Source of the DNA: a virus
Direction: 5' to 3' (one strand)
DNA: 57,716 nt
Virus record (IMG/VR): IMGVR_UViG_3300050501_000396
Shown: positions 1-57,716 of the stretch, piece after piece
How positions within the stretch are numbered: the stretch's first letter is position 1
How the letters are laid out: each line of letters begins with the position of its first letter
Notes under the pieces: generated by a model
Databases searched by the model: none
What the model was told of the DNA's origin: nothing
The model's input: only the letters and a program-made list of their open reading frames with translations
Position numbers and translations under genes: made by a program

Positions 1-127
1 GAGCGGTGTCCGGGGCGGTGCGACGTGATGGGGTGCGACGAGATGGCGGTGGGGGAGACGGAGGGCGGGGACTCGTACTGCGCGCGGCACCTGGCCGAGC
101 GACAGCCGAGGTGCCGATGAGCTGGGG
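1..127. repeat. 127-bp terminal direct repeat, copy 1 (identical to 57590..57716)
   Basis: nt 1-127 are letter-for-letter identical to the last 127 nt; ORFs continue across the junction. Confidence 0.95.
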
Positions 128-476
128 GAACCGAGTGACGGGCGCGCTCACGCCGGCCTGTGGCTGCCCCTCGGAGGACTGGACGCCGCCAGGCGGGCCG
201 GTTCGTGTGGGCGGCTACGAGTACTTGGGCGGGCGGTACAGTTGCAGGAACCACCCCGCCACGATCGCCGTGGATGGCGTCGACAACGAGCAACTGCGAG
301 AGGAACTGGCCATCGAGCGCCACCTGCACGTGACCGTGACCGGGAAGAACATCGACCTGCACGGGCGTGTGCTCGAGCTCGAGGCGGTGCTGCAGCAGGT
401 GGTGACGTCGCTCGAGCGGGGTGACGTCCAGATCGCGAAGCAGTTGGCCGAGGCCGCCCTCGGCCCTAACGTCTAG
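117..476 (+). CDS. hypothetical protein (119 aa)
   Basis: Sub-ORF of 6..476; its ATG overlaps the stop of the RHH gene (ATGA) once the circle is closed; no domain recognised. Confidence 0.6.
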   Translation: MSWGNRVTGALTPACGCPSEDWTPPGGPVRVGGYEYLGGRYSCRNHPATIAVDGVDNEQLREELAIERHLHVTVTGKNIDLHGRVLELEAVLQQVVTSLERGDVQIAKQLAEAALGPNV

Positions 477-571
477 CCCCCGTACCACCACAGGTACCCA
501 AGGATCACCAGGCCAACGATGAGCAGGACGCTGGCCAGGGCCCTGAGCGTCTCGAGGGCGACGTCCCTCAC
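473..571 (-). CDS. small single-pass membrane protein (32 aa), possible lysis-cassette component
   Basis: Below the track cutoff; GTG at 571; VRDVALETLRALASVLLIVGLVILGYLWWYGG; starts 3 nt after the stop of 575..793; its stop shares CTAG with the convergent + gene. Confidence 0.3.
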   Translation of the reverse strand: MRDVALETLRALASVLLIVGLVILGYLWWYGG

Positions 572-574
572 GGC

Positions 575-793
575 TCACCCCGCCGGCGTGATGTCGAGGT
601 AGTACTCTCGGCCGAGCTCGAGCTGGTCGGCCGAGGCCTTGTTGACCGTGTAGAAGGTCAGCTGACCGGCCGGCGTCCACCTGAAGAACGATTCGTTCTC
701 GGGGCTGCCGCTTGTTACCGCGCGCATCGTGATGTTGAACTGCTCCCCGTTGGGCTCGACATTCTCGACCTTGAACTTGCAGCGAACGCTCAT
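575..793 (-). CDS. hypothetical protein (72 aa), last gene of the lysis region
   Basis: Track ORF; ATGA overlap with the o-spanin stop; soluble, no motif recognised. Confidence 0.6.
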   Translation of the reverse strand: MSVRCKFKVENVEPNGEQFNITMRAVTSGSPENESFFRWTPAGQLTFYTVNKASADQLELGREYYLDITPAG

Positions 794-1191
794 TGATTTG
801 CTCCTTCACCTTGGGGCGTAGCAGAGCCGTTTCTTGCACCGCTTGGAGCGGCACCAGACGAACCGTTGGCGCCCGACCCGGACGGTGCTCCGGCAGGCTG
901 GACAGAGCCACACCTCGCCTGGACTTCCTCGCGCCACGCCTTCGCGGCGTTGAGGTTCTTGGTGAGCGTCTGCGTCGCGACGAGATCCAGGCACACGATG
1001 TGCGGGGCGAGGCACGTGCTACCTGGATCCCCCACGTACTCCGCCCGGATCGGCAGGAACTCCGGCTCCGGCGGCAGCACGCACGCCGCTGGCTGCGGGC
1101 TGGGCGACGGCAGGGCCAGCGGGGGCGGCTTGTGGGCCACCGAGCAGGCGACGAGCGCGGTCAGCAACAGCAGTGGGCTCCAGATTTTCAT
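790..1191 (-). CDS. outer-membrane lipoprotein spanin (o-spanin-like)
   Basis: Signal peptide with lipobox LVAC, then a Pro-rich mature N-terminus; starts inside the i-spanin gene in another frame and extends past it (overlapped Rz/Rz1 architecture). Confidence 0.6.
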   Translation of the reverse strand: MKIWSPLLLLTALVACSVAHKPPPLALPSPSPQPAACVLPPEPEFLPIRAEYVGDPGSTCLAPHIVCLDLVATQTLTKNLNAAKAWREEVQARCGSVQPAGAPSGSGANGSSGAAPSGARNGSATPQGEGANQ

Positions 1192-1447
1192 CGAGTACTC
1201 CTTCGAGGCGCGCGATCTCCTCGGCCTTCAGCGCGATGATCTTCTCCAGGCGGATGCTGGTCTCGATGTGGGCTGAAGCCTCGCGTCCGAGGTCGCGCAC
1301 CGTGTCGGCGTGCAGCTGGCGGGCGCGCTTCAGCTCGACGTCCAGCCGGCCCGTGGTGACCTTCGCGGCGGCGTAGGCCAGCGCCAGCCCCACGGCGAGG
1401 CAGGCCATGGCGGCGATGATGAGAGCGAGGCCGACGGCGGCGGTCAC
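1019..1447 (-). CDS. inner-membrane spanin (i-spanin-like)
   Basis: GTG start; N-terminal TM helix (AVGLALIIAAMACLAVGLALAYAAA) followed by a coiled-coil-like region; embeds the start of the lipoprotein gene. Confidence 0.6.
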   Translation of the reverse strand: MTAAVGLALIIAAMACLAVGLALAYAAAKVTTGRLDVELKRARQLHADTVRDLGREASAHIETSIRLEKIIALKAEEIARLEGVLDENLEPTAVADRARRLLGGPQAAPAGPAVAQPAASGVRAAAGAGVPADPGGVRGGSR

Positions 1448-1530
1448 TCGAGCACTTGCTCCCAGTCTTCCGCAACCTTGGACCAGAATAGTTCTGGCGT
1501 CATCGGCCGGCCGCTAGGCTTGCCCTTCAT
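1444..1530 (-). CDS. tiny coupled ORF (28 aa), doubtful
   Basis: ATGA overlap with the metzincin stop and GTGA overlap with the i-spanin start; MKGKPSGRPMTPELFWSKVAEDWEQVLE; no TM segment. Confidence 0.2.
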   Translation of the reverse strand: MKGKPSGRPMTPELFWSKVAEDWEQVLE

Positions 1531-2123
1531 GGCGCCTCCACCCGCGACACGACCGCACCCCGTGGCGGGTGTAGCGCGCGCGCCAGGCGGGCATCTCCTT
1601 CGGTGATCCGGTAGAAGCCCTCGGTATCCCAGTTCCCCATCAGAGACTTCTTCATGCTCCGGCGCATGATGCTGGTGTCGTTGGTACTGTGGCCCAGACC
1701 GAGGGCATGGCCGAGCTCGTGGGTCGCGTTGTGGTAGACGGCTACGATGTCGATCGGCTCGAGCGTGACCACCGTGGATGGACGACCATTCTCACACTCG
1801 CTCGCTGCCAGGCCGGTAGCCCTGTCTCCATGGTCGTCATCGGACACGTCGCCTGTGACCATGAGCACGTCGCTAGGCTTCTCCGCATCCTCGTGCCAAA
1901 CGAAGGCGTCGCGACCCATGGCGTAGTTCCAGTCGCTCATCGCTCGAGCTACCTGGCGGCGGTACCCCTCCGCGCTCTTGTCGATGTCGACGGTGATGGG
2001 CAGGTCGCCCCATGACGTGCAGACGTCGGGCCCCGCCGGGGGCGCGAGCACTCGAGGGATGGGGACGGCGCAAGCCGCAAGGAGGCTGAACGCCACGAGG
2101 GCGCCGAGAAACCGTCGGGTCAT
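1527..2123 (-). CDS. secreted lipoprotein zinc metalloprotease, metzincin (matrixin/serralysin-like M10) fold
   Basis: Lipobox LLAAC; HELGHALGLGHS (HExxHxxGxxH) followed by a SIM Met-turn; sits where an endolysin is expected. Confidence 0.75.
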   Translation of the reverse strand: MTRRFLGALVAFSLLAACAVPIPRVLAPPAGPDVCTSWGDLPITVDIDKSAEGYRRQVARAMSDWNYAMGRDAFVWHEDAEKPSDVLMVTGDVSDDDHGDRATGLAASECENGRPSTVVTLEPIDIVAVYHNATHELGHALGLGHSTNDTSIMRRSMKKSLMGNWDTEGFYRITEGDARLARALHPPRGAVVSRVEAP

Positions 2124-2491
2124 GGGGTCGTTCCTTCCGTGGGAGCTGGCGCGGGCGCCACTTGGCGGGCGCCGGTCACACGCGCAATCTCGAGAAGCTG
2201 CTCGTGGATGAGCTCGAGACGATCCTCCAGCTTGTCGAGTGAGCGCTCGACGACGCCAGTGCGCGTCTCCAGGACCCGCACGTCTGAGCGGAGCGCGCCC
2301 ATCGGCGCCCTCACCTGCTCGACGTCGGCCCGCGTGGCGTGCTGTGAGCTCCAGAGCGCTGCGGAGGCGCCGATCGCGAGCAGCGCGGCGGCGGCGCCGG
2401 CGAAGCCCTTCAGCCAGCCGAGGCGCTTGTGGCCCACCTCGAGCCGGTCTTCCAGTGGGCCCGGCGAGAACACGTGGCGCGGCTGCGTCAT
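2120..2491 (-). CDS. type-II membrane protein with periplasmic coiled coil (second i-spanin-like or holin-like protein)
   Basis: One TM helix (GFAGAAAALLAIGASAALW), then heptad-like LDKLEDRLELIHEQLLEI; ATGA overlap with the metzincin gene. Confidence 0.6.
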   Translation of the reverse strand: MTQPRHVFSPGPLEDRLEVGHKRLGWLKGFAGAAAALLAIGASAALWSSQHATRADVEQVRAPMGALRSDVRVLETRTGVVERSLDKLEDRLELIHEQLLEIARVTGARQVAPAPAPTEGTTP

Positions 2492-2501
2492 GGACCAGTC
2501 T

Positions 2502-2519
2502 TAGGTCGCGACCCTGCCG
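2502..2519 (-). promoter_or_regulatory. late intergenic motif copy M1
   Basis: Minus-sense CGGCAGGGTCGCGACCTA; GG lies 27 nt before ATG 2491; no SD. Confidence 0.6.
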
Positions 2520-2528
2520 CAGGGCGCG

Positions 2529-4217
2529 CTACCAGCCGATCGCCGCGCGCAGGCCTTCGGCGAGCGAGGCGTGGCCGTTCTCGTTGGGATGGACGGTATC
2601 GAAGTAGAGGTTGTTGGCGCCCGTCGAGTACGGCGTGATCAGCGTGGTCCCGTCGATGAGCGTCGCCCACGCGCGCGTCGACACCAGCGTCCCGATCTGC
2701 GTGCGGTAGGCGGCCAGCGTGTCACCGAGGCCGTTCGCGACTTCGCTCGAGCGCAGGAGCGGGGTCACGATCCAGATGCGCGCGCCGGGGTGCGCCGCGT
2801 GCCAGTCGTCCATCAGATTGCCGTACGAGGTCGAGAAGTTGGCCAGCGTCCACGACGCGCCGTTGTAGTCGTTGGTCCCGATGATGCTCACGATGTCCGT
2901 GAGCCGGATCCCCATCGAGCGGCGCACGAACGCGAGCCGCTTGGTCGCATCATCGGTCATCGAGCCGACGGTGCCAGCGCCGCAGTCCTCGGCCAGTTGG
3001 CGCCCGCTGTGCGCCTCGCAGATGATGCCGCCAGGGAACGACTGCCGCATCACCGGCACGACGCCGCCGAGCAACGCATCGGTGCAGCCATGGCCGGCGG
3101 AGATCGAGTCGCCGTAGACCATCATCTGCCGGCCGCGGTTCTCCATCGGCGGCAAGACCTCGAGGTACACGTCCGATGGGACGTAGAGCGCGTTGATGGC
3201 GGACCCGACGATGACGGGCGCCGGGATCGTGCCCGAGTTGTCTTTCAGCGGCGCATAGATCTCGACCGTCTTGACGCCGGGCGGCAAAGTGAAGGTCGTG
3301 ATGTTGTAGCTGTTCAGCGCGCCGACGAGCGGGATCACGCCGATCGCCTTGCCGTCGACGTAGACTCCTGGGTGCGCGTTCGCGCTCAAGAACTGCCGCA
3401 GATAGTCGACTGCGATCACCGTCGAGTTCGTCCGGAACACCAGGCGCGCGCCAGCGCTCGAGTCGTTCTTGCGCGACGTCGCGCCGAAGCGCAGGTTGTC
3501 GTGCCACATGCCCGAGTGGACGACGACGCGGGCGAAGCTCGCGTTGAACGGTGCGGCCAGGCTGCCGAGCGGAATCAGGCGCACGCGGGTGACCAGCGCC
3601 GTCGCCTGGCTGGTGGTGCCCTTGCCCGTGTTGTGGACGTGGATCTGGCAGCGATACTCGGTGCCGGCGACGACCGCGCCGACGCAGGTGAAGCGCTGCA
3701 CCGCCGTCGTGAGCACGCAGACGGTCTCCGAGATCACGGTCGTTCCGTCGACCTGGTAGAGGCCGATCACGATCGTCTGGTTGGTGAACGTGGCCGGCAG
3801 CTTCGCGTCCACTTGGAGTTCAACCTGGGTCGCACCCACCGGTGCCACGAACTGGTGCGCAATCCGACCACTCGCCGGTGCGGCCTGGTTGCGGTTGAGT
3901 CGCACCGCGTCCGCGCGCGTGGCCCCGTCGAGGTCGACATAGCTCTCGCGGCTGGGCGTCTTCTTCGGCGCGTTGGACGAGTCGATGACGTCCCACTGCT
4001 TCGCGTAGACATCGCCCAACAGGATTGTGTTCAGCTCGATCATGACGTCGTCTCCTGGAATCGGTGCGGGTGCTGGCGTCGCCACGAAGTTGCCGCCGCT
4101 CTGCAGGGCACGCGGAGCCCCGGGCGGGCGACCTACGAACACGCCTCCGCCAGTGGGCTGGGCATCCGAGCCTGAACCTGAACCTGAACCTGAACCGCGC
4201 TTGCTGCTGAAGCCCAT
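2529..4217 (-). CDS. tail fibre/spike protein with C-terminal SGNH (GDSL) esterase domain
   Basis: 562 aa; N-terminal (GS)n linker; C-terminal blocks VYGDSISAG, GTNDY and DTVHPNENGH (DxxH). Confidence 0.75.
   Translation of the reverse strand: MGFSSKRGSGSGSGSGSDAQPTGGGVFVGRPPGAPRALQSGGNFVATPAPAPIPGDDVMIELNTILLGDVYAKQWDVIDSSNAPKKTPSRESYVDLDGATRADAVRLNRNQAAPASGRIAHQFVAPVGATQVELQVDAKLPATFTNQTIVIGLYQVDGTTVISETVCVLTTAVQRFTCVGAVVAGTEYRCQIHVHNTGKGTTSQATALVTRVRLIPLGSLAAPFNASFARVVVHSGMWHDNLRFGATSRKNDSSAGARLVFRTNSTVIAVDYLRQFLSANAHPGVYVDGKAIGVIPLVGALNSYNITTFTLPPGVKTVEIYAPLKDNSGTIPAPVIVGSAINALYVPSDVYLEVLPPMENRGRQMMVYGDSISAGHGCTDALLGGVVPVMRQSFPGGIICEAHSGRQLAEDCGAGTVGSMTDDATKRLAFVRRSMGIRLTDIVSIIGTNDYNGASWTLANFSTSYGNLMDDWHAAHPGARIWIVTPLLRSSEVANGLGDTLAAYRTQIGTLVSTRAWATLIDGTTLITPYSTGANNLYFDTVHPNENGHASLAEGLRAAIGW
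4171..4200 (-). repeat. perfect hexanucleotide tandem repeat (CCTGAA)x5 encoding the (GS)n linker
   Basis: Five identical units read directly; lies in codons 8-17 of the fibre gene. Confidence 0.9.
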
Positions 4218-4231
4218 GGGAGCGGTCCTCG

Positions 4232-4699
4232 CTACGGGATCTGGCTGTTAGGCGTGAGCGGGCGCAGGGCCTCGAGCCGGCCCAGCGCGCGCGTCTCGAC
4301 GCGGTTGTCCGCGTACTTCACGCGGATGTCGTAGAGCTCGGCGCCCGGCGATTCGGCCAGCTCCACCAGGAGCGCCTCGTCACCCGGGCGGAAGCGGACG
4401 GTGAACTTGCCGTCGGTCGGTGTCGCCGAGAGCACGATCTGCTTCGTCCCCGGGGCCTCGCCGGCGATGTCCGTCACCGTGTCGCGGTCGAAGAACGCCT
4501 GCACGTCAGAGGCGGACCGCTTGACGGTCATGGCCACGCGCGCGCCGGTGAGATCCACGGCCACGCCAGCGGCGTCGACCACGCGGAATTCCTGCGACCA
4601 GGAGTCCCCGGCCACGAGCGGCATAGAGCCAATGCTCGTCAGGTACGCCTCGGTCAGGTTGATCTGGCGCCCGGTGGGCGAGAGGTCAATGGTTGCCAC
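4232..4699 (-). CDS. hypothetical tail/fibre-associated protein (155 aa)
   Basis: Track ORF 4232..4747 trimmed to GTG 4699 (VATIDLSPTGRQ...), which lies 28 nt after motif M2, as for other late genes. Confidence 0.55.
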   Translation of the reverse strand: MATIDLSPTGRQINLTEAYLTSIGSMPLVAGDSWSQEFRVVDAAGVAVDLTGARVAMTVKRSASDVQAFFDRDTVTDIAGEAPGTKQIVLSATPTDGKFTVRFRPGDEALLVELAESPGAELYDIRVKYADNRVETRALGRLEALRPLTPNSQIP

Positions 4700-4710
4700 G
4701 AGGAGCAGGC

Positions 4711-4728
4711 TGCGCTGGCACCCTGCCG
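4711..4728 (-). promoter_or_regulatory. late intergenic motif copy M2 (variant)
   Basis: CGGCAGGGTGCCAGCGCA; 28 nt from GG to GTG 4699. Confidence 0.5.
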
Positions 4729-4758
4729 CCAACTGAGCCGGGAGCACAAACGTTCACC

Positions 4759-4787
4759 TTGTCCGGATCCCGTGAGCGCCTTAGTCT
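4759..4787 (+). promoter_or_regulatory. sigma70-like promoter of the lipoprotein moron
   Basis: TTGTCC-17 nt-TAGTCT, then 9 nt to ATG 4797 (near-leaderless). Confidence 0.4.
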
Positions 4788-4796
4788 GGATGGAAC

Positions 4797-5105
4797 ATGA
4801 AAACTCTTGCGCTGGTGCTCCTCGCTCTCGTCCTCATGGGCTGCTCCGAAGAGACCGCCTCGACAGTGTCGCCCAGCGAGCAGCGCTGCGCCGCGATCGC
4901 CGAGTGGCAGTGCCGCTGCGACGCCGGCGCGGACGCCAAGCGCGCCGCCCAGTGCATCGACTACACCGTGTCGCTGTGCCTGGACTACCCGAACTTGCAG
5001 GAATGGTCCGCGTCGTGCGAGAGCGCACTGGCCGAGCTGGCATGTCCGCTGAACGGCCCCATCCCCGAGGTCTGCTCGTACGCGACCGGCGATCCGACTA
5101 ACTAG
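4797..5105 (+). CDS. Cys-rich secreted lipoprotein (moron on the opposite strand)
   Basis: MKTLALVLLALVLMGC lipobox; 8 further Cys residues; the only + strand gene inside the tail module. Confidence 0.7.
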   Translation: MKTLALVLLALVLMGCSEETASTVSPSEQRCAAIAEWQCRCDAGADAKRAAQCIDYTVSLCLDYPNLQEWSASCESALAELACPLNGPIPEVCSYATGDPTN

Positions 5106-6220
5106 ACCCCCGCGAGCTCCCAGCGGACAAAGCGGATGATCTGGTTGGCCGCGCCCGAGGTGATCTTCAGGCCGATGGTCTCGGCGTCTTGGGCGCCTCC
5201 GTTGGCCTCAAGTTGCACGCCACCACGGCGCCCGTTCATCCAGAACGCCTCCGTGGCAGAGCCCAGATAGCCCGATGCCGTGCCCGTGGCGAGCACTGTA
5301 TCCGTATCTCCTCCGGCGGTGGCGGCATGGAAGCGCCGAATGACCTCGACCGTCGCTGGCGTCGTCAAGCTGAGGTCGCCCACGATTCGGGCGCGCAGTA
5401 GCCGAGCATTGAAGAACCCGTGGGCTGGCGGGAAGATGCGCACCACTTGGCTAGCGGCCGAGGACTGGAGGCCGCCGGACGTGATCGCCGTCGCCCAGCC
5501 GGACTCGACGTTGACGCCGCCCCCGTTGCCGAACGTGTAGGTGTTCTGCACGATCGAGTTGGCGGGCATGCGGTAGTCGCGGCCGTTCGTGAGCCAGTCG
5601 TGCGTGGTGTTGTGGGTCGCCGGCACCAGGATGCCGGCGAGCTTCACGAACCCGGCCGGGACTGCCGGCTCAGTCGGCGACGCCGCCGGCGTGCCCGCCA
5701 CGAGCTGCGCGGACATCTTGACTTTGCGCTTCTTGGCAAACGTCTGCGAGCTCAGGAGCCCCGTCGTGGCATCCTTGAAATCGCGAGTGACGTTGTCCGC
5801 CGCGTCCGCTGCTTCGTGCTCAAGCTTGATGCAGACGAGATCGATGCGCGGGTTCGTCGCGTCACCGATGGCCGTGGTGAAGTCGATCTCCTGCGTGTTC
5901 AGATAGTAGGTCAAGAACAGCGGATCGGTGCCATCCGGGACGCCCGCGTTCAAGCACTGCCCGATCAGGCCGCGGGCGCTCACGAGTTGCCGCGCCGAGG
6001 CACCCGGCTCGATGTAGCCTCCGCCCCCGAGCGCGAAGCATAGGGTCTCGCCAGGACGGACACCTGTGCGCTCGCCCACGCCGGCGACGCCGTTCCTGAT
6101 GCGCAAGGACACAGCCAGGTCCCAGAGCTGAGCGCGCAGGTGACGCTGCAGGTTGTTCAGATCGGCGGGATCGAGTCCCTCACCGTCGAAGAACTGAACC
6201 TCTCTCACTTCGTTGGCCAT
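5102..6220 (-). CDS. tail fibre/baseplate-distal protein (372 aa)
   Basis: Track ORF trimmed to ATG 6220 (MANEVREVQFFDGEG...), 30 nt after motif M3; placed between the gpI-like gene and the fibres. Confidence 0.55.
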   Translation of the reverse strand: MANEVREVQFFDGEGLDPADLNNLQRHLRAQLWDLAVSLRIRNGVAGVGERTGVRPGETLCFALGGGGYIEPGASARQLVSARGLIGQCLNAGVPDGTDPLFLTYYLNTQEIDFTTAIGDATNPRIDLVCIKLEHEAADAADNVTRDFKDATTGLLSSQTFAKKRKVKMSAQLVAGTPAASPTEPAVPAGFVKLAGILVPATHNTTHDWLTNGRDYRMPANSIVQNTYTFGNGGGVNVESGWATAITSGGLQSSAASQVVRIFPPAHGFFNARLLRARIVGDLSLTTPATVEVIRRFHAATAGGDTDTVLATGTASGYLGSATEAFWMNGRRGGVQLEANGGAQDAETIGLKITSGAANQIIRFVRWELAGV

Positions 6221-6233
6221 GTCCTGGCCACCC

Positions 6234-6251
6234 TGCGTCGAGACCCTGCCG
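6234..6251 (-). promoter_or_regulatory. late intergenic motif copy M3
   Basis: TAG-CGGCAGGGTCTCGACGCA; 30 nt to ATG 6220; no SD. Confidence 0.6.
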
Positions 6252-7106
6252 CTACGCGACCAGTCGGCGCTCGGTGTAATGCAGAATTCCTGCAGCCTTG
6301 CGCTGCCGCAGCGCCTCGTGGATGGCCAAGCGCAGAGCCTCGGTGGTCCCAAACGGTGTGATCGCGACCATCGCCGCTGGTTGACCCGGCCCGCTCATTC
6401 GGTAGCCCCGGCCGAAATAGGCGTCCTTCCGGTTGTGCAGCGCCCCGTTGACCTTCCAGGTGCCGCCGTAGGTCTCAGCGATGCCGGAGGCGTTCGTGTA
6501 CTTCACGCCCGTGTTGCCCGTGAAGCCCGTGATCGTGAAGTCGCCGTTGTTGGCTCCCGAGGTCGCCCCGGCGATGGTGAGGATCTTCCCCTGCATCCAC
6601 GCCGCCCACGGCGCCGCCGCGAGCGTGAGCGTCATCGTCGTTCCGACCTTGGTGAAGGCGTCGGCGCCGGCGCCCGTGCCGGTGGACTGCTGGCGGGTGA
6701 GGAACCACGCGCGATCCCTGCGCAGCTCGACCAAGCCGAAGTCGTTGGAACTCACGCCGCCGGCATCGAGCATCGCGTCGATGAGCGCGAGCAGCGCCGG
6801 CCGCGTCAGCATGTCCGTGAATGTCCGCAGGCGCTGGCGCAGCGCGGCGTCCGTTTCGGCGTTGGCGCGTGACGTGTCACGATCGCGCGCGTGCTGGCCG
6901 AGCCAATCGGGCTCCAGCCCCGTCGCGCCGACGGCCGTCAGGATCCCGCCCTGGGCTCTCCAAAAGTCGACTTGGGTCTGGACGCGCGCGAAAATCTTTA
7001 CGAGAGCCCCCATTTCCTCTTCAGCGCGGGCGCGCTCGAAGAGCCAACTGGGCAGGCTGCCCCGGATCCAGTCATAGATCGCTGTCTCTTCGGCAGTGAA
7101 CGGCAT
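6252..7106 (-). CDS. baseplate protein (P2 gpI / Mu gp48-like by position)
   Basis: 284 aa, downstream of the J-like gene in the baseplate block; family name assigned from synteny only. Confidence 0.45.
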   Translation of the reverse strand: MPFTAEETAIYDWIRGSLPSWLFERARAEEEMGALVKIFARVQTQVDFWRAQGGILTAVGATGLEPDWLGQHARDRDTSRANAETDAALRQRLRTFTDMLTRPALLALIDAMLDAGGVSSNDFGLVELRRDRAWFLTRQQSTGTGAGADAFTKVGTTMTLTLAAAPWAAWMQGKILTIAGATSGANNGDFTITGFTGNTGVKYTNASGIAETYGGTWKVNGALHNRKDAYFGRGYRMSGPGQPAAMVAITPFGTTEALRLAIHEALRQRKAAGILHYTERRLVA

Positions 7107-7649
7107 CTAGATGTGTCTCCACCACTCGCGGCGCACGATGAATCCGATGTTCCCCTGACTAACGCCGAAGGCGCGAGCCAGGCTCCGCTGGGACTCGCCA
7201 CGCGCGGCGCGCGCGCGAATCTCGACGACCTCGTCCGCGGTCAGCCGCGCAGTGCCTACGCGCTCACCACGTGCCAGCTTCTCCGGGTGCAGGCGCGATC
7301 CGTGCCGCTCCCCGCTTGCAGTCCGGCGACGATCGATGATCCGAGCGCCGGTCGCCTGCCGTCCCTTGGCCACCATGTCGGCATGGTTGTCCGCCTGCGT
7401 GCCGAGAAAGAGGTGATCGGGCCGTACACACCGTGGGTTGTCGCACCTGTGCAAGACATCAAGTTGAGGTGGCGGCTCTATACCACGCGAGAGTTGCCAG
7501 GAGACGCGATGGGCACCTGTATCGCCCATGCCCCTGGGACCGAGGGCGATCCGGCCATAGCCACGCCGCCGTCCAGCCCGCCACTCCCAGCAGGCGTTGC
7601 CGTCGGCCTTCGTCACCTTCGGCCAGAAGCGTTCTTCAATTGCGCGCAT
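7107..7649 (-). CDS. HNH homing endonuclease with C-terminal HTH
   Basis: AHRVSW...HRCDNPRCVRPDHLFLGTQADN (HNH_3-type); 0-nt and 3-nt gaps to the flanking baseplate genes. Confidence 0.8.
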   Translation of the reverse strand: MRAIEERFWPKVTKADGNACWEWRAGRRRGYGRIALGPRGMGDTGAHRVSWQLSRGIEPPPQLDVLHRCDNPRCVRPDHLFLGTQADNHADMVAKGRQATGARIIDRRRTASGERHGSRLHPEKLARGERVGTARLTADEVVEIRARAARGESQRSLARAFGVSQGNIGFIVRREWWRHI

Positions 7650-7652
7650 CGT

Positions 7653-8759
7653 CTACTCCGCAGCCAGAGTGATGCTGCCCGCCCGGATGACCTCGTTCGC
7701 CGCCGCGCTCACGTCGGTCGAGAGCACGACGCCGAAGGTCGCGTCGACGTAGAACGTGATCCTGAAGATCCGGTCGGGGTCGACGGCGATGAGCGCGCCC
7801 TTGAGCTCGTCCAGGTAGAGCGTCTCGCCCATCGTCAGCTTGCCCATGCGGTTCGTGATCGCGGCCTGCAGCACCGTGAGGCTGGCCGCGACGTTGAGGC
7901 CCGCCTTGACCTTCAGCTTCGCGAAGACGTTCACGGTCTTCAGCACGGCCGAGTTGACTTGGACGACGGTCCCGGCCGCCCGCCAGTTCTCGAGCTCGGT
8001 CTGGACCAGGGCATTGAGCTCGGTGTTGGAGTTGCCGGTGCCATCGGCGACGAAGACGGTCACGAGCCCGGTCGCGCCCTCGCTCACCTTGGCCGAGGCC
8101 ACGCCAGGCACGGTGCGCGCGCCGTACTCGAGCGCCGCGATCGTGCCGCGACGGATGGTGCTCGGGAACGTCCGCACCCGTTCGCGGTACGACTCGTCGC
8201 TCTCCGCCTCCGCTCCGCCTGCGGCGCGCGCGGTGTTGTTCACCGTGAGCGTCGAGTCCCAGAGCGTGGTGAGGATGCGGGTGATTTTGGCGATTGCGAC
8301 GTTGCCCGCCGCGCCCGCCACCTTCGCGCGCGCGGAGACTGTCTTGGCGCCCGTCTCGGCCGCGCCGTAGGTGACATCCGCCAGCGTCTCGAACTGCACC
8401 TCGTTGCCGAGCGTGTCCACGAGCGTGGCGACGATGGTCCCGGTGAAGATGGTGCCCGCGCCGGCCGCAGCGGTCGCGCGGTTGAACGTGAGGGTCACCA
8501 GCGCCTTCGCCGCAGCCTGGGCGACGATGCCGTAGCGGTCGTCGCCCAGCGCGCGCAGCGCATCGCCCCTGGCCGTGTCGAGAAAGAGCTCGGCGAACCT
8601 CGCCGCGGCGTAGCCTACCGACTTGTCGGCGCCGGCAGCCGCCGCAGCCAGCAAGAGGTCAGTCACATCCCCCGGCTCAGCAAAGAGATCCGGCCGGCGC
8701 AGTTGGAGCTCCGCCCGGCCGACGGCAAATAAGTCCTCGTAGCTGGGCGAGATGGCCAT
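7653..8759 (-). CDS. baseplate J-like protein (P2 gpJ / Mu gp47 family)
   Basis: 368 aa; position after the gpW-like gene; overall J-like pattern. Confidence 0.6.
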   Translation of the reverse strand: MAISPSYEDLFAVGRAELQLRRPDLFAEPGDVTDLLLAAAAAGADKSVGYAAARFAELFLDTARGDALRALGDDRYGIVAQAAAKALVTLTFNRATAAAGAGTIFTGTIVATLVDTLGNEVQFETLADVTYGAAETGAKTVSARAKVAGAAGNVAIAKITRILTTLWDSTLTVNNTARAAGGAEAESDESYRERVRTFPSTIRRGTIAALEYGARTVPGVASAKVSEGATGLVTVFVADGTGNSNTELNALVQTELENWRAAGTVVQVNSAVLKTVNVFAKLKVKAGLNVAASLTVLQAAITNRMGKLTMGETLYLDELKGALIAVDPDRIFRITFYVDATFGVVLSTDVSAAANEVIRAGSITLAAE

Positions 8760-8771
8760 GCCAGCCGAGGC

Positions 8772-8789
8772 TGCGCCGGGACCCTGCCG
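8772..8789 (-). promoter_or_regulatory. late intergenic motif copy M4
   Basis: TAG-CGGCAGGGTCCCGGCGCA; 29 nt to ATG 8759; no SD. Confidence 0.6.
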
Positions 8790-8984
8790 CTACGCGTACG
8801 CCGCCCGGATGAGCAGCTTCTGTATCTGCTCGATCTCCTCGCCCTGGGCCTCGACGATGGCACTCGCGAGCCCGTCGACTTCGAGATCGGTACCGTCCTT
8901 GAGCACCATCTTTGCCATCTTGATCGCCACGCGGTGGTGCTCGATCATCTCGCGGAGGAACTTCTTGTCGGCCGCGTTGAGCAT
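8790..8984 (-). CDS. single-repeat DUF305-like (HH metal-binding helical hairpin) protein
   Basis: DKKFLREMIEHHRVAIKMAKMVL...LASAIVEAQGEEIEQIQKLL matches the DUF305 repeat pattern D..FL..MI.HH..A..MA / LA..I...Q..EI as recalled. Confidence 0.5.
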   Translation of the reverse strand: MLNAADKKFLREMIEHHRVAIKMAKMVLKDGTDLEVDGLASAIVEAQGEEIEQIQKLLIRAAYA

Positions 8985-9421
8985 CAGCGCTCCTCGGTGA
9001 ACAGGAACGGCCGGAACGTGAGCGCAGTGCCCTTCACACGCACGCTCACCGCCACCTTGACCGCCGACTCGAGCACCTCGACCGCGACCTCGACGCCCTC
9101 GATGCGCCGGTCCTGGAGCAACTGCGTGCGGATGCGCGTCTTGAGCTCCTCGACCTTCGCCGACGTCTTCTCCTCCTTCACGAAGTCCTGGACGCCCACG
9201 CCGTACTCCGGCCGCGCCTTGTACTCGCCCGGTCGGGTGATGAGCCGGTGATAGATGGCCTGTCTGACGGCCTCGAGCCCGGTCACGAGCGTCCAGTCGC
9301 CGTCCGGGAAGACGTGGAAGTCGCCGTCGAAGACGACGTCCTTGCCGAGCTGGCGCGCGCGCTCGTCCGCGCTGGGCCGGAGTTGCAGGTTCGTGGAGCC
9401 GAGGAGCTGATAGCCGCTCAT
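8984..9421 (-). CDS. baseplate wedge protein, GPW/gp25 family
   Basis: AVRQAIYHRLITRPGEYKARPEYGVG is the typical gp25/gpW core. Confidence 0.65.
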   Translation of the reverse strand: MSGYQLLGSTNLQLRPSADERARQLGKDVVFDGDFHVFPDGDWTLVTGLEAVRQAIYHRLITRPGEYKARPEYGVGVQDFVKEEKTSAKVEELKTRIRTQLLQDRRIEGVEVAVEVLESAVKVAVSVRVKGTALTFRPFLFTEER

Positions 9422-10050
9422 TTGGACCTCAACACGGTGGTGCCGGCCGGCGCCGACGGGGCCGCGAAGCTGGTCACTGGGGCCGCGGCCGTGCCCGTGC
9501 CACCCGCGCCCGCCGCCGCTGCGATGGTGAGCACGTGGATGTGCGCATCGAACACGGTCTTGTGGGCGTCCACCGTCGCCTTGAGCGCGTCCACGTCCGC
9601 CTTGGTCGCCAACGGTACCGCCTGGCTCGCCGTCCCGTCGTGCACGAGCAACTGGCCGCCGGTGGGCACGCAGGCGACGTAGGTTGTCGGCCCCAGGCCG
9701 TCCGGCACCTGCCCCATCGACTCGGCGGCGATGATGACCGGACCGGCCTCGAGTTCGCCGCCCGGCACACCCACGATGACCTCAGCGCCCACCTGCGGGA
9801 TCGCCCAGAAGCCCCGCCCGGCGCCGCCGCCGAGCCCGCTGAGGCGCGCGGAGCAGCGCACGAGCGACGGCTGTAGCTCGACCTCAACGAGCACGTCCGC
9901 GCCGCCCTCGACGATCTCGAAGTGGCTGCCCGCGTCGGCTACCACGATGCCGCGCGCGACGTGCACGCTGCCATCGTCGAGCAGTTCGCGCCATCGGCTC
10001 ACGTCGAGGCGTACCGTGGGCTTCTGCGTCCTGCGCCGCCGAACCTTCAT
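9418..10050 (-). CDS. baseplate spike/hub protein gpV (Mu gp45-like)
   Basis: Trimmed to ATG 10050 (ATGA overlap); OB-fold-like IPQVGAEVIVGVPGGELEAGPVIIA; Ala/Gly-rich C-terminal tip. Confidence 0.6.
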   Translation of the reverse strand: MKVRRRRTQKPTVRLDVSRWRELLDDGSVHVARGIVVADAGSHFEIVEGGADVLVEVELQPSLVRCSARLSGLGGGAGRGFWAIPQVGAEVIVGVPGGELEAGPVIIAAESMGQVPDGLGPTTYVACVPTGGQLLVHDGTASQAVPLATKADVDALKATVDAHKTVFDAHIHVLTIAAAAGAGGTGTAAAPVTSFAAPSAPAGTTVLRSK

Positions 10051-11477
10051 AGCGCCTCCGTAGGGACCGCGACAAAGTCCTGCAATTCCACGTCGATCTC
10101 GATGCCGCTCTCTGCGGAGAAATCGTACGAGCACTCGCGGATCCGCAGCGGGCCGCGTAGCGTGTCCACGACGTCGAAGTTGCGGCTGAGGAACCGCGCC
10201 ACGTCGTCGGGGAAGCCTGCCGCGCGCAGCCGCTCCGTGCGCGTGGCCTCCGACAACTGCGCCAGCGCCTCGGTGTTGTAGACGTCGAAGTCGATGGCGG
10301 CGGCGTCGCCGGTGCGCATGGTGAGCAAGTCATTGCCGTGCAGATCGACGAGGTCATTCGTGCCGATGTGCACGGTCTGCTCGCCGCGCGCGATCAGGTC
10401 GTAGACGGTGCGCGCGATCTCACGCAGTTGCACCTCGCTGGTGATGCCGTTGACCTGGTAGAGCTTCACCTGGTCCCGCTCGGTCCCGACGCCGGTGGCC
10501 GCTTTCTGGCCCTTGGCTGGGTAGCGGCCGGCGTAGGTCTGGCGCGTGCGCTCGTCGTAGCTACGGACCTCGATCTGTGGGTTGATCTCCTTGCCCATGT
10601 GGCGCTGGACCTCGAGCCGGGTGAGGTTCCGGCCCCAGGCGAAGCGGCGGATCGGCTGGGTCGACTCGGAGGGCAGGCGGAGCAAGCCCGCGCGTGCCTG
10701 CGCGAGGACGTGCGGCTTGGTAAGCACGACGTCCATGCCCTCGACGAAGAGGATGAAGCCATGCATCTGGGCCATCCGATAGGCCACGTCCCAGAAGGAC
10801 GACTTCTCCTTCACGGGTTGGCCCTTCTTGTTCGTTCGCCGCGCAGTCGAGCCCACGATGGGCAGCGAGGACTTCAGCGACTCGGGCTCGACCCGCAGGC
10901 GCGTCACGCCTCCGGGGTCGCCTTCGCGGACGAGCTGCTCGAGCTGGACGTCCAGCCGCAGGCCCGACGGGCTGCGCCGGCGCGGATCCCACTCGCGCCC
11001 GGTGAAGAGCGCCGTGTAGTCCTGGCCGTCCAGGCTCACCGTGTGGCCCGAGTCGCCGTACTCGGACGCCACGTCGTCGACGAGCCCGGCGAGCAGCGGC
11101 TTGAGCAGCACGTTGCCTTGCGCATCCTGCGGCACCGGAGCGCCGAGGTAAGGCGCGTTCCACAGGAAGAGCTCGACGGCGGCGGCGCGGATCTGCTTCG
11201 GCGCGATGGGCAGCATGCGCGCGTCGAACTCGACGTGGAACGAGTCGGGCTTGTTGTAGCTGTTGCGCACGACTTTGAGCGCGCTCGGGCGCGCCGGCAC
11301 GAAGACGGAGTTGTTGAAGCGCCGCACGAGCCCACCGAAGCGCGGGTGTAGCTCGAGCCCCTCCGGCGGCCTCCCTGTCTCCATGACGACTGCCAGGCCC
11401 ACCAGCGCGGAGGGGTAGAACACCTTGCCTGCGGGCCCCTGCGCGCCTGCGCGGGCCTTGTCGGCGAGCCCCGCCAT
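10047..11477 (-). CDS. baseplate hub protein (late control D / Mu gp44-like)
   Basis: 476 aa between the LysM protein and gpV, the canonical gpD position. Confidence 0.55.
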   Translation of the reverse strand: MAGLADKARAGAQGPAGKVFYPSALVGLAVVMETGRPPEGLELHPRFGGLVRRFNNSVFVPARPSALKVVRNSYNKPDSFHVEFDARMLPIAPKQIRAAAVELFLWNAPYLGAPVPQDAQGNVLLKPLLAGLVDDVASEYGDSGHTVSLDGQDYTALFTGREWDPRRRSPSGLRLDVQLEQLVREGDPGGVTRLRVEPESLKSSLPIVGSTARRTNKKGQPVKEKSSFWDVAYRMAQMHGFILFVEGMDVVLTKPHVLAQARAGLLRLPSESTQPIRRFAWGRNLTRLEVQRHMGKEINPQIEVRSYDERTRQTYAGRYPAKGQKAATGVGTERDQVKLYQVNGITSEVQLREIARTVYDLIARGEQTVHIGTNDLVDLHGNDLLTMRTGDAAAIDFDVYNTEALAQLSEATRTERLRAAGFPDDVARFLSRNFDVVDTLRGPLRIRECSYDFSAESGIEIDVELQDFVAVPTEAL

Positions 11478-12532
11478 CAGCCAGCCCCAGCGATCACAAG
11501 GATCTCATCACCGGTCATCACGGTGGCGGTGAGCCCGTTGCGAGCGGCGATCGATCGCCAGTGGTGCGGCGAGCCGAAGAAGCGCGTGCTGATGCCGTAG
11601 ATGTGCTCCCCCGACTGCGGACGGTACAGCGCGCGCGCGGTCGGGTCGGCGCGGTCCGAGAGCGCCTGGGCCGAGTCGGTCGAGTGCAGGCCGAGCAGGC
11701 GGAGTTGGAAGCCCAGCTCCTTGGTCCACTGGTCGAAGCGCAGCACGTCGGCGGCGGTCCGGTAGCCCATCTCCGTGTCCGAGCGCAGCACGATGAGGCG
11801 GTTCAGCGCGCTCGCCGCCGAGCCGCGGATCTGAGTGAACAGCTGAGCCATGCGCAAGATCCCGCCCCGGTCGTCGCCGCCCGGCAGGACGAGGCGTTGC
11901 TGGAGCGCGCCATCGGCCTCAGCGAACGAGGCCTCGATCGCGTCGAGATCCGAGCCGACGTCGGCGAAGACCGTCCCCTCAAGCGCGGCCACGGGCGCCT
12001 CGCCACGTAGCTCGCCGAGCTGGGCGACGTCCTCCGCCAGGGCGTCGGTGAGCGCCGAGGCGGACAGCGGGCGGTTACTCACGTCGGGGAGGCGCAAGAA
12101 CTCGGCGTCCTCCTCGCTCTGCGGCGACAGCGTGAAGCGGTAGGCGATCTTGCTGTCGTGCGAGTAGGTGTACTCCGCGTCGGTGATGAGCCCCACCCAC
12201 GACAGCCCGTTGAACTCGAGCCTCACCAAGTTCGCGCGGCGCACCATGTCGTTGAAGGCGCGTCGCGTGGATCGCGCGAAGCCGGCGCCGTTCCATCGGT
12301 CGTCCCACTCGCCCTCGAGCTCCTGGTCCTTCGAGTTCGGCCCCAGCACTTGGTACGTGGGCGCATCGCCGCCCGAGTAGTCGGTGCGTTTGTGGCGCAC
12401 CGACGTCCCGAACGTCCACGGACGGCGCCATCCCGAGTGCTTGTCGGCGGTCCACTCGAAGCGCGCGGCGCCGCCCGGCACGTCGGCGCCGGGGGCGACC
12501 AGTTCGGTGACTACGAAGCGCTCGGCCGCCAT
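11477..12532 (-). CDS. tail/baseplate protein with C-terminal LysM domain (P2 gpX / Mu gp43-like role)
   Basis: C-terminus YRPQSGEHIYGISTRFFGSPHHWRSIAARNGL...GDEILVI is LysM-like; directly follows the tape measure gene. Confidence 0.6.
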   Translation of the reverse strand: MAAERFVVTELVAPGADVPGGAARFEWTADKHSGWRRPWTFGTSVRHKRTDYSGGDAPTYQVLGPNSKDQELEGEWDDRWNGAGFARSTRRAFNDMVRRANLVRLEFNGLSWVGLITDAEYTYSHDSKIAYRFTLSPQSEEDAEFLRLPDVSNRPLSASALTDALAEDVAQLGELRGEAPVAALEGTVFADVGSDLDAIEASFAEADGALQQRLVLPGGDDRGGILRMAQLFTQIRGSAASALNRLIVLRSDTEMGYRTAADVLRFDQWTKELGFQLRLLGLHSTDSAQALSDRADPTARALYRPQSGEHIYGISTRFFGSPHHWRSIAARNGLTATVMTGDEILVIAGAG

Positions 12533-14343
12533 CAGCTGCCGCCCTCCCGGAACACGTGGCGCGACGCCCCCGGGTTCCGCAGGGCGTCATGGACGAGCGC
12601 GCCGAGATCCATCGAGAAGCGGTCGGGGTCATCCGATATGACCGTGACCTCGACGTTCACGTTGGCCGCCGGGATCTTCGGGATCTTCTTCGCGTCGGTC
12701 GGGTCGTTCACGTTCGGCATCCCGCCGAAGCCGGGCACGAGGCTCAGGGCCCGGCTGAAGATCAGGCCCACCTTGTTGGAGACGCCCGCGTCCATCTCGG
12801 CACCCCACGCCTTGATGGTCATCTTGCTCCACAGGTCCGCGCCCAGCGCGAAGGCCTCAGGGAGCCCGCTCTTCTCGTACATCGCCTGGCGGTCAGGCGC
12901 GGACATGGTGCGGAGGAACTTGCTCTCCTCGTTCAGCGCCTTGTTGAGCGTGTCGATGTAGTTCTGGATCGCCTGGGTTGACATCCCCGCGTCGACGCCG
13001 GACGTCGCGATCGCGGCGCTGTTCACGAATTTGCGGGTCTTCCCCTGCACGAGGAAGCCGATGTCGCCCGCCTGCGTGAGCATGCGGTTGGCGCGTGTCA
13101 GATCCGCCTGGCGCATCTCGCGCGAATTCTTGAGACGGTCGCCCTCTTCGCCGAAGCTGTACTCTTTCGCGCCGCGGTTGAGCACTGCCCAGTCGCCCTG
13201 GGCGTTCACCCGCCGTTCCTGCCGCGCCGCGATGTCGTCGGCGATGATGGGCGCCGCGATCGCCGCCGCGGCGAGCGGCGCAGTCACCAGCGTGAGAGCC
13301 GACGCGAACGCGCCGAGGCTGCCGGGCCCGCTGCCGGCGATCTTGGCGAGCAGGCCGGTGATGTTGCCTACCCCGCTGAGACCGCCTACCACCGCGCCCA
13401 CACCCTTGCTCACCAGGTACGCCTTGGCGAGCGACATCAGCAACTCGCGGTTGTCGACGACGAAGCTGGCGATCTTCTGCACCATCTCGAAGCCCTTCAT
13501 GAGGGCATTCGTGAAGTCGGCGGCGAACTGACGGATCTTCTCGGGGTTCTTCTCGATCCAGGCGTTCCACTTCTGGACCTCGGCCGTGATCGCCTTGAAC
13601 AGCGGCAGGCCGATCTTACCCGCCGCGATCTGCAAGTTGTCCTTCAGGGTCGAGGTCACGCCGGCGAAGCTCTCGCCCATCGCCTTGGCGGCGCTCTTGA
13701 GCGCGGGGTCGTTCAGCGCCGCCAGGACGATGGCGTTGCGGCGCTTAGTCGTCATCTTGTTGAAGGCTTCCGCCGTTACGTTCTGGGATGCGAGCAGGAC
13801 TTGAGCGGTTCGGTCGCGGCTAGTGACATCACCCGAGAGCATCTGCTTCACGTCGAGCGAAACCATGTCGGCCCGCTCACCGAGCGCGGCCGCGGCGATC
13901 GTCGCTCCAATCGTCATCTCTTTGAGCTGCTGCATGCCGATGCCCGCACGGTAGGCGCTCGCGGCGATCCCGGCGTGCATGTCGAGGAAGTCCTTGGTCT
14001 CACCGACGGAGTTCTTCGCGACCTGCTGGTAATCCTCGAACAACTGGTTCGCGTGCCCCATGGCAACGTCCCAGCGGCCTCCGAGCAGGAGCTTCTCCTG
14101 CGCGGCTAGGCTGATGGTCGACTTCTCGATCGACGAGTTGAAGCCAACGAACGCCTGCGCGCCGGCGCGCAGCACGCCGTACCCGGCGAGCGCCGTGGCG
14201 ACACCGCGCAACGACGACGTGAGTCCCCCCATCGAGCGCGACGCCCTGTTGGCGCTGCCCTCGATGGCCTTGAGCGGCCCCGATGACTCGTTTCGAGTTT
14301 TGTAAATGGTTTCGACGAGGTACGTCGTGGTCGTGCCAGCCAT
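12532..14343 (-). CDS. tail tape measure protein
   Basis: 603 aa, Ala/Gly-rich helical; follows the G/GT chaperones and precedes the baseplate genes. Confidence 0.8.
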   Translation of the reverse strand: MAGTTTTYLVETIYKTRNESSGPLKAIEGSANRASRSMGGLTSSLRGVATALAGYGVLRAGAQAFVGFNSSIEKSTISLAAQEKLLLGGRWDVAMGHANQLFEDYQQVAKNSVGETKDFLDMHAGIAASAYRAGIGMQQLKEMTIGATIAAAALGERADMVSLDVKQMLSGDVTSRDRTAQVLLASQNVTAEAFNKMTTKRRNAIVLAALNDPALKSAAKAMGESFAGVTSTLKDNLQIAAGKIGLPLFKAITAEVQKWNAWIEKNPEKIRQFAADFTNALMKGFEMVQKIASFVVDNRELLMSLAKAYLVSKGVGAVVGGLSGVGNITGLLAKIAGSGPGSLGAFASALTLVTAPLAAAAIAAPIIADDIAARQERRVNAQGDWAVLNRGAKEYSFGEEGDRLKNSREMRQADLTRANRMLTQAGDIGFLVQGKTRKFVNSAAIATSGVDAGMSTQAIQNYIDTLNKALNEESKFLRTMSAPDRQAMYEKSGLPEAFALGADLWSKMTIKAWGAEMDAGVSNKVGLIFSRALSLVPGFGGMPNVNDPTDAKKIPKIPAANVNVEVTVISDDPDRFSMDLGALVHDALRNPGASRHVFREGGS

Positions 14344-14365
14344 GCGCTACCCTCACCGTCGACGA

Positions 14366-14383
14366 TGCATCGCGACCCTGCCG
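14366..14383 (-). promoter_or_regulatory. late intergenic motif copy M5
   Basis: TAG-CGGCAGGGTCGCGATGCA; 39 nt to ATG 14343, with GAGGG in the extra spacer. Confidence 0.6.
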
Positions 14384-14970
14384 CTATTCGTCCGGGGTCA
14401 TCTGACCCGCGCCGCCGCCGTAGAGCGCCTCAAGGTAGGTCTGCACCGACTTGTGCAGGTGCCAGCGGTCATGCGTCGAGAGGCGCATGTACTCGCGGAA
14501 ATCCATCCCCTGCCTCCCGATCATCACCCACTCAGCAATCAGCTGGCGGCGCAGGCGCCGGTAGATGGGAAACGGGCCGCCTACCGCGTCGCCAGCGTCT
14601 CGGGGTCGACGGCCTCGCCTTTTCCCAGCTCATCCTCCGCCTCTGGGACCTGGTTCAGCTTGCTGAAGCACCGCAGGGCGAACTCGGCCGAGCGGTTGGT
14701 CCAGTCGTCGAACTCCGAGAAGGGAAGCATCACCTTCGCGTCTTTCGACTCGCCGGCGTAACGGTAGGCCACGACGGAGATCTTCGCCAGCTCGCGGACG
14801 AAGTTGGTGTCCTTGTCGCCCTCGCACGCGCGCGCCGCGTCCTGCGAGTCGAATGCGTCGGTCTCGCGCACCACGATGCTGCCCAGCATCCGACCGTGCC
14901 CGTCATGGCACTGCTTCGGAAACTTGAACCTCATGTGGAGCAGGTCCGGGTTGGATTCCTTGCGTCCCAT
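14384..14970 (-). CDS. tail assembly chaperone GT fusion made by a -1 programmed frameshift
   Basis: The -1 frame is open from the slippery site to TAG 14384 and reads as a plausible protein (PFPIYRRLRRQLIAEWVMIGRQGMDFREYMRLSTHDRW...). Confidence 0.65.
14581..14970 (-). CDS. tail assembly chaperone (gpG-like)
   Basis: 129 aa between the tube and tape measure genes; contains the slippery heptamer near its 3' end. Confidence 0.7.
   Translation of the reverse strand: MGRKESNPDLLHMRFKFPKQCHDGHGRMLGSIVVRETDAFDSQDAARACEGDKDTNFVRELAKISVVAYRYAGESKDAKVMLPFSEFDDWTNRSAEFALRCFSKLNQVPEAEDELGKGEAVDPETLATR
14620..14626 (-). other. -1 frameshift slippery heptamer G GGA AAA
   Basis: Read in the zero frame CTG GGA AAA GGC, 13 codons before the G stop; X XXY YYZ type as in lambda G/GT. 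Confidence 0.65.
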
Positions 14971-14992
14971 CTGTGCCTGTGCCCTTCCGTGT

Positions 14993-15433
14993 CTACTGCG
15001 TGATCAACTTCGGGCTCGTCTCGCAGAAGCCCTCGAACGAGCCGGAGACGTTCTCCTTGCGGCCCGAGTAGCCGCGCTCCCCGGGCTTCATCGTCGTGTC
15101 TGGGTACAACACGACCATTTTGCGCTGCCCGATCTTGCGGTACTTGTACTGGACGCTGATGGTCACCTTGGGGGGCTCGAGGCCCTGCTCCTCGGACTCC
15201 ATGAGCAGTTGGCGCAGCAGCAGCGCCTGGTTGTCGTCCTCGTCGTGCGAGAACGAGTAGCCCACGCCGTTGAACTGCGGATTCGCCTTGGACGTCCGCT
15301 GCCCCGGGTAGTCGTCCATCTTCAGGTCGAAGTCCGGGTTTTCCTTGAAGTCCTTCGTGAGGATCACGAATCGCCGACCGTTCGCTGTGATGAAAAGTTT
15401 GGCCTCACTGCCGCGGATCGATGCCGAGCTCAT
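14993..15433 (-). CDS. tail tube protein (contractile tail)
   Basis: 146 aa immediately after the sheath gene. Confidence 0.65.
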   Translation of the reverse strand: MSSASIRGSEAKLFITANGRRFVILTKDFKENPDFDLKMDDYPGQRTSKANPQFNGVGYSFSHDEDDNQALLLRQLLMESEEQGLEPPKVTISVQYKYRKIGQRKMVVLYPDTTMKPGERGYSGRKENVSGSFEGFCETSPKLITQ

Positions 15434-15444
15434 CGCCTACCTCC

Positions 15445-16998
15445 TTAAGCCGCCGAGTCCTCGGCAATGGTCGTGCCGGTCCCGATCTGGGTCCTGAGAA
15501 CGAGCCCGAGGATGTGACCGATCAGCTTCACCCTCCACTCGATGAACTCGAGCCCCTGGGCGCGGCTCAGCGCCGTGTTCGGCGTCACCTGGTCGATCGA
15601 GAACTCCTCGACGGTGTCGTTGGCGCGGCGCAGGCTGTCGCAGAACGCCACCAGCTCGCCGCCCATCGCGGCGCGCGTGTCGTCGGTGTTGTCCTCCTTG
15701 ACGAACTCTTCGAGTCGGCTGGCCGCGGAGAGTTGGAGGAAGTCCGCCGAGCGGCGGCGCGCGATCTCGGTGAGGCCCGGCGTGAGGTTGGTCGTCACGC
15801 CCGACACGAAGACGAAGCCGCCGCTGGTGCTCGCCGAGCGCTCGAGCGCGCAGATGCCGGCGGCTCGCAGATCCTTGTAGTCCTGTCGGGTGAGCGACTC
15901 GAAGGTCAGCTTCATGATGCCGGCCGTAAACTTCTTGGTCGCGACCGAGCCCACGTGCTTGTTGTGGCGCGTCTGCGAGAAGATCGAGGCCAGTTGCGCG
16001 TGCGGCGGCACCTGGATCTGCTGCGCCGTCTGCGTGTCGAGGACGTAGGGCGAGTTGTAGCAGTAGACCACCCGATCCGAGCGGTAGAGCGCCGCGTCGG
16101 CGACCACGGCAGCGACGGACGCCCCGAGGGTGCCATTCCAAATCAGGAACATGCGGTCCGAAGCGGCCTGCGCCGCCGTGAGCATCGCGGCCTTGACGGC
16201 GGTCGTTGCCCTCTTCGCGACCATCACCACGGCAACGCCACGGTAGTCCTTGATGACGTTGATGCCGCGGCCCGATCCCGTGTAGTCGGCGTCCGCGATG
16301 GTGCCGTCCGTGCCCAGGACGCTCGTGAAGCTGGCAACCGTCTGGCCGAGGTTCACGAAGCCCTCGGAGTCCAGGCCCGCCATCCCCGTGGTGATGGGAG
16401 TGCCGCTGGCCAGCTTGGTGAGCGTGATCCAGTTGGCGTCGTCGTCGCCCACGACCACGAGCGTGTTGTCGTTGCCCGTGGTGATGTTGAGGTTCTCGTA
16501 GAGCTTGGTCTCGCCGAGGTACTTCAGCCGCAGGTTGAAGTGCGTGGCGTCGCCATCAGTCGCGGCCTCGACCTTGATCTTGACGCTGTTGCCCCACACG
16601 CCCGGGCTGGAGGCGTCGACGCGCAGGACCTCGACGCCGGTGCCGTTGGCGAGCGTCTCGAGCGTGAACGAGGCCTTGAGCGCAGCCAGGGCGGTCGCGC
16701 GCACGATGACCAGCTTGCCGAAGGGCTTGCCGAGCATCGCCTCCCAGATCTCGTTGATCAGCGCGCCGCCGGTTCCATTGGCGGTGTAGTCCCTGCCCCC
16801 GAACACCTCCAGAAACCGCGCCGGCGACGTGATCTCGACCGCGCGATCGACGGGCCCGCGCACGGTCGCGCCGACGATGCCCACGGTGCCGCGGTCCGCG
16901 CCGGCAATGAAACCCTGCGGCGCGGTCTCGGTGATGTAGAGACCCTCGAGCTTCGTGTATTCACTCGGGTCTGACGTGAACAAAGGTGCGGGGCACAT
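15445..16998 (-). CDS. tail sheath protein
   Basis: 517 aa; N-terminal LEGLYITE...GTVGIVG resembles the sheath PGVYVEE start; followed by the tube gene. Confidence 0.75.
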   Translation of the reverse strand: MCPAPLFTSDPSEYTKLEGLYITETAPQGFIAGADRGTVGIVGATVRGPVDRAVEITSPARFLEVFGGRDYTANGTGGALINEIWEAMLGKPFGKLVIVRATALAALKASFTLETLANGTGVEVLRVDASSPGVWGNSVKIKVEAATDGDATHFNLRLKYLGETKLYENLNITTGNDNTLVVVGDDDANWITLTKLASGTPITTGMAGLDSEGFVNLGQTVASFTSVLGTDGTIADADYTGSGRGINVIKDYRGVAVVMVAKRATTAVKAAMLTAAQAASDRMFLIWNGTLGASVAAVVADAALYRSDRVVYCYNSPYVLDTQTAQQIQVPPHAQLASIFSQTRHNKHVGSVATKKFTAGIMKLTFESLTRQDYKDLRAAGICALERSASTSGGFVFVSGVTTNLTPGLTEIARRRSADFLQLSAASRLEEFVKEDNTDDTRAAMGGELVAFCDSLRRANDTVEEFSIDQVTPNTALSRAQGLEFIEWRVKLIGHILGLVLRTQIGTGTTIAEDSAA

Positions 16999-17022
16999 GG
17001 GCGTTCTCCTCGGCGGCCATCC

Positions 17023-17040
17023 TGCGCCGCGACCCTGCCG
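17023..17040 (-). promoter_or_regulatory. late intergenic motif copy M6
   Basis: TAGTCG-CGGCAGGGTCGCGGCGCA; 41 nt to ATG 16998, with GAGGAG in the spacer. Confidence 0.6.
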
Positions 17041-17043
17041 CGA

Positions 17044-17658
17044 CTACGGCAGTGCGGTGATGGTCCCGTCGTCGTTTACGCGGATGACTTCCTTCGCGCT
17101 CGCCTGCAGCGAGGCGAACGGGGTGTCCGTCATGTCGTTCGTGAAGTTCAGACGCAGGTCGTTGATCTGGTAGGCCGCCGTGCGCACGAGCGCCGGGATC
17201 CAGCCGGTGACGGTGAGCACCTGGAACCATTCCTTGTCGAACGCGAACTCGTTGTTCCAGCCCTCGTCGTCGACCTCCCAAGCACAGACCGCGTCGTTGA
17301 CCTCGGGGATGGCCGTCGAGAGGATGCCCGGCGTGTCGCCGTCGCCCAGGAAGGCGCCGAGCAGCTGCTCGCCGAGGTCGATGCGCTGGCGCTGCGTCGG
17401 CGCGCCGAGTCGTAACTGGACGAGCGCCTCGAAGTGGCCAACGTCGAAGACCACCTCGCCAGCGCTCAGGCGGGCATGGCGGCGGCGCTGATGGGGCGCG
17501 AACTTGTCGCGCACCAGGTGGATGCCGCACTTCGGCCACTTCATCTTGTCGTCGCGGTCCGCCTCGGGGACGATCTTCCCCTGCAGCGCCGGGCACGCGA
17601 TCTCGAGCGCGGCCACGAGGCGGCGCAGCGCGAAGGTGCGAACGGGCACCATACTCAT
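17044..17658 (-). CDS. neck/tail-completion protein (by position)
   Basis: 204 aa track ORF directly before the sheath gene. Confidence 0.5.
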   Translation of the reverse strand: MSMVPVRTFALRRLVAALEIACPALQGKIVPEADRDDKMKWPKCGIHLVRDKFAPHQRRRHARLSAGEVVFDVGHFEALVQLRLGAPTQRQRIDLGEQLLGAFLGDGDTPGILSTAIPEVNDAVCAWEVDDEGWNNEFAFDKEWFQVLTVTGWIPALVRTAAYQINDLRLNFTNDMTDTPFASLQASAKEVIRVNDDGTITALP

Positions 17659-18167
17659 CGCCGGGGGTCCTTCTGGAAGTACTTGGTGAGCTCGCGGGCG
17701 ACCTCCTGCCGCGCGAACCTGCGGAGCGCCGGCAATTCATTGAGCGTGAAGTACGTCGCCTTCTGCCCCTGCGTGCGCAGCTTCCAGGCGATCGCGGCCG
17801 CAGCGGCCTGAGCCGCCTGCTGCCGGGTGCGCATCCTACCCTTGCCGTCGTCGCTGAACGCCGCGAGGACGCTCGGGTGCCGGAGCGCCCACGCCTCGAG
17901 CGCGAGCATGCCCGCATCGCTCACCGGGTGCGGCCGAGCCCCGGCCTCCAGGATGCCGACCGGGGGGGCGTCGTTGTAAAGCCGGTCGCCGCTCACGCGC
18001 CAGCTGTTGCGCATCTGGCCCATGTCGGTGGGCGTCTTCTTGGGCATGTGGGCCGCGCCGCGCCGCGCGCCCGCGCGCATACCGCGGCGCACGGCCTCAG
18101 GCGCCTCCTTGGCGTGGCGGCGCATGACCCGCGCGAGCTCGTCGGGCGTGAGCGTGAACGTCGACAC
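17655..18167 (-). CDS. head-tail joining protein (HK97 gp10-like by position)
   Basis: Track ORF trimmed to GTG 18167, 2 nt after the upstream stop. Confidence 0.45.
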   Translation of the reverse strand: MSTFTLTPDELARVMRRHAKEAPEAVRRGMRAGARRGAAHMPKKTPTDMGQMRNSWRVSGDRLYNDAPPVGILEAGARPHPVSDAGMLALEAWALRHPSVLAAFSDDGKGRMRTRQQAAQAAAAAIAWKLRTQGQKATYFTLNELPALRRFARQEVARELTKYFQKDPRR

Positions 18168-18169
18168 GT

Positions 18170-18655
18170 TTAGGTCGCCTCGGCGTCGCTCGCGCGCGCC
18201 AGCGAGACCGTCCAGCCGATGTCTTTGAGCCTGTCGGGGTACGTCGACTTGACCACGAAGTCGCGCACCGGCTCGCCCTGGCCGTACGCGTCGCGCACGC
18301 GGATCAGCCACTCCTGGTTGCGCGCCAGCGCGGGACCCGCGATCTCCGCCGCCGTGTACGTGAGCGAGAGTTCGCGCAGGCGCACGATGCCGGCCTCGTC
18401 CAGGCCGCCAGCGAGCAGCTTCCCGCCCATCGTCTCCACGTACGACTCGACCAGCGGCTGCGGCAGGAACTCCGTCTCGACCTCGGCGAATCCGCCCTCC
18501 GCCCCGCGCTCCTCACCCATCCACGTGCGCAGCACCGCGAAGACGCGGTACTGCCGCACGCCGAGCGCGGGGTGGAGGTCGCCGCGCACGTCGTCGATGA
18601 CCTCGAGCAGGTCGTCCACGAGGTTCGTCGGGTCGAGGACGGCGGACCCGGGCAT
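18170..18655 (-). CDS. head-tail connector protein (hypothetical)
   Basis: 161 aa track ORF in the connector block. Confidence 0.5.
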   Translation of the reverse strand: MPGSAVLDPTNLVDDLLEVIDDVRGDLHPALGVRQYRVFAVLRTWMGEERGAEGGFAEVETEFLPQPLVESYVETMGGKLLAGGLDEAGIVRLRELSLTYTAAEIAGPALARNQEWLIRVRDAYGQGEPVRDFVVKSTYPDRLKDIGWTVSLARASDAEAT

Positions 18656-18658
18656 GAC

Positions 18659-18961
18659 CTACCCTCCGGTGCTGGACAGGCCCACGCCGGTCGCCACGGG
18701 CGTCCCCGACGTGAAGGCAGTGGTATTCGCGCGGAGGCGCTTGCAGGGCTTGGTGATCTCGACCACGCCGGTGGTGGTGAGCGCCGTGCCCTCGTTGAAC
18801 CAGCGCGCGCCCGTGGCATCGGGCGAGATCTGGATCTGCACCGTCGCCACGAACGTCCCGTCGACGTAGATCGCCATGCGCCCGAACGATGAGACGTCCA
18901 CCTCCGCGCCGGCGGCGACGGATGCGGGCACGGGCACGACGAATCGCTGGGTCAGCGCCAC
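18659..18961 (-). CDS. small beta-rich structural protein, paralog B
   Basis: Shares ASVAAGA.vDvS, GTFVATvQiQiS and TsAFTSGTP with the adjacent gene. Confidence 0.6.
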   Translation of the reverse strand: MALTQRFVVPVPASVAAGAEVDVSSFGRMAIYVDGTFVATVQIQISPDATGARWFNEGTALTTTGVVEITKPCKRLRANTTAFTSGTPVATGVGLSSTGG

Positions 18962-18964
18962 GGC

Positions 18965-19273
18965 TTAGACCTCGGGGAGCGTCTGGATGCCGTAGTGCGA
19001 GCCGGCCGGGGTGCCCGAGGTGAAGGCGCTGGTGTTGATGCGCAAGAACTTCGCGCGCCCGCTCACCTTCTGCACGATGGGCGCGCTGATGTTCGCGCCG
19101 TCCTGCGCCCACGTGGTGCCGTCGTTGGACAACTGCACCTGCAGCGTGGCGACGAAGGTGCCGGTGATGGTCACCCAGCCGTCGAACTCGTAGATCTGCG
19201 AAATGTCGATCGCGGCGCCAGCGGCGACGCTCGCCATCACCTGCAGGGTCTTGGTTACCGGACGTCGAGCCAT
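18965..19273 (-). CDS. small beta-rich structural protein, paralog A
   Basis: Trimmed to ATG 19273 (SD GAGGAGAAGG); paralogous to 18659..18961. Confidence 0.6.
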   Translation of the reverse strand: MARRPVTKTLQVMASVAAGAAIDISQIYEFDGWVTITGTFVATLQVQLSNDGTTWAQDGANISAPIVQKVSGRAKFLRINTSAFTSGTPAGSHYGIQTLPEV

Positions 19274-19308
19274 GGTCCTTCTCCTCGGTTCTTCAGAAAC
19301 CCGGCTGC

Positions 19309-19351
19309 CACGCGCGGCGCCCCGGGGCACAGGTCCGTGGCGCCGCGCGTG
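19309..19351 (-). terminator. 13-bp GC hairpin (possible attenuator or mRNA stabiliser)
   Basis: CACGCGCGGCGCC-17 nt-GGCGCCGCGCGTG, followed in minus sense by GCAGCCGGGUUUCU; lies in a 96-nt gap. Confidence 0.4.
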
Positions 19352-19369
19352 CGCCGGAAGCTAGTCTCG

Positions 19370-19750
19370 TCAGCCCATCGGCAACATGTTGTCGACGCTG
19401 CCCGTGGGGTCTTGCGGGCCCCAGCCCGCGAATGCGTCATGGCGGATGCCGATGCCGAGCATCGCGGCGATGCGCCCTGCCGCCTGCCGCCCCGCGCTGC
19501 GGAGCAGGCCGTACTCCGTCTCGCCCTGCAGCACGATGCTGCCGACCTCCGCCGCCTTCCACCGCCGGCGGGCCGCAGTCATCTCCACCTCGAGCGCCGC
19601 GATGCCGGTGAGCTCGGTGCGGATGGCGGTCTCGGTCTCGGCCGCCACAGCGCTCATCGCCTGCTCGAGGCGCGAGTCGGTCTGGAAGTAGCGACCGGAC
19701 CAGCCGGTGTACGTCCGGATCGACTGGCGCTCGGTGAGCGAGAACGCCAT
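19370..19750 (-). CDS. head completion/adaptor protein (hypothetical)
   Basis: 126 aa track ORF downstream of the capsid gene. Confidence 0.5.
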   Translation of the reverse strand: MAFSLTERQSIRTYTGWSGRYFQTDSRLEQAMSAVAAETETAIRTELTGIAALEVEMTAARRRWKAAEVGSIVLQGETEYGLLRSAGRQAAGRIAAMLGIGIRHDAFAGWGPQDPTGSVDNMLPMG

Positions 19751-19753
19751 GGG

Positions 19754-20089
19754 CTAGCCCTCGGGCTTCGGCTTCGGCGCCGCCTTGGCCGCGATGCGGC
19801 GGGCCTCGACCTCGGCGACGCCGGGCGACATGCCCTGCGCTTCGAGGTCCTTCGCCGTTGGGATGGCGCGCGGGCCCGGCACTTGGGCCGGCTCGAGCTT
19901 GCGGTCCTCGGCGGGCACGAGTTGCGGCGCCAGTTGGGTGATCACCGGCGGCTTCCACTTGCCCTCGACCTGCCCCGGTCGCCGCCGGCAGTAGGCGTCG
20001 GGGATCTCGACCGTGGCCCCGGGCGGCACGGGCTCCCTGAGGATGCCCGGCACAGTGATGTGGTCACCCGTCGGATTCGTGTACTTCAT
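19754..20089 (-). CDS. hypothetical head-associated protein (111 aa)
   Basis: Track ORF with SD GGAAGGAG; Pro/Lys-rich C-terminus. Confidence 0.55.
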   Translation of the reverse strand: MKYTNPTGDHITVPGILREPVPPGATVEIPDAYCRRRPGQVEGKWKPPVITQLAPQLVPAEDRKLEPAQVPGPRAIPTAKDLEAQGMSPGVAEVEARRIAAKAAPKPKPEG

Positions 20090-20152
20090 CGCTGCTGCGC
20101 TCCTTCCTGTGCCCTACCCGCTCGCGCGGGCTTCAAGGGGTGTCAGCTACGG

Positions 20153-21196
20153 CTAGACCTCGATGTCGGCGAGGAAGCCGGTCGCATTTGGGCGGTGCAC
20201 CCGCACCTGCGGGTAGACGTAGTTGGCGAACTCGTAGAGGTCGCCCGAGACCTTCAGCGGCTGGACGCGCGCCGTGAGCTTGGTGTTGGTCTCACCGAAC
20301 TGCTCCTCGTCGGTGCCCTTCAGCGACACGTCGCCGCTCGAGCGGTTCACCGCGTCCGAGAGCGACGGCAACTGGAACACGTCGACGTGGCGGCTGTTGC
20401 CGAAGATCATCGAGTTGTCGGGGGCGCTCACGTCCTCGATCACGGGGATGCCGTCGAACTCCAGCACCTGGTAGCCGCCGTCCAGCACGACCTTGCGGCC
20501 GCGGATGGTGACGTCCTCCAGGTACCGGCGCTTGTCGCCGAGCAGGAGGCCGTAGACCTCGTGGACCTCAGGCGTGCAGAGGATGAAGTCCGGCTTCTTG
20601 CCCGACGCGTTGTAGATGTTCGTGCGCATCCGGCGCATGAGCCCGATGCTGAGTGGGCGCAGGATGCCGCCGTTCGCCAGCTCGTTGCCAGCCCACTGGG
20701 TCTGCACCGCGCGGTCGATCCCGGCGTAGGTACCAGCGGCGCGCAGACCGCCCGCAGTGGCCGCGAGGCCCAGGAGGCGGTTGCCGGTGCCCGGGCCGCT
20801 GTAGATGTCGGCCGCGACCGCCATCGCCAGGCGCGGCAGGCTCTCCTCCATCTCCTCGCGGAAAAGGTTGGCCAGCTGCTCGGGGTTGCCAGCCACGGCG
20901 GCCTTCGCCATCGCGAGGCCGGTCACGCCGAACGCGTCGTGATAGGTCGTGTAGTCGAGCGAAGCGGGGACCTTCGCGTCGGAGTTGAAGGTCGTGACGG
21001 CCGCACCCTCAGCGATCGCCGCCGTGGTCGGCGCCGCGGTGCCGAACGTCGCGACCCACTGGATGATCGGCGTGGTCGCGCGCTTGACCGGCAGGACCTG
21101 GAACACCGGGGTCGAGCGATTGATCTGCGACGCGAGCATCGGCTCGAACTTCTTGTTGAGCGACGCTGCGATTGCGGCGGTATTGACGGTCGCCAT
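20153..21196 (-). CDS. major capsid protein
   Basis: Trimmed to ATG 21196 (SD GGTGAGGAAG); 347 aa after the scaffold gene; typical capsid size and position. Confidence 0.7.
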   Translation of the reverse strand: MATVNTAAIAASLNKKFEPMLASQINRSTPVFQVLPVKRATTPIIQWVATFGTAAPTTAAIAEGAAVTTFNSDAKVPASLDYTTYHDAFGVTGLAMAKAAVAGNPEQLANLFREEMEESLPRLAMAVAADIYSGPGTGNRLLGLAATAGGLRAAGTYAGIDRAVQTQWAGNELANGGILRPLSIGLMRRMRTNIYNASGKKPDFILCTPEVHEVYGLLLGDKRRYLEDVTIRGRKVVLDGGYQVLEFDGIPVIEDVSAPDNSMIFGNSRHVDVFQLPSLSDAVNRSSGDVSLKGTDEEQFGETNTKLTARVQPLKVSGDLYEFANYVYPQVRVHRPNATGFLADIEV

Positions 21197-21443
21197 GACT
21201 TCCTCACCGGATGCGAAAAGGGCCACCTGCTTCGCCGCTGTTTCGCTGCGACACGCGTGCAGTCGCCGTACTGGCCAACCGTGGTGCCGGTGTGTCGCCC
21301 CGACGCGCGTGCAGTCCGGTGAGGGACCGTGTGCCGCCTGTATCGTCGGCGGCGTACGTGCGGCCCGCTTCGCGCTGGGCCGTGTGCTGCTGCTTCTCCT
21401 GCACCTTGCGTAGGCCGGAATCCCTACTCAAGGGAAATCGACA
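21197..21443 (-). other. 247-nt non-coding structured leader upstream of the capsid gene
   Basis: Largest gap in the late operon and lacks the late motif; GACTGCACGCG direct repeat (x2), GCGACAC/GTGTCGC and GCCGCC/GGCGGC inverted repeats. Confidence 0.5.
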
Positions 21444-22172
21444 TCACTCGCCGAGGATGGCCTTGGTCATGTCAGCTGCCCACTCGGAGTTGGTGTACTT
21501 GCCCTTCTCCCCGCCGGTCTGGCCGTTCTGCCCGCCGCGCCCGCCCGAGCCGGCGGCGCCCGTCGGCGGCAGGAACACCTTGCCCTCGTCGGTCTTCGCC
21601 CACTCGGCGATACCCTTGGCGAGCGGCACTTCCTCTTCGCCGGCGTCGCCGCGCTTCACGAAGAGCAGTGTACCTGCCTCGTCACGCTTGATGCGCCCCT
21701 CGCCGCGGTGCGTGTGGAGCGCGGCGCGGATGCGTGCCTCGTCCTTCACGCCGGCCACCATGAGCGCCGACTTCACCGCGTCGTCTTCCTCAGCGCGTGC
21801 GCGCCGGGCCTCGGCCTCCGCCTGCTTGGCCTCGGAGGCCTCGCGTTTCTTCTTCTCGGTCTCGAGTTGCTTCTGCAGGGACGTGAGCTGCGCCGCGAGC
21901 GGGTTGTCCTTGTCGGCGCCCTTGCCGCCCTTCGGCGGCGTGCCATCGCCGTCCCCGCCAGCGCCGTCCGGGTCGTCGTCCTTCGTCGCCTTCATGCCCG
22001 CGAGCACCTGGGCGCCGATGGTCTCGGCCAGCTTAGGCGTCATCCGCGTGAGGTGGCCGCTGATCGCCTTGTTCAGCCGCTGATCGATGGCCTTGCCGAT
22101 GCGCTCCTCGAGCGCGGCCTCAGTTGCAGCCGCCTCTTCCTCTCGCTTCGCGTCGTCCTCTGCCTTGCCCAT
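21444..22172 (-). CDS. scaffolding protein
   Basis: Trimmed to ATG 22172 (MGKAEDDAKREEE); highly charged, Ala/Glu/Lys-rich helical; sits between the MuF and capsid genes. Confidence 0.65.
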   Translation of the reverse strand: MGKAEDDAKREEEAAATEAALEERIGKAIDQRLNKAISGHLTRMTPKLAETIGAQVLAGMKATKDDDPDGAGGDGDGTPPKGGKGADKDNPLAAQLTSLQKQLETEKKKREASEAKQAEAEARRARAEEDDAVKSALMVAGVKDEARIRAALHTHRGEGRIKRDEAGTLLFVKRGDAGEEEVPLAKGIAEWAKTDEGKVFLPPTGAAGSGGRGGQNGQTGGEKGKYTNSEWAADMTKAILGE

Positions 22173-22204
22173 GTCGTCTCCTGTGCCCTTGCCGGAGACA
22201 ACCC

Positions 22205-22222
22205 TGCGCCGCGACCCTGCCG
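22205..22222 (-). promoter_or_regulatory. late intergenic motif copy M7
   Basis: TAG-CGGCAGGGTCGCGGCGCA; 49 nt to ATG 22172 with AGGAGA. Confidence 0.6.
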
Positions 22223-22447
22223 CTATTCGCGGTTGATCGCCTTCTCCCACAGCACGGCGAGGCGCGGGCTGCTGTCGAGGATGGCCTTGGTCGCCCGGCC
22301 GAAGGACTTCACGTCGTCGAAGCCCATGGCGAGGCTCTCGAGGCAGGACGCGGTCATCCAGCCCTGCTCGAGCCCCTCACGCCAGACGCGCAGCGCGCCC
22401 TCCAGGTCGTTCCGCTCGAGCGCGAGGATGGCGAAGCTTCCGCTCAT
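22223..22447 (-). CDS. small protein after the MuF gene (candidate immunity/partner)
   Basis: 74 aa; ATGA overlap with the MuF stop. Confidence 0.55.
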   Translation of the reverse strand: MSGSFAILALERNDLEGALRVWREGLEQGWMTASCLESLAMGFDDVKSFGRATKAILDSSPRLAVLWEKAINRE

Positions 22448-24135
22448 GGGACGAGCCCCTGGATGGCGTCTACGAGCTCACGCTGCTTCGCCGCTGCGCC
22501 GGGGAAGATGCTGCGCGCCCAGAGCTCGGCGTACTCGTGCGGGTCACGGATGGCCTTCGGCGGCGGCGACCTGCGGAGCCGGAGCGACCCCTGCTCGAGA
22601 GCCTTGTAGGCCGCTTCGGATGTCATGTTGCCGACGCGCATTATGCGCAGACGCACCGCGTCAATCCAGTCCTGATAGGACTCGGCGGGCACTTTCATCG
22701 CGAACTGGGTCCGCATGATGGAGCGCGCTGAGACTTCCGTGCTCACCTCCTCGACGATTTTGCCGATGCCCCGGTAGACTTGGCCAGTCATTGGCGAGTA
22801 CCAGTGCACCGTCTCATGGACGAGGGTGCGCAGGTCGTGGCCGATGCCGCGCGCGGCGCCTGCCATGACCTCGGCGGAGATGCTCATCTCGCCGTTTAGG
22901 ATGTCCATCGCCCCGCGGGCGCCCATCTGCCGCGCGGGCAGGATGTCTACGCTTCGGTTGCGCGAGCGGCCGCCGGCGGCATCGGGGAGCACCCGGATGC
23001 CCTCCGCCTCCACCACGTCGTTGAGCGCCTCGCGCAACTCGGACTGGACCGCCAGCGGCAGCGCCGACCCGGTGTACTTGCTCGCCACCTCGATGACCTT
23101 CGCGGCCTTGGGCGAGGCGCCGCTCGGGGCCTGCGGGGGCGCTGGCGGCTTCGGCGGTGCCAGCGGAAGCGGCGGCGCAGCCTTTGGCGGCGTGAGCGTG
23201 ACCGGCTTGAACGAGGTCACCGAGGTGCCCCACTCCTTGTGCCAGGGCGTAAGCGCACAGCGGCAGCGAGGATGAAGCGGAGGGTGCCGGTAGCCGCCAG
23301 GGAACACGCCGTCGACCTCGGCCGTCTTGCCGTCCAGCGCGCGGCAGAGCGGGCACAGCCGGCCGTCGATCGCCGCGTCCCATCGCTTGAGATACCCCCC
23401 GTCCTCGGCGTGCGCCTCCCTGAGCCCGTCCTCGGCGACGATGTTGTAGGCGTTGATGGTCTCGGTGCGAACAACCGTCTCGGCCCGCGAGCGGTACCGG
23501 CGGAACAGCCCCTCCGCGATGTGCTCGGAGACCGCACCGGGGTCGCCCTCGATCCCGCGGACGGTGACCATGCCCTTCGGCCCGCCGTGCCGCATGAGCC
23601 GGCGGGTGAGCTGGTCGAATGTCTCGCCGCGCGCCACGCCGACCGCCAGCTCGCGCTGGATGTCCTTCGTGACGTACTCGCCGTACCGGAGCGCGACCCC
23701 GCGGTGCTGCGCGATGAGCGCCTTCCTGCCCTCGGCGAGCACCGCAGCGGACTTGAGCGCGATCGGCCGCAGCGAGCCCTCGAAGAGCAAGCTGAACTGC
23801 TCGGCCTGCCGCGCCAGGTGGCCGAGCGCCATCCGCCCGGCCTCGCCGCCGGCGGCGCCGAGGATGTTGAACAGCATAGGGCTGAGCCCCCGCGCGGTGC
23901 GCAGCGCCTGGCGGATCTGCACGAGCGCAACGCGATACGCTTGGGCGGTGAAGCGCGCCTCGCCATTCGTGACCGTGCGAAGCCAACGCGAAAGATCCTG
24001 CGCGAGCTCCTGCTCAGCCTGGAAGAGCACGGGCCCGAGCGCGCGCAGCGCCGGCCCGGGCAGGCTCGCCACCTCGGCGGCGGTCTGCTCGAGCAGCGAC
24101 TGGGCGCTGGCGCCGGCGGCGCGGCGGCGCGCCAT
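22444..24135 (-). CDS. head morphogenesis protein, Mu F / SPP1 gp7 family, with extra HExxH C-terminal domain
   Basis: CPLCRALDGK...HPRCRCAL MuF core, Pro-rich linker, then a ~200-aa domain with LVHETVHWY. Confidence 0.7.
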   Translation of the reverse strand: MARRRAAGASAQSLLEQTAAEVASLPGPALRALGPVLFQAEQELAQDLSRWLRTVTNGEARFTAQAYRVALVQIRQALRTARGLSPMLFNILGAAGGEAGRMALGHLARQAEQFSLLFEGSLRPIALKSAAVLAEGRKALIAQHRGVALRYGEYVTKDIQRELAVGVARGETFDQLTRRLMRHGGPKGMVTVRGIEGDPGAVSEHIAEGLFRRYRSRAETVVRTETINAYNIVAEDGLREAHAEDGGYLKRWDAAIDGRLCPLCRALDGKTAEVDGVFPGGYRHPPLHPRCRCALTPWHKEWGTSVTSFKPVTLTPPKAAPPLPLAPPKPPAPPQAPSGASPKAAKVIEVASKYTGSALPLAVQSELREALNDVVEAEGIRVLPDAAGGRSRNRSVDILPARQMGARGAMDILNGEMSISAEVMAGAARGIGHDLRTLVHETVHWYSPMTGQVYRGIGKIVEEVSTEVSARSIMRTQFAMKVPAESYQDWIDAVRLRIMRVGNMTSEAAYKALEQGSLRLRRSPPPKAIRDPHEYAELWARSIFPGAAAKQRELVDAIQGLVP

Positions 24136-24138
24136 CCG

Positions 24139-25668
24139 CTACTCGCCCTTCGGCTCGCGGTCGCCGCCAGGATCGGCGTTCGGGTCCGGCGGCGCCAGCG
24201 ACTCCGCCGTGATGAGCTGGCCGAGCTCCCTCTCAATCTTCGCCAAGAGCTCAGGCGTGGCGCGCTCGCCCAAGTGGCGGCGCACGAGCTCGAGCTTCCG
24301 CGCGACCTGGAACGTCGGCGAGGGGATCGGGATGGTCTCGAGCATGAGCTCCTGCTCGATCAGGCTGGCGAGGTCCTCGTCCTTGTAGGCGTCCATGCCG
24401 GACGCCGTCCACACCATGCCGGCGTCGCCGCGGCCGCGCGCGGCTAGCTGCATGATGCCTATGGCGAGCTTGCGCGTGATCTCGCCGAGCGCGATGAGGA
24501 CCACCGCCTCGCCCGCTTTGTCGACCTTCTTGCTCTCCCCCGAGCGCTTGAGCGCCGCGCCGCTGTTGTCGACCGCGAGCGCCATGTGGTGCACGACGCG
24601 AAACATCTCGTCGCGCAGGTCGCGCAGCGAATCCAGCGCGTGCGTGAACGGCGCGGTGTCGGGTGAGATCACCTCGACCTTGTCGTTCTGCGCACCGCGC
24701 CAAGCGCGCCCGGGCCCGATGGTCTGGTTGGTCGCGCGGTTCAGGTCATCGGTCTTCGGGTCGGTGGACTTGGGCGGCTCGAGGAAGAACGCGAGGAACT
24801 GAAACAGGCCCTTGTACTCGCCCCACGCCAGGGCGTTGCGCTTGTTGAAGTGCTCGGTGGCAATGCCCTCCAACTTCCCCATGGCGTGGAGGCCCTCAGG
24901 CAGCTCGAGCCGGGCGAGCGGCACCTTGCCGAAGCTGTGCGTTCCCTCCGTGGTCTCGAGGCCCTCGATGTCCGCGAGCAGCTTCTCGGGCGCCGGCTTC
25001 TTGTCCCGGTGGTACTGGAACTTCCACCGCGTCCAGCCCTCGGGCGTGTAGAGCGTGTGCTCCTCCCGCACCATGACACCCGGGTCATCGAACGTGAGCC
25101 GCGACGAGTCGACGTAGGTGAGCTTGGCCCACAAGAGCTCGCCGCGCGCGTCCACCTTCCAGTCGGTGACGCACTCGGGCTCGATGGCGCAGGCGTAGGC
25201 GCGCCGCTGGCCGATCTTCTCCTCGTCGGAGATCGAGAGCGGCTTCTCCTCCGGCGCCGTGGGCAGTTCGACCATGGTCCACGCGCGCCGGCAGATGAGC
25301 GCGGTGCGGATCTGGTGGTTGAGCAGCTTGCGGAGCTCGAGCTCGTCCGCGCCGGGCTCGGCCACGTTCTTCACGAACTCGGCGTAGAAGGGGTCCGCCC
25401 CGGGCGCCTCGACCTTCAGCTGCTCGCCAAAGAGCGCGGCGACGATGAAATCAATCACCTGTCCCGCGTACGGGATGATGAACGCGCGGCGGCAGCGCTC
25501 CTGGTATACGATGGCCGTTTCCGCGTTGTGGGGCGGGAACAGCATGTCCATGACGGCCTTGTTCTTGAGCAGCTTCTTGCCGCCGGCGTACAGCGCCCGG
25601 CAGCGCGCCCACTCGTCGGCGTCGTACTCGGGGTGCTTGGCGTGGAGCTGGCCATAGGTGAGTGGCAC
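24139..25668 (-). CDS. portal protein
   Basis: 509 aa, GTG start, between the terminase region and the MuF gene. Confidence 0.7.
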   Translation of the reverse strand: MPLTYGQLHAKHPEYDADEWARCRALYAGGKKLLKNKAVMDMLFPPHNAETAIVYQERCRRAFIIPYAGQVIDFIVAALFGEQLKVEAPGADPFYAEFVKNVAEPGADELELRKLLNHQIRTALICRRAWTMVELPTAPEEKPLSISDEEKIGQRRAYACAIEPECVTDWKVDARGELLWAKLTYVDSSRLTFDDPGVMVREEHTLYTPEGWTRWKFQYHRDKKPAPEKLLADIEGLETTEGTHSFGKVPLARLELPEGLHAMGKLEGIATEHFNKRNALAWGEYKGLFQFLAFFLEPPKSTDPKTDDLNRATNQTIGPGRAWRGAQNDKVEVISPDTAPFTHALDSLRDLRDEMFRVVHHMALAVDNSGAALKRSGESKKVDKAGEAVVLIALGEITRKLAIGIMQLAARGRGDAGMVWTASGMDAYKDEDLASLIEQELMLETIPIPSPTFQVARKLELVRRHLGERATPELLAKIERELGQLITAESLAPPDPNADPGGDREPKGE

Positions 25669-25679
25669 GAGAGCGACGA

Positions 25680-25697
25680 TGCGTCGCGACCCTGCCG
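25680..25697 (-). promoter_or_regulatory. late intergenic motif copy M8
   Basis: TAG-CGGCAGGGTCGCGACGCA; 28 nt to GTG 25668; no SD. Confidence 0.6.
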
Positions 25698-26375
25698 CTA
25701 CGAGGGGAGAGTGAGGACGCTACCGTCGGGCAGGTGCACGAGGACGCGGCAGCCGGGCGCGAGATGCAGGCGCACCGTACCTGGCTCGACGTACTTCAGC
25801 CGTGCCATCTGACGAGCGGCCACGATCTCGTCCATCATCTTCTCGTGCTCCGCAGACAAGGCCCATTCCGCCGGATCAACGCCCGCGGCTCGCATTTCGG
25901 CTGCGGGGCTGGTGGCCTGGCCGGGATCATCGATGAGCACGGTACTCGTCGGCTCTGGCGCTTCCCCGACGCCGCCGTCCACGCGGCCGCGCACGGCTGC
26001 GCGCGGGGGCGCCATGCGTAGGGCCTCGCCCAGTGCCATGCTGAAACGGTCGGGGTCGTCCCCGAACTCGACCGCGAACGTCACCGACCCGGGGTGCTCA
26101 AGCGCGCGAGCCATGGCCTCGTGGGCCTCCATGTCCTTCTCGGCGTCCTTCGCCTGGCGCGCCTTGAGCTTGTCGACGACTTCCTTGGGTGCCTTGGTCT
26201 TGGCCATGGCGGCATCCTGGCCCGCGACCCTGCCGTGAACGGCGCTCGCCACCTCCAGGGGCGGCGCGGTGTCGACGAGAGTGGCATTCTGGTTGGGGTC
26301 GGCACCGAGCGCGAGCGACGGTGATCCGATGGCGAAGAGCACGAGCAGACAGAGGGTCGCGGTGATGAATTTCAT
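25698..26375 (-). CDS. hypothetical protein with N-terminal signal peptide; possible nested short form from ATG 26207
   Basis: MKFITATLCLLVLFAIGSPSLALG signal; motif M9 lies in frame inside it, 27 nt before the internal ATG; shares DDPDRFSM.LG with the tape measure C-terminus. Confidence 0.5.
   Translation of the reverse strand: MKFITATLCLLVLFAIGSPSLALGADPNQNATLVDTAPPLEVASAVHGRVAGQDAAMAKTKAPKEVVDKLKARQAKDAEKDMEAHEAMARALEHPGSVTFAVEFGDDPDRFSMALGEALRMAPPRAAVRGRVDGGVGEAPEPTSTVLIDDPGQATSPAAEMRAAGVDPAEWALSAEHEKMMDEIVAARQMARLKYVEPGTVRLHLAPGCRVLVHLPDGSVLTLPS
26218..26235 (-). promoter_or_regulatory. late motif copy M9 (inside ORF 25698..26375)
   Basis: CACGGCAGGGTCGCGGGCCA; no stop codon before it; 27 nt to ATG 26207. 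Confidence 0.5.
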
Positions 26376-26386
26376 GATGGCGAGCG

Positions 26387-26404
26387 TGCGCCGGGACCCT
26401 GCCG
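26387..26404 (-). promoter_or_regulatory. late intergenic motif copy M10
   Basis: TAGTCG-CGGCAGGGTCCCGGCGCA; 28 nt to ATG 26375; no SD. Confidence 0.6.
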
Positions 26405-26407
26405 CGA

Positions 26408-26779
26408 CTACGTGTGGCGCACCGCCATCTCGCACCGCACGAGCCACCTGCGGATGCAGCGCGGCATGTCGCAGCCATCGCCGTGCTCGCACACTTGGCG
26501 AATCGGACCGCGCGCCGCCACGTTCACCGCGTCCGCGCATGCCTGGCACATCGAGACGTGCCGGGAAGCATCGCGGCTCCCATGGCAGATCCGGCACCTC
26601 GGACGTAACCGCGTGTCCACGGGTCCATCGCAGGGCAGCCATCCGCACGCGCGGGCGTACTCGAGCGCGGCTTCGGCGCAAGCTTCGCGCTGCCCGATGG
26701 TGTAGGAACGACTCCCCACGATGATGCCGTCCGCTACGCACGACAGCAATTTGTCGATCGCGTCGTTTGGCCCGCTCAT
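26408..26779 (-). CDS. Cys-rich hypothetical protein (123 aa)
   Basis: Trimmed to ATG 26779 (ATGA overlap with the GroES-like stop); many CxxC pairs. Confidence 0.5.
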   Translation of the reverse strand: MSGPNDAIDKLLSCVADGIIVGSRSYTIGQREACAEAALEYARACGWLPCDGPVDTRLRPRCRICHGSRDASRHVSMCQACADAVNVAARGPIRQVCEHGDGCDMPRCIRRWLVRCEMAVRHT

Positions 26780-27165
26780 CCGACCACCGCCACCACGTCG
26801 TCGGTGTCCACCATCTGGTACTTCTGCCCGCCGTACTCGAAGCTGTGGCCGGAGTAGGCCCCTGCCAACACGACGTCGCCAGGCCTGCACCCGATGGGCT
26901 CGCGGGTCACCCCGTCCTTGAGCAGCTTGCCCGGGCCCACGGCGATAACGCGCGCACGCAGGGGCGCGGCGTCCCGGTCCCGGTTCTCGGGCAGGTGGAT
27001 GAGCCCGCCCGAGCTCTTGGTCTCCTCGATGCGCTGGATGATGATGCGGTTCGACAGGGGGCGGATCTTCACGGCGGCGCTGGTGAGCTCAAGCCGTTTG
27101 TCGAGCTCGGCGTTGAACGCTCCGACCAAGCGAGTTGACGCACCGCGGGACTCGGAATGACTCAT
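26776..27165 (-). CDS. GroES/Cpn10-like co-chaperonin with a 34-aa N-terminal extension
   Basis: IRPLSNRIIIQRIEETKSSGGLIHLP...ARVIAVGPGKLL...GDVVL...DDVVAVV aligns with GroES along its whole length. Confidence 0.75.
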   Translation of the reverse strand: MSHSESRGASTRLVGAFNAELDKRLELTSAAVKIRPLSNRIIIQRIEETKSSGGLIHLPENRDRDAAPLRARVIAVGPGKLLKDGVTREPIGCRPGDVVLAGAYSGHSFEYGGQKYQMVDTDDVVAVVG

Positions 27166-27428
27166 GGCCGCACCGCGATGAGCGCCCGCACTGCGGCGTC
27201 CTTCGCCTCGAGCAGCTTGCGCAGCGCCACCGTGCGCTCCGGGTTGCGCGGCAGGTTCATGACGACCTGCTCGGCGAGCTCGGCGAACGGCCTCGACACC
27301 GCGGCGAGCAGCGGCGGTAGGTGGCCGTGCGCGAAGAACTGCATGATGTGCTCGGGCTGCGCCTCTGCTGCCTTCGCCAGCATCTTCAGCGCTTCGATGG
27401 CCTCGGGCGGCGTGGTCTCTTTGTTCAT
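27162..27428 (-). CDS. hypothetical protein (88 aa)
   Basis: Track ORF with SD GGAGG; follows motif M11. Confidence 0.55.
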   Translation of the reverse strand: MNKETTPPEAIEALKMLAKAAEAQPEHIMQFFAHGHLPPLLAAVSRPFAELAEQVVMNLPRNPERTVALRKLLEAKDAAVRALIAVRP

Positions 27429-27452
27429 GGGCTGTGCCTCCGTCGGGCATCC

Positions 27453-27470
27453 TGCATCGCGACCCTGCCA
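27453..27470 (-). promoter_or_regulatory. late intergenic motif copy M11
   Basis: TGA-TGGCAGGGTCGCGATGCA; 41 nt to ATG 27428 with GGAGG. Confidence 0.6.
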
Positions 27471-28880
27471 TCACCACGCCGACTCGACCACTTGTCCCTC
27501 GTACGGCGGTGCCTCGCGGTAAAGTTGGTTCCAGGCATGGGCCGTTACGTCCACTTGATCATCATTCGTGTCGCCCAGGCCGGTGAAGCTGCGCATCTCG
27601 GCGAGGTAGGGACGGATCCACGGCGCTTCGGCGCGGGGCACCAGCACGCGGTCGTCCGCCCACGCCGCCGCGCACGGCTGCGCGCGCGTGACCTTGTCAC
27701 CGAGCGGCGTGATCTCGAAGATGTCGACGCCCGGGTGCAGCGTCCGCATCATGTCCGGCACGGCCTTGAAGCCGCCCACGCCCTCGAAGCCGATGGGGTA
27801 GCCCCAGTGCTTCTGCAGCCGCACGAGCTCGGCCATGACTTGCGTCATCGGCGCCTGCATGCGCACGATCTCGAGCACGTACATACGGCAGTTCACGCCC
27901 ACACCGACAGCCGAGAAGACGCCGATCGCGGTGTAGTCGCTGGACGTCTTCGCGGTCGCCGCCGGGTCGCAGATGATGACTCCGCGCGCGCCGCTCACCT
28001 CGGGCAGGTCGTAGAGCGCCGGGTGCCGGCCGAAGAGGTGCGTGCCGTGCGGCCGCGGGCGCTGCTGGTAGAGCGACCACCAGTTGTACGCGCCGCCAGT
28101 CTTGCGGATGATGCGCAGCCGCTCGACCGGGAAGCGCTCAGGCCAGAGCGCCAGGCCGTCCGTCTCGTCGTCCTCGGCGGGCTCGCCGGTCCGCGGGTCG
28201 CGGATGGCGGGCATCTCGATGACCTTCCACTTCTCGCCCAGCTCGCCGGCCAGGATGCGCCCGGCAAGGTCCTCCTCGTGCCAGCGCGTCTGGATGACGA
28301 TGACGCTCGCGGTGTCCTCGAGGCGGTTGTAGAGCGTGCCCTGGAACTGCTTCCACACCCGGTCGCGGAAGACCGGCGACTCGGCCTCCAAGCGGTCCTT
28401 GTGCGGGTCGTCGATGACCAGCCAGCCCTTGATGCCCTTGCCGGTGATGCCGCCGTCGATGCCCACGGCGCGCAGGCCGCCGCCGTAGCGCGTGCGCCAG
28501 AGGTCGACGGCCTTCGTGTCCTGGGCCAGTTGGATGCCCGCGTCTCGCGCCACCTGGCGCATCCAACGCGATTGATCCTCAGCCTGCCCCGCGCCGTACG
28601 CCACGTAGGCGTTCAGCAGCGCGGGGTTGCGCTGGATACTCCAGACCAGCCCGCGCATGACCGTGACCGACTTGGCGTGCCGCGGCGGCATGAAGACGAG
28701 CAAACGCGACGGCTCGTGCAGGGCGCGCTCGAGCTCGGGGATGAGCTCGGCGCTGATGTGCTCCGGCGGCGGCTCGTGCGGCGCCACGCGGGCGATGAAG
28801 TCGGTGAGCGACTCCCCGCCGTACTCGGCCTCGGCCAGGGCGAGGAGCTCGAGCTCCTCAGCCTCCGTCAGACCGCGCAC
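27471..28880 (-). CDS. terL: terminase large subunit
   Basis: Trimmed to GTG 28880 (no ATG downstream of the TerS overlap); Walker-A-like PPRHAKS, Walker B WLVIDDPH, C-terminal nuclease-like region. Confidence 0.75.
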   Translation of the reverse strand: MRGLTEAEELELLALAEAEYGGESLTDFIARVAPHEPPPEHISAELIPELERALHEPSRLLVFMPPRHAKSVTVMRGLVWSIQRNPALLNAYVAYGAGQAEDQSRWMRQVARDAGIQLAQDTKAVDLWRTRYGGGLRAVGIDGGITGKGIKGWLVIDDPHKDRLEAESPVFRDRVWKQFQGTLYNRLEDTASVIVIQTRWHEEDLAGRILAGELGEKWKVIEMPAIRDPRTGEPAEDDETDGLALWPERFPVERLRIIRKTGGAYNWWSLYQQRPRPHGTHLFGRHPALYDLPEVSGARGVIICDPAATAKTSSDYTAIGVFSAVGVGVNCRMYVLEIVRMQAPMTQVMAELVRLQKHWGYPIGFEGVGGFKAVPDMMRTLHPGVDIFEITPLGDKVTRAQPCAAAWADDRVLVPRAEAPWIRPYLAEMRSFTGLGDTNDDQVDVTAHAWNQLYREAPPYEGQVVESAW

Positions 28881-29346
28881 TGGCCTTGGCCATGAGCTCG
28901 GCCAGGCGCGCGCGGCGCTGCGCCGGCGTGAGCGTCGCGACGTCGATCGTGCCCGAGTGCTGCACCAGCTCCGGCGCGTAGACCGCGTCGATCTTGTTGA
29001 GCATGTCGATCGCGCCGCGTGCGGCCGCGTAGGCGCCCGGCACCTCCGCCCTGTCGCCCATTGCCGACCGGTACAGCATGAGCACCCGCTCACGCGCCTG
29101 GGCGCGCAGCTCGGGCGTCGCGGTCGGCGCGCGCTCCTTCCAGAGCGCCTCGATGCGCGAGATGTAGTTCTGGACCTGGCGCGGCGTCACGCCCCAGCCC
29201 TCAGGCTGCGGCGCCGAGAACGTCTCGATGATCCAGCCGCGCGACCGGCCCGCGAGTAGCGACTCCTCGACCATCGCGAGCCGCACCGCGCTCATGGACT
29301 CGCGCTCGGCGTTGCCCTGTCCCTTTGGCCGTCCCTTCCCAGCCAT
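28858..29346 (-). CDS. terS: terminase small subunit
   Basis: 162 aa directly upstream of and overlapping terL; basic N-terminus. Confidence 0.55.
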   Translation of the reverse strand: MAGKGRPKGQGNAERESMSAVRLAMVEESLLAGRSRGWIIETFSAPQPEGWGVTPRQVQNYISRIEALWKERAPTATPELRAQARERVLMLYRSAMGDRAEVPGAYAAARGAIDMLNKIDAVYAPELVQHSGTIDVATLTPAQRRARLAELMAKASARSDGG

Positions 29347-29356
29347 TTGAGAACTC

Positions 29357-29635
29357 CTACGAATTCTCGGTAGTTACGGGGGCCATCGCCGCGAGCAGCC
29401 GCCCCGCCGCCTCAGCCGCCTGCAGCGCCGTCCCGGTGACCGCCGACACCGCGCCCATCCGGTCCAGGTGCCGCGAGCTCTCGCGGGCCAGCTCGAGCCC
29501 GAGCCCGGCGGCGACGTCGGCCGTGCAGATCATGGCGAAGCGGACGCGCTCAAGCGCGCCACGGATCGCCTCGTCGCGCTGCGCGCGCTTCTCTTCGGGT
29601 GTGGGGGGTTCGGGGACGGGCTCGAATTCGGCCAT
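29357..29635 (-). CDS. hypothetical protein (92 aa)
   Basis: Track ORF with SD GGAGG; follows motif M12. Confidence 0.55.
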   Translation of the reverse strand: MAEFEPVPEPPTPEEKRAQRDEAIRGALERVRFAMICTADVAAGLGLELARESSRHLDRMGAVSAVTGTALQAAEAAGRLLAAMAPVTTENS

Positions 29636-29660
29636 CGGACTGTGCCTCCGATGCCGAGCG

Positions 29661-29678
29661 TGCGCCGGGACCCTGCCG
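29661..29678 (-). promoter_or_regulatory. late intergenic motif copy M12
   Basis: TAG-CGGCAGGGTCCCGGCGCA; 42 nt to ATG 29635 with GGAGG. Confidence 0.6.
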
Positions 29679-29864
29679 CTACGGGGCGCTCTGGAGATTC
29701 GGGGGCGTCTCTACCTCCGGCTCGTAGTCCTCACCGCAAAGGCACATGTGCGGGCCATCGTGCCCGCGTTCGCGCCGACAGTCCTCGCCGCACCCGTACT
29801 CGTCCTGCTCCGTGGACACGCCGCACTCGCGATCCGGATGCGCTGGCTTGATGTCCTCGTTCAT
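29679..29864 (-). CDS. small acidic Cys-rich protein (61 aa)
   Basis: Trimmed to ATG 29864 (ATGA overlap). Confidence 0.45.
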   Translation of the reverse strand: MNEDIKPAHPDRECGVSTEQDEYGCGEDCRRERGHDGPHMCLCGEDYEPEVETPPNLQSAP

Positions 29865-30115
29865 GCCTGCCCTCTCGCTCCGCCGAACCCATGGTACACG
29901 CCCGGGTCCTCGAAGAGGACCTCGGGGCCGCGCTTCAGCGCGATCGGCTCCATGCCCATCTCCGGCTCGCCGAACCACGGCGCGTCGCCGAGCGGGTCAT
30001 CCACCCGCACGCACCACTGGCTGCATCGCCCACAGTAGCGGGCGCGCACGGCCCTCGAGCTCGTCGACTTGTGGCCGCAGCTCGGGCAGCGCCACTCGCG
30101 CGGGGCGGCGCTCAT
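29861..30115 (-). CDS. zinc-ribbon protein (84 aa)
   Basis: CPSCGH...CGRC; ATGA overlaps on both sides. Confidence 0.5.
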   Translation of the reverse strand: MSAAPREWRCPSCGHKSTSSRAVRARYCGRCSQWCVRVDDPLGDAPWFGEPEMGMEPIALKRGPEVLFEDPGVYHGFGGARGQA

Positions 30116-30342
30116 ACCAGCCTCCCGTCACCCATGATGTAGCCGCGCGGCACCGAGACCGTGGCGGGCTTCGACACCTTCGGCAGGTCGGGCAGCGTGT
30201 CGGCCTCGGGCATCGGCGTTGCGCTGTGGCCGGGACCGAAGAACGCGACCACACGCACCGGCGTCATCTCGAGCACCGGGCAGCCACCGTGGTGGCCGAG
30301 GCGCGGGTGACGCGTACAGAAATAGCACTCGGCGGGGTTCAT
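30112..30342 (-). CDS. hypothetical protein (76 aa)
   Basis: Trimmed to ATG 30342 (ATGA overlap). Confidence 0.45.
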   Translation of the reverse strand: MNPAECYFCTRHPRLGHHGGCPVLEMTPVRVVAFFGPGHSATPMPEADTLPDLPKVSKPATVSVPRGYIMGDGRLV

Positions 30343-30620
30343 GGCTTCGCCTCGAGCTCTGCCATGCGCCGCTGCACCTCGCGCGTGACCGCGGGCTCGG
30401 CGCGCGCCATGCGCTCGTTGACCGTACGCTCGGGACTCGCGCCCCCGCACAGACGCACAGCGACCACTCGTGCAGCTGCGTGCGCGCCCCTCGCGATCCA
30501 CACACGCCTAAGCTTCGCCGCCCATTCGGTGGCCAGGCTATGCGTAGTCCACGCGCTATCGGTGCTCCACGCGATCTCGCTGGGATCGAGTCTGTACTCG
30601 ACCAGATACACGAGGTTCAC
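30339..30620 (-). CDS. hypothetical protein (93 aa)
   Basis: Trimmed to GTG 30620 (GTGA overlap). Confidence 0.45.
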   Translation of the reverse strand: MNLVYLVEYRLDPSEIAWSTDSAWTTHSLATEWAAKLRRVWIARGAHAAARVVAVRLCGGASPERTVNERMARAEPAVTREVQRRMAELEAKP

Positions 30621-30817
30621 TCGTTCCCCCTCTCGCCGTCCAACTCGTCCAAGCGGGGCTGCGCGCGCCTCTGAACGATCTTGAGTGTCTCGAGCTCGTC
30701 GCACTTGCCCGCGAGTGGCCCGAGCACGGCGATGAGGGCGCGGACCGCGCGCCCATAGGCCCGCAGGAGGTCCGGGTCACCGGGGACGGTTTCAACGTTA
30801 ATGCGATGTCGGGTCAT
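30617..30817 (-). CDS. hypothetical protein (66 aa)
   Basis: Trimmed to ATG 30817 (ATGA overlap). Confidence 0.45.
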   Translation of the reverse strand: MTRHRINVETVPGDPDLLRAYGRAVRALIAVLGPLAGKCDELETLKIVQRRAQPRLDELDGERGNE

Positions 30818-31506
30818 GCCGCGTCCTCCTCGGGGTCGCGCAGTTGCTCGAAGTGCACCCCGAGCTCGGGGTCGATGAGGCCCTGCTCCTTGTGCAGGTG
30901 CTTCGCGCGGCTGCCGTCCCACACGGTCTGGCCGCAGGGGACGCTCTTGGCGATGCCACGTCCGGCGCTGCCGAACTCCTCCGTGACCGGGACGGTGCAG
31001 CGGTACAGCCGCTCGCCGAGCGCCTTGCTCTTCACGGGCTTGCCCGTCTTCACCGACAGCCTCAGGACGGGCGCCTCTCGGGCGGCCACGACCGGCGACG
31101 GCGCGGCGGGCGCAGGTTCCGCCTTCGGCGCGGCAGGCTTCGCGCGCAGCTTGCAGCCCGAGCGGTGCTGGCCCTTGTTGACGCACCCGCAGGGCCGCAG
31201 CCCGATCTTCGCGGGCGGCGCCTTCTTGGGCGCGACCTTCGCCGCCGCGGCCGCGATGGCGGCGCGCCGGTCGGGCACTGGCGGCGACGCCACCTTGGCG
31301 GGCGCAGGGCGCGCGGGCTTGCGCCTCTCCTTCGCTACCGCGATGGCCTTCTGCTCCTGCGGCGTGAGCTTCGGTTTCAGCAGCGCCGAGCCCGCCGGCG
31401 CGTACTGCTCAAGCACCGCGCGTGCCGTGCGCAGCTTCTCGAGCTTGTCCTCGGTCGTGTCGATCTCCAGGTCCAGCCAGCCCATCGCGTCGTCGAACTT
31501 CGTCAT
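30814..31506 (-). CDS. hypothetical protein with Ala/Pro/Lys-rich linker (230 aa)
   Basis: Trimmed to ATG 31506 (ATGA overlap). Confidence 0.5.
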   Translation of the reverse strand: MTKFDDAMGWLDLEIDTTEDKLEKLRTARAVLEQYAPAGSALLKPKLTPQEQKAIAVAKERRKPARPAPAKVASPPVPDRRAAIAAAAAKVAPKKAPPAKIGLRPCGCVNKGQHRSGCKLRAKPAAPKAEPAPAAPSPVVAAREAPVLRLSVKTGKPVKSKALGERLYRCTVPVTEEFGSAGRGIAKSVPCGQTVWDGSRAKHLHKEQGLIDPELGVHFEQLRDPEEDAA

Positions 31507-31727
31507 GCTCCCGTGCTCCTGTGCCCGTCCTGCTGAGGTTTCGAGACCACCTGCCCCTCGTCCTCGGGCGGATGGGACATGGCCATGTGATGACCGAGCG
31601 CGCTCGCGCCGCCGAAGCGTGCGCCGCACACGTGGCAGAACATCCGCGCCGGCGGGTCGCTCACCGGCCGCGCCGCGCTGTGCAGCAAGTGGGCGACCAC
31701 CACCAGGACGATGCCGAGCAGGATCAC
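31503..31727 (-). CDS. membrane-anchored C2H2-type zinc-finger protein (74 aa)
   Basis: GTG 31727 (GTGA overlap); ILLGIVLVVVAHLL TM helix, then FCHVCGARF...HHMAMSH. Confidence 0.45.
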   Translation of the reverse strand: MILLGIVLVVVAHLLHSAARPVSDPPARMFCHVCGARFGGASALGHHMAMSHPPEDEGQVVSKPQQDGHRSTGA

Positions 31728-31975
31728 CGCTTGCCCCCGCTGCCCTGGCACGCGCGCAGGCGACGGCCGCGAGCTCGCGCCGGGCACTCCTTCCCGCGCG
31801 TGAACGTGTCGCGCCACTTGTGCACGCAGCCCGCATTCACGCAGTTGGGGCACGGCACGATCGGGTCGCTTGGCTTCCAGGGCGTCTCGGAGCGAGGCTT
31901 CTTCCCGCCGCAGCACTCGCAGCGGGCGAAGTCGGGGCGCTTCCGGTAGTTCATGAGCGTCACCGGCTGGCTCAC
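31724..31975 (-). CDS. zinc-finger protein (83 aa), candidate small transcription factor
   Basis: CECCGG...CPNC...C; first gene downstream of motif M13. Confidence 0.5.
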   Translation of the reverse strand: MSQPVTLMNYRKRPDFARCECCGGKKPRSETPWKPSDPIVPCPNCVNAGCVHKWRDTFTRGKECPARARGRRLRACQGSGGKR

Positions 31976-32448
31976 GCGGCCACCGCCTGGTGTGGCTCAA
32001 CCTCGGTTGGAAATGCCAACTGCTCACCTCGCGCCCGTCTGTGCCTACGGCGCCTAGTCGCGATGATGCATCGTGACCCTGCCGCAATCTTAGAGGCGCC
32101 CCAGCGACGGAAGCGGGGGAGCGCCATCTGGCGCCAGGCGCGCACCGGCTTCACTACCGCGTCGCTCAGGAGAAACGTGGGGCAGTTCCGATGGTGCTCC
32201 ATGTCCGTCTCGAGGCGGATGACGCGTCCCGTCTGTCGCAGGCGCTGCATGGCGCGCGCGGCTTGTCGGTAGGACCATCCGACTTCGAGGCGCAGCGCGT
32301 CCATCGTCGCCACTCCGCCGAGGTTGCGCAGGGTGTCAATCGCGAGCCAGTCCTGCGTGCTCTCGCCATCGAGCGACGCGCAGCGGTCGCAGCACCGCGC
32401 GCCCGCGCGCTTCGGAAGAGAGCAATCGCACTCGAGGCTTCGGCTCAT
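31972..32448 (-). CDS. winged-helix DNA-binding protein (158 aa)
   Basis: Trimmed to ATG 32448; DALRLEVGWSYRQAARAMQRLRQTGRVIRLE is wHTH-like; the Arg-rich 3' tail containing motif M13 may not be genuine coding. Confidence 0.5.
   Translation of the reverse strand: MSRSLECDCSLPKRAGARCCDRCASLDGESTQDWLAIDTLRNLGGVATMDALRLEVGWSYRQAARAMQRLRQTGRVIRLETDMEHHRNCPTFLLSDAVVKPVRAWRQMALPRFRRWGASKIAAGSRCIIATRRRRHRRARGEQLAFPTEVEPHQAVAA
32067..32084 (-). promoter_or_regulatory. late motif copy M13 (first in transcription order within the late region)
   Basis: TGCGGCAGGGTCACGATGCA; 108 nt before GTG 31975. Confidence 0.5.
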
Positions 32449-32639
32449 GTGACCTCCTGCGCGGGAAGCACGACACCCCTGGCGCGTAGACGGTCCGCCC
32501 GGTGCTTCGAGTAGCCCTTGCACTTTCCCAGGCGCCTGTCGACCTGAGCCGCCGACTCGCACAGCCTCCACGCCCGGAGGAAGTCCTCATCGCTACAGTC
32601 GGCCGCGGGGCCCGGCTGGCGCTTCCTGGTGCCGCTCAC
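32445..32639 (-). CDS. hypothetical protein (64 aa)
   Basis: Trimmed to GTG 32639 (GTGA overlap). Confidence 0.4.
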   Translation of the reverse strand: MSGTRKRQPGPAADCSDEDFLRAWRLCESAAQVDRRLGKCKGYSKHRADRLRARGVVLPAQEVT

Positions 32640-32806
32640 CGCCTGCCTCCCAGGAACGTGATCGCCGCATCGAGGGCGTGGCAGAACCCATGCAGCCACG
32701 CCGGGACGGCGAGCAAGGCGAACAGCACCAGGAGCCTCCAGGGGGCGAGGTCCCACGACGCGGCCAGGGCGGTAGCGATTAGGGCGCAGACGAGGGCGGT
32801 GCGCAT
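32636..32806 (-). CDS. small two-TM membrane protein (56 aa)
   Basis: Below the track cutoff; MRTALVCALIATALAASWDLAPWRLLVLFALLAVPAWLHGF... Confidence 0.4.
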   Translation of the reverse strand: MRTALVCALIATALAASWDLAPWRLLVLFALLAVPAWLHGFCHALDAAITFLGGRR

Positions 32807-32810
32807 CTCC

Positions 32811-33584
32811 TCAGCGACCCCTCATGCTCGGGTCGCTGAGCTCCACGAACCTGCCGCACTCGCGGATGCGGTCGGCGACGCGCTCGCCGTAGCGCGCCTT
32901 GAAGTCGGTAGCGGTGAGGTTCGTCGTGATGACCGTCTTGAGTTGCTCGGCGTACCGGGTGTTGAACAGCCCGTCGAACAGCGCCGTGAATGAGCCCTTG
33001 GCGTCCGCGTACTCAAGCCCTAGGTCGTCGATGGCCAGCGTGGACGCGTACTCGATCTCAGCCATGCGCTCCTCGTCGTACCTGCTCGCTCGCTGGAGTT
33101 TGGTCACGTCGAGGAACATCGGGTTCTTGCGTTTACCCATGTCGGGCCTGCCCCTCAGCACTCCCTCCATGTAGAGTTCGTGGAGTGGGCTTGGCTTGGG
33201 GTCCTGAGCTACAACCCACGCAGCCGCCGTAGTCTTCCCGCACCCGCGCGTGCCCGATAGCACGAGCACCGAGGATTCAGACTCCCACCACCCCCTCGAG
33301 ATACCCAGTGCGGACGTGTCCCGGAGCCCGCCGGCCAGCAGCGCATCAACGTCCTTGGCCGGGATGCCGCGCTGGACGAGGCGTAGCTTCCTCTCTGCGG
33401 ACTCCCGCTTCTCCGCCATGACCGCTTCCTCCCTTTCCCGCGCCGCGACCCGCTCCGCGCGCTCACGCTCGGCCTGCGCGAATACAGGGTCATTGGCGAG
33501 GCGCTCCTGATGCTTGCGTTCCCGCTCTTCCATGCCCCGCTGCCAGCTGTCCATCAGGTCGGCCATAAACTTCGGCTCGCTCAT
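32811..33584 (-). CDS. DnaC/IstB-like AAA+ helicase loader
   Basis: Trimmed to ATG 33584 (ATGA overlap); Walker A GTRGCGKTT, Walker B LAIDDLG. Confidence 0.7.
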   Translation of the reverse strand: MSEPKFMADLMDSWQRGMEERERKHQERLANDPVFAQAERERAERVAAREREEAVMAEKRESAERKLRLVQRGIPAKDVDALLAGGLRDTSALGISRGWWESESSVLVLSGTRGCGKTTAAAWVVAQDPKPSPLHELYMEGVLRGRPDMGKRKNPMFLDVTKLQRASRYDEERMAEIEYASTLAIDDLGLEYADAKGSFTALFDGLFNTRYAEQLKTVITTNLTATDFKARYGERVADRIRECGRFVELSDPSMRGR

Positions 33585-34549
33585 AGCTTCACTTCTCCAC
33601 CTGCGTACGTCTCGTTTCCGGTCACCGCCACATGCCCGACTCTCACGTCCCGAGTAGGGGAAGCGCGGGACCTGGCCTGGATGGTCAACTGGTCGAACTT
33701 GTCGCGCAGCTTCGCGCCGCTGAGCACGTTCGGCCTCCAGAACAGTTCGCTGCTCCGATGCGCGAAGTCGATCACGCACCGGAGCTGCTCCGGTGTCCGC
33801 TTGTCCACCCGGATGGCAAGGTCGATGTCCTTGGCCCATCCCTTGACCCCGTCCTTGGCGTCCGGACTGTGAGACCGGATGGCCTCGAGCAGGTAAGCGG
33901 CCACGTCACGAGCTTCCGTGGTCGGCTCGGGCGTGACGCGCGTGCGGGTAGCGCTGGACGCCTGGGTATCCGGATCCGGAGAAGATCCAGATCCAGAGAG
34001 ACTCTTACTACGAGGAGGAGGATGGGTGGACCCACCCATGGCACTATCGGTGACGCCACCCATGGGGTCACCCATGGCCTCACCGATCGGAGTGGCCGGA
34101 ATCACGATGGTTCCGAACGTCGACTCCCAGACCTGGACCACTGCGTCCTTCGGCTCTCGAGGGAGGGACTCCTGGAGAGAGGCCACGTGAGCGTACTTCA
34201 GAGGCGACTCGGGCAGCGACTTCCATCGCCGCCACCACGACCGGATCACCTGATGGTTGGGTCTGTGGCCGTAGCGCGGCACGTTGGGGACGCGGAGCAC
34301 GCGGCTCGCCCGGTCGTACTGGGCGAAGTCGGCCGGCAGTTGTGCCCAGAGTTCTGCGAGCCGCTCGGGCGTGACCTCGATCTCCTCGGCGATCGCCGCC
34401 CAGCCGAGCACACAGCATCCCGGAAGCCCGGCGTTGTGGCGCCCGGTGACCAGGAAGACCCCGAGCACCTTCACCTCGGCAGCCTTGCCGCGGAACGCGT
34501 CCCAGAAGCGAGGGACGATAACGCCGGTGTGCTCGAACTCGTCGCTCAA
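33581..34549 (-). CDS. putative replication initiator protein
   Basis: 322 aa immediately upstream of the loader; two domains joined by a Ser/Pro-rich linker; name from synteny. Confidence 0.45.
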   Translation of the reverse strand: MSDEFEHTGVIVPRFWDAFRGKAAEVKVLGVFLVTGRHNAGLPGCCVLGWAAIAEEIEVTPERLAELWAQLPADFAQYDRASRVLRVPNVPRYGHRPNHQVIRSWWRRWKSLPESPLKYAHVASLQESLPREPKDAVVQVWESTFGTIVIPATPIGEAMGDPMGGVTDSAMGGSTHPPPRSKSLSGSGSSPDPDTQASSATRTRVTPEPTTEARDVAAYLLEAIRSHSPDAKDGVKGWAKDIDLAIRVDKRTPEQLRCVIDFAHRSSELFWRPNVLSGAKLRDKFDQLTIQARSRASPTRDVRVGHVAVTGNETYAGGEVKL

Positions 34550-34857
34550 AACGGCACATCCTCACCGGTTTCGCACCACACACTGGGGTCACCCCAACCG
34601 CGGCCGATGTCGCGCAGGTTCGTGGCGATCTTGTCGAGCCACTCCCAGCGCTCATCGCGCAACTCGTGCTTCGTCTTGCGAGGGAGCACCCACAGGTTCC
34701 ACGCGGCCTGGCCGCAGTAGTAGACACCGCCGGTGTCACCGCCCGTGAGTCGCGGCCTTTGCCTCAGCGCCTGCGCGATGCCATGGGACCATCTGGCCTT
34801 GTCGTAGCTATCCGAACAGACGACCGGGCTGTCAGTCGTGCCAACGTGGATGCTCAT
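34546..34857 (-). CDS. hypothetical protein (103 aa)
   Basis: Trimmed to ATG 34857 (ATGA overlap). Confidence 0.45.
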   Translation of the reverse strand: MSIHVGTTDSPVVCSDSYDKARWSHGIAQALRQRPRLTGGDTGGVYYCGQAAWNLWVLPRKTKHELRDERWEWLDKIATNLRDIGRGWGDPSVWCETGEDVPF

Positions 34858-35060
34858 GGGCCCAACCTCAGCCGGCGCCGCAGTTGCTCGCGCCGGTCCC
34901 GCTCGTCCAGGCCGGCGCCGAACGCCATGCCTTCCATCTGCGCCCTGTACTGCATGGAGCTCTCGATCCACTGGCGCCGCTGGTCCATGACGACGCGGGC
35001 GAGCCACCAAGCGAAGTCGAGGCCGATGGCGGCGACCATGCACCAGAGCAGGTCGGTCAC
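34854..35060 (-). CDS. small membrane protein (68 aa)
   Basis: GTG 35060 (GTGA overlap); LLWCMVAAIGLDFAWWLARVV. Confidence 0.4.
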   Translation of the reverse strand: MTDLLWCMVAAIGLDFAWWLARVVMDQRRQWIESSMQYRAQMEGMAFGAGLDERDRREQLRRRLRLGP

Positions 35061-36262
35061 GGCGTCACCCGGCGGAAGCTGATCGCCCACACCCACGGGT
35101 TCGACGACCAGGGCGCGCGGTCCTCGTTGATGTCGTTCCACAGACGGCGGAACAGGTCGCGCGCAGGCTTGTAGTGCGCTGGGTTAGCGCCCGCTGGCAG
35201 CATGCCCTCCGCCCGTGCGTCCCTCTCGCTGATGTCCTGCAGCCGCTGGACCCGGACATCCTCAATCTCCAGGGTGATGCGCGAGGCCCAGCGGGGCATG
35301 AAGATCGAGGGCCGCCATGGCTGCTTGGGGGTACGCAGGATAGTCTTGCCCTCGACGATGACTGGCACTTGGCCGCAGTGGTCAGTGTCGGCTCGGTACC
35401 CAAGACCGGCCGGCATCTCGCCGCGCGCCTCGAACATCTGCCACGTCTCTCTTACCCAGAGGAGATCGCCCCGTCGCAGATGGCTCGTATCGAGGCCTGC
35501 GCCACACCGAGAGCACGGGCGGCATGGCTCTGGCTGCACAAACCATGCGTCACCGCCCAGCGAATGTGTTCCCTCTCCACGTCCGTGAACTTCGAGGAGT
35601 GATGCCTCTCGCCCATGGCCACTCGCCCGTGCATTCTCCGGTCCTGCCAGTTCTCGACCTGCGTTCCCCACGCCAGGTTCTCCGGCGCACAGTTGCCCGC
35701 GTCGCCGTCGAGGTGGCGCACTTGCATCGACGGCGACGGCTGCGGCCCGTGGAAAGCCAAGCAGACCAGCTTGTGCACAGTCTTCGTGACCTTCCGGTTC
35801 TCGTGGCAGAGCGTCACAGTCTTGTATGCCTGCTTCGATCCGCGATTCTTTGGCAGTCGCGCCTTCATCGGGGACCAGTCCACCCGCTCTTTGCGACCGA
35901 ACCCGGCGTACCGCGTCCGGCTGTAGATCTGTCCGTCCGAACCCGCCATGTAATCGTCGTTCGGCGAGACCGGGATGGTCCTCAGCGTCACGCCACTCGG
36001 TAGTGTTGTCATGTCCACATCCGTAGCAAGTGAGTCTGCCACCGGGCGCTCCGTAGGGGCACCACTCGGCGATGCACTTCCGCGGGGCGTCGTCGCTCCA
36101 CCATTCGGTCTTCCAGTGCCAGCCGTTCCCGCCCTGAAAAACCATCTCGTTGATACGTCGGTCCGGCTGCGGAGTCATCACCCGACGTGTCTGGCTCTTG
36201 GTCCCGGCGAGTAGGGCCCTGACCATCGGCGACGAAAACAAAATCTGACGCTCACGCATCAC
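35057..36262 (-). CDS. ASCH-like (PUA-fold) phage gene interrupted by a 573-nt insertion; conserved parts 36041..36262 and 35057..35467
   Basis: MVRALLAGTKSQTRRV...CPYGAPG || DLLWVRETW...RPSIFMPRWASRITLEIEDVRVQRLQDISERDARAEG; the 191 residues between are Arg-rich off-frame-like sequence. Confidence 0.6.
   Translation of the reverse strand: MMRERQILFSSPMVRALLAGTKSQTRRVMTPQPDRRINEMVFQGGNGWHWKTEWWSDDAPRKCIAEWCPYGAPGGRLTCYGCGHDNTTEWRDAEDHPGLAERRLHGGFGRTDLQPDAVRRVRSQRAGGLVPDEGATAKESRIEAGIQDCDALPREPEGHEDCAQAGLLGFPRAAAVAVDASAPPRRRRGQLCAGEPGVGNAGRELAGPENARASGHGREASLLEVHGRGEGTHSLGGDAWFVQPEPCRPCSRCGAGLDTSHLRRGDLLWVRETWQMFEARGEMPAGLGYRADTDHCGQVPVIVEGKTILRTPKQPWRPSIFMPRWASRITLEIEDVRVQRLQDISERDARAEGMLPAGANPAHYKPARDLFRRLWNDINEDRAPWSSNPWVWAISFRRVTP
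35452..36012 (-). CDS. HNH homing endonuclease (NUMOD4-like N-terminus + HNH_3)
   Basis: IPVSPNDDYMAGSDGQIYSR...VHKLVCLAFHG...VRHLDGDAGNCAPENLAWGTQVEN; different frame from the host gene; its stop lies 16 nt inside the downstream conserved part. Confidence 0.8.
   Translation of the reverse strand: MTTLPSGVTLRTIPVSPNDDYMAGSDGQIYSRTRYAGFGRKERVDWSPMKARLPKNRGSKQAYKTVTLCHENRKVTKTVHKLVCLAFHGPQPSPSMQVRHLDGDAGNCAPENLAWGTQVENWQDRRMHGRVAMGERHHSSKFTDVEREHIRWAVTHGLCSQSHAARALGVAQASIRAICDGAISSG
35468..36040 (-). mobile_element. HNH-endonuclease-bearing insertion splitting the ASCH-like gene
   Basis: Boundaries inferred from where the family motif CPYGxPGDxLWVRETW is broken; length 573 nt (multiple of 3); almost fully occupied by the HNH ORF. 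Confidence 0.55.
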
Positions 36263-36783
36263 GCTGCCTCCTGGTCGCTGCGGGCCCTGATCTGGCCCAG
36301 CCTGCCGGCGTAGTAGTGGTCCCAGAACATCGCCCTCGCGTCCTCACGGCACCACTCGCGCCATGCGGTGAGCGTCCCGAACTCGCGGATCACGTCCCGG
36401 TGCCCACGCCGGAGTGCCTTGGACGCCTCGTAGCGCGGCGAGTTCGCCCTCCGCCACTCGCGGTTCCCCGCCGCCTGGCACGGCCTGCAGTAGGCATGGT
36501 AGCGCTCCGCCGATGGCGTCCACCGGAAGGACCCGGGCGCCTTGTACTCGCGGCACTTCGAGCAGCGGAAATGCCCATTCTCGCCCACCCGCGAATCGAC
36601 CGCCCGCTGGGTCCGCCCGGTGCGGTGGCGCCAAGTCTTCACGCTTGCGTTGCGGCATGGGCCGCAACGATCCACCCGGCCGTCCCGCCGGGAGCGGTCA
36701 CGATTGAAGGATTCCAGGGGCAGCACGGTGCCGCACCCGAGGCACGGCTTCGTGGACGGCGCGGCTTGGCGAAGCGCGACCAT
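36259..36783 (-). CDS. Cys-rich zinc-finger protein (174 aa)
   Basis: Track ORF with several CxxC pairs; ATGA overlap downstream. Confidence 0.5.
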   Translation of the reverse strand: MVALRQAAPSTKPCLGCGTVLPLESFNRDRSRRDGRVDRCGPCRNASVKTWRHRTGRTQRAVDSRVGENGHFRCSKCREYKAPGSFRWTPSAERYHAYCRPCQAAGNREWRRANSPRYEASKALRRGHRDVIREFGTLTAWREWCREDARAMFWDHYYAGRLGQIRARSDQEAA

Positions 36784-36786
36784 GGG

Positions 36787-37017
36787 CTACGCGGACTCCG
36801 GCTTCGGCGCCCAACGGCCACGCCGGTCCACGCATCGCGTGCACGCCGGCGGGCACCTCATCAGGCTGTGGCGTGCCTGGATCGCCTCACGGCCACAGCA
36901 CGTCGCGCGCGCCGCGTACCTGGCTCGCCCGTAGTGGTCGGCCGTGGCCTCACGCAGGATGGCCCAGCAGCCGTACGTTTCACCCTTAGTGAGCTTACCC
37001 GCCTTGCGCCCCCTCAT
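36787..37017 (-). CDS. hypothetical protein (76 aa)
   Basis: Track ORF; N-terminus resembles the N-terminal region of the HNH proteins at 38410 and 41409 (G.W..L..., CC/CG pairs). Confidence 0.45.
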   Translation of the reverse strand: MRGRKAGKLTKGETYGCWAILREATADHYGRARYAARATCCGREAIQARHSLMRCPPACTRCVDRRGRWAPKPESA

Positions 37018-37259
37018 CGCCCTGCCCGCCTCTCGCGCCGCAGGTCCTCGGCATCAGCAGCCTTGAGCAGCCCCGCCTCGTTTTCGAGCAACTCGGCCAG
37101 TGCCCTGCGGCTCATCCCGCTGGCTGCGTAGAGCCCTCGGAGCTCCGCCCTCACTCGCGCGCGCACGAGGCGGTCAGCCGACGCCTCTGCGATGAGAGAC
37201 TCGACCTCGGCAGGGAGCGCGCGCCCGGTTGGAGGGCTTGGGGTAGCGGTGACGGTCAC
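37014..37259 (-). CDS. hypothetical HTH-like protein (81 aa)
   Basis: Track ORF trimmed to GTG 37259; start uncertain. Confidence 0.3.
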   Translation of the reverse strand: MTVTATPSPPTGRALPAEVESLIAEASADRLVRARVRAELRGLYAASGMSRRALAELLENEAGLLKAADAEDLRRERRAGR

Positions 37260-37303
37260 CTCTCGGAAGTACCGCTCACGCTTCTCGGGTGGCTTGCGGC
37301 GGG

Positions 37304-38419
37304 TCAACGCGCGCCGCCCTTCAAGGCCTCGCCCACGACGCAGTCGTCGCCGTGCGAGTCCGGGTGCCATCCGAAGCAGCCGCTGCAGTGGCCGAGCCCG
37401 CTCACCAGCGGCTTCGGCGGCCGCTGGCCCATCGACAGCCTCGCGGCCCGCTCCCATCGGGCCACGCGAGCGCGCAGCGCCCCCACCTCGGCGAGCAGAG
37501 CCTCGCCGGCATCGGAGGCGAGGGCGCGCTCGAAGCGCTCGACGTTCTCCAAGTGCGCGAGCGAGTCGCGGGCGTTCACGCGGTCGAGCAGCTCAAGCAG
37601 ACCCCGCTGTAGGTCCCGCCCCAGGTAGATGTCGAGGCAGTGCTCGACGCCGGCGCGCAGTTCCTCGGCCTCGCCGCCATGGGTCGTGCCGTGGACCGGG
37701 CACTTGGCCTGCGACGCCTGCAGGTCGAGCCGGAGGGACGCCACCTCCAACCGGGCGGCGTCGAGTGCGGCGTGTGCGGCGTCCCGCTCGGCTTCGAGGC
37801 GTTCATTGTCGCCCTCCACCACGCGAACGCGGGCCAGGGCGGCGTCGCGCTCGGTGACCGCAGGATGCACGATGGCGGTGTGCCCGATCGTGTCGTCGAG
37901 CATGGCGGCGATGGCGGGCAGGGTGTCGCGTGCCCGGCGGCCATACTCGGAGTCGAGATGGCTGGCGAGTTGCAGGGTCTCGCGCACGCCATGGAAGAGC
38001 GCGCTGTGCAGCGCCATCTCCGCCGCCACGTGCTTCGGCTCGACGCCACCCGGGTCACCACCGATGAGCAGACCGCTCGCCTCCTTCCACTCATCGATCT
38101 CTTCGAGCAGAGCATCGCGCTCGCGCTGCGCCTCGTTGCGCTCACCCTCCAGCCGCATGCACTCGTCGCGAAGGGCTAGCGTCGCCCGCAGCGAGCGCAC
38201 CTCTGCCACAAGAGCGGGCACATCGGCGGACGAGCGAACCGCAATAAGCAGCGACGCACCGCCCACACAGCGGTAGCAGCGCTCGCATGACACACTGTCG
38301 TAGCCCCGGGATGAGTTCACCCTCCATGCGTGCTCGCCGCCGTCGAAACAGGGACTCGGATTCGCCACCTTCGCGCGCTCCTCGATCTTGTCGAGCCGCT
38401 CGTCCGGAATCATCGACAT
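37304..38419 (-). CDS. long coiled-coil protein (371 aa)
   Basis: Track ORF; Ala/Glu/Arg/Leu-rich heptad-like segments flanked by Cys/His clusters. Confidence 0.55.
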   Translation of the reverse strand: MSMIPDERLDKIEERAKVANPSPCFDGGEHAWRVNSSRGYDSVSCERCYRCVGGASLLIAVRSSADVPALVAEVRSLRATLALRDECMRLEGERNEAQRERDALLEEIDEWKEASGLLIGGDPGGVEPKHVAAEMALHSALFHGVRETLQLASHLDSEYGRRARDTLPAIAAMLDDTIGHTAIVHPAVTERDAALARVRVVEGDNERLEAERDAAHAALDAARLEVASLRLDLQASQAKCPVHGTTHGGEAEELRAGVEHCLDIYLGRDLQRGLLELLDRVNARDSLAHLENVERFERALASDAGEALLAEVGALRARVARWERAARLSMGQRPPKPLVSGLGHCSGCFGWHPDSHGDDCVVGEALKGGAR

Positions 38420-39018
38420 GTGGCACCATTGACCGACTCAGACACGGCTCGCTCGTGACTCCAGCCGCGCCTCAGCCTGTGGGCCGCAGTCGGCACCTTA
38501 ATCCCGAACTGGCGGCACCACTCTGCCATGCACTTGGTCTCACCGGCGATTGTGATGAGCGTGTTATTACGCTTGTTCCGGTTCTGCTCCGTCGGAGTCG
38601 CCCACCGGCAGTTGGATGGCTCGTAGCCACGGCCGTTGTCGATGCGGTCGATGGAGTGGCTCCGCGAAGGAGCACGCCCCATGTCGGCAAGAAACGCCTC
38701 AAACGAGGCGTCCCACCGGGCGTCCATGGTGACGCCGCCTGCGTAGCCACGACTGCGTCGGGTCTTGATGCCTACCCAGATGGCGTACTCTCGGGTCCGT
38801 CTGCCCGGGCGTGCCTCGCCATGGGTGGACGAGCGCGCCGAAGTCATCTCACGACTGAGGCACCCACACGACGCGGTCGTGCCCCGCTTCACCGCGTACG
38901 CGAGTTTCGTGACGGTGGCGCCGCAGTCGCAGCGCATGACCCACCTCGCCTGATTCCTGGATGTCGGCACACCCTTGGACACGAATTCCAGTCTTCCGAA
39001 CTTGAGAGGGGCGGTCAC
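38410..39018 (-). CDS. HNH-type homing endonuclease
   Basis: SIDRIDNGRGYEPSNCRWATPTEQNRNKRNN motif; C-terminal HTH-like region. Confidence 0.7.
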   Translation of the reverse strand: MTAPLKFGRLEFVSKGVPTSRNQARWVMRCDCGATVTKLAYAVKRGTTASCGCLSREMTSARSSTHGEARPGRRTREYAIWVGIKTRRSRGYAGGVTMDARWDASFEAFLADMGRAPSRSHSIDRIDNGRGYEPSNCRWATPTEQNRNKRNNTLITIAGETKCMAEWCRQFGIKVPTAAHRLRRGWSHERAVSESVNGATCR

Positions 39019-39266
39019 TTCTCACCTCCGGTAGCGAGGGCGCAGAGCCAGTCGCGCACGTCACCCGGGTACCATTCATCTCGACCCGGCATCTCGTCGA
39101 ACCTCCCCGCCGCCTCCAGCAACGCTTCCTTGCGAGCAGCGGCGCGCTCTCGGGCGATGATGGCGACGAGGCGCTCCTCTTTGATGGACACCCACCCGTT
39201 TTCATCGAGATAGCCAATCTCACTCACCACCTTCTCGGCGTGCTCGCGCTCGGCCTTGTCGCTCAC
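39015..39266 (-). CDS. hypothetical protein (83 aa)
   Basis: GTG 39266 (GTGA overlap) preferred over ATG 39284. Confidence 0.4.
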   Translation of the reverse strand: MSDKAEREHAEKVVSEIGYLDENGWVSIKEERLVAIIARERAAARKEALLEAAGRFDEMPGRDEWYPGDVRDWLCALATGGEK

Positions 39267-39424
39267 GGCTGCCTCTGAATCCACCCGATGACCGCATCGA
39301 GCAGGTCTGGGTCACCACAGCACGCAAAGAAGAACGCCCAGAAGACGACTCCACCTAAGCCGAGATCGAACTTCAGGCCAACGCTATGCCCGTCTGGCTT
39401 CCCGTCTGGCTTCTTGTCGCTCAT
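39263..39424 (-). CDS. small membrane protein (53 aa)
   Basis: ATG 39424 (ATGA overlap); GLGGVVFWAFFFACCG. Confidence 0.4.
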   Translation of the reverse strand: MSDKKPDGKPDGHSVGLKFDLGLGGVVFWAFFFACCGDPDLLDAVIGWIQRQP

Positions 39425-39759
39425 CGACCACCCGCCTTCCGCTGCGCGATTTCGCGATCGAGGTACCACCTTGCCTTCTCAAGGTCGGCGAGCGGTGCGC
39501 CCTTGCGCTCGGCGCGCGCGATGTACTTCACGGTGTTGCCGAGGCGGAAGCCGAGGCCCCACGCCTCGATGACCTTGATGGCTTCGTAGGGGTTGTCGGC
39601 GCCGCCGTAGTGGGCCGGGTGGTCGACGGCCTCGGGTGTGGGCGCAGGCCCCAGTGCCTTCTCGACGAGGGTCTGCTTCTTTGCGGCGCGCTCGAGCGCG
39701 GTCATCAGCGACTCTGGCGTATCCGGCATGCCGGTGTCCTCGCAGCCTCCTGCGCTCAT
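39421..39759 (-). CDS. DUF3310-family phage protein
   Basis: HPAHYGG...YEAIKVIEAWGLGFRLGNTVKYIARAERKG...DLEKARWYL is the characteristic pattern as recalled. Confidence 0.6.
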   Translation of the reverse strand: MSAGGCEDTGMPDTPESLMTALERAAKKQTLVEKALGPAPTPEAVDHPAHYGGADNPYEAIKVIEAWGLGFRLGNTVKYIARAERKGAPLADLEKARWYLDREIAQRKAGGR

Positions 39760-39772
39760 CGAATCACCTCCT

Positions 39773-39952
39773 TCACGGCGAGGTCGCCTGGTACCACTGC
39801 AGCGGCGTGTAGCCGTCAGCGACCAATCGCGCGTACACGTCGCCCGAGCAGTCGGCGGTCACCCACAGCACCCGGCCATCCACTAGGCGCACGCGCGTCC
39901 CCGGCGCGACCTCGCGGAGCACCGTTGGATTCGCCAGCTTGGCAGGCTTCAC
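39773..39952 (-). CDS. hypothetical protein (59 aa)
   Basis: GTG 39952 (GTGA overlap). Confidence 0.35.
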   Translation of the reverse strand: MKPAKLANPTVLREVAPGTRVRLVDGRVLWVTADCSGDVYARLVADGYTPLQWYQATSP

Positions 39953-40554
39953 GCGCGCACCGTCCACTTCACCACGCACTCGCGCTTGGTGCAGCCTGGC
40001 GCCCAGCAGTAGCAAGACACCACCTTGCGCACGCGCGGCTTGGTCGTGCTCTCGGTCCGCCACTCCCAGGGCGGAGCGAAGTTGTGTCGGTAGATGCGCG
40101 GCGGGCCGCCGCCGTCGCGCCACTTCGGCGCCGGCGTGAGCACGCTCGGCGGCAGGACCACTGGCGCGCGTCCCGTCTCATCGTGCATCGCGCAACCACC
40201 ATAGTTGGCGATCGGGTACGGGCAGGGCGCTCCGCCGACCAGCGTTGCGAGGCACGTCTTCATCGCCCCGCCTCCTCCTCCGCGGCATCCGCCGCGTCGA
40301 TCAGCGCCGGCCGTCGGCACCGGCTCGCCGCCCCACGTATCGCCGCCGCCGTCGGCGTATCGCTGGTGACGGCCCTCGTGCCCCACGTCGAGAATGCACG
40401 TCACATGCGCCTTGAGCGGGTGCTGGTCACTGCACCTCATGGATGGCGTCATTGGCACCTCGGCGGCCATGATGCGTGCCTCGTCACAGAGAGCGCACCC
40501 ATCGAACGGGCCTCGCCCATGGACACAGACCCAGTTGAAGTGGTGATTGCTCAC
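39949..40554 (-). CDS. Cys/His-rich protein (201 aa); possibly two nested products
   Basis: Track ORF; the internal ATG 40263 is preceded by GGAGGAGGAGG. Confidence 0.45.
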   Translation of the reverse strand: MSNHHFNWVCVHGRGPFDGCALCDEARIMAAEVPMTPSMRCSDQHPLKAHVTCILDVGHEGRHQRYADGGGDTWGGEPVPTAGADRRGGCRGGGGGAMKTCLATLVGGAPCPYPIANYGGCAMHDETGRAPVVLPPSVLTPAPKWRDGGGPPRIYRHNFAPPWEWRTESTTKPRVRKVVSCYCWAPGCTKRECVVKWTVRA

Positions 40555-40877
40555 GCGCCACCTCTGGGCTTGGCGGCCTCGATACGTGCGAAGTAATCGC
40601 GCACCTCATCACCCACGGCCTCTGCGTTGGCAATGCGGCGCAGCAAAACGCGCGCGTCGTCGAGTTCGGACGTGAGACCCACGATGTCCCCCATGAAAGC
40701 GTCGTGCCGGTACTGGACGTCGGCGCACGGCTCGCCGCCGTGGGGCGCCGGCCTCACCGGGTCGAAGTAGACGGCATTTCGGTCACGGCACGCGTCGGCG
40801 TGGCCACTGGCGAAGACACACTCACGCCCGGCGGCGCTACGGAACGGACACGGGGCGTCGTTCTTGTACAGGCTCAC
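40551..40877 (-). CDS. hypothetical protein (108 aa)
   Basis: Track ORF with 4-nt overlaps. Confidence 0.5.
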   Translation of the reverse strand: MSLYKNDAPCPFRSAAGRECVFASGHADACRDRNAVYFDPVRPAPHGGEPCADVQYRHDAFMGDIVGLTSELDDARVLLRRIANAEAVGDEVRDYFARIEAAKPRGGA

Positions 40878-41170
40878 GACTGACCTTCCAGGTTGGGAAG
40901 AGCCGCGATCATGGCCGTCACGTCATCGCTGAGTCGACGCATCCGCAGGCTACAGATATGCTCCTGCGTGGCCACGTGAACTGCCAGCATGGTCTCGACC
41001 TCGATTAGCAACTCTCGACACTTACGAAGTTGCTCGTACTGCGTCGCCATGAGCTGCGCATTGGCGCCCCAGCAAGACTCGGCGTTCGCCAGTTGCGCGG
41101 CGAGTTGCGCGCTTCGGTTCTTCTCTGCCGCGAGCTGAATGTCCAGCATCGCGAATGCGTTGATGTCCAT
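40874..41170 (-). CDS. hypothetical coiled-coil protein (98 aa)
   Basis: Track ORF. Confidence 0.5.
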   Translation of the reverse strand: MDINAFAMLDIQLAAEKNRSAQLAAQLANAESCWGANAQLMATQYEQLRKCRELLIEVETMLAVHVATQEHICSLRMRRLSDDVTAMIAALPNLEGQS

Positions 41171-41419
41171 CTACTCAGCGCCTTTCTTTGGGGCCACGCG
41201 GCTACAGCCGGGGGCGCCCCTGTATCCCAGTTCGTCCTGTCCCATCGACGGCTCCGTGCCCTCGCTCTGGCGCACGGTCGTCTCAGGCCTCCACGCGCGT
41301 GGTTTCTTGTGCTCGCGGATCTCGCCGCTCTCGAGGTCACGCTCGCCCGTCGCCCCGCAGGCGCAAACGTACTCAGCCGCCTCGCCCGGGACCGGCCACC
41401 AGCGATGGCTATGGGACAT
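41171..41419 (-). CDS. hypothetical protein (82 aa)
   Basis: Trimmed to ATG 41419. Confidence 0.4.
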   Translation of the reverse strand: MSHSHRWWPVPGEAAEYVCACGATGERDLESGEIREHKKPRAWRPETTVRQSEGTEPSMGQDELGYRGAPGCSRVAPKKGAE

Positions 41420-41873
41420 GGGACCCCTTGGCCATGCGTATGAGCGCATCAAGCCTGCCGTCCTCGATCATGTGACATCGGCGGCAGAGCACTTCGATGT
41501 TCTCGGGAATGTTGTTCCCCGGGTTGCCGTCCTTATGGTGGCGGTCGGTGCCCTGTGCGCCGCACTTCACGCATGGGCCCCAGGCCCGCGCGTTGTCCAC
41601 ACGCTGGCGCTTCGTGACGTCGTTCGCCTCGTCGCCCTTCCATGCGTAGTGATTCGGGCCACGAAGATATGGCTTCGGGCGGATCTGGGAGCAACTACCG
41701 CACGACGTGGACCTGCCACGTCGCAGGGCGTGCTGGTTGACCACGCGCTCGACGCCACAGTCGCATCGCATCAGCCATCGCGCGAGCCCGCGGTAGATCG
41801 GTGATTGCTCCTTGAGCGCAACCCAGTACCCAAATCTCTGCCCAGGCACAACGAGGACGAGTCGTTTCCTCAT
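41409..41873 (-). CDS. HNH endonuclease
   Basis: CVKCG...DRHHKDGNPGNNIPENIEVLCRRCH. Confidence 0.8.
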   Translation of the reverse strand: MRKRLVLVVPGQRFGYWVALKEQSPIYRGLARWLMRCDCGVERVVNQHALRRGRSTSCGSCSQIRPKPYLRGPNHYAWKGDEANDVTKRQRVDNARAWGPCVKCGAQGTDRHHKDGNPGNNIPENIEVLCRRCHMIEDGRLDALIRMAKGSHVP

Positions 41874-42262
41874 CTAAGGACCGCCTTTGTCGCCTCGATC
41901 GCGGCCCGCGAGAATTCCGCCCGCCACTCCTTCGACTTGCCGGCAAACGGTCCCGTACACTCGTGCCAATCCCGGTGGTGACGCTCGCAGAACGGCACCG
42001 TGGCCAAATCAGAGCACTTCTGTCCGAGACCGCGGACTCCCATGTGGTGGGCGTGCATGGTGTCAGCCCCGCTGCACCCACGGATGACGTCGTCATGGCC
42101 GAACTCCCAGAGGAAGTCACGGCATAGGCAAGGCAGGCCGCGTACGCGGTCCATGTACTCAGCGTCACGGACCCGACCCGAGCGGCGCTGCGTCGGCCGG
42201 CACGCGCGCAGCCGCGTCCTGCGCTCGAGCGGCTTCCCGCGGCGGAGCGGCGCCCTACGCAA
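41870..42262 (-). CDS. HNH-like/DUF968-like zinc protein
   Basis: PLRRGKPLERRTRL...PC..C...HAHH...VPFCERHHRDWH pattern; family name from memory. Confidence 0.45.
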   Translation of the reverse strand: MRRAPLRRGKPLERRTRLRACRPTQRRSGRVRDAEYMDRVRGLPCLCRDFLWEFGHDDVIRGCSGADTMHAHHMGVRGLGQKCSDLATVPFCERHHRDWHECTGPFAGKSKEWRAEFSRAAIEATKAVLR

Positions 42263-42473
42263 GGCGGATCCTCACGACCACCCGGTCATCGCTATCGCTC
42301 AGGCATATGTTCTCGCCGCGCGCCTGTGCCCCGATCGCGATCTCCATCAGCGCGATGGCCTTGCGCAGCACCTCGGCCTTCGTGGTACCCATTCGCTCGG
42401 CCATGTCACCGAGGCAGTCGTAGAGCTCAGGCGACACGTCGAACGTGAGCCGGACGGTGTCCTTACGCCGCAT
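42255..42473 (-). CDS. ribbon-helix-helix (CopG/Arc-like) protein
   Basis: Trimmed to ATG 42473; VRLTFDVSPELYDCLGDMAERMGTTKAEVLRKAI. Confidence 0.6.
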   Translation of the reverse strand: MRRKDTVRLTFDVSPELYDCLGDMAERMGTTKAEVLRKAIALMEIAIGAQARGENICLSDSDDRVVVRIRLA

Positions 42474-42639
42474 CGGGCGGCTCCGGCTTCTTGACCACGG
42501 TCTGCGCGAGCATCTTCTCCGCGCAACTGTGGTGCACGCGGACCAGCGTCCCCGCCTCGTTAGGCACGACGCGGTAGAATGGGCCCGTCTCATGGCCACA
42601 CCAGGAGCAGAAGGTGCGGCCGGTCGTGGTGTCGCTCAT
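42463..42639 (-). CDS. small zinc-binding protein (58 aa)
   Basis: ATG 42639 (1-nt overlap with the upstream stop); CSWCGH...HHSC. Confidence 0.45.
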   Translation of the reverse strand: MSDTTTGRTFCSWCGHETGPFYRVVPNEAGTLVRVHHSCAEKMLAQTVVKKPEPPDAA

Positions 42640-42773
42640 CAGTTCCACCTCAGCGGGTCGTCGACCTCACGCGGCGCCGGCGCGGGGCGCTCAACCAGCC
42701 CCCGGACGACACCCCGGACCAGGCCGTGGACCATGCCGAGCACGGCGCCTGTGAGGACAGCGAGAGCGGTCAC
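42639..42773 (-). CDS. small membrane protein (44 aa)
   Basis: Below the track cutoff; GTG 42773 (GTGA overlap with the RusA stop); TALAVLTGAVLGMVHGLV. Confidence 0.35.
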   Translation of the reverse strand: MTALAVLTGAVLGMVHGLVRGVVRGLVERPAPAPREVDDPLRWN

Positions 42774-43201
42774 GCCGGCACCCCCTCACCCCGCGGGGCG
42801 ATAGCGATCTCGAGGGCGTATTCCCCCACTCCACCCCGCCGTTGCTCGACTCGCCACGTGATGCGCGGATCCCGGTCGTCGACCCCGAGCAGCTCGGCCA
42901 CCTGGTCCCTCGCGGCCTTGCAGGCCCGGGCCGCGTTGTCATCGTCGAGCTGGCGCGGCGCGATCCGGGTAAGGTAGACGACCACGGGCAGCGCCGGCTG
43001 GCACGCGAACCGCGGGCACGTCCGAACCTTGTCGCCCTTTTTGGACGTCACCTGGACGAGGTGGACGGGGTGGCCTGCGTCGATGAACGCCGCCGTCACC
43101 GCCTGCCGCGCCGCCTTCGCCCGCATGGCCTTGAGCGACCAGTGGCCGTGCGACCCGTTGGCCTCCGACTCCAGGCGGATGGGGACATGGATGGTGATCA
43201 C
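42770..43201 (-). CDS. RusA-like Holliday junction resolvase
   Basis: GTG 43201 (GTGA overlap); LDDDNAARACKAARDQVAELLGVDD resembles the RusA D.DN..K...D catalytic block. Confidence 0.55.
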   Translation of the reverse strand: MITIHVPIRLESEANGSHGHWSLKAMRAKAARQAVTAAFIDAGHPVHLVQVTSKKGDKVRTCPRFACQPALPVVVYLTRIAPRQLDDDNAARACKAARDQVAELLGVDDRDPRITWRVEQRRGGVGEYALEIAIAPRGEGVPA

Positions 43202-44118
43202 GCCTGCACCTCGAAGATGTGCCCGCACTGGGGGCAGTCCACGACCTTCCCCGGCGGCTCAGCTGCCAGGGTCGACGCCTCCACGACCTCCGCCATGGCG
43301 CTGTAGCGGTCGGGCGGAGCGGCCTCGTTGCCGGCGTAGCCGTCCTCGACGAGCTCGCCGCCCGGCGCAGGGGCGTCGGATGGCGGAACGTCGCCCCCCT
43401 GGAGCTCGGGGTCGCCGTCGTAGTCCCGTCCGATGTCGCGCACCGGCTCGCCGTCGTCGGGCGCGTCCTGCGCCTCGTCCTTGACGTAGCGCGGCTTCGG
43501 CGCGGGCGCCGGGGCCGAGTCGTGGGTAATCATGCCCGCGGTCTTGGCGGCGCGCTTGGCCGCGCCACGAGCCTTGTTGGCCGCCCCGATCGCCGCGGTG
43601 TCGCGCACCTTGCCATCCGCGCCCTTGCGCTTGGAACTGGCCGGCAACTGTCCGCGGGCGGACAGTTCAGCGCGCACCTCGCCGACCAGAGTCGGGCCGA
43701 CGTGACACCGGCGCGCGATCTCGCGATCGCTCCACTCGGTCCATTCGGAGTCGAACAGCAGTAGCGACACCGCCTTGCGCTTGTCGTTGTCCGAGCGCAG
43801 CTTTCCGGCGTTCGCGCCGACGCTGAACAGGATGGCCTCACGCTGGCCGCCCTCGCGCACGAAGACAGCCATCGTCTTCTGCTTCGCCCTCTTTGCCGCC
43901 CACCACCGATGATGGCCATCGCCGATCCACGCCATCGAGCCATCCCAGAACACGTCGATAGCGGGGAACTCGTCGCCCTCCTTCATGTCGGCGGCGTACT
44001 GATCCACCGTAGCCGGGTCGAGGCCGTCGCGCGATTGCGTGCCCTCGCCTCGCAGCCACGTGATCGGGAAAGCGGCGTGATAGCCGCGCTGGACGTCGCC
44101 TTTCTTAGAGAGAGACAC
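43198..44118 (-). CDS. ParB-like nuclease domain protein
   Basis: DGSMAWIGDGHHRWWAAKRA (ParB/Srx N-terminal motif); C-terminal CPQCGH zinc ribbon. Confidence 0.7.
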   Translation of the reverse strand: MSLSKKGDVQRGYHAAFPITWLRGEGTQSRDGLDPATVDQYAADMKEGDEFPAIDVFWDGSMAWIGDGHHRWWAAKRAKQKTMAVFVREGGQREAILFSVGANAGKLRSDNDKRKAVSLLLFDSEWTEWSDREIARRCHVGPTLVGEVRAELSARGQLPASSKRKGADGKVRDTAAIGAANKARGAAKRAAKTAGMITHDSAPAPAPKPRYVKDEAQDAPDDGEPVRDIGRDYDGDPELQGGDVPPSDAPAPGGELVEDGYAGNEAAPPDRYSAMAEVVEASTLAAEPPGKVVDCPQCGHIFEVQA

Positions 44119-44734
44119 GAGTCACCCCCGCGATGGCGGTTAGTAGTGAGGCGTCGGGCTTGAACCACTCACCGCGCAGTCGGAACGAGTCGAACCGCTG
44201 ATGCCACTCGTCCTCCAACTCGCCGTCGCCGGCGGCCATGCCGACGAGCATGATCTCCTCAGGCGAGCCAATCTGGAGTTGCGTCAGCCTGCGAGCGATG
44301 TCATTGGTCGTGCCGATCTTGATCGGGCCGTTTCTGCCCGCCTGCACGAAGTAGACGACCGACGACGGAGGCACCGCCTCAGGGCGACCGAATGGGCACA
44401 ACCCCTGGGGCGGAAACGCGACGCGCGACCACGAGGCATCAGCCATCCCGACTCTGGCCAGCTCAAGCGAAACGGCCATCTCGCACATCGGCGACGAGTG
44501 ATGGCAACTGGCCTCGAGACTCGCGTCGTCGCTGTAGCCGACGCCACCGCCGTTGCCAAACGCGAACCAGTGAAACCATGGATTGGTGCACGGAGCGAGA
44601 TAGACCATCGCCCCGCGGCTGATGGTGCGTATCTTGGTCTCCTCCTCCATGACGATCGCGCCCACGTGGAGGTATCCGCCGAACCCGTCGTGCAGTCCGG
44701 GGCTGAACCCGAACTCATCGAATCCCTTCGCCAT
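44105..44734 (-). CDS. protein with C-terminal GIY-YIG-like T5orf172/MUG113 domain
   Basis: Trimmed to ATG 44734 (SD GGAGGAG); VYFVQAGRNGPIKIGTTNDIARRLTQLQIGSP...RGEWF. Confidence 0.6.
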   Translation of the reverse strand: MAKGFDEFGFSPGLHDGFGGYLHVGAIVMEEETKIRTISRGAMVYLAPCTNPWFHWFAFGNGGGVGYSDDASLEASCHHSSPMCEMAVSLELARVGMADASWSRVAFPPQGLCPFGRPEAVPPSSVVYFVQAGRNGPIKIGTTNDIARRLTQLQIGSPEEIMLVGMAAGDGELEDEWHQRFDSFRLRGEWFKPDASLLTAIAGVTRVSL

Positions 44735-45005
44735 GCCATCTCCTCCGCGCGCTATGCGCGCACCGTCGAGAAAAAGCGCCACCGAAGTGCCGACGTTTCT
44801 CTGCTCAGAGGCCCGAGTAGTCGGTGGCCAGCTACACCGTCGGAGTGGCCGGGCTTCTTTTCGGGCCCCGGCCGCGCACGTCGCCTTCACGCTCGAAACC
44901 CGCCGGCTCGAGGCCGGGAACTCGCTCTACCTGCTCGCGGCGGCCACTCTCGCCGCCACTTCGTGCCCAATCCGCACGCCCGAAACACGTGCACAGTCGC
45001 ACTGG

Positions 45006-45023
45006 GTGTCTCCGACCCTGCCG
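45006..45023 (-). promoter_or_regulatory. late-type motif copy M14 (3' half diverged) in the early intergenic region
   Basis: GACGGCAGGGTCGGAGACAC; 288 nt upstream of ATG 44734; a GTG lies 28 nt after GG but the ORF behind it looks non-coding. Confidence 0.35.
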
Positions 45024-45130
45024 TCGGGGAGCGGGGCAGTGGGCAATGCTGGGCCGCGTGCATTGGTCACACGGCCCGTCGCGTGCAATGCCCTCCGCTG
45101 GTACGATGGAGAGCGGAGGATTCCCCGACG

Positions 45131-45472
45131 ATGATCTGCACGCGCTGCTACGAATCCAACGTGTTTGGCGACGACAGCAAACCCATCACGAGGACCAACC
45201 GCACCGGCGTGATCCTCTGGCTCGCCTGGCTGGCGATGCCGGCCATAGGCTACCCGGTGGTGTTCACGCCGAATCCGGCGACCGGCGCGGTCGAGCCGAG
45301 CAGCACGGCCACGCTCATCGCGATCATCGTGATCGAATTGATCTTGGTCGTCGGCGCCGTCACCATCGGCCGCTCGATGCTCTGCTCGGCCTGCCACCAC
45401 GACGCCCTCATCCCGCGCACGACCGCACGCGGACGCCTGATCTTCGAGGAGCAGAAGAAGGCAGGCAAGTAG
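45131..45472 (+). CDS. membrane protein with split zinc ribbon (moron on the opposite strand)
   Basis: CTRC...two TM helices...CSAC; SD GGAGG; sub-ORF of 44201..45472. Confidence 0.6.
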   Translation: MICTRCYESNVFGDDSKPITRTNRTGVILWLAWLAMPAIGYPVVFTPNPATGAVEPSSTATLIAIIVIELILVVGAVTIGRSMLCSACHHDALIPRTTARGRLIFEEQKKAGK

Positions 45473-45477
45473 GGCGC

Positions 45478-46002
45478 TCACGCGGCACCTTCCACCGGCA
45501 CCAAGCGCCAATCACGAGTCCATGTGTGCGGACGGCCCCAAAGCTGCTCGAACGGGCAGCCGAGCGCCTCAGCTACTCGCTGCACGAGCCAGCGCGACGA
45601 TCTACCCCGGCACCCCTCGTACGACTCCCATGCTGCCGAGCGGACGCCTCTGCGAGCGGCGGCTTCCTCGATGCTGAGACCGGCGGCTTCGCGCGCCAGC
45701 CTTATGCGGAGGTTCAGACCGGGCTCGGCCTCGAGCACTACGCCGCGCGCGAATGTGCGACCCGCGCCGCGCACCTCGCCGCGAGCGGCCGACCGCTTCG
45801 CGTGACACGGAACGCACACCGGCTGGACGTCCAGGGCCGCGTCGCCTTCGTAGCCCCGGTGATGGTCGTACTGTGCGGCCTCGCCCCGACAGTCGAAGCA
45901 GAAGGAATCGCGCGGGTGCGGGATGTCGCCACGCCGCACAAGCGCGTTGACCTTCTGCCGCGCTGCTTGCCGCCGGAGCGCTTCTCCGGTGAGGCGGGTC
46001 AT
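45478..46002 (-). CDS. regulatory protein: HNH-like zinc finger + XRE-type HTH
   Basis: CFDCRG...YDHHRGY...PVCVPCH N-terminus; LRIRLAREAAGLSIEEAAARRGV HTH; second gene of the rightward-type operon. Confidence 0.55.
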   Translation of the reverse strand: MTRLTGEALRRQAARQKVNALVRRGDIPHPRDSFCFDCRGEAAQYDHHRGYEGDAALDVQPVCVPCHAKRSAARGEVRGAGRTFARGVVLEAEPGLNLRIRLAREAAGLSIEEAAARRGVRSAAWESYEGCRGRSSRWLVQRVAEALGCPFEQLWGRPHTWTRDWRLVPVEGAA

Positions 46003-46236
46003 CTACGCGGCCTCTCCGCCATCGATCTCGCCGGCGTCGGACACGTCGTCCCAGGACGCGACCGGAATCCCTGCTTCCTGCTCAAGCTTGAGCGCACTCG
46101 AGAGCGCCGGTTGCGTGCCGCGTTCCCAGCGCGACAGTTGCGTCGGGTCGAACCCCAAGCGCACCGCCGCCTGGAACTGTGTGAGCCCTTCGGCCAAGCG
46201 CCACGCGCGCAAGAGAGAGGCACCTCGTGTGGTCAT
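46003..46236 (-). CDS. Cro-like XRE-family HTH regulator
   Basis: LRAWRLAEGLTQFQAAVRLGFDPTQLSRWERG; divergent from the cI-like gene. Confidence 0.75.
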   Translation of the reverse strand: MTTRGASLLRAWRLAEGLTQFQAAVRLGFDPTQLSRWERGTQPALSSALKLEQEAGIPVASWDDVSDAGEIDGGEAA

Positions 46237-46243
46237 TGATGCC

Positions 46244-46259
46244 TAGGCTAATGAGCCTA
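46244..46259. promoter_or_regulatory. operator-like palindrome O1
   Basis: TAGGC-TAATGA-GCCTA; overlaps the -10 of the cro-side promoter. Confidence 0.5.
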
Positions 46260-46273
46260 TGCGACCATGTCAA
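46245..46273 (-). promoter_or_regulatory. sigma70-like promoter for the cro-like operon (leaderless layout)
   Basis: Minus sense TTGACA-17 nt-TAGCCT, then 8 nt to ATG 46236. Confidence 0.55.
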
Positions 46274-46301
46274 GGGCCAAACGTCCTAGGATCAGCTCAC
46301 G

Positions 46302-46595
46302 GTGGCCAAACTCAAGAACGATCCACGGGCTCAGAAGCTTCATACGGTGCTCGCTGAGAATCTACGACTCGCGCGCGAGCGGCCCGGCTTGGACATCTCT
46401 CAGGACGAGGCTGCTCGTCGCTCAAGGATCGCAGCGAACACCATCTCCAGATACGAGCGCGGTCAGGCCGTTCCTGGCATAGCTGCGATCAAGGCCCTCG
46501 CCGATGTCTACGGCGTCACCGTGGATGATCTCCTCTCTGACCGTCCCTCCTTCATGACGTCCAGCCCGAAGTCGCACCCCCGCGCGACGAACTAG
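46302..46595 (+). CDS. CI-like XRE-family repressor
   Basis: GTG start; LAENLRLARERPGLDISQDEAARRSRIAANTISRYERG; divergent from cro. Confidence 0.7.
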   Translation: MAKLKNDPRAQKLHTVLAENLRLARERPGLDISQDEAARRSRIAANTISRYERGQAVPGIAAIKALADVYGVTVDDLLSDRPSFMTSSPKSHPRATN

Positions 46596-46649
46596 TTTCA
46601 GCCCCAACCGGGTCCGGTGGACCCTCGCACACAGCCGCATGCTCAGACT

Positions 46650-46693
46650 TAGGCTAATTCGCCTTGACAGGTACGCCTAGGCGAATTAGGCTT
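46650..46693. promoter_or_regulatory. operator-like sites O2 and O3 forming an 11-bp perfect inverted repeat
   Basis: TAGGCTAATTCGCCTT (46650-65) and TAGGCGAATTAGGCTT (46678-93); CTAATTCGCCT/AGGCGAATTAG bracket the -35. Confidence 0.5.
46664..46692 (+). promoter_or_regulatory. sigma70-like early-left-type promoter (leaderless layout)
   Basis: TTGACA-17 nt-TAGGCT, then 7 nt to ATG 46700. Confidence 0.55.
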
Positions 46694-46699
46694 CTGGAC

Positions 46700-47050
46700 A
46701 TGCTCGCAACGGACATCGCCTCTGTCCTGTCCGCGGCCCGTGACTCTCGCGACACCGCGCGAGCCCAGGCGCAGCTATCGCTCGCCCAGGTCGAGGCCGG
46801 CGAGGACGGGGTAGACGCCGCCGACGCGGCGATCGCGGCGGCGCAGCGGGCGTTTGACGCGTACGCCCGCCTGGAGCGCGCTCGGTCGGCGGAAGCCCGG
46901 CACGCGAAGTCTGCGTGGCTCGAGGCGCGGCGCTGGGCGGATGCGGCTGAGAAGGCGACTACTGCGCTCGTCGAGGACGAGCCCGCCGACTACGCAGACC
47001 GCAGGGACGACGCGAGGTGCGAGCGCTACGAAGCCGACCGAGACCGCTAG
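46700..47050 (+). CDS. hypothetical Ala/Arg/Asp-rich helical protein (116 aa)
   Basis: Track ORF 46664.. trimmed to its first ATG; the track start is the -35 TTG. Confidence 0.5.
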   Translation: MLATDIASVLSAARDSRDTARAQAQLSLAQVEAGEDGVDAADAAIAAAQRAFDAYARLERARSAEARHAKSAWLEARRWADAAEKATTALVEDEPADYADRRDDARCERYEADRDR

Positions 47051-47068
47051 CAACAGAGGAGGTCCGTC

Positions 47069-47332
47069 ATGGGGGGCTGTGGACATACGCAGGAGCAGCA
47101 CGACGCGATGAAGGCCGACGACGCCGTTTGGGCATCGCTGGTGCTGATCGGTTACCAGCTCGTTGACGACGAGTGCGACTTCGAGTTGCGCAACGTGCCC
47201 GGCACGGAGTGCACGCTCAGTCGTCGGTGCCATCTCACGCCCGACGAGCGCGAGGCGGCCAGGGCTGCGGCGCGGGCGAAGTACGATCGCTTCCGCGCGC
47301 AGGTCAACGAGGCGGTGGGGCGCCATGCGTGA
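47069..47332 (+). CDS. hypothetical protein (87 aa)
   Basis: Track ORF with SD GGAGG. Confidence 0.55.
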   Translation: MGGCGHTQEQHDAMKADDAVWASLVLIGYQLVDDECDFELRNVPGTECTLSRRCHLTPDEREAARAAARAKYDRFRAQVNEAVGRHA

Positions 47333-47639
47333 CGCCGACGTCCTCATCGCGATGGCCCTCTCCCCGTGGGAGTTCGCGCAACAGGCCGCAGAGAACGGCC
47401 CTGCCGGCGACCCGTGGCACGCTCAGCGCGCCGCTATCACCGGCGACCTCGCCCATGCCCTGGAGTTCGGAGCGCCGCAGTTGCCGCCGCTGCCACGCGA
47501 GGTCGTGGCGGTGATCGAGGCGATGGCCAGCGTCCCCGTCTACTGCGAGGACGAGATCAGCGAGGCGATCGACCTGCTGGTGTACCCGAAGACGATCCGC
47601 GTCGGAACGGACATCAGCTGGACCTTGGAGGGGGAGTAG
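47325..47639 (+). CDS. hypothetical protein (104 aa)
   Basis: Trimmed to ATG 47325 (8-nt overlap). Confidence 0.5.
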   Translation: MRDADVLIAMALSPWEFAQQAAENGPAGDPWHAQRAAITGDLAHALEFGAPQLPPLPREVVAVIEAMASVPVYCEDEISEAIDLLVYPKTIRVGTDISWTLEGE

Positions 47640-47813
47640 ATGCGCGCCATCCTGTTCGTGACTTCGCTGTACGTCTGGCCGATCGCTGCCGCGGTCGTCC
47701 TCGGGACGCTGCCGGCGTTCGCGGCCTGGTGGCTGTGGAGCCGGGGGCGGTTGGCGTGGCGGCGGCTGCGCGCCCTGAAGGCGGTACGGCTCGCGGGTGA
47801 GGTGAAGCCGTGA
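47640..47813 (+). CDS. small membrane protein (57 aa)
   Basis: Below the track cutoff; ILFVTSLYVWPIAAAVVLGTLPAFAAWWLW; abuts neighbours (TAGATG / GTGA). Confidence 0.4.
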   Translation: MRAILFVTSLYVWPIAAAVVLGTLPAFAAWWLWSRGRLAWRRLRALKAVRLAGEVKP

Positions 47814-48157
47814 GGGTCCGCCTGCACTACGTCCCGTTCATGCCGCGCACGCTGTGCGGACTGAGCGACGATGATCAGGAGATCCGCTGGACGCCCTCGC
47901 GCTCGGAGTTCTTCGCCGACACCTACCGGTGCTCGAAGTGCGCGCGCAAGCTGCAGCCTACGGAGTCCCAGATCAGCTTGATGCGCTGGCTCGCCGACGG
48001 GAACGAGCCGGGCAACTGGGAGGCTCGCGGCACGTCCGCGATCACGTTCTGGGCGCGCGAGCGCGTGCTCGACGCGCTGCTCGACAGGGGCTGGGTCGCC
48101 GAAGACTGGCACGTCACGCCGAGCGGACGCGAAGTCCTCGTCGAGGTGACGCGATGA
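47810..48157 (+). CDS. hypothetical protein (115 aa), C-terminal wHTH-like
   Basis: Track ORF. Confidence 0.5.
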   Translation: MRVRLHYVPFMPRTLCGLSDDDQEIRWTPSRSEFFADTYRCSKCARKLQPTESQISLMRWLADGNEPGNWEARGTSAITFWARERVLDALLDRGWVAEDWHVTPSGREVLVEVTR

Positions 48158-48351
48158 GCGTCCACCACCCCAACCGACCGCTTCGCGCGGAGAGCATCGC
48201 GCCGCTGACTCGGCGAGTACCCCGGGCCCTGCTTTTCCGCGGCTTCGCGGCGCGCAACCCGGATTGGCGCCGGCGGCTGGCCGTCATCGAGAACTATGCG
48301 CGCTGGCATGGCCGAGCGTTGGTCGTCGTCCACGTGGAGGTGAAGCCATGA
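48154..48351 (+). CDS. hypothetical protein (65 aa)
   Basis: ATG 48154 (ATGA overlap). Confidence 0.4.
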   Translation: MSVHHPNRPLRAESIAPLTRRVPRALLFRGFAARNPDWRRRLAVIENYARWHGRALVVVHVEVKP

Positions 48352-48434
48352 TCGTGATCGTTTGGGCTGCGCTGATCGTTGGAGGCGCCGGCCTCGTCGC
48401 CGCCGGGCTGGCGGAGTTCTGGGGGCTGCCGTGA
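48348..48434 (+). CDS. tiny membrane ORF (28 aa), doubtful
   Basis: ATGA overlap; MIVIVWAALIVGGAGLVAAGLAEFWGLP. Confidence 0.25.
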   Translation: MIVIVWAALIVGGAGLVAAGLAEFWGLP

Positions 48435-48466
48435 GGGACCGCCTGAAGAAGCTGGAGGAGAAGTAG

Positions 48467-48787
48467 ATGCAGACCGTGGAAGTCGGGATCGAGGACGTCG
48501 AGGAGGCGCGCGCCGAGTTGGCTCTCGCGGAGAGCGAGTCGGCAAAGCGTGCGATGCGGCTCGCGGAGGAGGACGCCGACGAGGCCGTAGCGCTGTCGCG
48601 CGAAGACTCGGAGATGTCCTCGGCCTGGGCGAAGGCCGCGCGCGAGCACGCCGGGCTGGCCTTCGGCCATTTCACCCGGGCGCACCGGGCGGCGCCGGGG
48701 TCACCAGCGGCGAGGCAGGCCAAGCAGCACGCCGACCTAGCAGCCGGCTACGCGCATGCGGCGGAAGCTGCGGCGAGGAGGGACTAG
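48467..48787 (+). CDS. hypothetical acidic helical protein (106 aa)
   Basis: Track ORF. Confidence 0.5.
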   Translation: MQTVEVGIEDVEEARAELALAESESAKRAMRLAEEDADEAVALSREDSEMSSAWAKAAREHAGLAFGHFTRAHRAAPGSPAARQAKQHADLAAGYAHAAEAAARRD

Positions 48788-49270
48788 ATGGGGCTCGATA
48801 CTTCACACGGTTGCTGGCATGGCGCCTACTCGGCATTCATGCGCTGGCGCACGGAGATCGCGAAGGCGTCCGGCATCCCGCTGATGCTGATGGACGGGTT
48901 CCATCGGTGCCCGCCCGACTTCCACCCGCTCGTCCAGGCGGCGAAGGAGCATCGTGCGCGGCCTGACTTCAGCGGGTCCGGCTACGACCCACTCGCCTAC
49001 TGGGCGCTCGACGTCGACGACCTGTTGCCGCTGTCGTGGGACATGTTCAAGGGGCATCCCCTCGTGCCGCTCCTGAACCACTCCGACTGCGACGGAATCA
49101 TCGCGTCGTCCGACTGCGGCCCGCTCGCCGACTGCCTCGAGAGCCTGCTCGACAAGCTACCGGCCACGCCGGCCGGCGGTCACATCGGCGACTGGCGGGT
49201 GAAGACGCAGGCGTTCATCGACGGACTGCGCCGGGCGGCGGCGGCCGGCGAAGACGTGGACTTCCACTGA
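48788..49270 (+). CDS. hypothetical protein (160 aa)
   Basis: Track ORF; TAGATG junction. Confidence 0.55.
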   Translation: MGLDTSHGCWHGAYSAFMRWRTEIAKASGIPLMLMDGFHRCPPDFHPLVQAAKEHRARPDFSGSGYDPLAYWALDVDDLLPLSWDMFKGHPLVPLLNHSDCDGIIASSDCGPLADCLESLLDKLPATPAGGHIGDWRVKTQAFIDGLRRAAAAGEDVDFH

Positions 49271-49401
49271 TGACGCGGATCGGCCCGTTGGTGGTCATCC
49301 TGCTTGCGCTGGGCGACGGCTGCGGGATTGACGTACTGCGACCCGCATCGGGCCTTAGTAGATGGAGCGCCGTGGCCCCGGGCGCTGGAGACGGGGCATT
49401 C

Positions 49402-49471
49402 GCGGGCGTGGTGACAGCGGAAGACGCGCCAGGGGCACCTGGAGACGCAGGTTCGAATCCTGCCGCCTGCA
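49402..49471 (+). other. tRNA-like element (perfect T-arm and acceptor stem; aberrant D and anticodon arms)
   Basis: GCAGG-TTCGAAT-CCTGC T-arm (49447-63); GCGGGCG (49402-08) pairs with CGCCTGC (49464-70); discriminator A; the middle folds only as CCAGG-GGCA-CCTGG. Confidence 0.4.
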
Positions 49472-49497
49472 CGAACGGACACAGGAGGGCACAGACG

Positions 49498-50259
49498 ATG
49501 AGCAAGGCAAACTACAAGCGGTACTGGAATCTCGAGGAGCGCGAGCGCGCAGCACTGAACGAGGACGAGGTGCAGGCGTACCTCGCCGTGGAGCTGATGG
49601 AGCGCGGCGTGATCGCTCCACGCGCGCCGGTGCCGGAACCGATTTTGGAGCCGTCGCTGGAGCGCGAGTCGGTCTTCGTAATCGCCTACGGTTACAGTGA
49701 CACGCTCGACCTGGCCTTCCCCACGTTCGAGGCCGCGCAGGCGTTCCTTGGCCTGGGCGCGCAGCTGATCAAGCGCGACTGGCAGGCCGGCAATGCGCGC
49801 TACCTGGAGCCGATCGACCAGGCGCGCGTACAGAGCGCGAGCGTGACGACGCAGGACGCAGCCCTCGCCGCGCGCGCCGAACTGCGCGAGAACACCGCGC
49901 GCAAGGAGCGCAACGAGACGGCACGGCGGGCGTATGAGCAGGCGATCGAGTCCGTCGACAAGGAGACGCGCGACATCTGGGCGGACTGGAAGCGGTGCCG
50001 CGGCCTAGTCGCCGACCACCTGCGCGTGATGGAGACGTGGGCCACCTACGTGGCCATGACCGGCGGAGACGAGGCGGTCGCGTGGAAATTCCTGACGCAG
50101 GCATTCGGCATGGTCCCGGCGCTCGCGGCGTTCGAGTTCAGCGGCGAGCCGCTGCCGGCGGGCGTCGCGACTGCGGATGGAGCGGCGAGCGGCGACGCCT
50201 CCGCTGCCATCGACGAGTCGCATGCGGCGGCCCGAGCCGATGCTGGAGGGGTGGCGTGA
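49498..50259 (+). CDS. hypothetical protein (253 aa)
   Basis: Track ORF trimmed to ATG 49498 (SD AGGAGGG); an in-frame upstream ATG 49270 would add a hydrophobic N-terminus, but GC3 drops there. Confidence 0.55.
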   Translation: MSKANYKRYWNLEERERAALNEDEVQAYLAVELMERGVIAPRAPVPEPILEPSLERESVFVIAYGYSDTLDLAFPTFEAAQAFLGLGAQLIKRDWQAGNARYLEPIDQARVQSASVTTQDAALAARAELRENTARKERNETARRAYEQAIESVDKETRDIWADWKRCRGLVADHLRVMETWATYVAMTGGDEAVAWKFLTQAFGMVPALAAFEFSGEPLPAGVATADGAASGDASAAIDESHAAARADAGGVA

Positions 50260-51415
50260 GCGACGACTTCTTCACGGACTTGGAGAACACCAAACCGTAT
50301 CTCAAGGTCGCGGCCGAGGGCTTCGCCGGCTCGGGCAAGACGTACACGCTCGCCCAGATCGCCGTCGGGCTACACCAGCGCATCGGCTCTACGAAGCCGG
50401 TGATGATCTTCGACACAGAGAAGGCGGCCAAGTTCCTCCGACCCCTCTTCCAGAGGCACGGCATCAAGGTGCTGCACAAGGAATCCCGCAGCCTCGCCGA
50501 CCTGAAGGAGGCGATGCGCCGCGCGCGCGAGGGGGCATCAGATGTGCTCCTGATCGACTCCATCTCCCACGTCTGGGAGAACTTCGTCGAGTCGTACAAG
50601 GCAAAGACCAAGCGAGGGAAGCTCGAGTTTCAGGACTGGGGTGTGATCAAACCGACGTGGAAGGCGGAGTTCGCCGACCCGTTCGTGCGCGACCCCTACC
50701 ACACGCTCATGACGGGCCGAGCTGCGTATGAGTACGAGACCGAGAAGGTCGACGGCAAGCGCGAGATCTACAAGTCGGGCGTGAAGATGAAGGTGGAGGG
50801 GGAGACCGCCTACGAGCCCGACGTGCTGCTCCTCTTGGAGCGCTTCGAGGAGTTGCTCCAGGACGACAAGAAGGTCTGGCGCGAATGTACGGTGCTCAAG
50901 GACCGATCGACGCTCATCGACGGCAAGACGTTCAAGAACGCCACCTACGAGGACTTCGCGCCGGCCATCGAGGCGATCCTATCCGACGCTGTGACGTCGG
51001 CGCCGCGTGGCGAGCGCAGCGCGGGCGATCTGTTCACGACCGAGGAGGACAAGCGCAAGGCGGTCGTCGCCAAGGAGATCGCGCTGGAGAAGGTCCAGGC
51101 GTTGCTCGTCGAAGCCTTCCCCGGCATGACCGCCGACGAGAAGAAGCACAAGATCGCCGCGCTCCGATTCGCATACGGGCCTGACACCGTGTGGCGCGAG
51201 GTCGAGACGTGGTGGTCAGCGAAGATCATGGCTGGGCTGGAGTTGCTCCGGGTCTACGGCGAGAAGCACGGGAAGCTGGCGCCTGTAGTCGTCCCGCCCC
51301 CGGCAGAAGACAACCCGATGCCAGAGTGGGGCGGCGGTCCGCCCATCACCGCTGCAGAGGCCGAAGCCATCAGGGACGCAGAGCGCACGGTCAAGCCGGC
51401 GGGAGGAGATGCAGC

Positions 51416-51419
<4 letters not shown>
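50256..51419 (+). CDS. RecA-fold AAA ATPase (Sak4/AAA_24-like recombination protein)
   Basis: GTG 50256 (GTGA overlap); Walker A GFAGSGKTY, Walker B VLLIDSISH. Confidence 0.6.
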
Positions 51420-52402
<983 letters not shown>

Positions 52403-52406
52403 CGCC

Positions 52407-52517
52407 ATGGCCGACCTCCAGCTTGAGTTCTACGCGGTCCTCGGCGCGGCCTTGCTCGCCGCAATCCTTCTGTGGCCGCTGTCGGCCCTCGCGTGGCTGA
52501 TCTGGAGGGCGCCGTGA
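52407..52517 (+). CDS. small membrane protein (36 aa)
   Basis: Below the track cutoff; AVLGAALLAAILLWPLSALAWLIW. Confidence 0.35.
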   Translation: MADLQLEFYAVLGAALLAAILLWPLSALAWLIWRAP

Positions 52518-52525
52518 GTCACGAG

Positions 52526-52897
52526 ATGGGCAAGTGCGATGGCTGCACCAGTCCGGCCGTCTACGAGGACTGGGAGACCGGCTTCTGCCAACGGTGGTGC
52601 CGGCGCTGCATGGCCGACGTGAAGGAGACGCGCGATCGGCCGGCTCGCGAGGCACGCGCAGAGGGCGGTGCTTTGGCGCTCTCCATGGTCGGCGCGGCGG
52701 TCGCACTGGTCGAGTCGGTGTGCAGGAGCCGCCCAGGCCGCGCTGCGATGGCGTCGCCGTGCGAGGCCTGCGCCACGACGCCGTCGCGGCACCTGCTCAC
52801 GTGCGAGGCCTGCTGCCGGGGCCTGTGCCCTGACTGCTTCGCGCTCCCGACCTGCGACCGCGCCAGGGACGGCGGGCACAGGGAGGCGCGCACGTGA
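52526..52897 (+). CDS. Cys-rich zinc-finger protein (123 aa)
   Basis: Track ORF trimmed to ATG 52526 (GTG 52514 also possible); many CxxC pairs. Confidence 0.5.
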   Translation: MGKCDGCTSPAVYEDWETGFCQRWCRRCMADVKETRDRPAREARAEGGALALSMVGAAVALVESVCRSRPGRAAMASPCEACATTPSRHLLTCEACCRGLCPDCFALPTCDRARDGGHREART

Positions 52898-53754
52898 ACA
52901 TCGAGGGCAAGCTCGTGGTCGCATCAATCTCCGGCGGCAAGGACTCGGCGGCGCTGTCGCTGTGGCTCACCGAGCAGGGCATCGAGCACCGTCGCGTGCA
53001 CATGCTCACCGGCTGGGACCACCCGGTCACAGGGGAGTACCTGCGCGGGGAGCTCACGCGTGTGCTCGGCCCCATCGAGGAGATCCGCGGCGACCTACTG
53101 ATGCCGGACCTCGTGCGGAAGAAGGGCATGTTCCCGTCGCGCACCCGGCGCTTCTGCACCGAGGAGCTCAAGATCAAGCCGATGATCCGCTACATCGAGC
53201 GGATCGTCGACGCGGGCCATGACGTAGTCAGTGCCGTCGGCATCCGGGCCGCCGAGTCCGAGGCGCGTTCGAAGATGCCGGAGTGGGAGTGGAACAAGGA
53301 CTTCGACTGCTGGGTCTGGCGACCCCTCATCGGGTGGACGGAACAGCAGGTCATCGACATCCACACGCATCACGGACTCCGACCGAATCCCCTCTACCTC
53401 GACGGGGCCGAGCGTGTCGGCTGCTGGCCGTGCATCTTCGCCCGTAAGTCTGAGATTCGCATGCTCGCCGACATCGACCCGGCTCGCGTCGACGAACTAC
53501 GAGCACTCGAGGGCGAGATTACAGCCGTCGCCCGTGACAGAGCCGTGGCGAAGGGCGAGGAACTCAAGCACGACCGCACGTGGTTCCAAGGACAGGAGGC
53601 TGGCTGCACGATGCCCATCGACGAGGCCGTGGCGTGGTCCAGAACGTCGCGCGGAGGTAAGCAGGTCGAACTATTCGCGCCTCCGCGCGAGGGCTGCATG
53701 CGCTGGGGTCTATGCGAGACCGTGGCGCCCGCGGCACCCGAGGATGAGTCGTGA
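52894..53754 (+). CDS. PAPS reductase-family PP-loop protein (DndC-like)
   Basis: VVASISGGKDSAAL PP-loop; ...VGCWPCIF near the C-terminus. Confidence 0.75.
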   Translation: MNIEGKLVVASISGGKDSAALSLWLTEQGIEHRRVHMLTGWDHPVTGEYLRGELTRVLGPIEEIRGDLLMPDLVRKKGMFPSRTRRFCTEELKIKPMIRYIERIVDAGHDVVSAVGIRAAESEARSKMPEWEWNKDFDCWVWRPLIGWTEQQVIDIHTHHGLRPNPLYLDGAERVGCWPCIFARKSEIRMLADIDPARVDELRALEGEITAVARDRAVAKGEELKHDRTWFQGQEAGCTMPIDEAVAWSRTSRGGKQVELFAPPREGCMRWGLCETVAPAAPEDES

Positions 53755-54022
53755 CGCCCTGCATCGACTGCAGTACCCCGACCCGCTCGGCCCGGCGCGC
53801 GGAGGCAGCATGAGGGCGCAACGCCGCGACGTCACCGAAGCGGAGATGCGCATCCGCGGGAACCGCGACCAGCGCCTCTGCCCCGACTGCGGGGGGTGGT
53901 TCTGGTGGCCATGGGCTCGGTGCCTGCAGACGGTGCCCGACGAACGCGAGATCGGGACCGACGATGGCGTGGTCGAGTACGTGCGCGAGTGCCCTGGCGG
54001 GCGCCGTGAGGGCAGGCGATGA
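53744..54022 (+). CDS. hypothetical zinc-ribbon protein (92 aa)
   Basis: Trimmed to ATG 53744; CPDCGG. Confidence 0.4.
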   Translation: MSRDALHRLQYPDPLGPARGGSMRAQRRDVTEAEMRIRGNRDQRLCPDCGGWFWWPWARCLQTVPDEREIGTDDGVVEYVRECPGGRREGRR

Positions 54023-54300
54023 GCGGCCCTGTGTTTGTCTCCTGCGCCTGCTGCCTCGGCACCGGCCGGATGCCGCTTGGCCGCGCCCTCGCCGTGACGC
54101 TCGGAGTGCTCACCGATGCGGGCCCGATGACGACCGTCGACTTGCTCGACGAGTTGCATCGGGGCGGCAGCCGCGTCACACACAGCGCCCTGTGCAACCG
54201 CCTTGTGGCGCTCGAGCGACTCGGTCTCGTGAGTCGCGGGCAGACTGATGGTGAACGCGGGTACGACTGGCGCGCGGTGGTGGAGATGGCGGGCAAGTGA
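54019..54300 (+). CDS. winged-helix DNA-binding protein (93 aa)
   Basis: MTTVDLLDELHRGGSRVTHSALCNRLVALERLGLVSR. Confidence 0.55.
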   Translation: MSGPVFVSCACCLGTGRMPLGRALAVTLGVLTDAGPMTTVDLLDELHRGGSRVTHSALCNRLVALERLGLVSRGQTDGERGYDWRAVVEMAGK

Positions 54301-54358
54301 CCACCGAGCAGATCCTCACCGCCCTGCTGGAGGCCCAGCGCCAGACCGTGGAGGCGCG

Positions 54359-54868
54359 GTGATCCTTCGCCCGCTCACGCTCAAGCAGGTCAACGCCGTC
54401 GTCGCCGCCTGGCATCGTCACCACAAGCCGGTGCGTCAGATGATGTTCGCCATCGGGGCGTTCGTCGGCGAGGGTCTGGCCGGAGCAGCGATCGTGGAGT
54501 GGCCCAAGGCGGAGGCGTTCGGCACCGGCATAGTCCGCGAAATCACCCGGGTAGTGACGCCGAACCGTGCCCGGTGCACACGACCGGACGGCGCCTGTTC
54601 TGCGCTCTCGCGCGCGTGCTGGCGCTCGGCCGCCGCCCAGGGCGTGCGCCGGATGGTAACCTACACGCGCATCGACGAGGCCGGCGCGAGTTATCGAGCC
54701 GCCGGCTTCGTGCCCACCGCCATCATCAAGGGCCGCGACTGGGACAACAAGAACAAGCCTGGGCGCTGGCTCCCCGGCCTCTACCAGCCCACGACTGAGA
54801 CCATCGACCGAGTGCGCTGGGAGATCGGGCCCGACGCGGCGACGACGCGCGTCACGGTGCCGAGGTGA
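54359..54868 (+). CDS. putative GNAT-fold protein (WHRHH-motif phage family)
   Basis: GTG 54359; AAWHRHHKP...CSALSRACWRSAAAQGVRRMVTYT...GASYRAAGF; family assignment from memory. Confidence 0.4.
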   Translation: MILRPLTLKQVNAVVAAWHRHHKPVRQMMFAIGAFVGEGLAGAAIVEWPKAEAFGTGIVREITRVVTPNRARCTRPDGACSALSRACWRSAAAQGVRRMVTYTRIDEAGASYRAAGFVPTAIIKGRDWDNKNKPGRWLPGLYQPTTETIDRVRWEIGPDAATTRVTVPR

Positions 54869-54947
54869 CGGACTCCGAGCTCCTCGCGGCGATCCTGGCC
54901 GAGTTGCGCGCGCTCAACGAGCGCCTGAAAGGCGGTAGAACACGAGG

Positions 54948-56060
54948 ATGGGCACCACCCGCAGAGGAAGGCCGATGCTCCCCGGCGTCCGAGTCCGAGG
55001 CCCGTACGAGCGACGCGACGGGCGCTGGCAGGTCGATGTCCGTGAGGGAGATGGCTCGCGAAGATGCCGCACGTTCACGGCGCTTGCTGACGGCCAGGAG
55101 TACGCCGACGAACTCCTCGCCACCGTCCGTGCCACGAACCCGATCACGATCGAGGACGCGATCGGGGAGTACGAGCGGCACCTGAGCGCCAAGGAGAACA
55201 AGTCGTCGTCGATCACCGACGAGCGCCGGGCGCTCCACCGGTTCTTCCCTGACCGGTCGGTGCGTCTACGGTCGGTGTCGGTGAGCCGGGCCCGAGCGCT
55301 GTACCAGGCGCTCGTGGACGAGACCGACGAGGGCGGCGCGAAGGCGCTCAAGGCGGCGTCTCACCGCAAGTATCTCCACGCCGCCGGCCGCCTGTTCAAG
55401 TGGTGCCTGAGCGAGGGCCTCGTCCCGACCAACCCCTTCGCCTCGGTGCGCCCCCAGGGCAGGCTTAAGCACGGCAAGACCCAGCACCGCGTGGACGAAC
55501 TACGGCTGTGGGAGGCCGAGGCGTGGCACCGGGCGAGCGCTGGTGACCCGCGCGCCGTGGCCGCCCTGATGGCGCTCTACCTCGGCCTGCGGGCCACAGA
55601 GGTCACCTTGCGCGTCGTGCGGGACGTGGACGACGGCGGGAGGATCCTCTGGATCCCGGACGCCAAGACCCCGGCTGGCCGGCGGGCACTCGACGTCCCG
55701 GACGTGCTCGGCCCCATGCTCGTGGGACTGTGCGCGGGGCGCGAGCGGACCGAGTTCCTATTCCCGACCGCCTACGCCGACAAGGCGCGGCCGGGCGGGC
55801 GGGCGCACAAGCGCGATTGGGTGCGCGAGCAGGTCGTGGAGATCTGTGACGCGGCCGGCGTTCCCCGGGTCTCGGCGCACGCCATGCGCGGGGCCCTGGC
55901 CACCCTGGCGGCAGAGCGCGGGCAGCTCGGCCACCTGGCGGCGTTGCACTTCGGGCACACGTCGGTCGCCGAGACGAAGCAGTCGTATGCTGCGCCGGGC
56001 AGCGTCGAGAAGTCGGAGCGGGAGCGGGGGATGAAGGTCTTGCAAGGAGGGAAGCGATGA
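54948..56060 (+). CDS. int: tyrosine recombinase/integrase
   Basis: LGLRATE (R), HAMRGALAT (HxxR), GHTSVAETKQSY (H..Y); ATG 54975 is an alternative start. Confidence 0.8.
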   Translation: MGTTRRGRPMLPGVRVRGPYERRDGRWQVDVREGDGSRRCRTFTALADGQEYADELLATVRATNPITIEDAIGEYERHLSAKENKSSSITDERRALHRFFPDRSVRLRSVSVSRARALYQALVDETDEGGAKALKAASHRKYLHAAGRLFKWCLSEGLVPTNPFASVRPQGRLKHGKTQHRVDELRLWEAEAWHRASAGDPRAVAALMALYLGLRATEVTLRVVRDVDDGGRILWIPDAKTPAGRRALDVPDVLGPMLVGLCAGRERTEFLFPTAYADKARPGGRAHKRDWVREQVVEICDAAGVPRVSAHAMRGALATLAAERGQLGHLAALHFGHTSVAETKQSYAAPGSVEKSERERGMKVLQGGKR

Positions 56061-56332
56061 GAGTCTGGGTCGACAGTACTAACTTCGTGATCGCAGAGAG
56101 CGCCCGTGACGCTCTCGATATGGCGTGTGACAACGTCGGCGTGCCGCGCGACGCCGACGCCGAGACCCTAGAAGAGAATGGTCTCGATCCGCTCGAGGAG
56201 TGGCACTCGCTCCCCGACGATAAGGAGCTCGACATCGGCAGTGATGACCCGGATTGGCCGCGCCGTAAGATGACGTGCGCCGAGTGGTGCCGTGTCGAGG
56301 GTCGCGGGTTGCTGGGGTCCTCGGAGTGGTGA
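56057..56332 (+). CDS. hypothetical acidic protein (91 aa)
   Basis: Track ORF; ATGA overlap with int. Confidence 0.5.
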   Translation: MRVWVDSTNFVIAESARDALDMACDNVGVPRDADAETLEENGLDPLEEWHSLPDDKELDIGSDDPDWPRRKMTCAEWCRVEGRGLLGSSEW

Positions 56333-56406
56333 CTTGTCGCTGCAGATGAGCCAGAGGCTGGCGCAGCGAGAAGTCCCGCTGTCACCGACGGGAATGTGGC
56401 ATGAAG

Positions 56407-56424
56407 GGACGTCATAGCACGTCC
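56407..56424. other. candidate recombination core (6-bp inverted repeat, 6-bp spacer)
   Basis: GGACGT-catagc-ACGTCC. Confidence 0.3.
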
Positions 56425-56649
56425 TGCGGCGCGCACGCCCGCTCACCGACGGTGACGGGCATGCTCGGGGGAACGGAGCCGGGTGCGTTCGCAGCGAGTT
56501 AGCAGCGAGAAATCAACGCCGCTGCGACTCCTTGTACGAGTAGCCGGAAGTCCCAATAGCGACGGGTATCATGGCAGGCAGGCAGTACCACAACATCGGT
56601 CGGTCTCGTCGGTGACTGCTGGTACTGGGATGGTCAGTGTCGATTTCCC

Positions 56650-56678
56650 TTGCGTCGCCGTTAACGCAGCGTTATACG
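56650..56678 (+). promoter_or_regulatory. sigma70-like promoter (leaderless layout) with palindrome in the spacer
   Basis: TTGCGT-17 nt-TATACG, then 7 nt to ATG 56686; the spacer holds TAACG-cag-CGTTA. Confidence 0.4.
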
Positions 56679-56685
56679 TAGATAC

Positions 56686-57276
56686 ATGGGCACGACAAAC
56701 ACGGTGGAGGGAACGACCATGACGACCGACAAGACGATCACCGAGACGCAGGCGCGTGAGTTCCGTACCGTGCCGTGCGGTCACGCAGAGTGTGTGCCTT
56801 CTGATAACCGTGCAGCGGTGTGTAGGTTCATGCCAGCCGAAGGCGCCTGCATTGGACATCGTCTCAACTGCGAGTGCATGACGTGCGTCGACGCACGTGC
56901 GAAAAGGGACAAGGCGGGCGGGGCGGGGACCGGCTGTCAGCACCCGGCCGACAAGGCCTCGACCGCGACGCTCCTGCGCACCTGCCCCGACTGCGGCGCG
57001 GAGTGCAGCGGCACGAGCATCGGCGACGACGACCTGTGCTACGACGAGCGGTGCCCGCTGCACGTGATGGCGGGCCCTCCGATTGTGGAGTACAGCGTCA
57101 ACGCGCGCGACTCCGAGACACCCGCGCCCTGGATGTCTGCCCCCGGCGTGACCCGCGTGCAGCCCGGTGCGCAGGACAGCGGGCGGTGCCGGTTCGCGGT
57201 CTGGACGACCGACCCGTCTGCGCTCGAGGCAGCTCTCGAGGCGGACGACGACGTGCTGGTGTACAGCCGTGGCTAA
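56686..57276 (+). CDS. Cys-rich hypothetical protein (196 aa)
   Basis: Track ORF; ATG 56719 (SD GGAGGG) is an alternative start. Confidence 0.55.
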   Translation: MGTTNTVEGTTMTTDKTITETQAREFRTVPCGHAECVPSDNRAAVCRFMPAEGACIGHRLNCECMTCVDARAKRDKAGGAGTGCQHPADKASTATLLRTCPDCGAECSGTSIGDDDLCYDERCPLHVMAGPPIVEYSVNARDSETPAPWMSAPGVTRVQPGAQDSGRCRFAVWTTDPSALEAALEADDDVLVYSRG

Positions 57277-57709
57277 GCCCGGCCGCCGCAAGCGGCCCGG
57301 GCCTGCCCCCAGCGGGGACGCGATGGTCCTCCTGGGCCTCCGGGTGCCCATCTCGCTCCGGGCCGCCCTGGAGGCGCAGGCGAAGCGCGCGGGCGTGGAG
57401 GCGTCGGCCCTCGGTCGGCAGCTGCTGCAGGAGGGCCTCGCCGGACTCAGCCCGGACGTCGACCGGCGCCGCGCGGTCCGCGCGCACGCCCATGCGATCG
57501 TCGAGCTGCTCGACCGGCCCTCGGTAGTGCGCCTGGTCTGCGAGCCGGGGCGACCGTGCTCCTACCACGCGGACGGGGGCTCGACCTACGAGCGGTGTCC
57601 GGGGCGGTGCGACGTGATGGGGTGCGACGAGATGGCGGTGGGGGAGACGGAGGGCGGGGACTCGTACTGCGCGCGGCACCTGGCCGAGCGACAGCCGAGG
57701 TGCCGATGA
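57269..57709 (+). CDS. ribbon-helix-helix protein with Cys-rich C-terminal domain
   Basis: GTG 57269; LGLRVPISLRAALEAQAKRAGVEASALGRQLLQEGL; its last 120 nt lie in the terminal repeat. Confidence 0.55.
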   Translation: MAKPGRRKRPGPAPSGDAMVLLGLRVPISLRAALEAQAKRAGVEASALGRQLLQEGLAGLSPDVDRRRAVRAHAHAIVELLDRPSVVRLVCEPGRPCSYHADGGSTYERCPGRCDVMGCDEMAVGETEGGDSYCARHLAERQPRCR

Positions 57710-57716
57710 GCTGGGG
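57590..57716. repeat. 127-bp terminal direct repeat, copy 2
   Basis: Identical to 1..127. Confidence 0.95.

Follow-up and report, generated by a model that had tools for sequence, protein, structure and literature searches.

Introduction

SAR endolysins such as P1 Lyz, and the signal-peptide endolysin Lys44, are enzymes with lysozyme or amidase domains that are exported by Sec or tethered to the membrane, and are released when the membrane is depolarised. The closest published precedent for the gene discussed here is of a different kind, the Mtz-Tim system of Listeria (Boichis et al. 2021, PMC8235301). Mtz is a secreted metzincin of phage origin, encoded downstream of holin-lysin genes; it sensitises Listeria to phage lysis in a manner shown to depend on catalysis, and an accessory lysis function has been proposed for it (PMC8235301). 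It carries an SPI signal, has a separate lipoprotein partner (the TIMP-like Tim) and acts in a monoderm host. In phages whose hosts have complex envelopes, mycobacteriophage LysB, an esterase, and corynephage LysZ (bioRxiv 10.1101/2025.06.24.661397), a membrane protein, have mycolyl-arabinogalactan or lipoglycans as their targets; each exemplifies an extra cassette gene, besides those for holin and endolysin, that serves one more mechanical layer of the envelope. Two-component spanins are encoded in several arrangements, the overlapped one being the P2 LysB/LysC type and the embedded one that of λ Rz/Rz1 (Kongari et al. 2018, PMC6139136).

Here we examine a phage cassette in which a lipoprotein metzincin lies among spanin-like and membrane-protein genes. 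The window, that is the whole stretch of DNA analysed (57,716 nucleotides), holds a complete, circular phage genome of 57.6 kb with an exact terminal repeat of 127 bp. Integrase, repressor, terminase, portal, sheath and baseplate genes were found in it with Pfam and PHROGs. The phage is temperate, myovirus-like and soil-derived, and its host is a high-GC diderm.

Results

Layout of the cassette

Positions 473-2491 close the late (tail) operon at the genome end, directly after the tail-fibre genes, and a scan of the interval between tail genes and cassette found no promoter- or terminator-like site. The assignment of this segment as a lysis cassette is supported. The original prediction was made from a reading of the DNA with no database search; its seven minus-strand ORFs are all present where it placed them (Table 1), and the chaining that it described is seen as ATGA overlaps at 2120-2123, 1527-1530 and 790-793, a GTGA overlap at 1444-1447, and a 3-nt gap (575/571).

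Are these short, crowded frames genes? Third-position GC (GC3) follows the proposed frames, at 0.92 over 1192-1447 in the i-spanin-like frame and 0.82-0.95 over 880-1190 in the lipoprotein frame. Homologues of the metzincin, the i-spanin, the o-spanin and the 32-aa peptide occur in the same order in the related phage contigs L001 and L011; L162 carries the same set minus the 32-aa peptide. Because GC3 tracks the frames and homologues recur in related contigs, the cassette ORFs are, by the usual signatures of coding DNA, real genes and not chance ORFs.

Table 1. Features of the cassette at 473-2491, in order of transcription.
Feature	Coordinates	Strand	Basis
123-aa TM + coiled-coil protein	2120..2491	-	hydropathy, heptads, homologues
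198-aa lipoprotein metzincin	1527..2123	-	lipobox, zinc motif, Met-turn, PF00413, AF2 model
28-aa ORF, probable HNH remnant	1444..1530	-	N-terminal motif resemblance
i-spanin-like protein, 142 aa	1019..1447	-	TMD, GC3, homologues
o-spanin-like lipoprotein, 133 aa	790..1191	-	lipobox, Pro content, conserved Cys, GC3
Basic four-Cys ORF, 69 aa	806..1015	-	conservation across relatives
72-aa soluble protein	575..793	-	phrog_6978 match
32-aa single-TMD peptide	473..571	-	GC3, hydropathy, positional homologues

A lipoprotein with a matrixin-like fold

The earlier description of the 198-aa product as a lipoprotein metzincin holds in each of its elements. The protein opens with a PROSITE-type lipobox, LLAAC, whose Cys18 is encoded at nt 2070-2072. 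Residues 135-146 read HELGHALGLGHS and contain the HExxHxxGxxH motif as HELGHALGLGH (residues 135-145, nt 1689-1721), followed by a Met-turn, SIM, at 151-153 (Met153, nt 1665-1667). In the family alignment, which covers 33 relatives, C18, W65, H135, G138, H139, G142, S151 and M153 are invariant, and C35, C110 and H145 nearly so; C35 and C110 form a probable disulfide. The Pfam match to PF00413 (31.6 bits against a gathering score of 24, E 1.8e-7) spans the 31 residues 128-158 and thus the motif region only, and NCBIfam gave nothing beyond sub-threshold motif matches. The AF2 model has a pLDDT of 92 and a pTM of 0.85, with strands and helices in MMP order. A Foldseek comparison with the PDB gave only MMPs among its top 50 matches: 49 were catalytic domains, and the other was full-length proMMP-1. 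Scaled by target length, the TM-scores were ~0.5-0.66; E values went down to 4e-7. Motifs and model together show a lipobox protein with a predicted MMP-type metzincin fold, an intact zinc site and a Met-turn.

The zinc motif, the Met-turn and the overall fold are thus like those of the matrixin catalytic domains (MEROPS M10A / PF00413; human MMP-11, MMP-12 and MMP-13), with Foldseek E values near 1e-6, whereas identity is only 15-21%. Missing from the phage protein are the matrixins' cysteine-switch pro-domain and haemopexin domain; peculiar to it are the N-terminal lipid anchor and the probable C35-C110 disulfide. Since only ~25 residues separate the lipobox Cys from the first strand, and no PRCG motif (of the cysteine switch PRCGxPD) is found there, the protein is matrixin-like in fold rather than a classical MMP zymogen.

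The metzincin family and its neighbours

At E<=1e-3 the family comprises 109 clusters (~100 clusters at 50% identity), and it is phage-borne and almost confined to metagenomes. A lipobox-like Cys is present in 79 of 103 motif-bearing representatives and in 35 of the 36 closest members. The catalytic Glu is absent from five of those 36, so catalysis is not always required.

In nine related contigs a canonical endolysin lies directly beside the metzincin, and its type changes from one to the next: Amidase_2 (L011, L041), Phage_lysozyme of family GH24 (L016, L018), a VanY+PG_binding_1 gene (L019), M15 (L029, L030, L036), and in L033 a CHAP-like ORF, judged as such by eye. These neighbourhoods show the adjoining endolysins to be interchangeable, as far as gene content tells. 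Other relatives are fusions. A C-terminal extension with three TMDs is joined to the metzincin in P0002, P0005, P0006, P0008, P0014 and the L011 gene, and the same module occurs as stand-alone proteins of 104-181 aa with a KK...D tail, one of which lies between an M15 endolysin and the spanin pair in L163. In P0009 and P0010 the metzincin is fused instead to a single-TMD/soluble module that stands alone in L164 and has weak matches to a PHROG holin family (E 0.06 and 0.16). We call both modules holin-like from their size, topology and position, their family matches falling short of significance. The C-terminal TMDs of these fusions keep the metzincin at the inner membrane. P0010 has HGLGH in place of the zinc motif's Glu-bearing segment, yet is fused to a holin-like module, and its 7.7-kb contig shows no endolysin.

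Closer to the phage studied here, the metzincin is always found with spanins and holin-like genes, sometimes fused to the latter. Among the eight contigs of its own clade (L001, L011, L162, L164, L165, L166, L169 and L170), a recognisable endolysin was seen in L011 only, within the contig DNA examined. The metzincin is the only enzyme-like gene common to the cassettes of the window, L001, L162, L164, L165, L166 and L169. In L163, a related cassette that lacks the metzincin, an M15 endolysin is present instead. The cassettes of L162, L165 and L169 end with an unannotated, conserved protein of 230-280 aa, which could be a cryptic endolysin there. Some distant members lie elsewhere: in L002 the gene of the P0004 homologue stands by itself on the plus strand, flanked by an integrase and a methyltransferase, and the metzincins of L015 and L034 are likewise isolated in orientation.

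The search for an endolysin

That the genome holds no recognisable muralytic enzyme was part of the original prediction, and searches covering every plausible ORF bear it out. No lysozyme, transglycosylase, amidase, M15, M23, CHAP or NlpC match was found in the 90 called ORFs (Pfam at E<0.01, PHROGs at E<0.001) or, with Pfam, in alternative-frame ORFs. Searches by tblastn and phmmer with ten endolysin seeds, comprising endolysins of the relatives and four textbook ones, found nothing in the window. The phage either degrades the wall with an enzyme of an unrecognised type or relies on the metzincin for this task.

An overlapped spanin pair with a nested third gene

The 142-aa product has an N-terminal TMD (KD19 maximum 2.67 at residue 5). 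A charged, helical periplasmic domain comes next, and the tail of the protein, encoded where the gene overlaps its neighbour, is of low complexity. Homologues are found in L011 (45% identity over 121 aa), L001, L162 and L163, always just upstream of or overlapping a lipoprotein gene. The 133-aa lipoprotein has the lipobox ALVAC, with Cys16 at nt 1144-1146, and is 14% Pro. An alignment from five loci shows invariant C16, C37, C60, C67 and C94; the L163 homologue ends just past the RCG motif. A single-sequence AF2 model is poor (pLDDT 52) and consists of a Pro-rich disordered region and two helices, with no beta-rich fold. The o-spanin gene starts within the i-spanin gene, and the two share 173 nt in different frames. 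The overlap is kept in L011, L162 and L163; in L001 an HNH insertion separates the two genes.

Against named families, the best PHROG match of the pair was 'Rz-like spanin' at a non-significant E of 0.54, and Pfam gave none. Given the great diversity among spanin families, this weakens only the case for membership in a named one. With its full anatomy, the pair is convincing as a predicted overlapped two-component spanin. Like spanins of the P2 LysB/LysC type, it combines an inner-membrane subunit, with its TMD at the N-terminus and a periplasmic domain that is helical, and an SPII lipoprotein whose gene begins inside that of its partner in another frame; the mature lipoprotein is Pro-rich at its N-terminus and has conserved Cys residues, and the pair lies within a lysis cassette. 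The second spanin-like pair of the original prediction therefore stands in its TMD/helical and Pro-rich lipobox components, and only its gene arrangement needs amendment, being overlapped in the P2 LysB/LysC style rather than embedded. The pair differs from described spanins in the length of its o-spanin, which is long because the 3' end of the gene runs across a third overlapping gene.

The third gene is the 69-aa ORF, which lies wholly within the o-spanin gene and starts one codon past the i-spanin stop, in the same frame. Its product is very basic (net charge +13) with four Cys in the pattern CxxC-x13-C-x4-C. It is kept in L001 (63% identity), L011, L162 and L163, and over this shared stretch its frame is better conserved than that of the o-spanin. 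Counted at the three codon positions, pairwise substitutions number 51/40/80, and synonymous to non-synonymous codon changes are 47:66 in its frame versus 30:88 in the o-spanin frame. From this pattern of change, it is probably a real overlapping gene.

The small ORFs

The 28-aa ORF contains the motif ELFWSKV, resembling the N-termini of an HNH_3 gene of the same genome (ERFWPKV, 7107-7649) and of the L011 HNH protein (ERFWDKV), and relatives have intact HNH genes in the corresponding part of the cassette. Its GC3 is only 0.72, and a search of related loci found no homologues. Going by these resemblances it is probably not a lysis gene but a remnant of the N-terminus of an HNH homing endonuclease. 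The 72-aa soluble protein matches phrog_6978, a PHROG of unknown function, at E 1.5e-10. Nine GenBank phage records list homologues of it as 'hypothetical proteins', and in one of these, Elizabethkingia phage EKP1, the homologue adjoins 'lysis protein Rz'. The 32-aa peptide closes the cassette, and its gene shares 4 nt with the convergent gene 117-476 at the latter's 3' end. It has a GC3 of 0.94 and a KD19 maximum of 2.34, and L001 and L011 carry homologues of 31 aa at the corresponding place.

The 123-aa protein as a holin candidate

The first protein of the cassette has one hydrophobic segment (residues ~26-47; TMD nt ~2351-2416) and, over a stretch of 35 residues, L, I, V or M at 90% of the heptad a/d positions. 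By these features it is a type-II membrane protein, with a predicted short cytoplasmic N-terminus, one TMD and a periplasmic coiled coil. A word-index search of 5.8 billion proteins found no homologue. Among the related contigs, L162 has a full-length homologue (30% identical) adjoining a divergent metzincin, L164 has a 136-aa homologue downstream of the metzincin, and in L163 an 87-aa protein with this architecture is encoded in between the genes for the M15 endolysin and the 3-TMD protein. PHROG matches are weak and include an XhlA-type 'hemolysin' family (E 0.037); the likeness to holins is one of class-III-like topology only. We regard the protein as a candidate holin, antiholin or holin partner rather than an i-spanin. 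No holin of ordinary size is detectable in the genome, in keeping with the original prediction, and neither the 3-TMD nor the single-TMD holin-like module of the relatives was found in the window; for want of these modules, the 123-aa protein would be the best holin candidate of the phage.

Discussion

What does a metzincin do in a lysis cassette? The endolysins adjoining its relatives, the fusions to holin-like modules and the members without a catalytic Glu argue together for a lysis-associated periplasmic protease or accessory factor, not for a spanin subunit, and not clearly for an endolysin. We tentatively favour, at somewhat less than an even chance, an accessory lysis protease of the periplasm that acts on an envelope protein, with the 123-aa protein as a holin-region partner, either holin or antiholin. 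The metzincin would be exported by Sec, lipidated, and at work in the periplasm, where it may cut outer-membrane/peptidoglycan tethers, wall-maintenance proteins or a lysis regulator, for example the periplasmic coiled coil of the 123-aa protein. As a periplasmic protease acting on an envelope protein, it would thus add a fourth lysis function, of an accessory kind, to those of holin, endolysin and spanin. Against this stand the moron-like positions of some distant members, such as that in L002, the five close members that have lost the catalytic Glu, the holin-like modules' being so named from size, topology and position, and the lack of a recognisable endolysin both in the complete genome and in all but one of the eight own-clade contigs, a lack to be expected if the protease substituted for the endolysin.

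Like Mtz, the accessory protease that we favour is phage-borne, has HExxHxxGxxH and a Met-turn, is encoded with holin/lysin genes and would act outside the cytoplasmic membrane, a likeness drawn from the published description of Mtz. Unlike Mtz, it is itself a lipoprotein, belongs to a phage of a diderm host with spanins, and has relatives fused to holin-like modules. Nor can a TIMP-like partner be recognised; the lipoprotein encoded closest to it is the o-spanin-like one, whose poor model shows no beta-rich OB fold. As with LysB and LysZ, there would be an additional cassette gene for a further envelope layer, here a protease in a spanin-bearing phage. P1 Lyz and Lys44 offer a parallel in being lytic-cassette enzymes that reach the periplasm without a holin hole and are held at the membrane; a lipid anchor, in contrast, is not released by depolarisation, and the metzincin has no muralytic domain.

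Could the metzincin instead be the lytic enzyme of the phage? It would then be a new, Sec-exported and lipid-anchored class of endolysin, with the 123-aa protein and/or the 32-aa peptide as holin, and would cut peptidoglycan peptide stems or cross-links, or break the envelope by proteolysis of an essential wall protein, destroying or unleashing tethers, synthases or autolysin regulators. The complete genome without a muralytic domain fits this, as do the metzincin's standing as the sole enzyme-like gene shared by the window and six relatives, its replacement by an M15 endolysin in L163, and its slot between a holin-type gene and the spanins; the host wall hydrolases MepS and the Mlt enzymes are likewise lipoproteins. 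However, canonical endolysins lie alongside it in nine contigs (L011, L016, L018, L019, L029, L030, L033, L036 and L041), the Glu-less P0010 is still holin-fused with no endolysin on its contig, and the 230-280-aa protein could supply the enzyme in three of the cassettes that seem to lack one. Moreover, Sec export provides no holin gating, a literature search found no precedent, and we know of no metzincin that cleaves peptidoglycan. The muralytic role suggested in the original prediction is thus weakened by the adjoining endolysins and the Glu-less members, while the lack of a recognisable endolysin in the genome still fits it. Because a recognisable endolysin lies near just one of the roughly eight own-clade cassettes, we keep replacement of the endolysin by the protease as unlikely but worth carrying forward.

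Three further readings have less to commend them. The metzincin might set the lysis clock instead of attacking the envelope: anchored at the holin's periplasmic end, or joined to it by fusion, it would degrade or bind an antiholin-type periplasmic domain such as the 123-aa coiled coil, by a logic resembling the T/RI system of T4. Fusion to the periplasmic side of holin-like modules, the joint occurrence of metzincin and TM/coiled-coil gene in the window, L162 and L164, and Glu-less members, which suggest that binding can suffice, all agree with this; we nevertheless think it improbable, since the TM/coiled-coil gene occurs without the metzincin in L163, the metzincin without that gene in L001, L011, L165 and L169, and the window has no recognisable holin module to regulate. 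Equally improbable in our judgement is a moron, that is a lysogenic-conversion, superinfection-exclusion or receptor-destroying lipoprotein that by chance follows the tail-fibre genes. Lipoprotein exclusion factors are well known, T5 Llp and the Cor proteins among them, and the settings of the L002, L015 and L034 genes, together with the position directly after the tail-fibre genes, point this way. The gene studied here, however, is ATGA/GTGA-chained inside a late operon with no promoter-like site, and the close clade always keeps it with spanins and holin-like genes. The lysogenic-conversion protease offered as an alternative in the original prediction therefore suits a few distant members, such as that of L002 with its opposite-strand integrase neighbour, and not this locus. 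The same prediction paired the 123-aa protein with the metzincin as a second, enzyme-carrying spanin-like complex bridging inner and outer membranes. The two do share i-spanin/o-spanin topology, their genes are adjacent and overlapping, and the pairing recurs in L162 and L164. Yet the gene order is reversed in L164, the partners are not always inherited together (L163 has only the one; L001, L011, L165 and L169 only the other), and C-terminal TMDs anchor the metzincins of the fused relatives in the inner membrane. The cassette already has a true spanin pair, and a globular enzyme domain of 180 aa is unlike the small, largely unstructured o-spanins. We consider such a complex very improbable.

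What, finally, does the cassette say about phage lysis? The metzincins considered here form a barely studied phage family. If it were true that the metzincin is the only lytic enzyme of this phage and its closest relatives, a Sec-exported, lipid-anchored zinc protease, holin-fused in some relatives, would take the place of a glycosidase, amidase or LAS/M23/CHAP peptidase in lysis, and it would represent a new class of lysis effector for tailed phages.

Organization of the cassette

Judged by its gene content, the locus at 473-2491 is a lysis cassette that bears spanins and a lipoprotein metzincin; the phage family of this metzincin is uncharacterised and holin-linked, and the endolysin of the genome is missing or unrecognisable. 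The seven minus-strand ORFs of the original prediction, and the ATGA/GTGA junctions that chain them, are all present in the sequence, and third-position G+C tracks the proposed frames, that of the i-spanin giving way to that of the lipoprotein at ~1190. The tail-fibre genes precede the cassette by a 37-nt gap, with no promoter- or terminator-like site between, and the cassette end overlaps the 3' end of a convergent gene (117-476).

The predicted spanin pair downstream of the metzincin has the complete anatomy of spanins: a TMD and helical domain in the 142-aa protein; a lipobox (ALVAC, Cys16) and a proline-rich mature end in the 133-aa lipoprotein (14% proline); and overlap of the two genes in different frames. 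The pair is kept together in the cassettes L011, L162 and L163 of related phages, and is split by an HNH insertion in a fourth, L001. Neither protein matched a named spanin family in PHROGs; spanins commonly have no such match, which limits family assignment only. We note that AAMAC near the i-spanin N-terminus fits the PROSITE lipobox pattern; a second lipobox was ruled out, as there is no charged n-region, the hydrophobic stretch runs on beyond the Cys, and this residue is not conserved. A TIMP-like fold was considered for the 133-aa lipoprotein, whose single-sequence model is poor (pLDDT 52).

Within the 3' part of the o-spanin gene lies a very basic four-Cys ORF, found also in five relatives, that is 65-72 aa long and always begins 0-1 codon past the i-spanin stop, in the same frame. 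Codon-position substitutions and synonymous/non-synonymous counts favour its frame over that of the o-spanin, and it is probably a real third overlapping gene; its product is perhaps a zinc-ribbon regulator of an Ogr/Delta-like kind. The 28-aa ORF looks like the decayed N-terminus of an HNH homing endonuclease. Genes of the HNH_3 type occur elsewhere in the window and inside the lysis cassettes of relatives.

Coordinates of features in the window and in loci of related phages (L numbers; P numbers are metzincin family proteins)
Feature	Locus	Coordinates (strand)	Remarks
123-aa TM/coiled-coil protein	window	2120-2491 (-)	
Metzincin, 198 aa	window	1527-2123 (-)	
28-aa ORF	window	1444-1530 (-)	'ELFWSKV'
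i-spanin, 142 aa	window	1019-1447 (-)	
o-spanin, 133 aa	window	790-1191 (-)	
72-aa ORF	window	575-793 (-)	
32-aa TM peptide	window	473-571 (-)	
Basic four-Cys ORF	window	806-1015 (-)	CxxC-x13-C-x4-C, charge +13
Basic four-Cys ORF	L001; L011; L162; L163; L164	12069-12287; 9353-9565; 7196-7411; 5836-6054; 1550-1747	
Tail-fibre-like protein	window	2529-4217 (-)	C-terminal SGNH/GDSL domain
Stand-alone SGNH/GDSL esterase, 192-196 aa	L001; L169	9054-9632; 7868-8458	
Cys-rich lipoprotein, 102 aa	window	4797-5105 (+)	lipobox LMGC; antisense inside tail-fibre region
HNH_3-type endonucleases	window	7107-7649; 35452-36042; 38410-39018	
HNH_3 genes in cassettes	L001; L011	~11340-12062; 9562-10155	between i- and o-spanin; before amidase
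64-aa ORF	window	8790-8984 (-)	between gp25-like and baseplate-J genes
56-aa ORF	window	32636-32806 (-)	two predicted TMDs, GC3 0.91, early region
Low-complexity ORF	window	51191-52402 (+)	AADAAAAAADADADAAADAADADAADADAAADAADAAADAADAADADAAAAAAADAAAADDD
Tyrosine integrase	window	54948-56060	Pfam/PHROGs
Glu-less P0010	L170	1489-2460	lipobox kept
Glu-less P0012, P0021, P0028, P0034			lipobox kept
Stand-alone three-TMD protein	L162	6001-6534	
228-281-aa protein closing lysis region	L162; L165; L169	10259-10945; 6106-6951; 12606-13409	tblastn identity 34-57%
72-aa protein with Acb2/Tad1-hairpin match	L170	3146-3364	
Phage_lysozyme (GH24) before metzincin	L016, L018	~7100-7950	
M15 peptidase before metzincin	L029, L030; L036	~7100-7950; 3714-4424	
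CHAP-like ORF before metzincin	L033, L024	~7100-7950	by eye, 'PWCAIFVS...HTGFVEGV...TIEGNTN'

The metzincin and its family

The protease is, as predicted, a lipobox-bearing metzincin, with lipobox LLAAC (Cys18), zinc motif HELGHALGLGHS and Met-turn; it passes Pfam PF00413 (31.6 bits versus 24) over the zinc motif only. AlphaFold2, given an alignment of the 33 closest members, returned a model of pLDDT 92, and the first 50 Foldseek matches of this model in the PDB are all MMPs, 49 of them isolated catalytic domains and one full-length proMMP-1. Pfam, model and structural matches together show that the protein has a true matrixin fold and lacks a pro-domain. Its nearest entries in the viral structure library are unnamed, or 'Zn-dependent protease' or 'matrixin', proteins of Lactobacillus, Maribacter, Tenacibaculum and uncultured phages. 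An ImmA/IrrE-type (M78) anti-repressor protease, raised by a faint M78 match on the family member P0004, was ruled out by the signal peptide/lipobox and the MMP fold.

Searched exhaustively with HMMER, 1.84 billion representatives yielded 109 clusters at E<=1e-3, mostly of 170-210 aa. In the 33-member alignment the lipobox Cys, W65, the zinc motif, S151 and M153 are invariant, and C35 and C110 nearly so; a lipobox-like Cys is found in 79 of 103 motif-bearing representatives and in 35 of the 36 closest. Five of these 36 have the catalytic Glu replaced (by Gly in three, Ala in one and Met in one) with the three His and the Met-turn kept, and are likely pseudo-proteases.

Search for an endolysin

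Ninety ORFs, called by length and codon-position G+C with intergenic gaps all <400 bp, were searched against Pfam (E<0.01) and PHROGs (E<0.001), and plausible alternative-frame ORFs and a few doubtful calls were also scanned. The profile searches bore out the prediction of no recognisable muralytic enzyme in the genome: at the profile level the window has no lysozyme, transglycosylase, amidase, LAS/M15, M23, CHAP or NlpC/P60 match, and no PHROG of the 'lysis' category was hit by its ORFs (E<0.001). Nor did tblastn and phmmer find anything in the window with the relatives' endolysins, or with T4 lysozyme, λ R, T7 lysozyme and P22 gp19, as queries. Alternative-frame ORFs, the LysM-like C-terminus of 11477-12532, the convergent gene and the 102-aa lipoprotein were checked for a hidden endolysin, and none was found. 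For a complete tailed-phage genome, the lack of a detectable endolysin is unusual.

For an SGNH/GDSL domain just upstream of the cassette, a role as LysB-like esterase in lysis was considered. The domain forms the C-terminus of a tail-fibre-like protein that matches PHROG tail-fibre families, with weak NCBIfam matches to acetyl-xylan esterases, and it is not in L011, L162, L165 or L166; for these reasons we read it as probably a receptor-modifying (receptor-deacetylating) fibre enzyme. The esterase is a stand-alone gene in two relatives.

Cassettes of related phages

The window belongs to a clade (group 2) with metzincins 44-50% identical and the gene order tail fibres, metzincin, spanins, small TM peptide. 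Four members (L001, L011, L165, L169) carry the metzincin and a C-terminal three-TMD module in one polypeptide, and in L166 and L170 the metzincin is fused to a single-TMD plus soluble module. The latter is a 115-aa gene in L164, past the metzincin and TM/coiled-coil genes, and has two weak matches to a PHROG holin family. The three-TMD module also stands alone, in proteins of 104-181 aa. L163, with no metzincin, has the order M15 endolysin, 87-aa TM/coiled-coil protein, three-TMD protein, i-spanin/o-spanin, which puts its three-TMD protein in what appears to be the classical holin position. Fusion to the periplasmic side of such predicted holin-like proteins ties the protease family to lysis. 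Stand-alone three-TMD proteins (P0113-P0116 and one of L162) have a signal peptide/lipobox of their own and a 'GIGTSPS' linker; the presence of this linker in the metzincin-3TMD fusions too suggests that the fusions arose by joining of a metzincin gene to a downstream lipoprotein-holin gene.

Within the clade only L011 has a recognisable endolysin, an Amidase_2 two genes past the cassette, after an HNH endonuclease; none was found in the 3-20 kb of sequence covered for each of L001, L162, L164, L165, L166, L169 and L170. In three of these, the lysis region ends with a conserved protein of 228-281 aa. This protein has no match in Pfam or PDB sequences by profile search and no homologue in the window, and could be a cryptic endolysin. 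Just downstream of the L170 lysis genes is a protein with a Pfam match to Acb2/Tad1-hairpin, a family of anti-CBASS/Thoeris sponges.

Outside the clade, group 1 (L016, L018, L024, L029, L030, L033, L036; ~65% G+C) always has an endolysin, of varying type, directly before the metzincin gene. In these otherwise similar phages the endolysin module is swapped among three types, and the metzincin and a 184-197-aa TM protein beside it stay constant. L041 has an Amidase_2 immediately downstream of the metzincin, and L019 a VanY+PG_binding_1 gene 2 kb away. From these gene orders, the protease in group 1, L041 and L019 is plainly an addition to a normal endolysin.

Is the 123-aa protein a spanin-like partner of the metzincin, as originally predicted? 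It has one TMD and a near-perfect heptad stretch. A word-index search found no relatives. Over its full length the protein is 30% identical to a 120-aa protein of L162, whose gene directly precedes that of a divergent lipoprotein metzincin; in L164, the gene directly after the metzincin encodes a similar protein of 136 aa. The 87-aa protein of L163, of the same build, lies between endolysin and three-TMD gene in a metzincin-free locus. Partners that are separable and of no fixed order argue against an obligate spanin-like pair and for a holin-region function of the 123-aa protein. The prediction stands for the lysis cassette, the lipoprotein metzincin and the second pair, and is not supported for the first pair. 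Since the window has neither the three-TMD nor the single-TMD module, the cassette offers just two holin candidates, the 123-aa protein and the conserved 32-aa TM peptide. A remote alternative, far from the cassette, is a 56-aa ORF of holin-like size and topology.

The phage and its host

An exact 127-bp direct repeat at the window ends (1-127 and 57590-57716) shows that the genome is complete, circularly assembled and 57,589 bp long, and a plus-strand gene ending at ~120 continues from 57167-57709 across the ends. Pfam and PHROGs place on the minus strand a large terminase, portal, Mu-F-like head protein, major capsid, tail sheath and baseplate V/W/J, and also identify DnaC/DnaD-like loaders, ParB-like, repressors, PAPS reductase and a Mom-like protein. 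With integrase, repressors, sheath and baseplate, the phage is by annotation temperate and contractile-tailed. The 64-aa ORF of the baseplate module matches Pfam DUF305 (54.7 bits) over the last 62 residues of the family, which is an odd one in that setting. The 102-aa lipoprotein looks like a moron product, possibly with a superinfection-exclusion or receptor-masking role. One plus-strand translation has a long Ala/Asp low-complexity run, and its frame assignment is uncertain.

Twelve contigs, drawn from a number of JGI, ENA and Logan samples, encode the identical metzincin protein. Nucleotide and protein searches of GenBank phages gave no match to the left 25 kb, the metzincin or three relatives. 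The best cultured-phage matches of the large terminase there are ~33% identical and in unrelated hosts, so the host cannot be inferred that way. Scanning genomes with the metzincin family gave only remote, motif-level matches, the best in Sorangium and Polyangium MAGs; these weak matches, with a G+C of 68.4% over 57,716 bases, are a weak hint of a Myxococcota host. A metagenome scan with the family alignment gave remote matches only, among the matches listed.

Function of the metzincin

What does the metzincin do? We favour an accessory, lysis-associated protease, which would be exported by Sec, lipidated at Cys18 and active in the periplasm, where it would cut a protein substrate, either an envelope protein or a lysis regulator. 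This reading is favoured because a canonical endolysin co-occurs, as a rule, wherever the context is readable, because the MMP cleft binds extended L-peptides and we know of no metzincin that cuts peptidoglycan, and because Glu-less members persist. There is also an experimental precedent in Listeria: the gene for Mtz, a metzincin of prophage origin, lies downstream of the holin-lysin genes in prophages, and Mtz together with Tim, its lipoprotein partner, makes cells more sensitive to phage lysis, an effect that depends on catalysis (PMC8235301). Both Mtz, with its reported activity (PMC8235301), and the window protein, known from sequence and model, are phage-derived metzincins encoded with lysis genes. 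Accessory factors of lysis that strip away additional mechanical layers are a topic of current interest, LysZ being an example (bioRxiv 10.1101/2025.06.24.661397).

One might think instead that the metzincin is the lytic enzyme of this phage, in place of an endolysin. The complete genome with no endolysin detected would fit, the clade's cassettes share no enzyme but the metzincin, and L163, the one related cassette without it, has the M15 endolysin instead. We nevertheless consider this unlikely: L011 has both metzincin and endolysin, P0010 is Glu-less yet fused to a holin-like module, and L162, L165 and L169 may have a cryptic endolysin.

By the usual teaching, tailed phages lyse Gram-negative hosts in three steps, those of holin, endolysin and spanin. 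The window and its relatives point to a fourth recurrent component, a predicted periplasmic lipoprotein metalloprotease repeatedly joined to holins or holin-like modules, even as a single polypeptide. Because the family is not found in cultured-phage records (GenBank phages), its study must start from metagenomic sequences, and the complete window genome is a defined test case. Should the protease replace the endolysin, it would represent both a lytic enzyme of a new kind and a new scaffold for antibacterials. An accessory role would imply a proteinaceous envelope element that needs removal for efficient lysis, by the same logic through which spanins revealed the mechanical role of the outer membrane, and LysZ that of lipoglycans.

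Follow-up and report, generated by a model that had tools for sequence, protein, structure and literature searches.

A strand-specific repeat ahead of the late gene blocks of a temperate, uncultured phage might be a phage-specific late promoter

Background

An example of a phage promoter recognised by its -10 region only is the late promoter of T4 (TATAAATA). Phage middle and late promoters lacking a -35 element likewise have a precedent in P23-45 (PMC3950348), and leaderless genes have as their accepted signature a TA-like signal about 10 bp 5′ of the start codon (PMC3160421).

The repeat described here is found 5′ of the virion, packaging and lysis gene blocks of a temperate, uncultured phage and comprises 21 bases, numbered from G1, the first G of GGCAGGGTC, to T21. 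No -35 element, GTTT-type or otherwise, was found upstream of its copies, and the spacing of A17-N3-T21 is like that of A(-11) and T(-7) in a -10 hexamer, a likeness confined to two fixed bases. The most strongly conserved part of the repeat, GGCAGGGTC, would however come to lie between -29 and -20, outside the standard contact regions of sigma-70 holoenzymes, and this counts against its being a promoter.

Number, strand and consensus of the copies

Throughout the window, i.e. the whole stretch of 57,716 nt that was analysed, GGCAGGGTC has 13 exact matches on the minus and none on the plus strand, as compared to 1.1 expected (100 dinucleotide-preserving shuffles of the window; mean 1.12, maximum 4). 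Together with a single GGCAGGGTG variant at 4719-4727, this reproduces the count of the first-pass annotation, whose coordinates (2502, 4711 and so on) refer to the A within the GCA block, 16 nt past G1 on the minus strand, and agree with those in Table 1. Twelve of the exact copies and the variant have the longer consensus GC-GGCAGGGTC-sCgrC-GCA-NNN-T in common, and a relaxed pattern matches 12 times on the minus strand of the window and not at all on the plus strand. That conservation continues past GGCAGGGTC had been seen before, but its extent was put too short: in a logo of the 31 non-identical copies, A17 is kept in 31 and T21 in 29, both amid variable GC-rich sequence.

Of the fourteen copies originally counted, 13 share the extended consensus, whereas the one at 45022 is probably a chance occurrence and was excluded from the members, since it has neither C11 nor GCA nor T21, sits in a divergent early control region, and one chance match is expected. 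All true copies lie within the late region, from 32083 downward, and the early arms carry none.

Table 1. Position and context of the copies and of further features discussed in the text (SD, Shine-Dalgarno sequence)
Feature	Position	Strand	Sequence and context
Copy 1	32063..32083	-	GGCAGGGTCacgatGCAtcaT; first in the direction of transcription; inside 3′ end of Zn-ribbon/winged-helix gene
Copy 2	29657..29677	-	after TAGC; GGAGG 11 nt past A17; ATG 29635
Copy 3	27449..27469	-	directly 3′ of TerL stop (TGA); GGAGG 11 nt past A17; ATG 27428
Copy 4	26383..26403	-	ATG 26375, 11 nt past A17; no SD
Copy 5	26214..26234	-	CCA replaces GCA; in-frame ATG 26207, 10 nt past A17
Copy 6	25676..25696	-	after TAGC; portal GTG 25668, 11 nt past A17; no SD
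Copy 7	22201..22221	-	5′ of scaffold-like gene, ATG 22172; purine 11 nt past A17, SD AGGAG farther downstream
Copy 8	17019..17039	-	5′ of tail sheath gene, ATG 16998; GAGGAG 11 nt past A17
Copy 9	14362..14382	-	5′ of 603-aa gene, ATG 14343; GAGGG 11 nt past A17
Copy 10	8768..8788	-	5′ of baseplate wedge gene, ATG 8759, 12 nt past A17; no SD
Copy 11	6230..6250	-	5′ of 372-aa virion gene, ATG 6220, 13 nt past A17; no SD
Copy 12	4707..4727	-	variant GGCAGGGTG; GTG 4699, 11 nt past A17
Copy 13	2498..2518	-	CTA replaces GCA, T one position late; ATG 2491, 10 nt past A17
Bare 9-mer GGCAGGGTC	45014..45022	-	divergent early control region; no extended consensus
Zn-ribbon (CxC..CxxC) + winged-helix gene, 158 aa	31972..32448	-	candidate cognate factor; copy 1 in 3′ end
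Late gap without motif, at least 20 nt	21227-21443		
Late gap without motif, at least 20 nt	20090-20152		
Late gap without motif, at least 20 nt	19274-19369		
Late gap without motif, at least 20 nt	14528-14580		
Late gap without motif, at least 20 nt	14971-14992		
Late gap without motif, at least 20 nt	1448-1526		

Spacing to start codons and Shine-Dalgarno sequences

The distances from G1 to the next start codon fall exactly into the classes reported earlier: seven genes without SD are at 27-30 nt, four that have GGAGG, GAGGA or GAGGG at 39-42 nt, and a single one at 49 nt; for copy 1 the next start, GTG 31975, follows after 108 nt. Counted from A17, the SD begins exactly 11 nt downstream in all four SD-type genes, and the start codon lies 10-13 nt downstream in the seven genes without SD. 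A start codon (where there is no SD) or SD at 10-13 nt past A17, with a mode of 11, is thus the rule for 11 of the 13 copies in the window and, as read from an alignment of 37 copies across lineages, for 27 of these 37, distant relatives included; longer leaders are seen in 10 of the 37, every "first" copy among them. The base at the predicted start site is a purine in most copies. This spacing rule strengthens the earlier idea that the element sets the 5′ end of an RNA some 25 nt farther on, so that leaderless or minimal-SD mRNAs result.

With respect to the genes concerned, ATG 29635 downstream of copy 2 matches an independent gene call and opens a 92-aa gene followed by terS and TerL, and copy 5 is located in frame within ORF 26375-25698, both in our own ORF call and according to the collection's gene caller. 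The 603-aa gene following copy 9 is presumed to encode the tape measure protein, based only on its size and position, as it matches no family. Copy 13 heads the last gene block (2120-2491 and onward). Since copy 12 comes after a lipoprotein gene on the opposite strand (4797-5105, plus strand), late transcription would have to restart there.

Conservation in related lineages

Seven related metagenomic lineages have kept the motif at orthologous sites, even where the flanking DNA is only 66-75% identical; orthologues of copy 4, for instance, are found at 3622 in L036 and 5006 in L055, and those of copy 7 in L035 and L036 read GTCAGGGTC. With the relaxed pattern, 10 of 11 related loci have matches on the coding strand only, the sole opposite-strand match being one in L024. 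At the place of A17-T21, copy 14201 of L066 has CATAAT. In L071, A17 of one copy precedes by 10 nt the ATG of a gene with Sigma70_r2, r3 and r4 domains, which ties the motif to a transcription cascade.

The first copy resides within the 3′ end of the Zn-ribbon/winged-helix gene in the window as well as in L008, L066, L068, L070 and L071, and 350 nt past this gene in L067. In the window this is genuine coding sequence, the basic C-terminal tail of the protein being conserved among homologues. The residues encoded at the first copy vary (AAGS, AAGL or PAES). The protein profile matches MarR-family chains (E = 3.5e-4), and the AlphaFold model (mean pLDDT 80) has MarR/SlyA-type winged-helix regulators as its top Foldseek matches. 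The one family that always accompanies the motif is unstudied and, judging by these matches, of a DNA-binding type. As its linkage to the motif is conserved across lineages, the suggestion that the winged-helix protein is the cognate factor gains support, and the motif is also retained where identity of the winged-helix protein drops to 33-43%. Common descent of the gene order, and not a functional pairing, could however account for the linkage.

A possible late promoter

We tentatively favour, at somewhat better than an even chance, a phage-specific class of late promoter that gives rise to leaderless or SD-first mRNAs and is probably read with the winged-helix protein; the detailed layout given below has somewhat less than an even chance. 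Of the explanations offered in the first-pass annotation this is the best supported, in that A17-N3-T21 is near invariant, with the predicted 5′ end 7-8 nt farther on, and that RNA structure is not conserved. From the sequences we infer that it acts on DNA, exactly where transcription starts and which protein is the factor, as follows. The promoter would be repeated at the head of the small regulatory/packaging, terminase, portal, scaffold, sheath, 603-aa, baseplate, fibre and last blocks, and would consist, in a layout without a -35 element, of an upstream recognition block GC-GGCAGGGTC at about -29 to -20 and a weak -10-like block C16-A17-NNN-T21, with A17 as A(-11) and T21 as T(-7). Transcription would start at a purine at position 28-30, which would be either the first base of ATG or GTG, yielding a leaderless mRNA, or the first G of a GGAGG Shine-Dalgarno sequence. 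The winged-helix protein, made from the preceding early/middle transcript, might read the upstream block, replace -35 recognition and recruit the host RNA polymerase, thereby turning the late blocks on. In agreement with the earlier annotation, neither a sigma factor nor an RNA polymerase was detected in the window, nor was any of the known late activator families, which weighs against this reading.

Alternative explanations

It is unlikely, though worth weighing, that the repeat acts at the RNA level instead, with a phage or host RNA-binding protein or endonuclease recognising GGCAGGGUC...GCA...U in a long late transcript and either cutting it about 11 nt downstream into leaderless or SD-first monocistronic pieces or loading ribosomes at the adjacent start. 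Site-specific cleavage would yield identical 5′ ends; the motif is strictly on the coding strand, just 3′ of stops and 5′ of starts, and many of the genes downstream of it have no SD. Since no terminators were found between the late blocks, the motif is likely to be included in read-through transcripts, and just past the first copy there are small zinc-finger genes (31503-31975) that are conserved in L008 and L068. However, conserved structure or covariation is absent, as the single folds differ among the copies and RNAalifold gives 0 pairs on the 37 copies; the motif has no match to an Rfam family, and no nuclease or RNA-binding domains are recognisable near it. Ribosome positioning cannot account for the common offset of SD and AUG because the AUG is displaced by 13-14 nt from one class to the other, the first copies are 50-110 nt away from any start, and both the A-N3-T signature and the CATAAT variant are features of DNA melting.

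Rather improbable as well is a different register of the same promoter, in which CAGGGT within GCGGCAGGGTC would be the -10-region element (A4 = -11, T8 = -7), again with no -35, and transcription would start at the conserved C14-G15-C16-A17, leaving every late mRNA with a leader of 13-14 nt before the AUG or SD. This would make the most conserved block the principal element for recognition, just as it is in phage promoters of the -10-only kind; CAGGGT likewise fits C-A-N3-T, and C14/G15 is the usual pair of pyrimidine (-1) and purine (+1). GGGTA/GGGTC is also reminiscent of the GGGTAT-type -10 of SigB/SigF-class sigma factors, which is a lead only. This register, however, leaves unexplained both the near-invariant T21, then at +7, and the sharp 11-nt rule with SD and AUG at the same offset; it equally finds no -35 block upstream, and L066 has its CATAAT in the downstream register.

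That the repeats are recombination or insertion boundaries of gene cassettes (module exchange or targets of HNH homing endonucleases) and not expression signals is very improbable. Whole-gene indels between relatives are indeed bounded by copies: 27469-26403 and 26234-25696 of the window are missing in L036, the former being a 1.07-kb cassette headed by copy 3 that includes a Cpn10-like gene, and at the site orthologous to copy 8 in L024, L035 and L036 the motif is followed by an HNH gene. But recombination sites would not be expected to keep a fixed distance to SD or start or a single orientation, to be confined to late genes or to conserve A17 and T21, and cassette exchange between identical repeated promoters is a natural by-product if the repeats are promoters.

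Least credible of all is an ops-like pause or loading site for a NusG/RfaH-type factor or a sigma-54 (-24/-12) promoter: the match of nGCGGCAGGGTC to 7 of 10 ops positions is real (9 of 10 in the copy at 4727), but in the window ops matches with up to 3 mismatches are about as frequent as expected by chance (651 found, 670 expected), every copy has C in place of ops T6, and the likeness of GGCA...GCA to TGGCAC-N5-TTGCA is only architectural, because GG-N12-GC breaks the sigma-54 rule of an invariant N10. Thirteen sites per operon are unlike the usage of ops. Genes for a NusG/KOW protein, a sigma-54 activator or an AAA+ enhancer-binding protein were not found in the window, and assignment to the sigma-54, ops and SAS classes was tried and failed in each case.

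Intergenic gaps and stop codons

The view that almost every true gap of the late region is this element is overstated: about 11-12 late gaps have the motif, but about six of at least 20 nt do not (Table 1). Nor is the proposal that TAG is part of the element supported, as late genes that do not overlap end in TAG more often than in any other stop whether they have the motif (9 of 10) or not (12 of 22). Including the relatives, TAG is found at varying offsets from the motif (TAGC-, TAGTCGC-, TAGG-, TAGGGCC-), and its presence there is better explained by the conserved G(-1) overlapping the stop codon than by membership in the element.

A strand-specific element at late gene starts

The observation itself is robust. 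The core GGCAGGGTC is present in 13 copies in the window, 13 of 13 on the minus strand that carries the late genes, whereas shuffled sequences have 1.12 copies on average and never more than 4, and one further copy, at 4727 (copies being named by the coordinate of their first G, G1), has the variant sequence GGCAGGGTG. Counts and strand agree with the first-pass annotation, whose coordinates refer to the A of the GCA block and are consistent with the present ones. A scan of both strands with a weight matrix built from the copies, a check that had been proposed there, set the members apart by a wide gap, as they score 22-35 and the next best site 15, with nothing else above the gap. According to a logo of 31 non-identical copies, the consensus reads T(-3)..G(-1)C(0)-G1 G2 C3 A4 G5 G6 G7 T8 C9-s-C11-g-r-C14-G15-C16-A17-NNN-T21, where A17 is found in 31/31 and T21 in 29/31 copies. 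The conserved block previously noticed beyond the core is thus real, but T21 had been missed. Further upstream, positions -44 to -5 carry background information only, and there is thus no -35-like box.

Orthologous intergenic sites in relatives with 66-75% identical DNA keep the motif with small variants such as GTCAGGGTC and GTCAGGGTA, and a copy from a distant relative reads GGCAGGGCC-N7-CATAAT in the A17-N3-T21 register. A scan of 185,579 species representatives, among which the true host may be missing, with TAGSGGCAGGGTCNCGNNGCA gave 15 single matches in unrelated taxa, none of them clustered or phage-related, which is approximately the chance number by a rough estimate from base composition. 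A generic host repeat of the REP type, expected in both orientations and inside genes, was therefore rejected. No paper describing the motif was found in the literature, where similar late-promoter or leaderless phage systems provide general precedents only.

Position relative to genes

Each functional block of the late region is headed by a copy, i.e. the small regulatory/packaging genes, terminase, portal and head, scaffold, sheath and tube, a 603-aa presumed tape-measure gene, baseplate wedge, fibres, and the last block, and within the blocks the genes mostly overlap by ATGA/GTGA. The earlier statement that almost every gap of the late region consists of the element goes too far, as about six late gaps of at least 20 nt lack it. 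Nor is there support for the suggestion that TAG is part of the element: whether or not the motif follows, late genes that do not overlap favour this stop codon, and the G at position -1 accounts for its contact with the motif.

The previously noted distances to the next start codon were reproduced exactly, and the start codons at 29635, 27428, 26375, 25668, 16998 and 14343 are the same in independent gene calls of public contigs. In the window, the ATG/GTG of the seven genes without a Shine-Dalgarno sequence (SD) begins 10-13 nt after A17, and the SD of the four SD-type genes begins exactly 11 nt after A17. An alignment of 37 copies places the start codon 10-13 nt after A17 in about 20 copies and GGAGG/GAGG 11 nt after A17 in 7, the other 10, all 'first' copies among them, having longer leaders, mostly with a purine at the predicted position. 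SD and AUG share the same offset from A17, and the position of the AUG thus differs by 13-14 nt between the two classes. Therefore, the fixed feature is the 5' edge of the translation signal and not the position of the ribosome. On these spacings, a defined RNA 5' end would explain the shared offset.

Some further sequences of this region deserve mention. The 217-nt ORF-less gap before the major capsid gene (21227-21443, minus strand) lacks the motif, is partly conserved in the related metagenomic locus L037, and may be a structured leader or a degenerate copy. The octamer RGGCACAG is enriched in the window (15 found vs. 5.4 expected) and precedes start codons of either strand by a few bases in the form (G)GAGG/AGGGCACAG. 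It does so in relatives too, among them L039, from which the main motif is absent, and it is an extended ribosome-site context. Finally, GTAGGCACAGACGG at 32031-32049 (minus strand), about 35 nt after copy 1, is without a start codon but similar to the GGAGGCACAGnCCG-ATG found where the genes at 29635 and 27428 start, and may be the remnant of a lost gene start.

Promoter or RNA signal

Judged from sequence and spacing, a promoter is the best supported of the readings, with a mechanism that we infer, and taken over both possible start registers it is the probable function of the motif. A promoter with its start at G1+27 to G1+29 is the preferred version and has slightly less than an even chance. 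A17 and T21 have three bases between them, just as the two key positions in a -10 hexamer do, and T21 lies 7-8 nt before the predicted 5' end, which is the usual distance to a start site. With respect to this start, which is a predicted one only, the motif has the minimal -10 element of the sigma-70 family, A(-11) and T(-7) with three bases between them, 6-8 nt before a purine start, and the base where the SD or the start codon begins is a purine in most copies. A complete sigma-70 promoter, i.e. a TTGACA-like box 16-18 nt before a TATAAT-like box, was rejected, as none was detected by consensus scan in 14000-33000 or 44000-57716; sigma-70 consensus promoters do not exceed chance in the late and early regions, and neither a SigB/SigF-type GTTT box nor a -35 box is found upstream of the motif.

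That the motif acts at the RNA level is unlikely. Intrinsic terminators are not above chance in the late and early regions, and terminator-like sites between the late blocks were not found; transcripts that read through the blocks and include the motif are therefore probable, and a sequence-specific cleavage is conceivable. Some copies also form CGAYG/CRTCG stems with one compensatory change. However, the RNA folds of single copies differ from one another, and RNAalifold found 0 common pairs in 37 copies, so that a shared hairpin was rejected. The same applies to a known family of cis-regulatory or processed RNAs, since there is no Rfam match at any copy and no conserved structure with covariation. 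Nuclease or RNA-binding domains are not recognisable in the genes adjoining the first copy. A promoter in the alternative register, where transcription would start within C14-G15-C16-A17, at the GCA, is also unlikely.

Comparison with known systems

T4-type late promoters consist of TATAAATA, which is read by phage gp55/gp33 on the host core polymerase. Like these, the motif is a short phage-specific element without a -35 box that is repeated many times, once per late gene block, in the direction of the genes. Unlike these, it is GC-rich, about 21 bp long and equipped with a second upstream block, the phage is temperate, and transcription is predicted to start right at the start codon or SD. 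As it does not read TATAAATA and gp55/gp33 homologues were not detected (no PHROGs match in 29861-32806, no sigma-like match elsewhere, no similarity to a phage sigma-70-family protein), a T4-type late promoter was rejected. T4 middle promoters combine a MotA box at -30 with a sigma-70 -10 element by way of sigma appropriation. In common with these and with -35 replacement of the pho-box type, the motif would have an asymmetric activator box instead of a -35, a minimal -10 (A...T) and a candidate reader of the winged-helix type, but the box is centred near -24 and not -30, and MotA/AsiA homologues were not found.

The middle/late promoters of Thermus phage P23-45 are of the extended -10 class and independent of a -35 (PMC3950348). 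A likeness exists in that the late genes would depend on -35-less promoters, in P23-45 with a modified host polymerase (PMC3950348). However, in place of the TG at -15/-14 before the -10 hexamer the motif has R13/C14, for which reason an extended -10 promoter was rejected, and it has instead a strongly conserved block of 9-11 bp further upstream. In leaderless-gene promoters of Actinobacteria and Deinococcus-Thermus, a TA-like -10 signal precedes the start codon by about 10 bp, and this signal has been published as the hallmark of leaderless genes (PMC3160421). The A-N3-T of the motif likewise ends 7-8 nt before ATG/GTG in the absence of an SD, but here a phage-specific upstream block accompanies it, SD-first mRNAs would also use this start position, and a spanin-like gene pair hints at a diderm host. 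By analogy, the motif functionally most resembles the phage-specific promoters without a -35 that serve late or middle genes (T4 late; MotA-box; P23-45, PMC3950348), together with the layout that leaderless genes have in some bacterial phyla.

The first-pass annotation had drawn attention to -24/-12 (sigma-54) promoters. The two-block layout, GGCA...GCA about one helical turn apart, does correspond, but all copies have N12 between G1G2 and G15C16, without an alternative GG/GC pair at N10 (TGGCAC-N5-TTGCW), and a sigma-54 promoter was rejected. The Sigma54_activat (AAA+ enhancer-binding) domain was not found by Pfam/PHROGs scans of the phage non-structural genes. T7-like promoters are conserved over about 20 bp, have one orientation, lie in or next to stop codons and exceed 10 copies per genome, and the motif shows all these properties; they were rejected because a polymerase of about 800-900 aa is missing, the largest ORFs (603, 563 and 562 aa) coding for virion proteins, and because there is no polymerase match in Pfam/PHROGs. 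An ops-like site for a NusG-family factor, also suggested earlier, cannot be upheld: the identity at 7 of 10 positions is real but no more than chance would give, since with up to 3 mismatches 651 matches were found and 670 are expected, the flipped-out T6 of the RfaH site (GGCGGTAGnnTG) is C in all copies, and no NusG/KOW match was found; moreover, ops usually occurs once per operon leader and is read by a NusG paralogue, whereas the motif has 13 sites.

The SAS of Cluster K mycobacteriophages is a 13-bp repeat with an AGGAG core, 3-7 bp before the start codon and present in the non-structural arm only (PMC3203893). Shared features are the asymmetry, the single orientation just upstream of gene starts, an upstream stop codon that is sometimes inside the element, and the conservation before unrelated genes, for SAS across subclusters (PMC3203893). 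The motif differs in that its A17 precedes the SD or start codon by 10-13 nt, in the lack of an SD core and in its restriction to the late region, comprising the small-gene module after the first copy and the packaging, virion and last gene blocks; by spacing, missing SD core and late-arm position, membership was rejected.

A candidate specificity factor

The first copy (32083) is located inside the 3' end of the gene at 31972-32448 (minus strand), whose 158-aa product has a CxC...CxxC zinc ribbon in front of a winged helix. Of this protein, 123 homologues are present in a library of 1.8 billion proteins; a profile of 40 homologues matches MarR-family chains (best E 3.5e-4) and members match MarR_2, TrmB and HTH_24, a similarity that is weak and consistent. 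The AlphaFold model (pLDDT 80) has an H-H-H-wing topology, and its top Foldseek matches are MarR/SlyA-type regulators. The product is thus a MarR-like winged-helix protein that is predicted to bind DNA, as a reader of the motif only a candidate, and it represents an undescribed Zn-ribbon/winged-helix family.

A basic C-terminal tail beyond the motif is kept in the homologues, and copy 1 is therefore embedded in real coding sequence. A copy inside the 3' end of the winged-helix gene was also found in five related metagenomic loci (L008, L066, L068, L070 and L071), where the proteins are 33-43% identical and the neighbour genes different, and in L067 a copy lies 350 nt downstream of the gene. 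While the nucleotides of the first copy are kept (GGCAGGGTC / GGCAGGGTT / GGCAGAGTC), the encoded residues vary (AAGS / AAGL / PAES). L070 has at least four copies of the extended pattern (10479, 12442, 15880, 19460) and further partial ones at 14541, 15491 and 20297, most copies being downstream of the winged-helix gene. In L071 (3737-5625), the winged-helix homologue is directly followed by the gene for a 457-aa sigma-70-family protein with Sigma70 r2, r3 and r4 domains, which is below every NCBIfam cut-off except that of the generic sigma-70 superfamily model, and A17 of the copy lies 10 nt before its ATG. This linkage of gene and motif, kept across lineages, is correlative, but no better evidence is available that winged-helix family and motif may work together, and it lends support to the earlier proposal of the winged-helix protein as the cognate factor.

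In agreement with the first-pass annotation, a sigma factor or polymerase encoded in the window was not found by Pfam and PHROGs searches with the non-structural proteins (partly concatenated, by which sensitivity may drop), by NCBIfam searches with the ten genes after the first copy, or by tblastn/phmmer with the L071 phage sigma factor. The 83-aa, 74-aa and 230-aa proteins encoded after the first copy have no match in Pfam, PHROGs, NCBIfam or the PDB, including PDB sequence searches with the 230-aa and 83-aa proteins.

It might be speculated that the Zn-ribbon/winged-helix proteins form a novel class of promoter-specificity factors, which would read GGCAGGGTC at -29 to -20 and let the host RNA polymerase initiate at GC-rich promoters without a -35, with every start precisely at the start codon or the SD; the late programme of a whole uncultured soil-phage group would then run on leaderless and SD-first mRNAs without a sigma factor of its own, and in some members the factor would stand at the top of a cascade turning on a phage sigma factor (L071). 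This proposal, late programme and cascade included, is rather doubtful. If the motif is a promoter, it would constitute the signal for late transcription in a widespread group of temperate phages that are GC-rich and uncultured, provide a concrete candidate for a new promoter-specificity factor, and represent a natural case of one promoter design giving rise to leaderless mRNAs as well as mRNAs beginning with a Shine-Dalgarno sequence. The 21-mer together with the winged-helix gene might offer a compact, orthogonal expression switch for high-GC hosts. The motif is also of practical use in the annotation of related contigs from metagenomes, as a marker for late regions and for the starts of genes.

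Phage genome, relatives and gene cassettes

With 57.7 kb and 68% GC, the window is a complete or near-complete genome of a temperate tailed phage, and the same genome was found again in several soil-type metagenome assemblies, the public soil/rhizosphere data sets in question being JGI 3300006846/6847/6880, SRR5582993, SRR5582390, SRR5585586 and ERZ27257663. Related contigs were gathered in three ways, by the motif, by the capsid and portal proteins, and by homologues of the winged-helix protein; among these, L024, L070 and L071 belong to contigs of 49.8, 49.6 and 66.4 kb. Cultured close relatives were not found by megablast with a 12-kb late segment, the best TerL identity in tblastn being at most 33% among 50,697 phage records, and a portal profile search of species-representative genomes found no prophage relatives, the tblastx output against these genomes being uninformative GC-rich noise. 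The portal-profile scan of metagenomes added one relative only, L055. The distant relative L039 (portal 45% identical) is devoid of the motif and of any other repeated intergenic element except the ribosome-site context GGCACAGGA.

Whole-gene differences between relatives are bounded by motif copies. L036 lacks both the 1.07-kb cassette 27469-26403 between two copies, with a Cpn10-like gene, and the 170-codon segment 26234-25696. In L024 (~6090), L035 (~9760) and L036 (~13215), the motif copy that is orthologous to the sheath copy 17039 is directly followed by an HNH endonuclease gene, in L035 as a longer version than in L036. From these sequence comparisons, the copies appear to mark points of gene-cassette gain and loss.

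Features of the phage genome with their coordinates in the window
Feature	Position	Strand	Content or remark
Plus-strand arm	45.1-57.7 kb	+	Cro/CI-type HTH genes, AAA_24 ATPase, PAPS-reductase-like gene, integrase (54975-56060)
Long arm	about 44.9 kb down to about 0.5 kb	-	Early/middle part, then packaging/virion genes
Early/middle part of minus arm		-	T5orf172/MUG113 gene, HNH nucleases, DUF3310, DnaD/O-like and DnaC-like replication genes
Late part of minus arm		-	Terminase, portal, Mu-F-like head protein, major capsid, tail sheath, baseplate and fibre genes
Module after first copy	31503-31975, 30814-31506	-	83-aa CxxC zinc-finger, 74-aa membrane/C2H2-like and 230-aa proteins; conserved in L008 and L068
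Cpn10/GroES-like co-chaperonin gene	26776-27165	-	Pfam mark on public gene call; inside 1.07-kb cassette
Small cysteine-rich lipoprotein gene (moron-like)	4797-5105	+	Between fibre genes; only opposite-strand gene in late region; copy 4727 comes after it
RGGCACAG sites	14971-14984, 20107-20114, 22181-22188, 27432-27439, 29640-29647, 31519-31526	-
RGGCACAG sites	49487-49494, 52874-52881	+

The early arm contains a tRNA at 49402-49471 (plus strand) that reaches 39 bits in Rfam against a gathering threshold of 29, is unreported by ARAGORN, and could help to name the host. At the far end of the long arm, a lipoprotein ORF and an ORF with an N-terminal membrane helix and a coiled coil overlap (790-1191 and 1019-1447, minus strand) in a spanin-like (Rz/Rz1) layout, which hints at a diderm host, i.e. 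one with an outer membrane.
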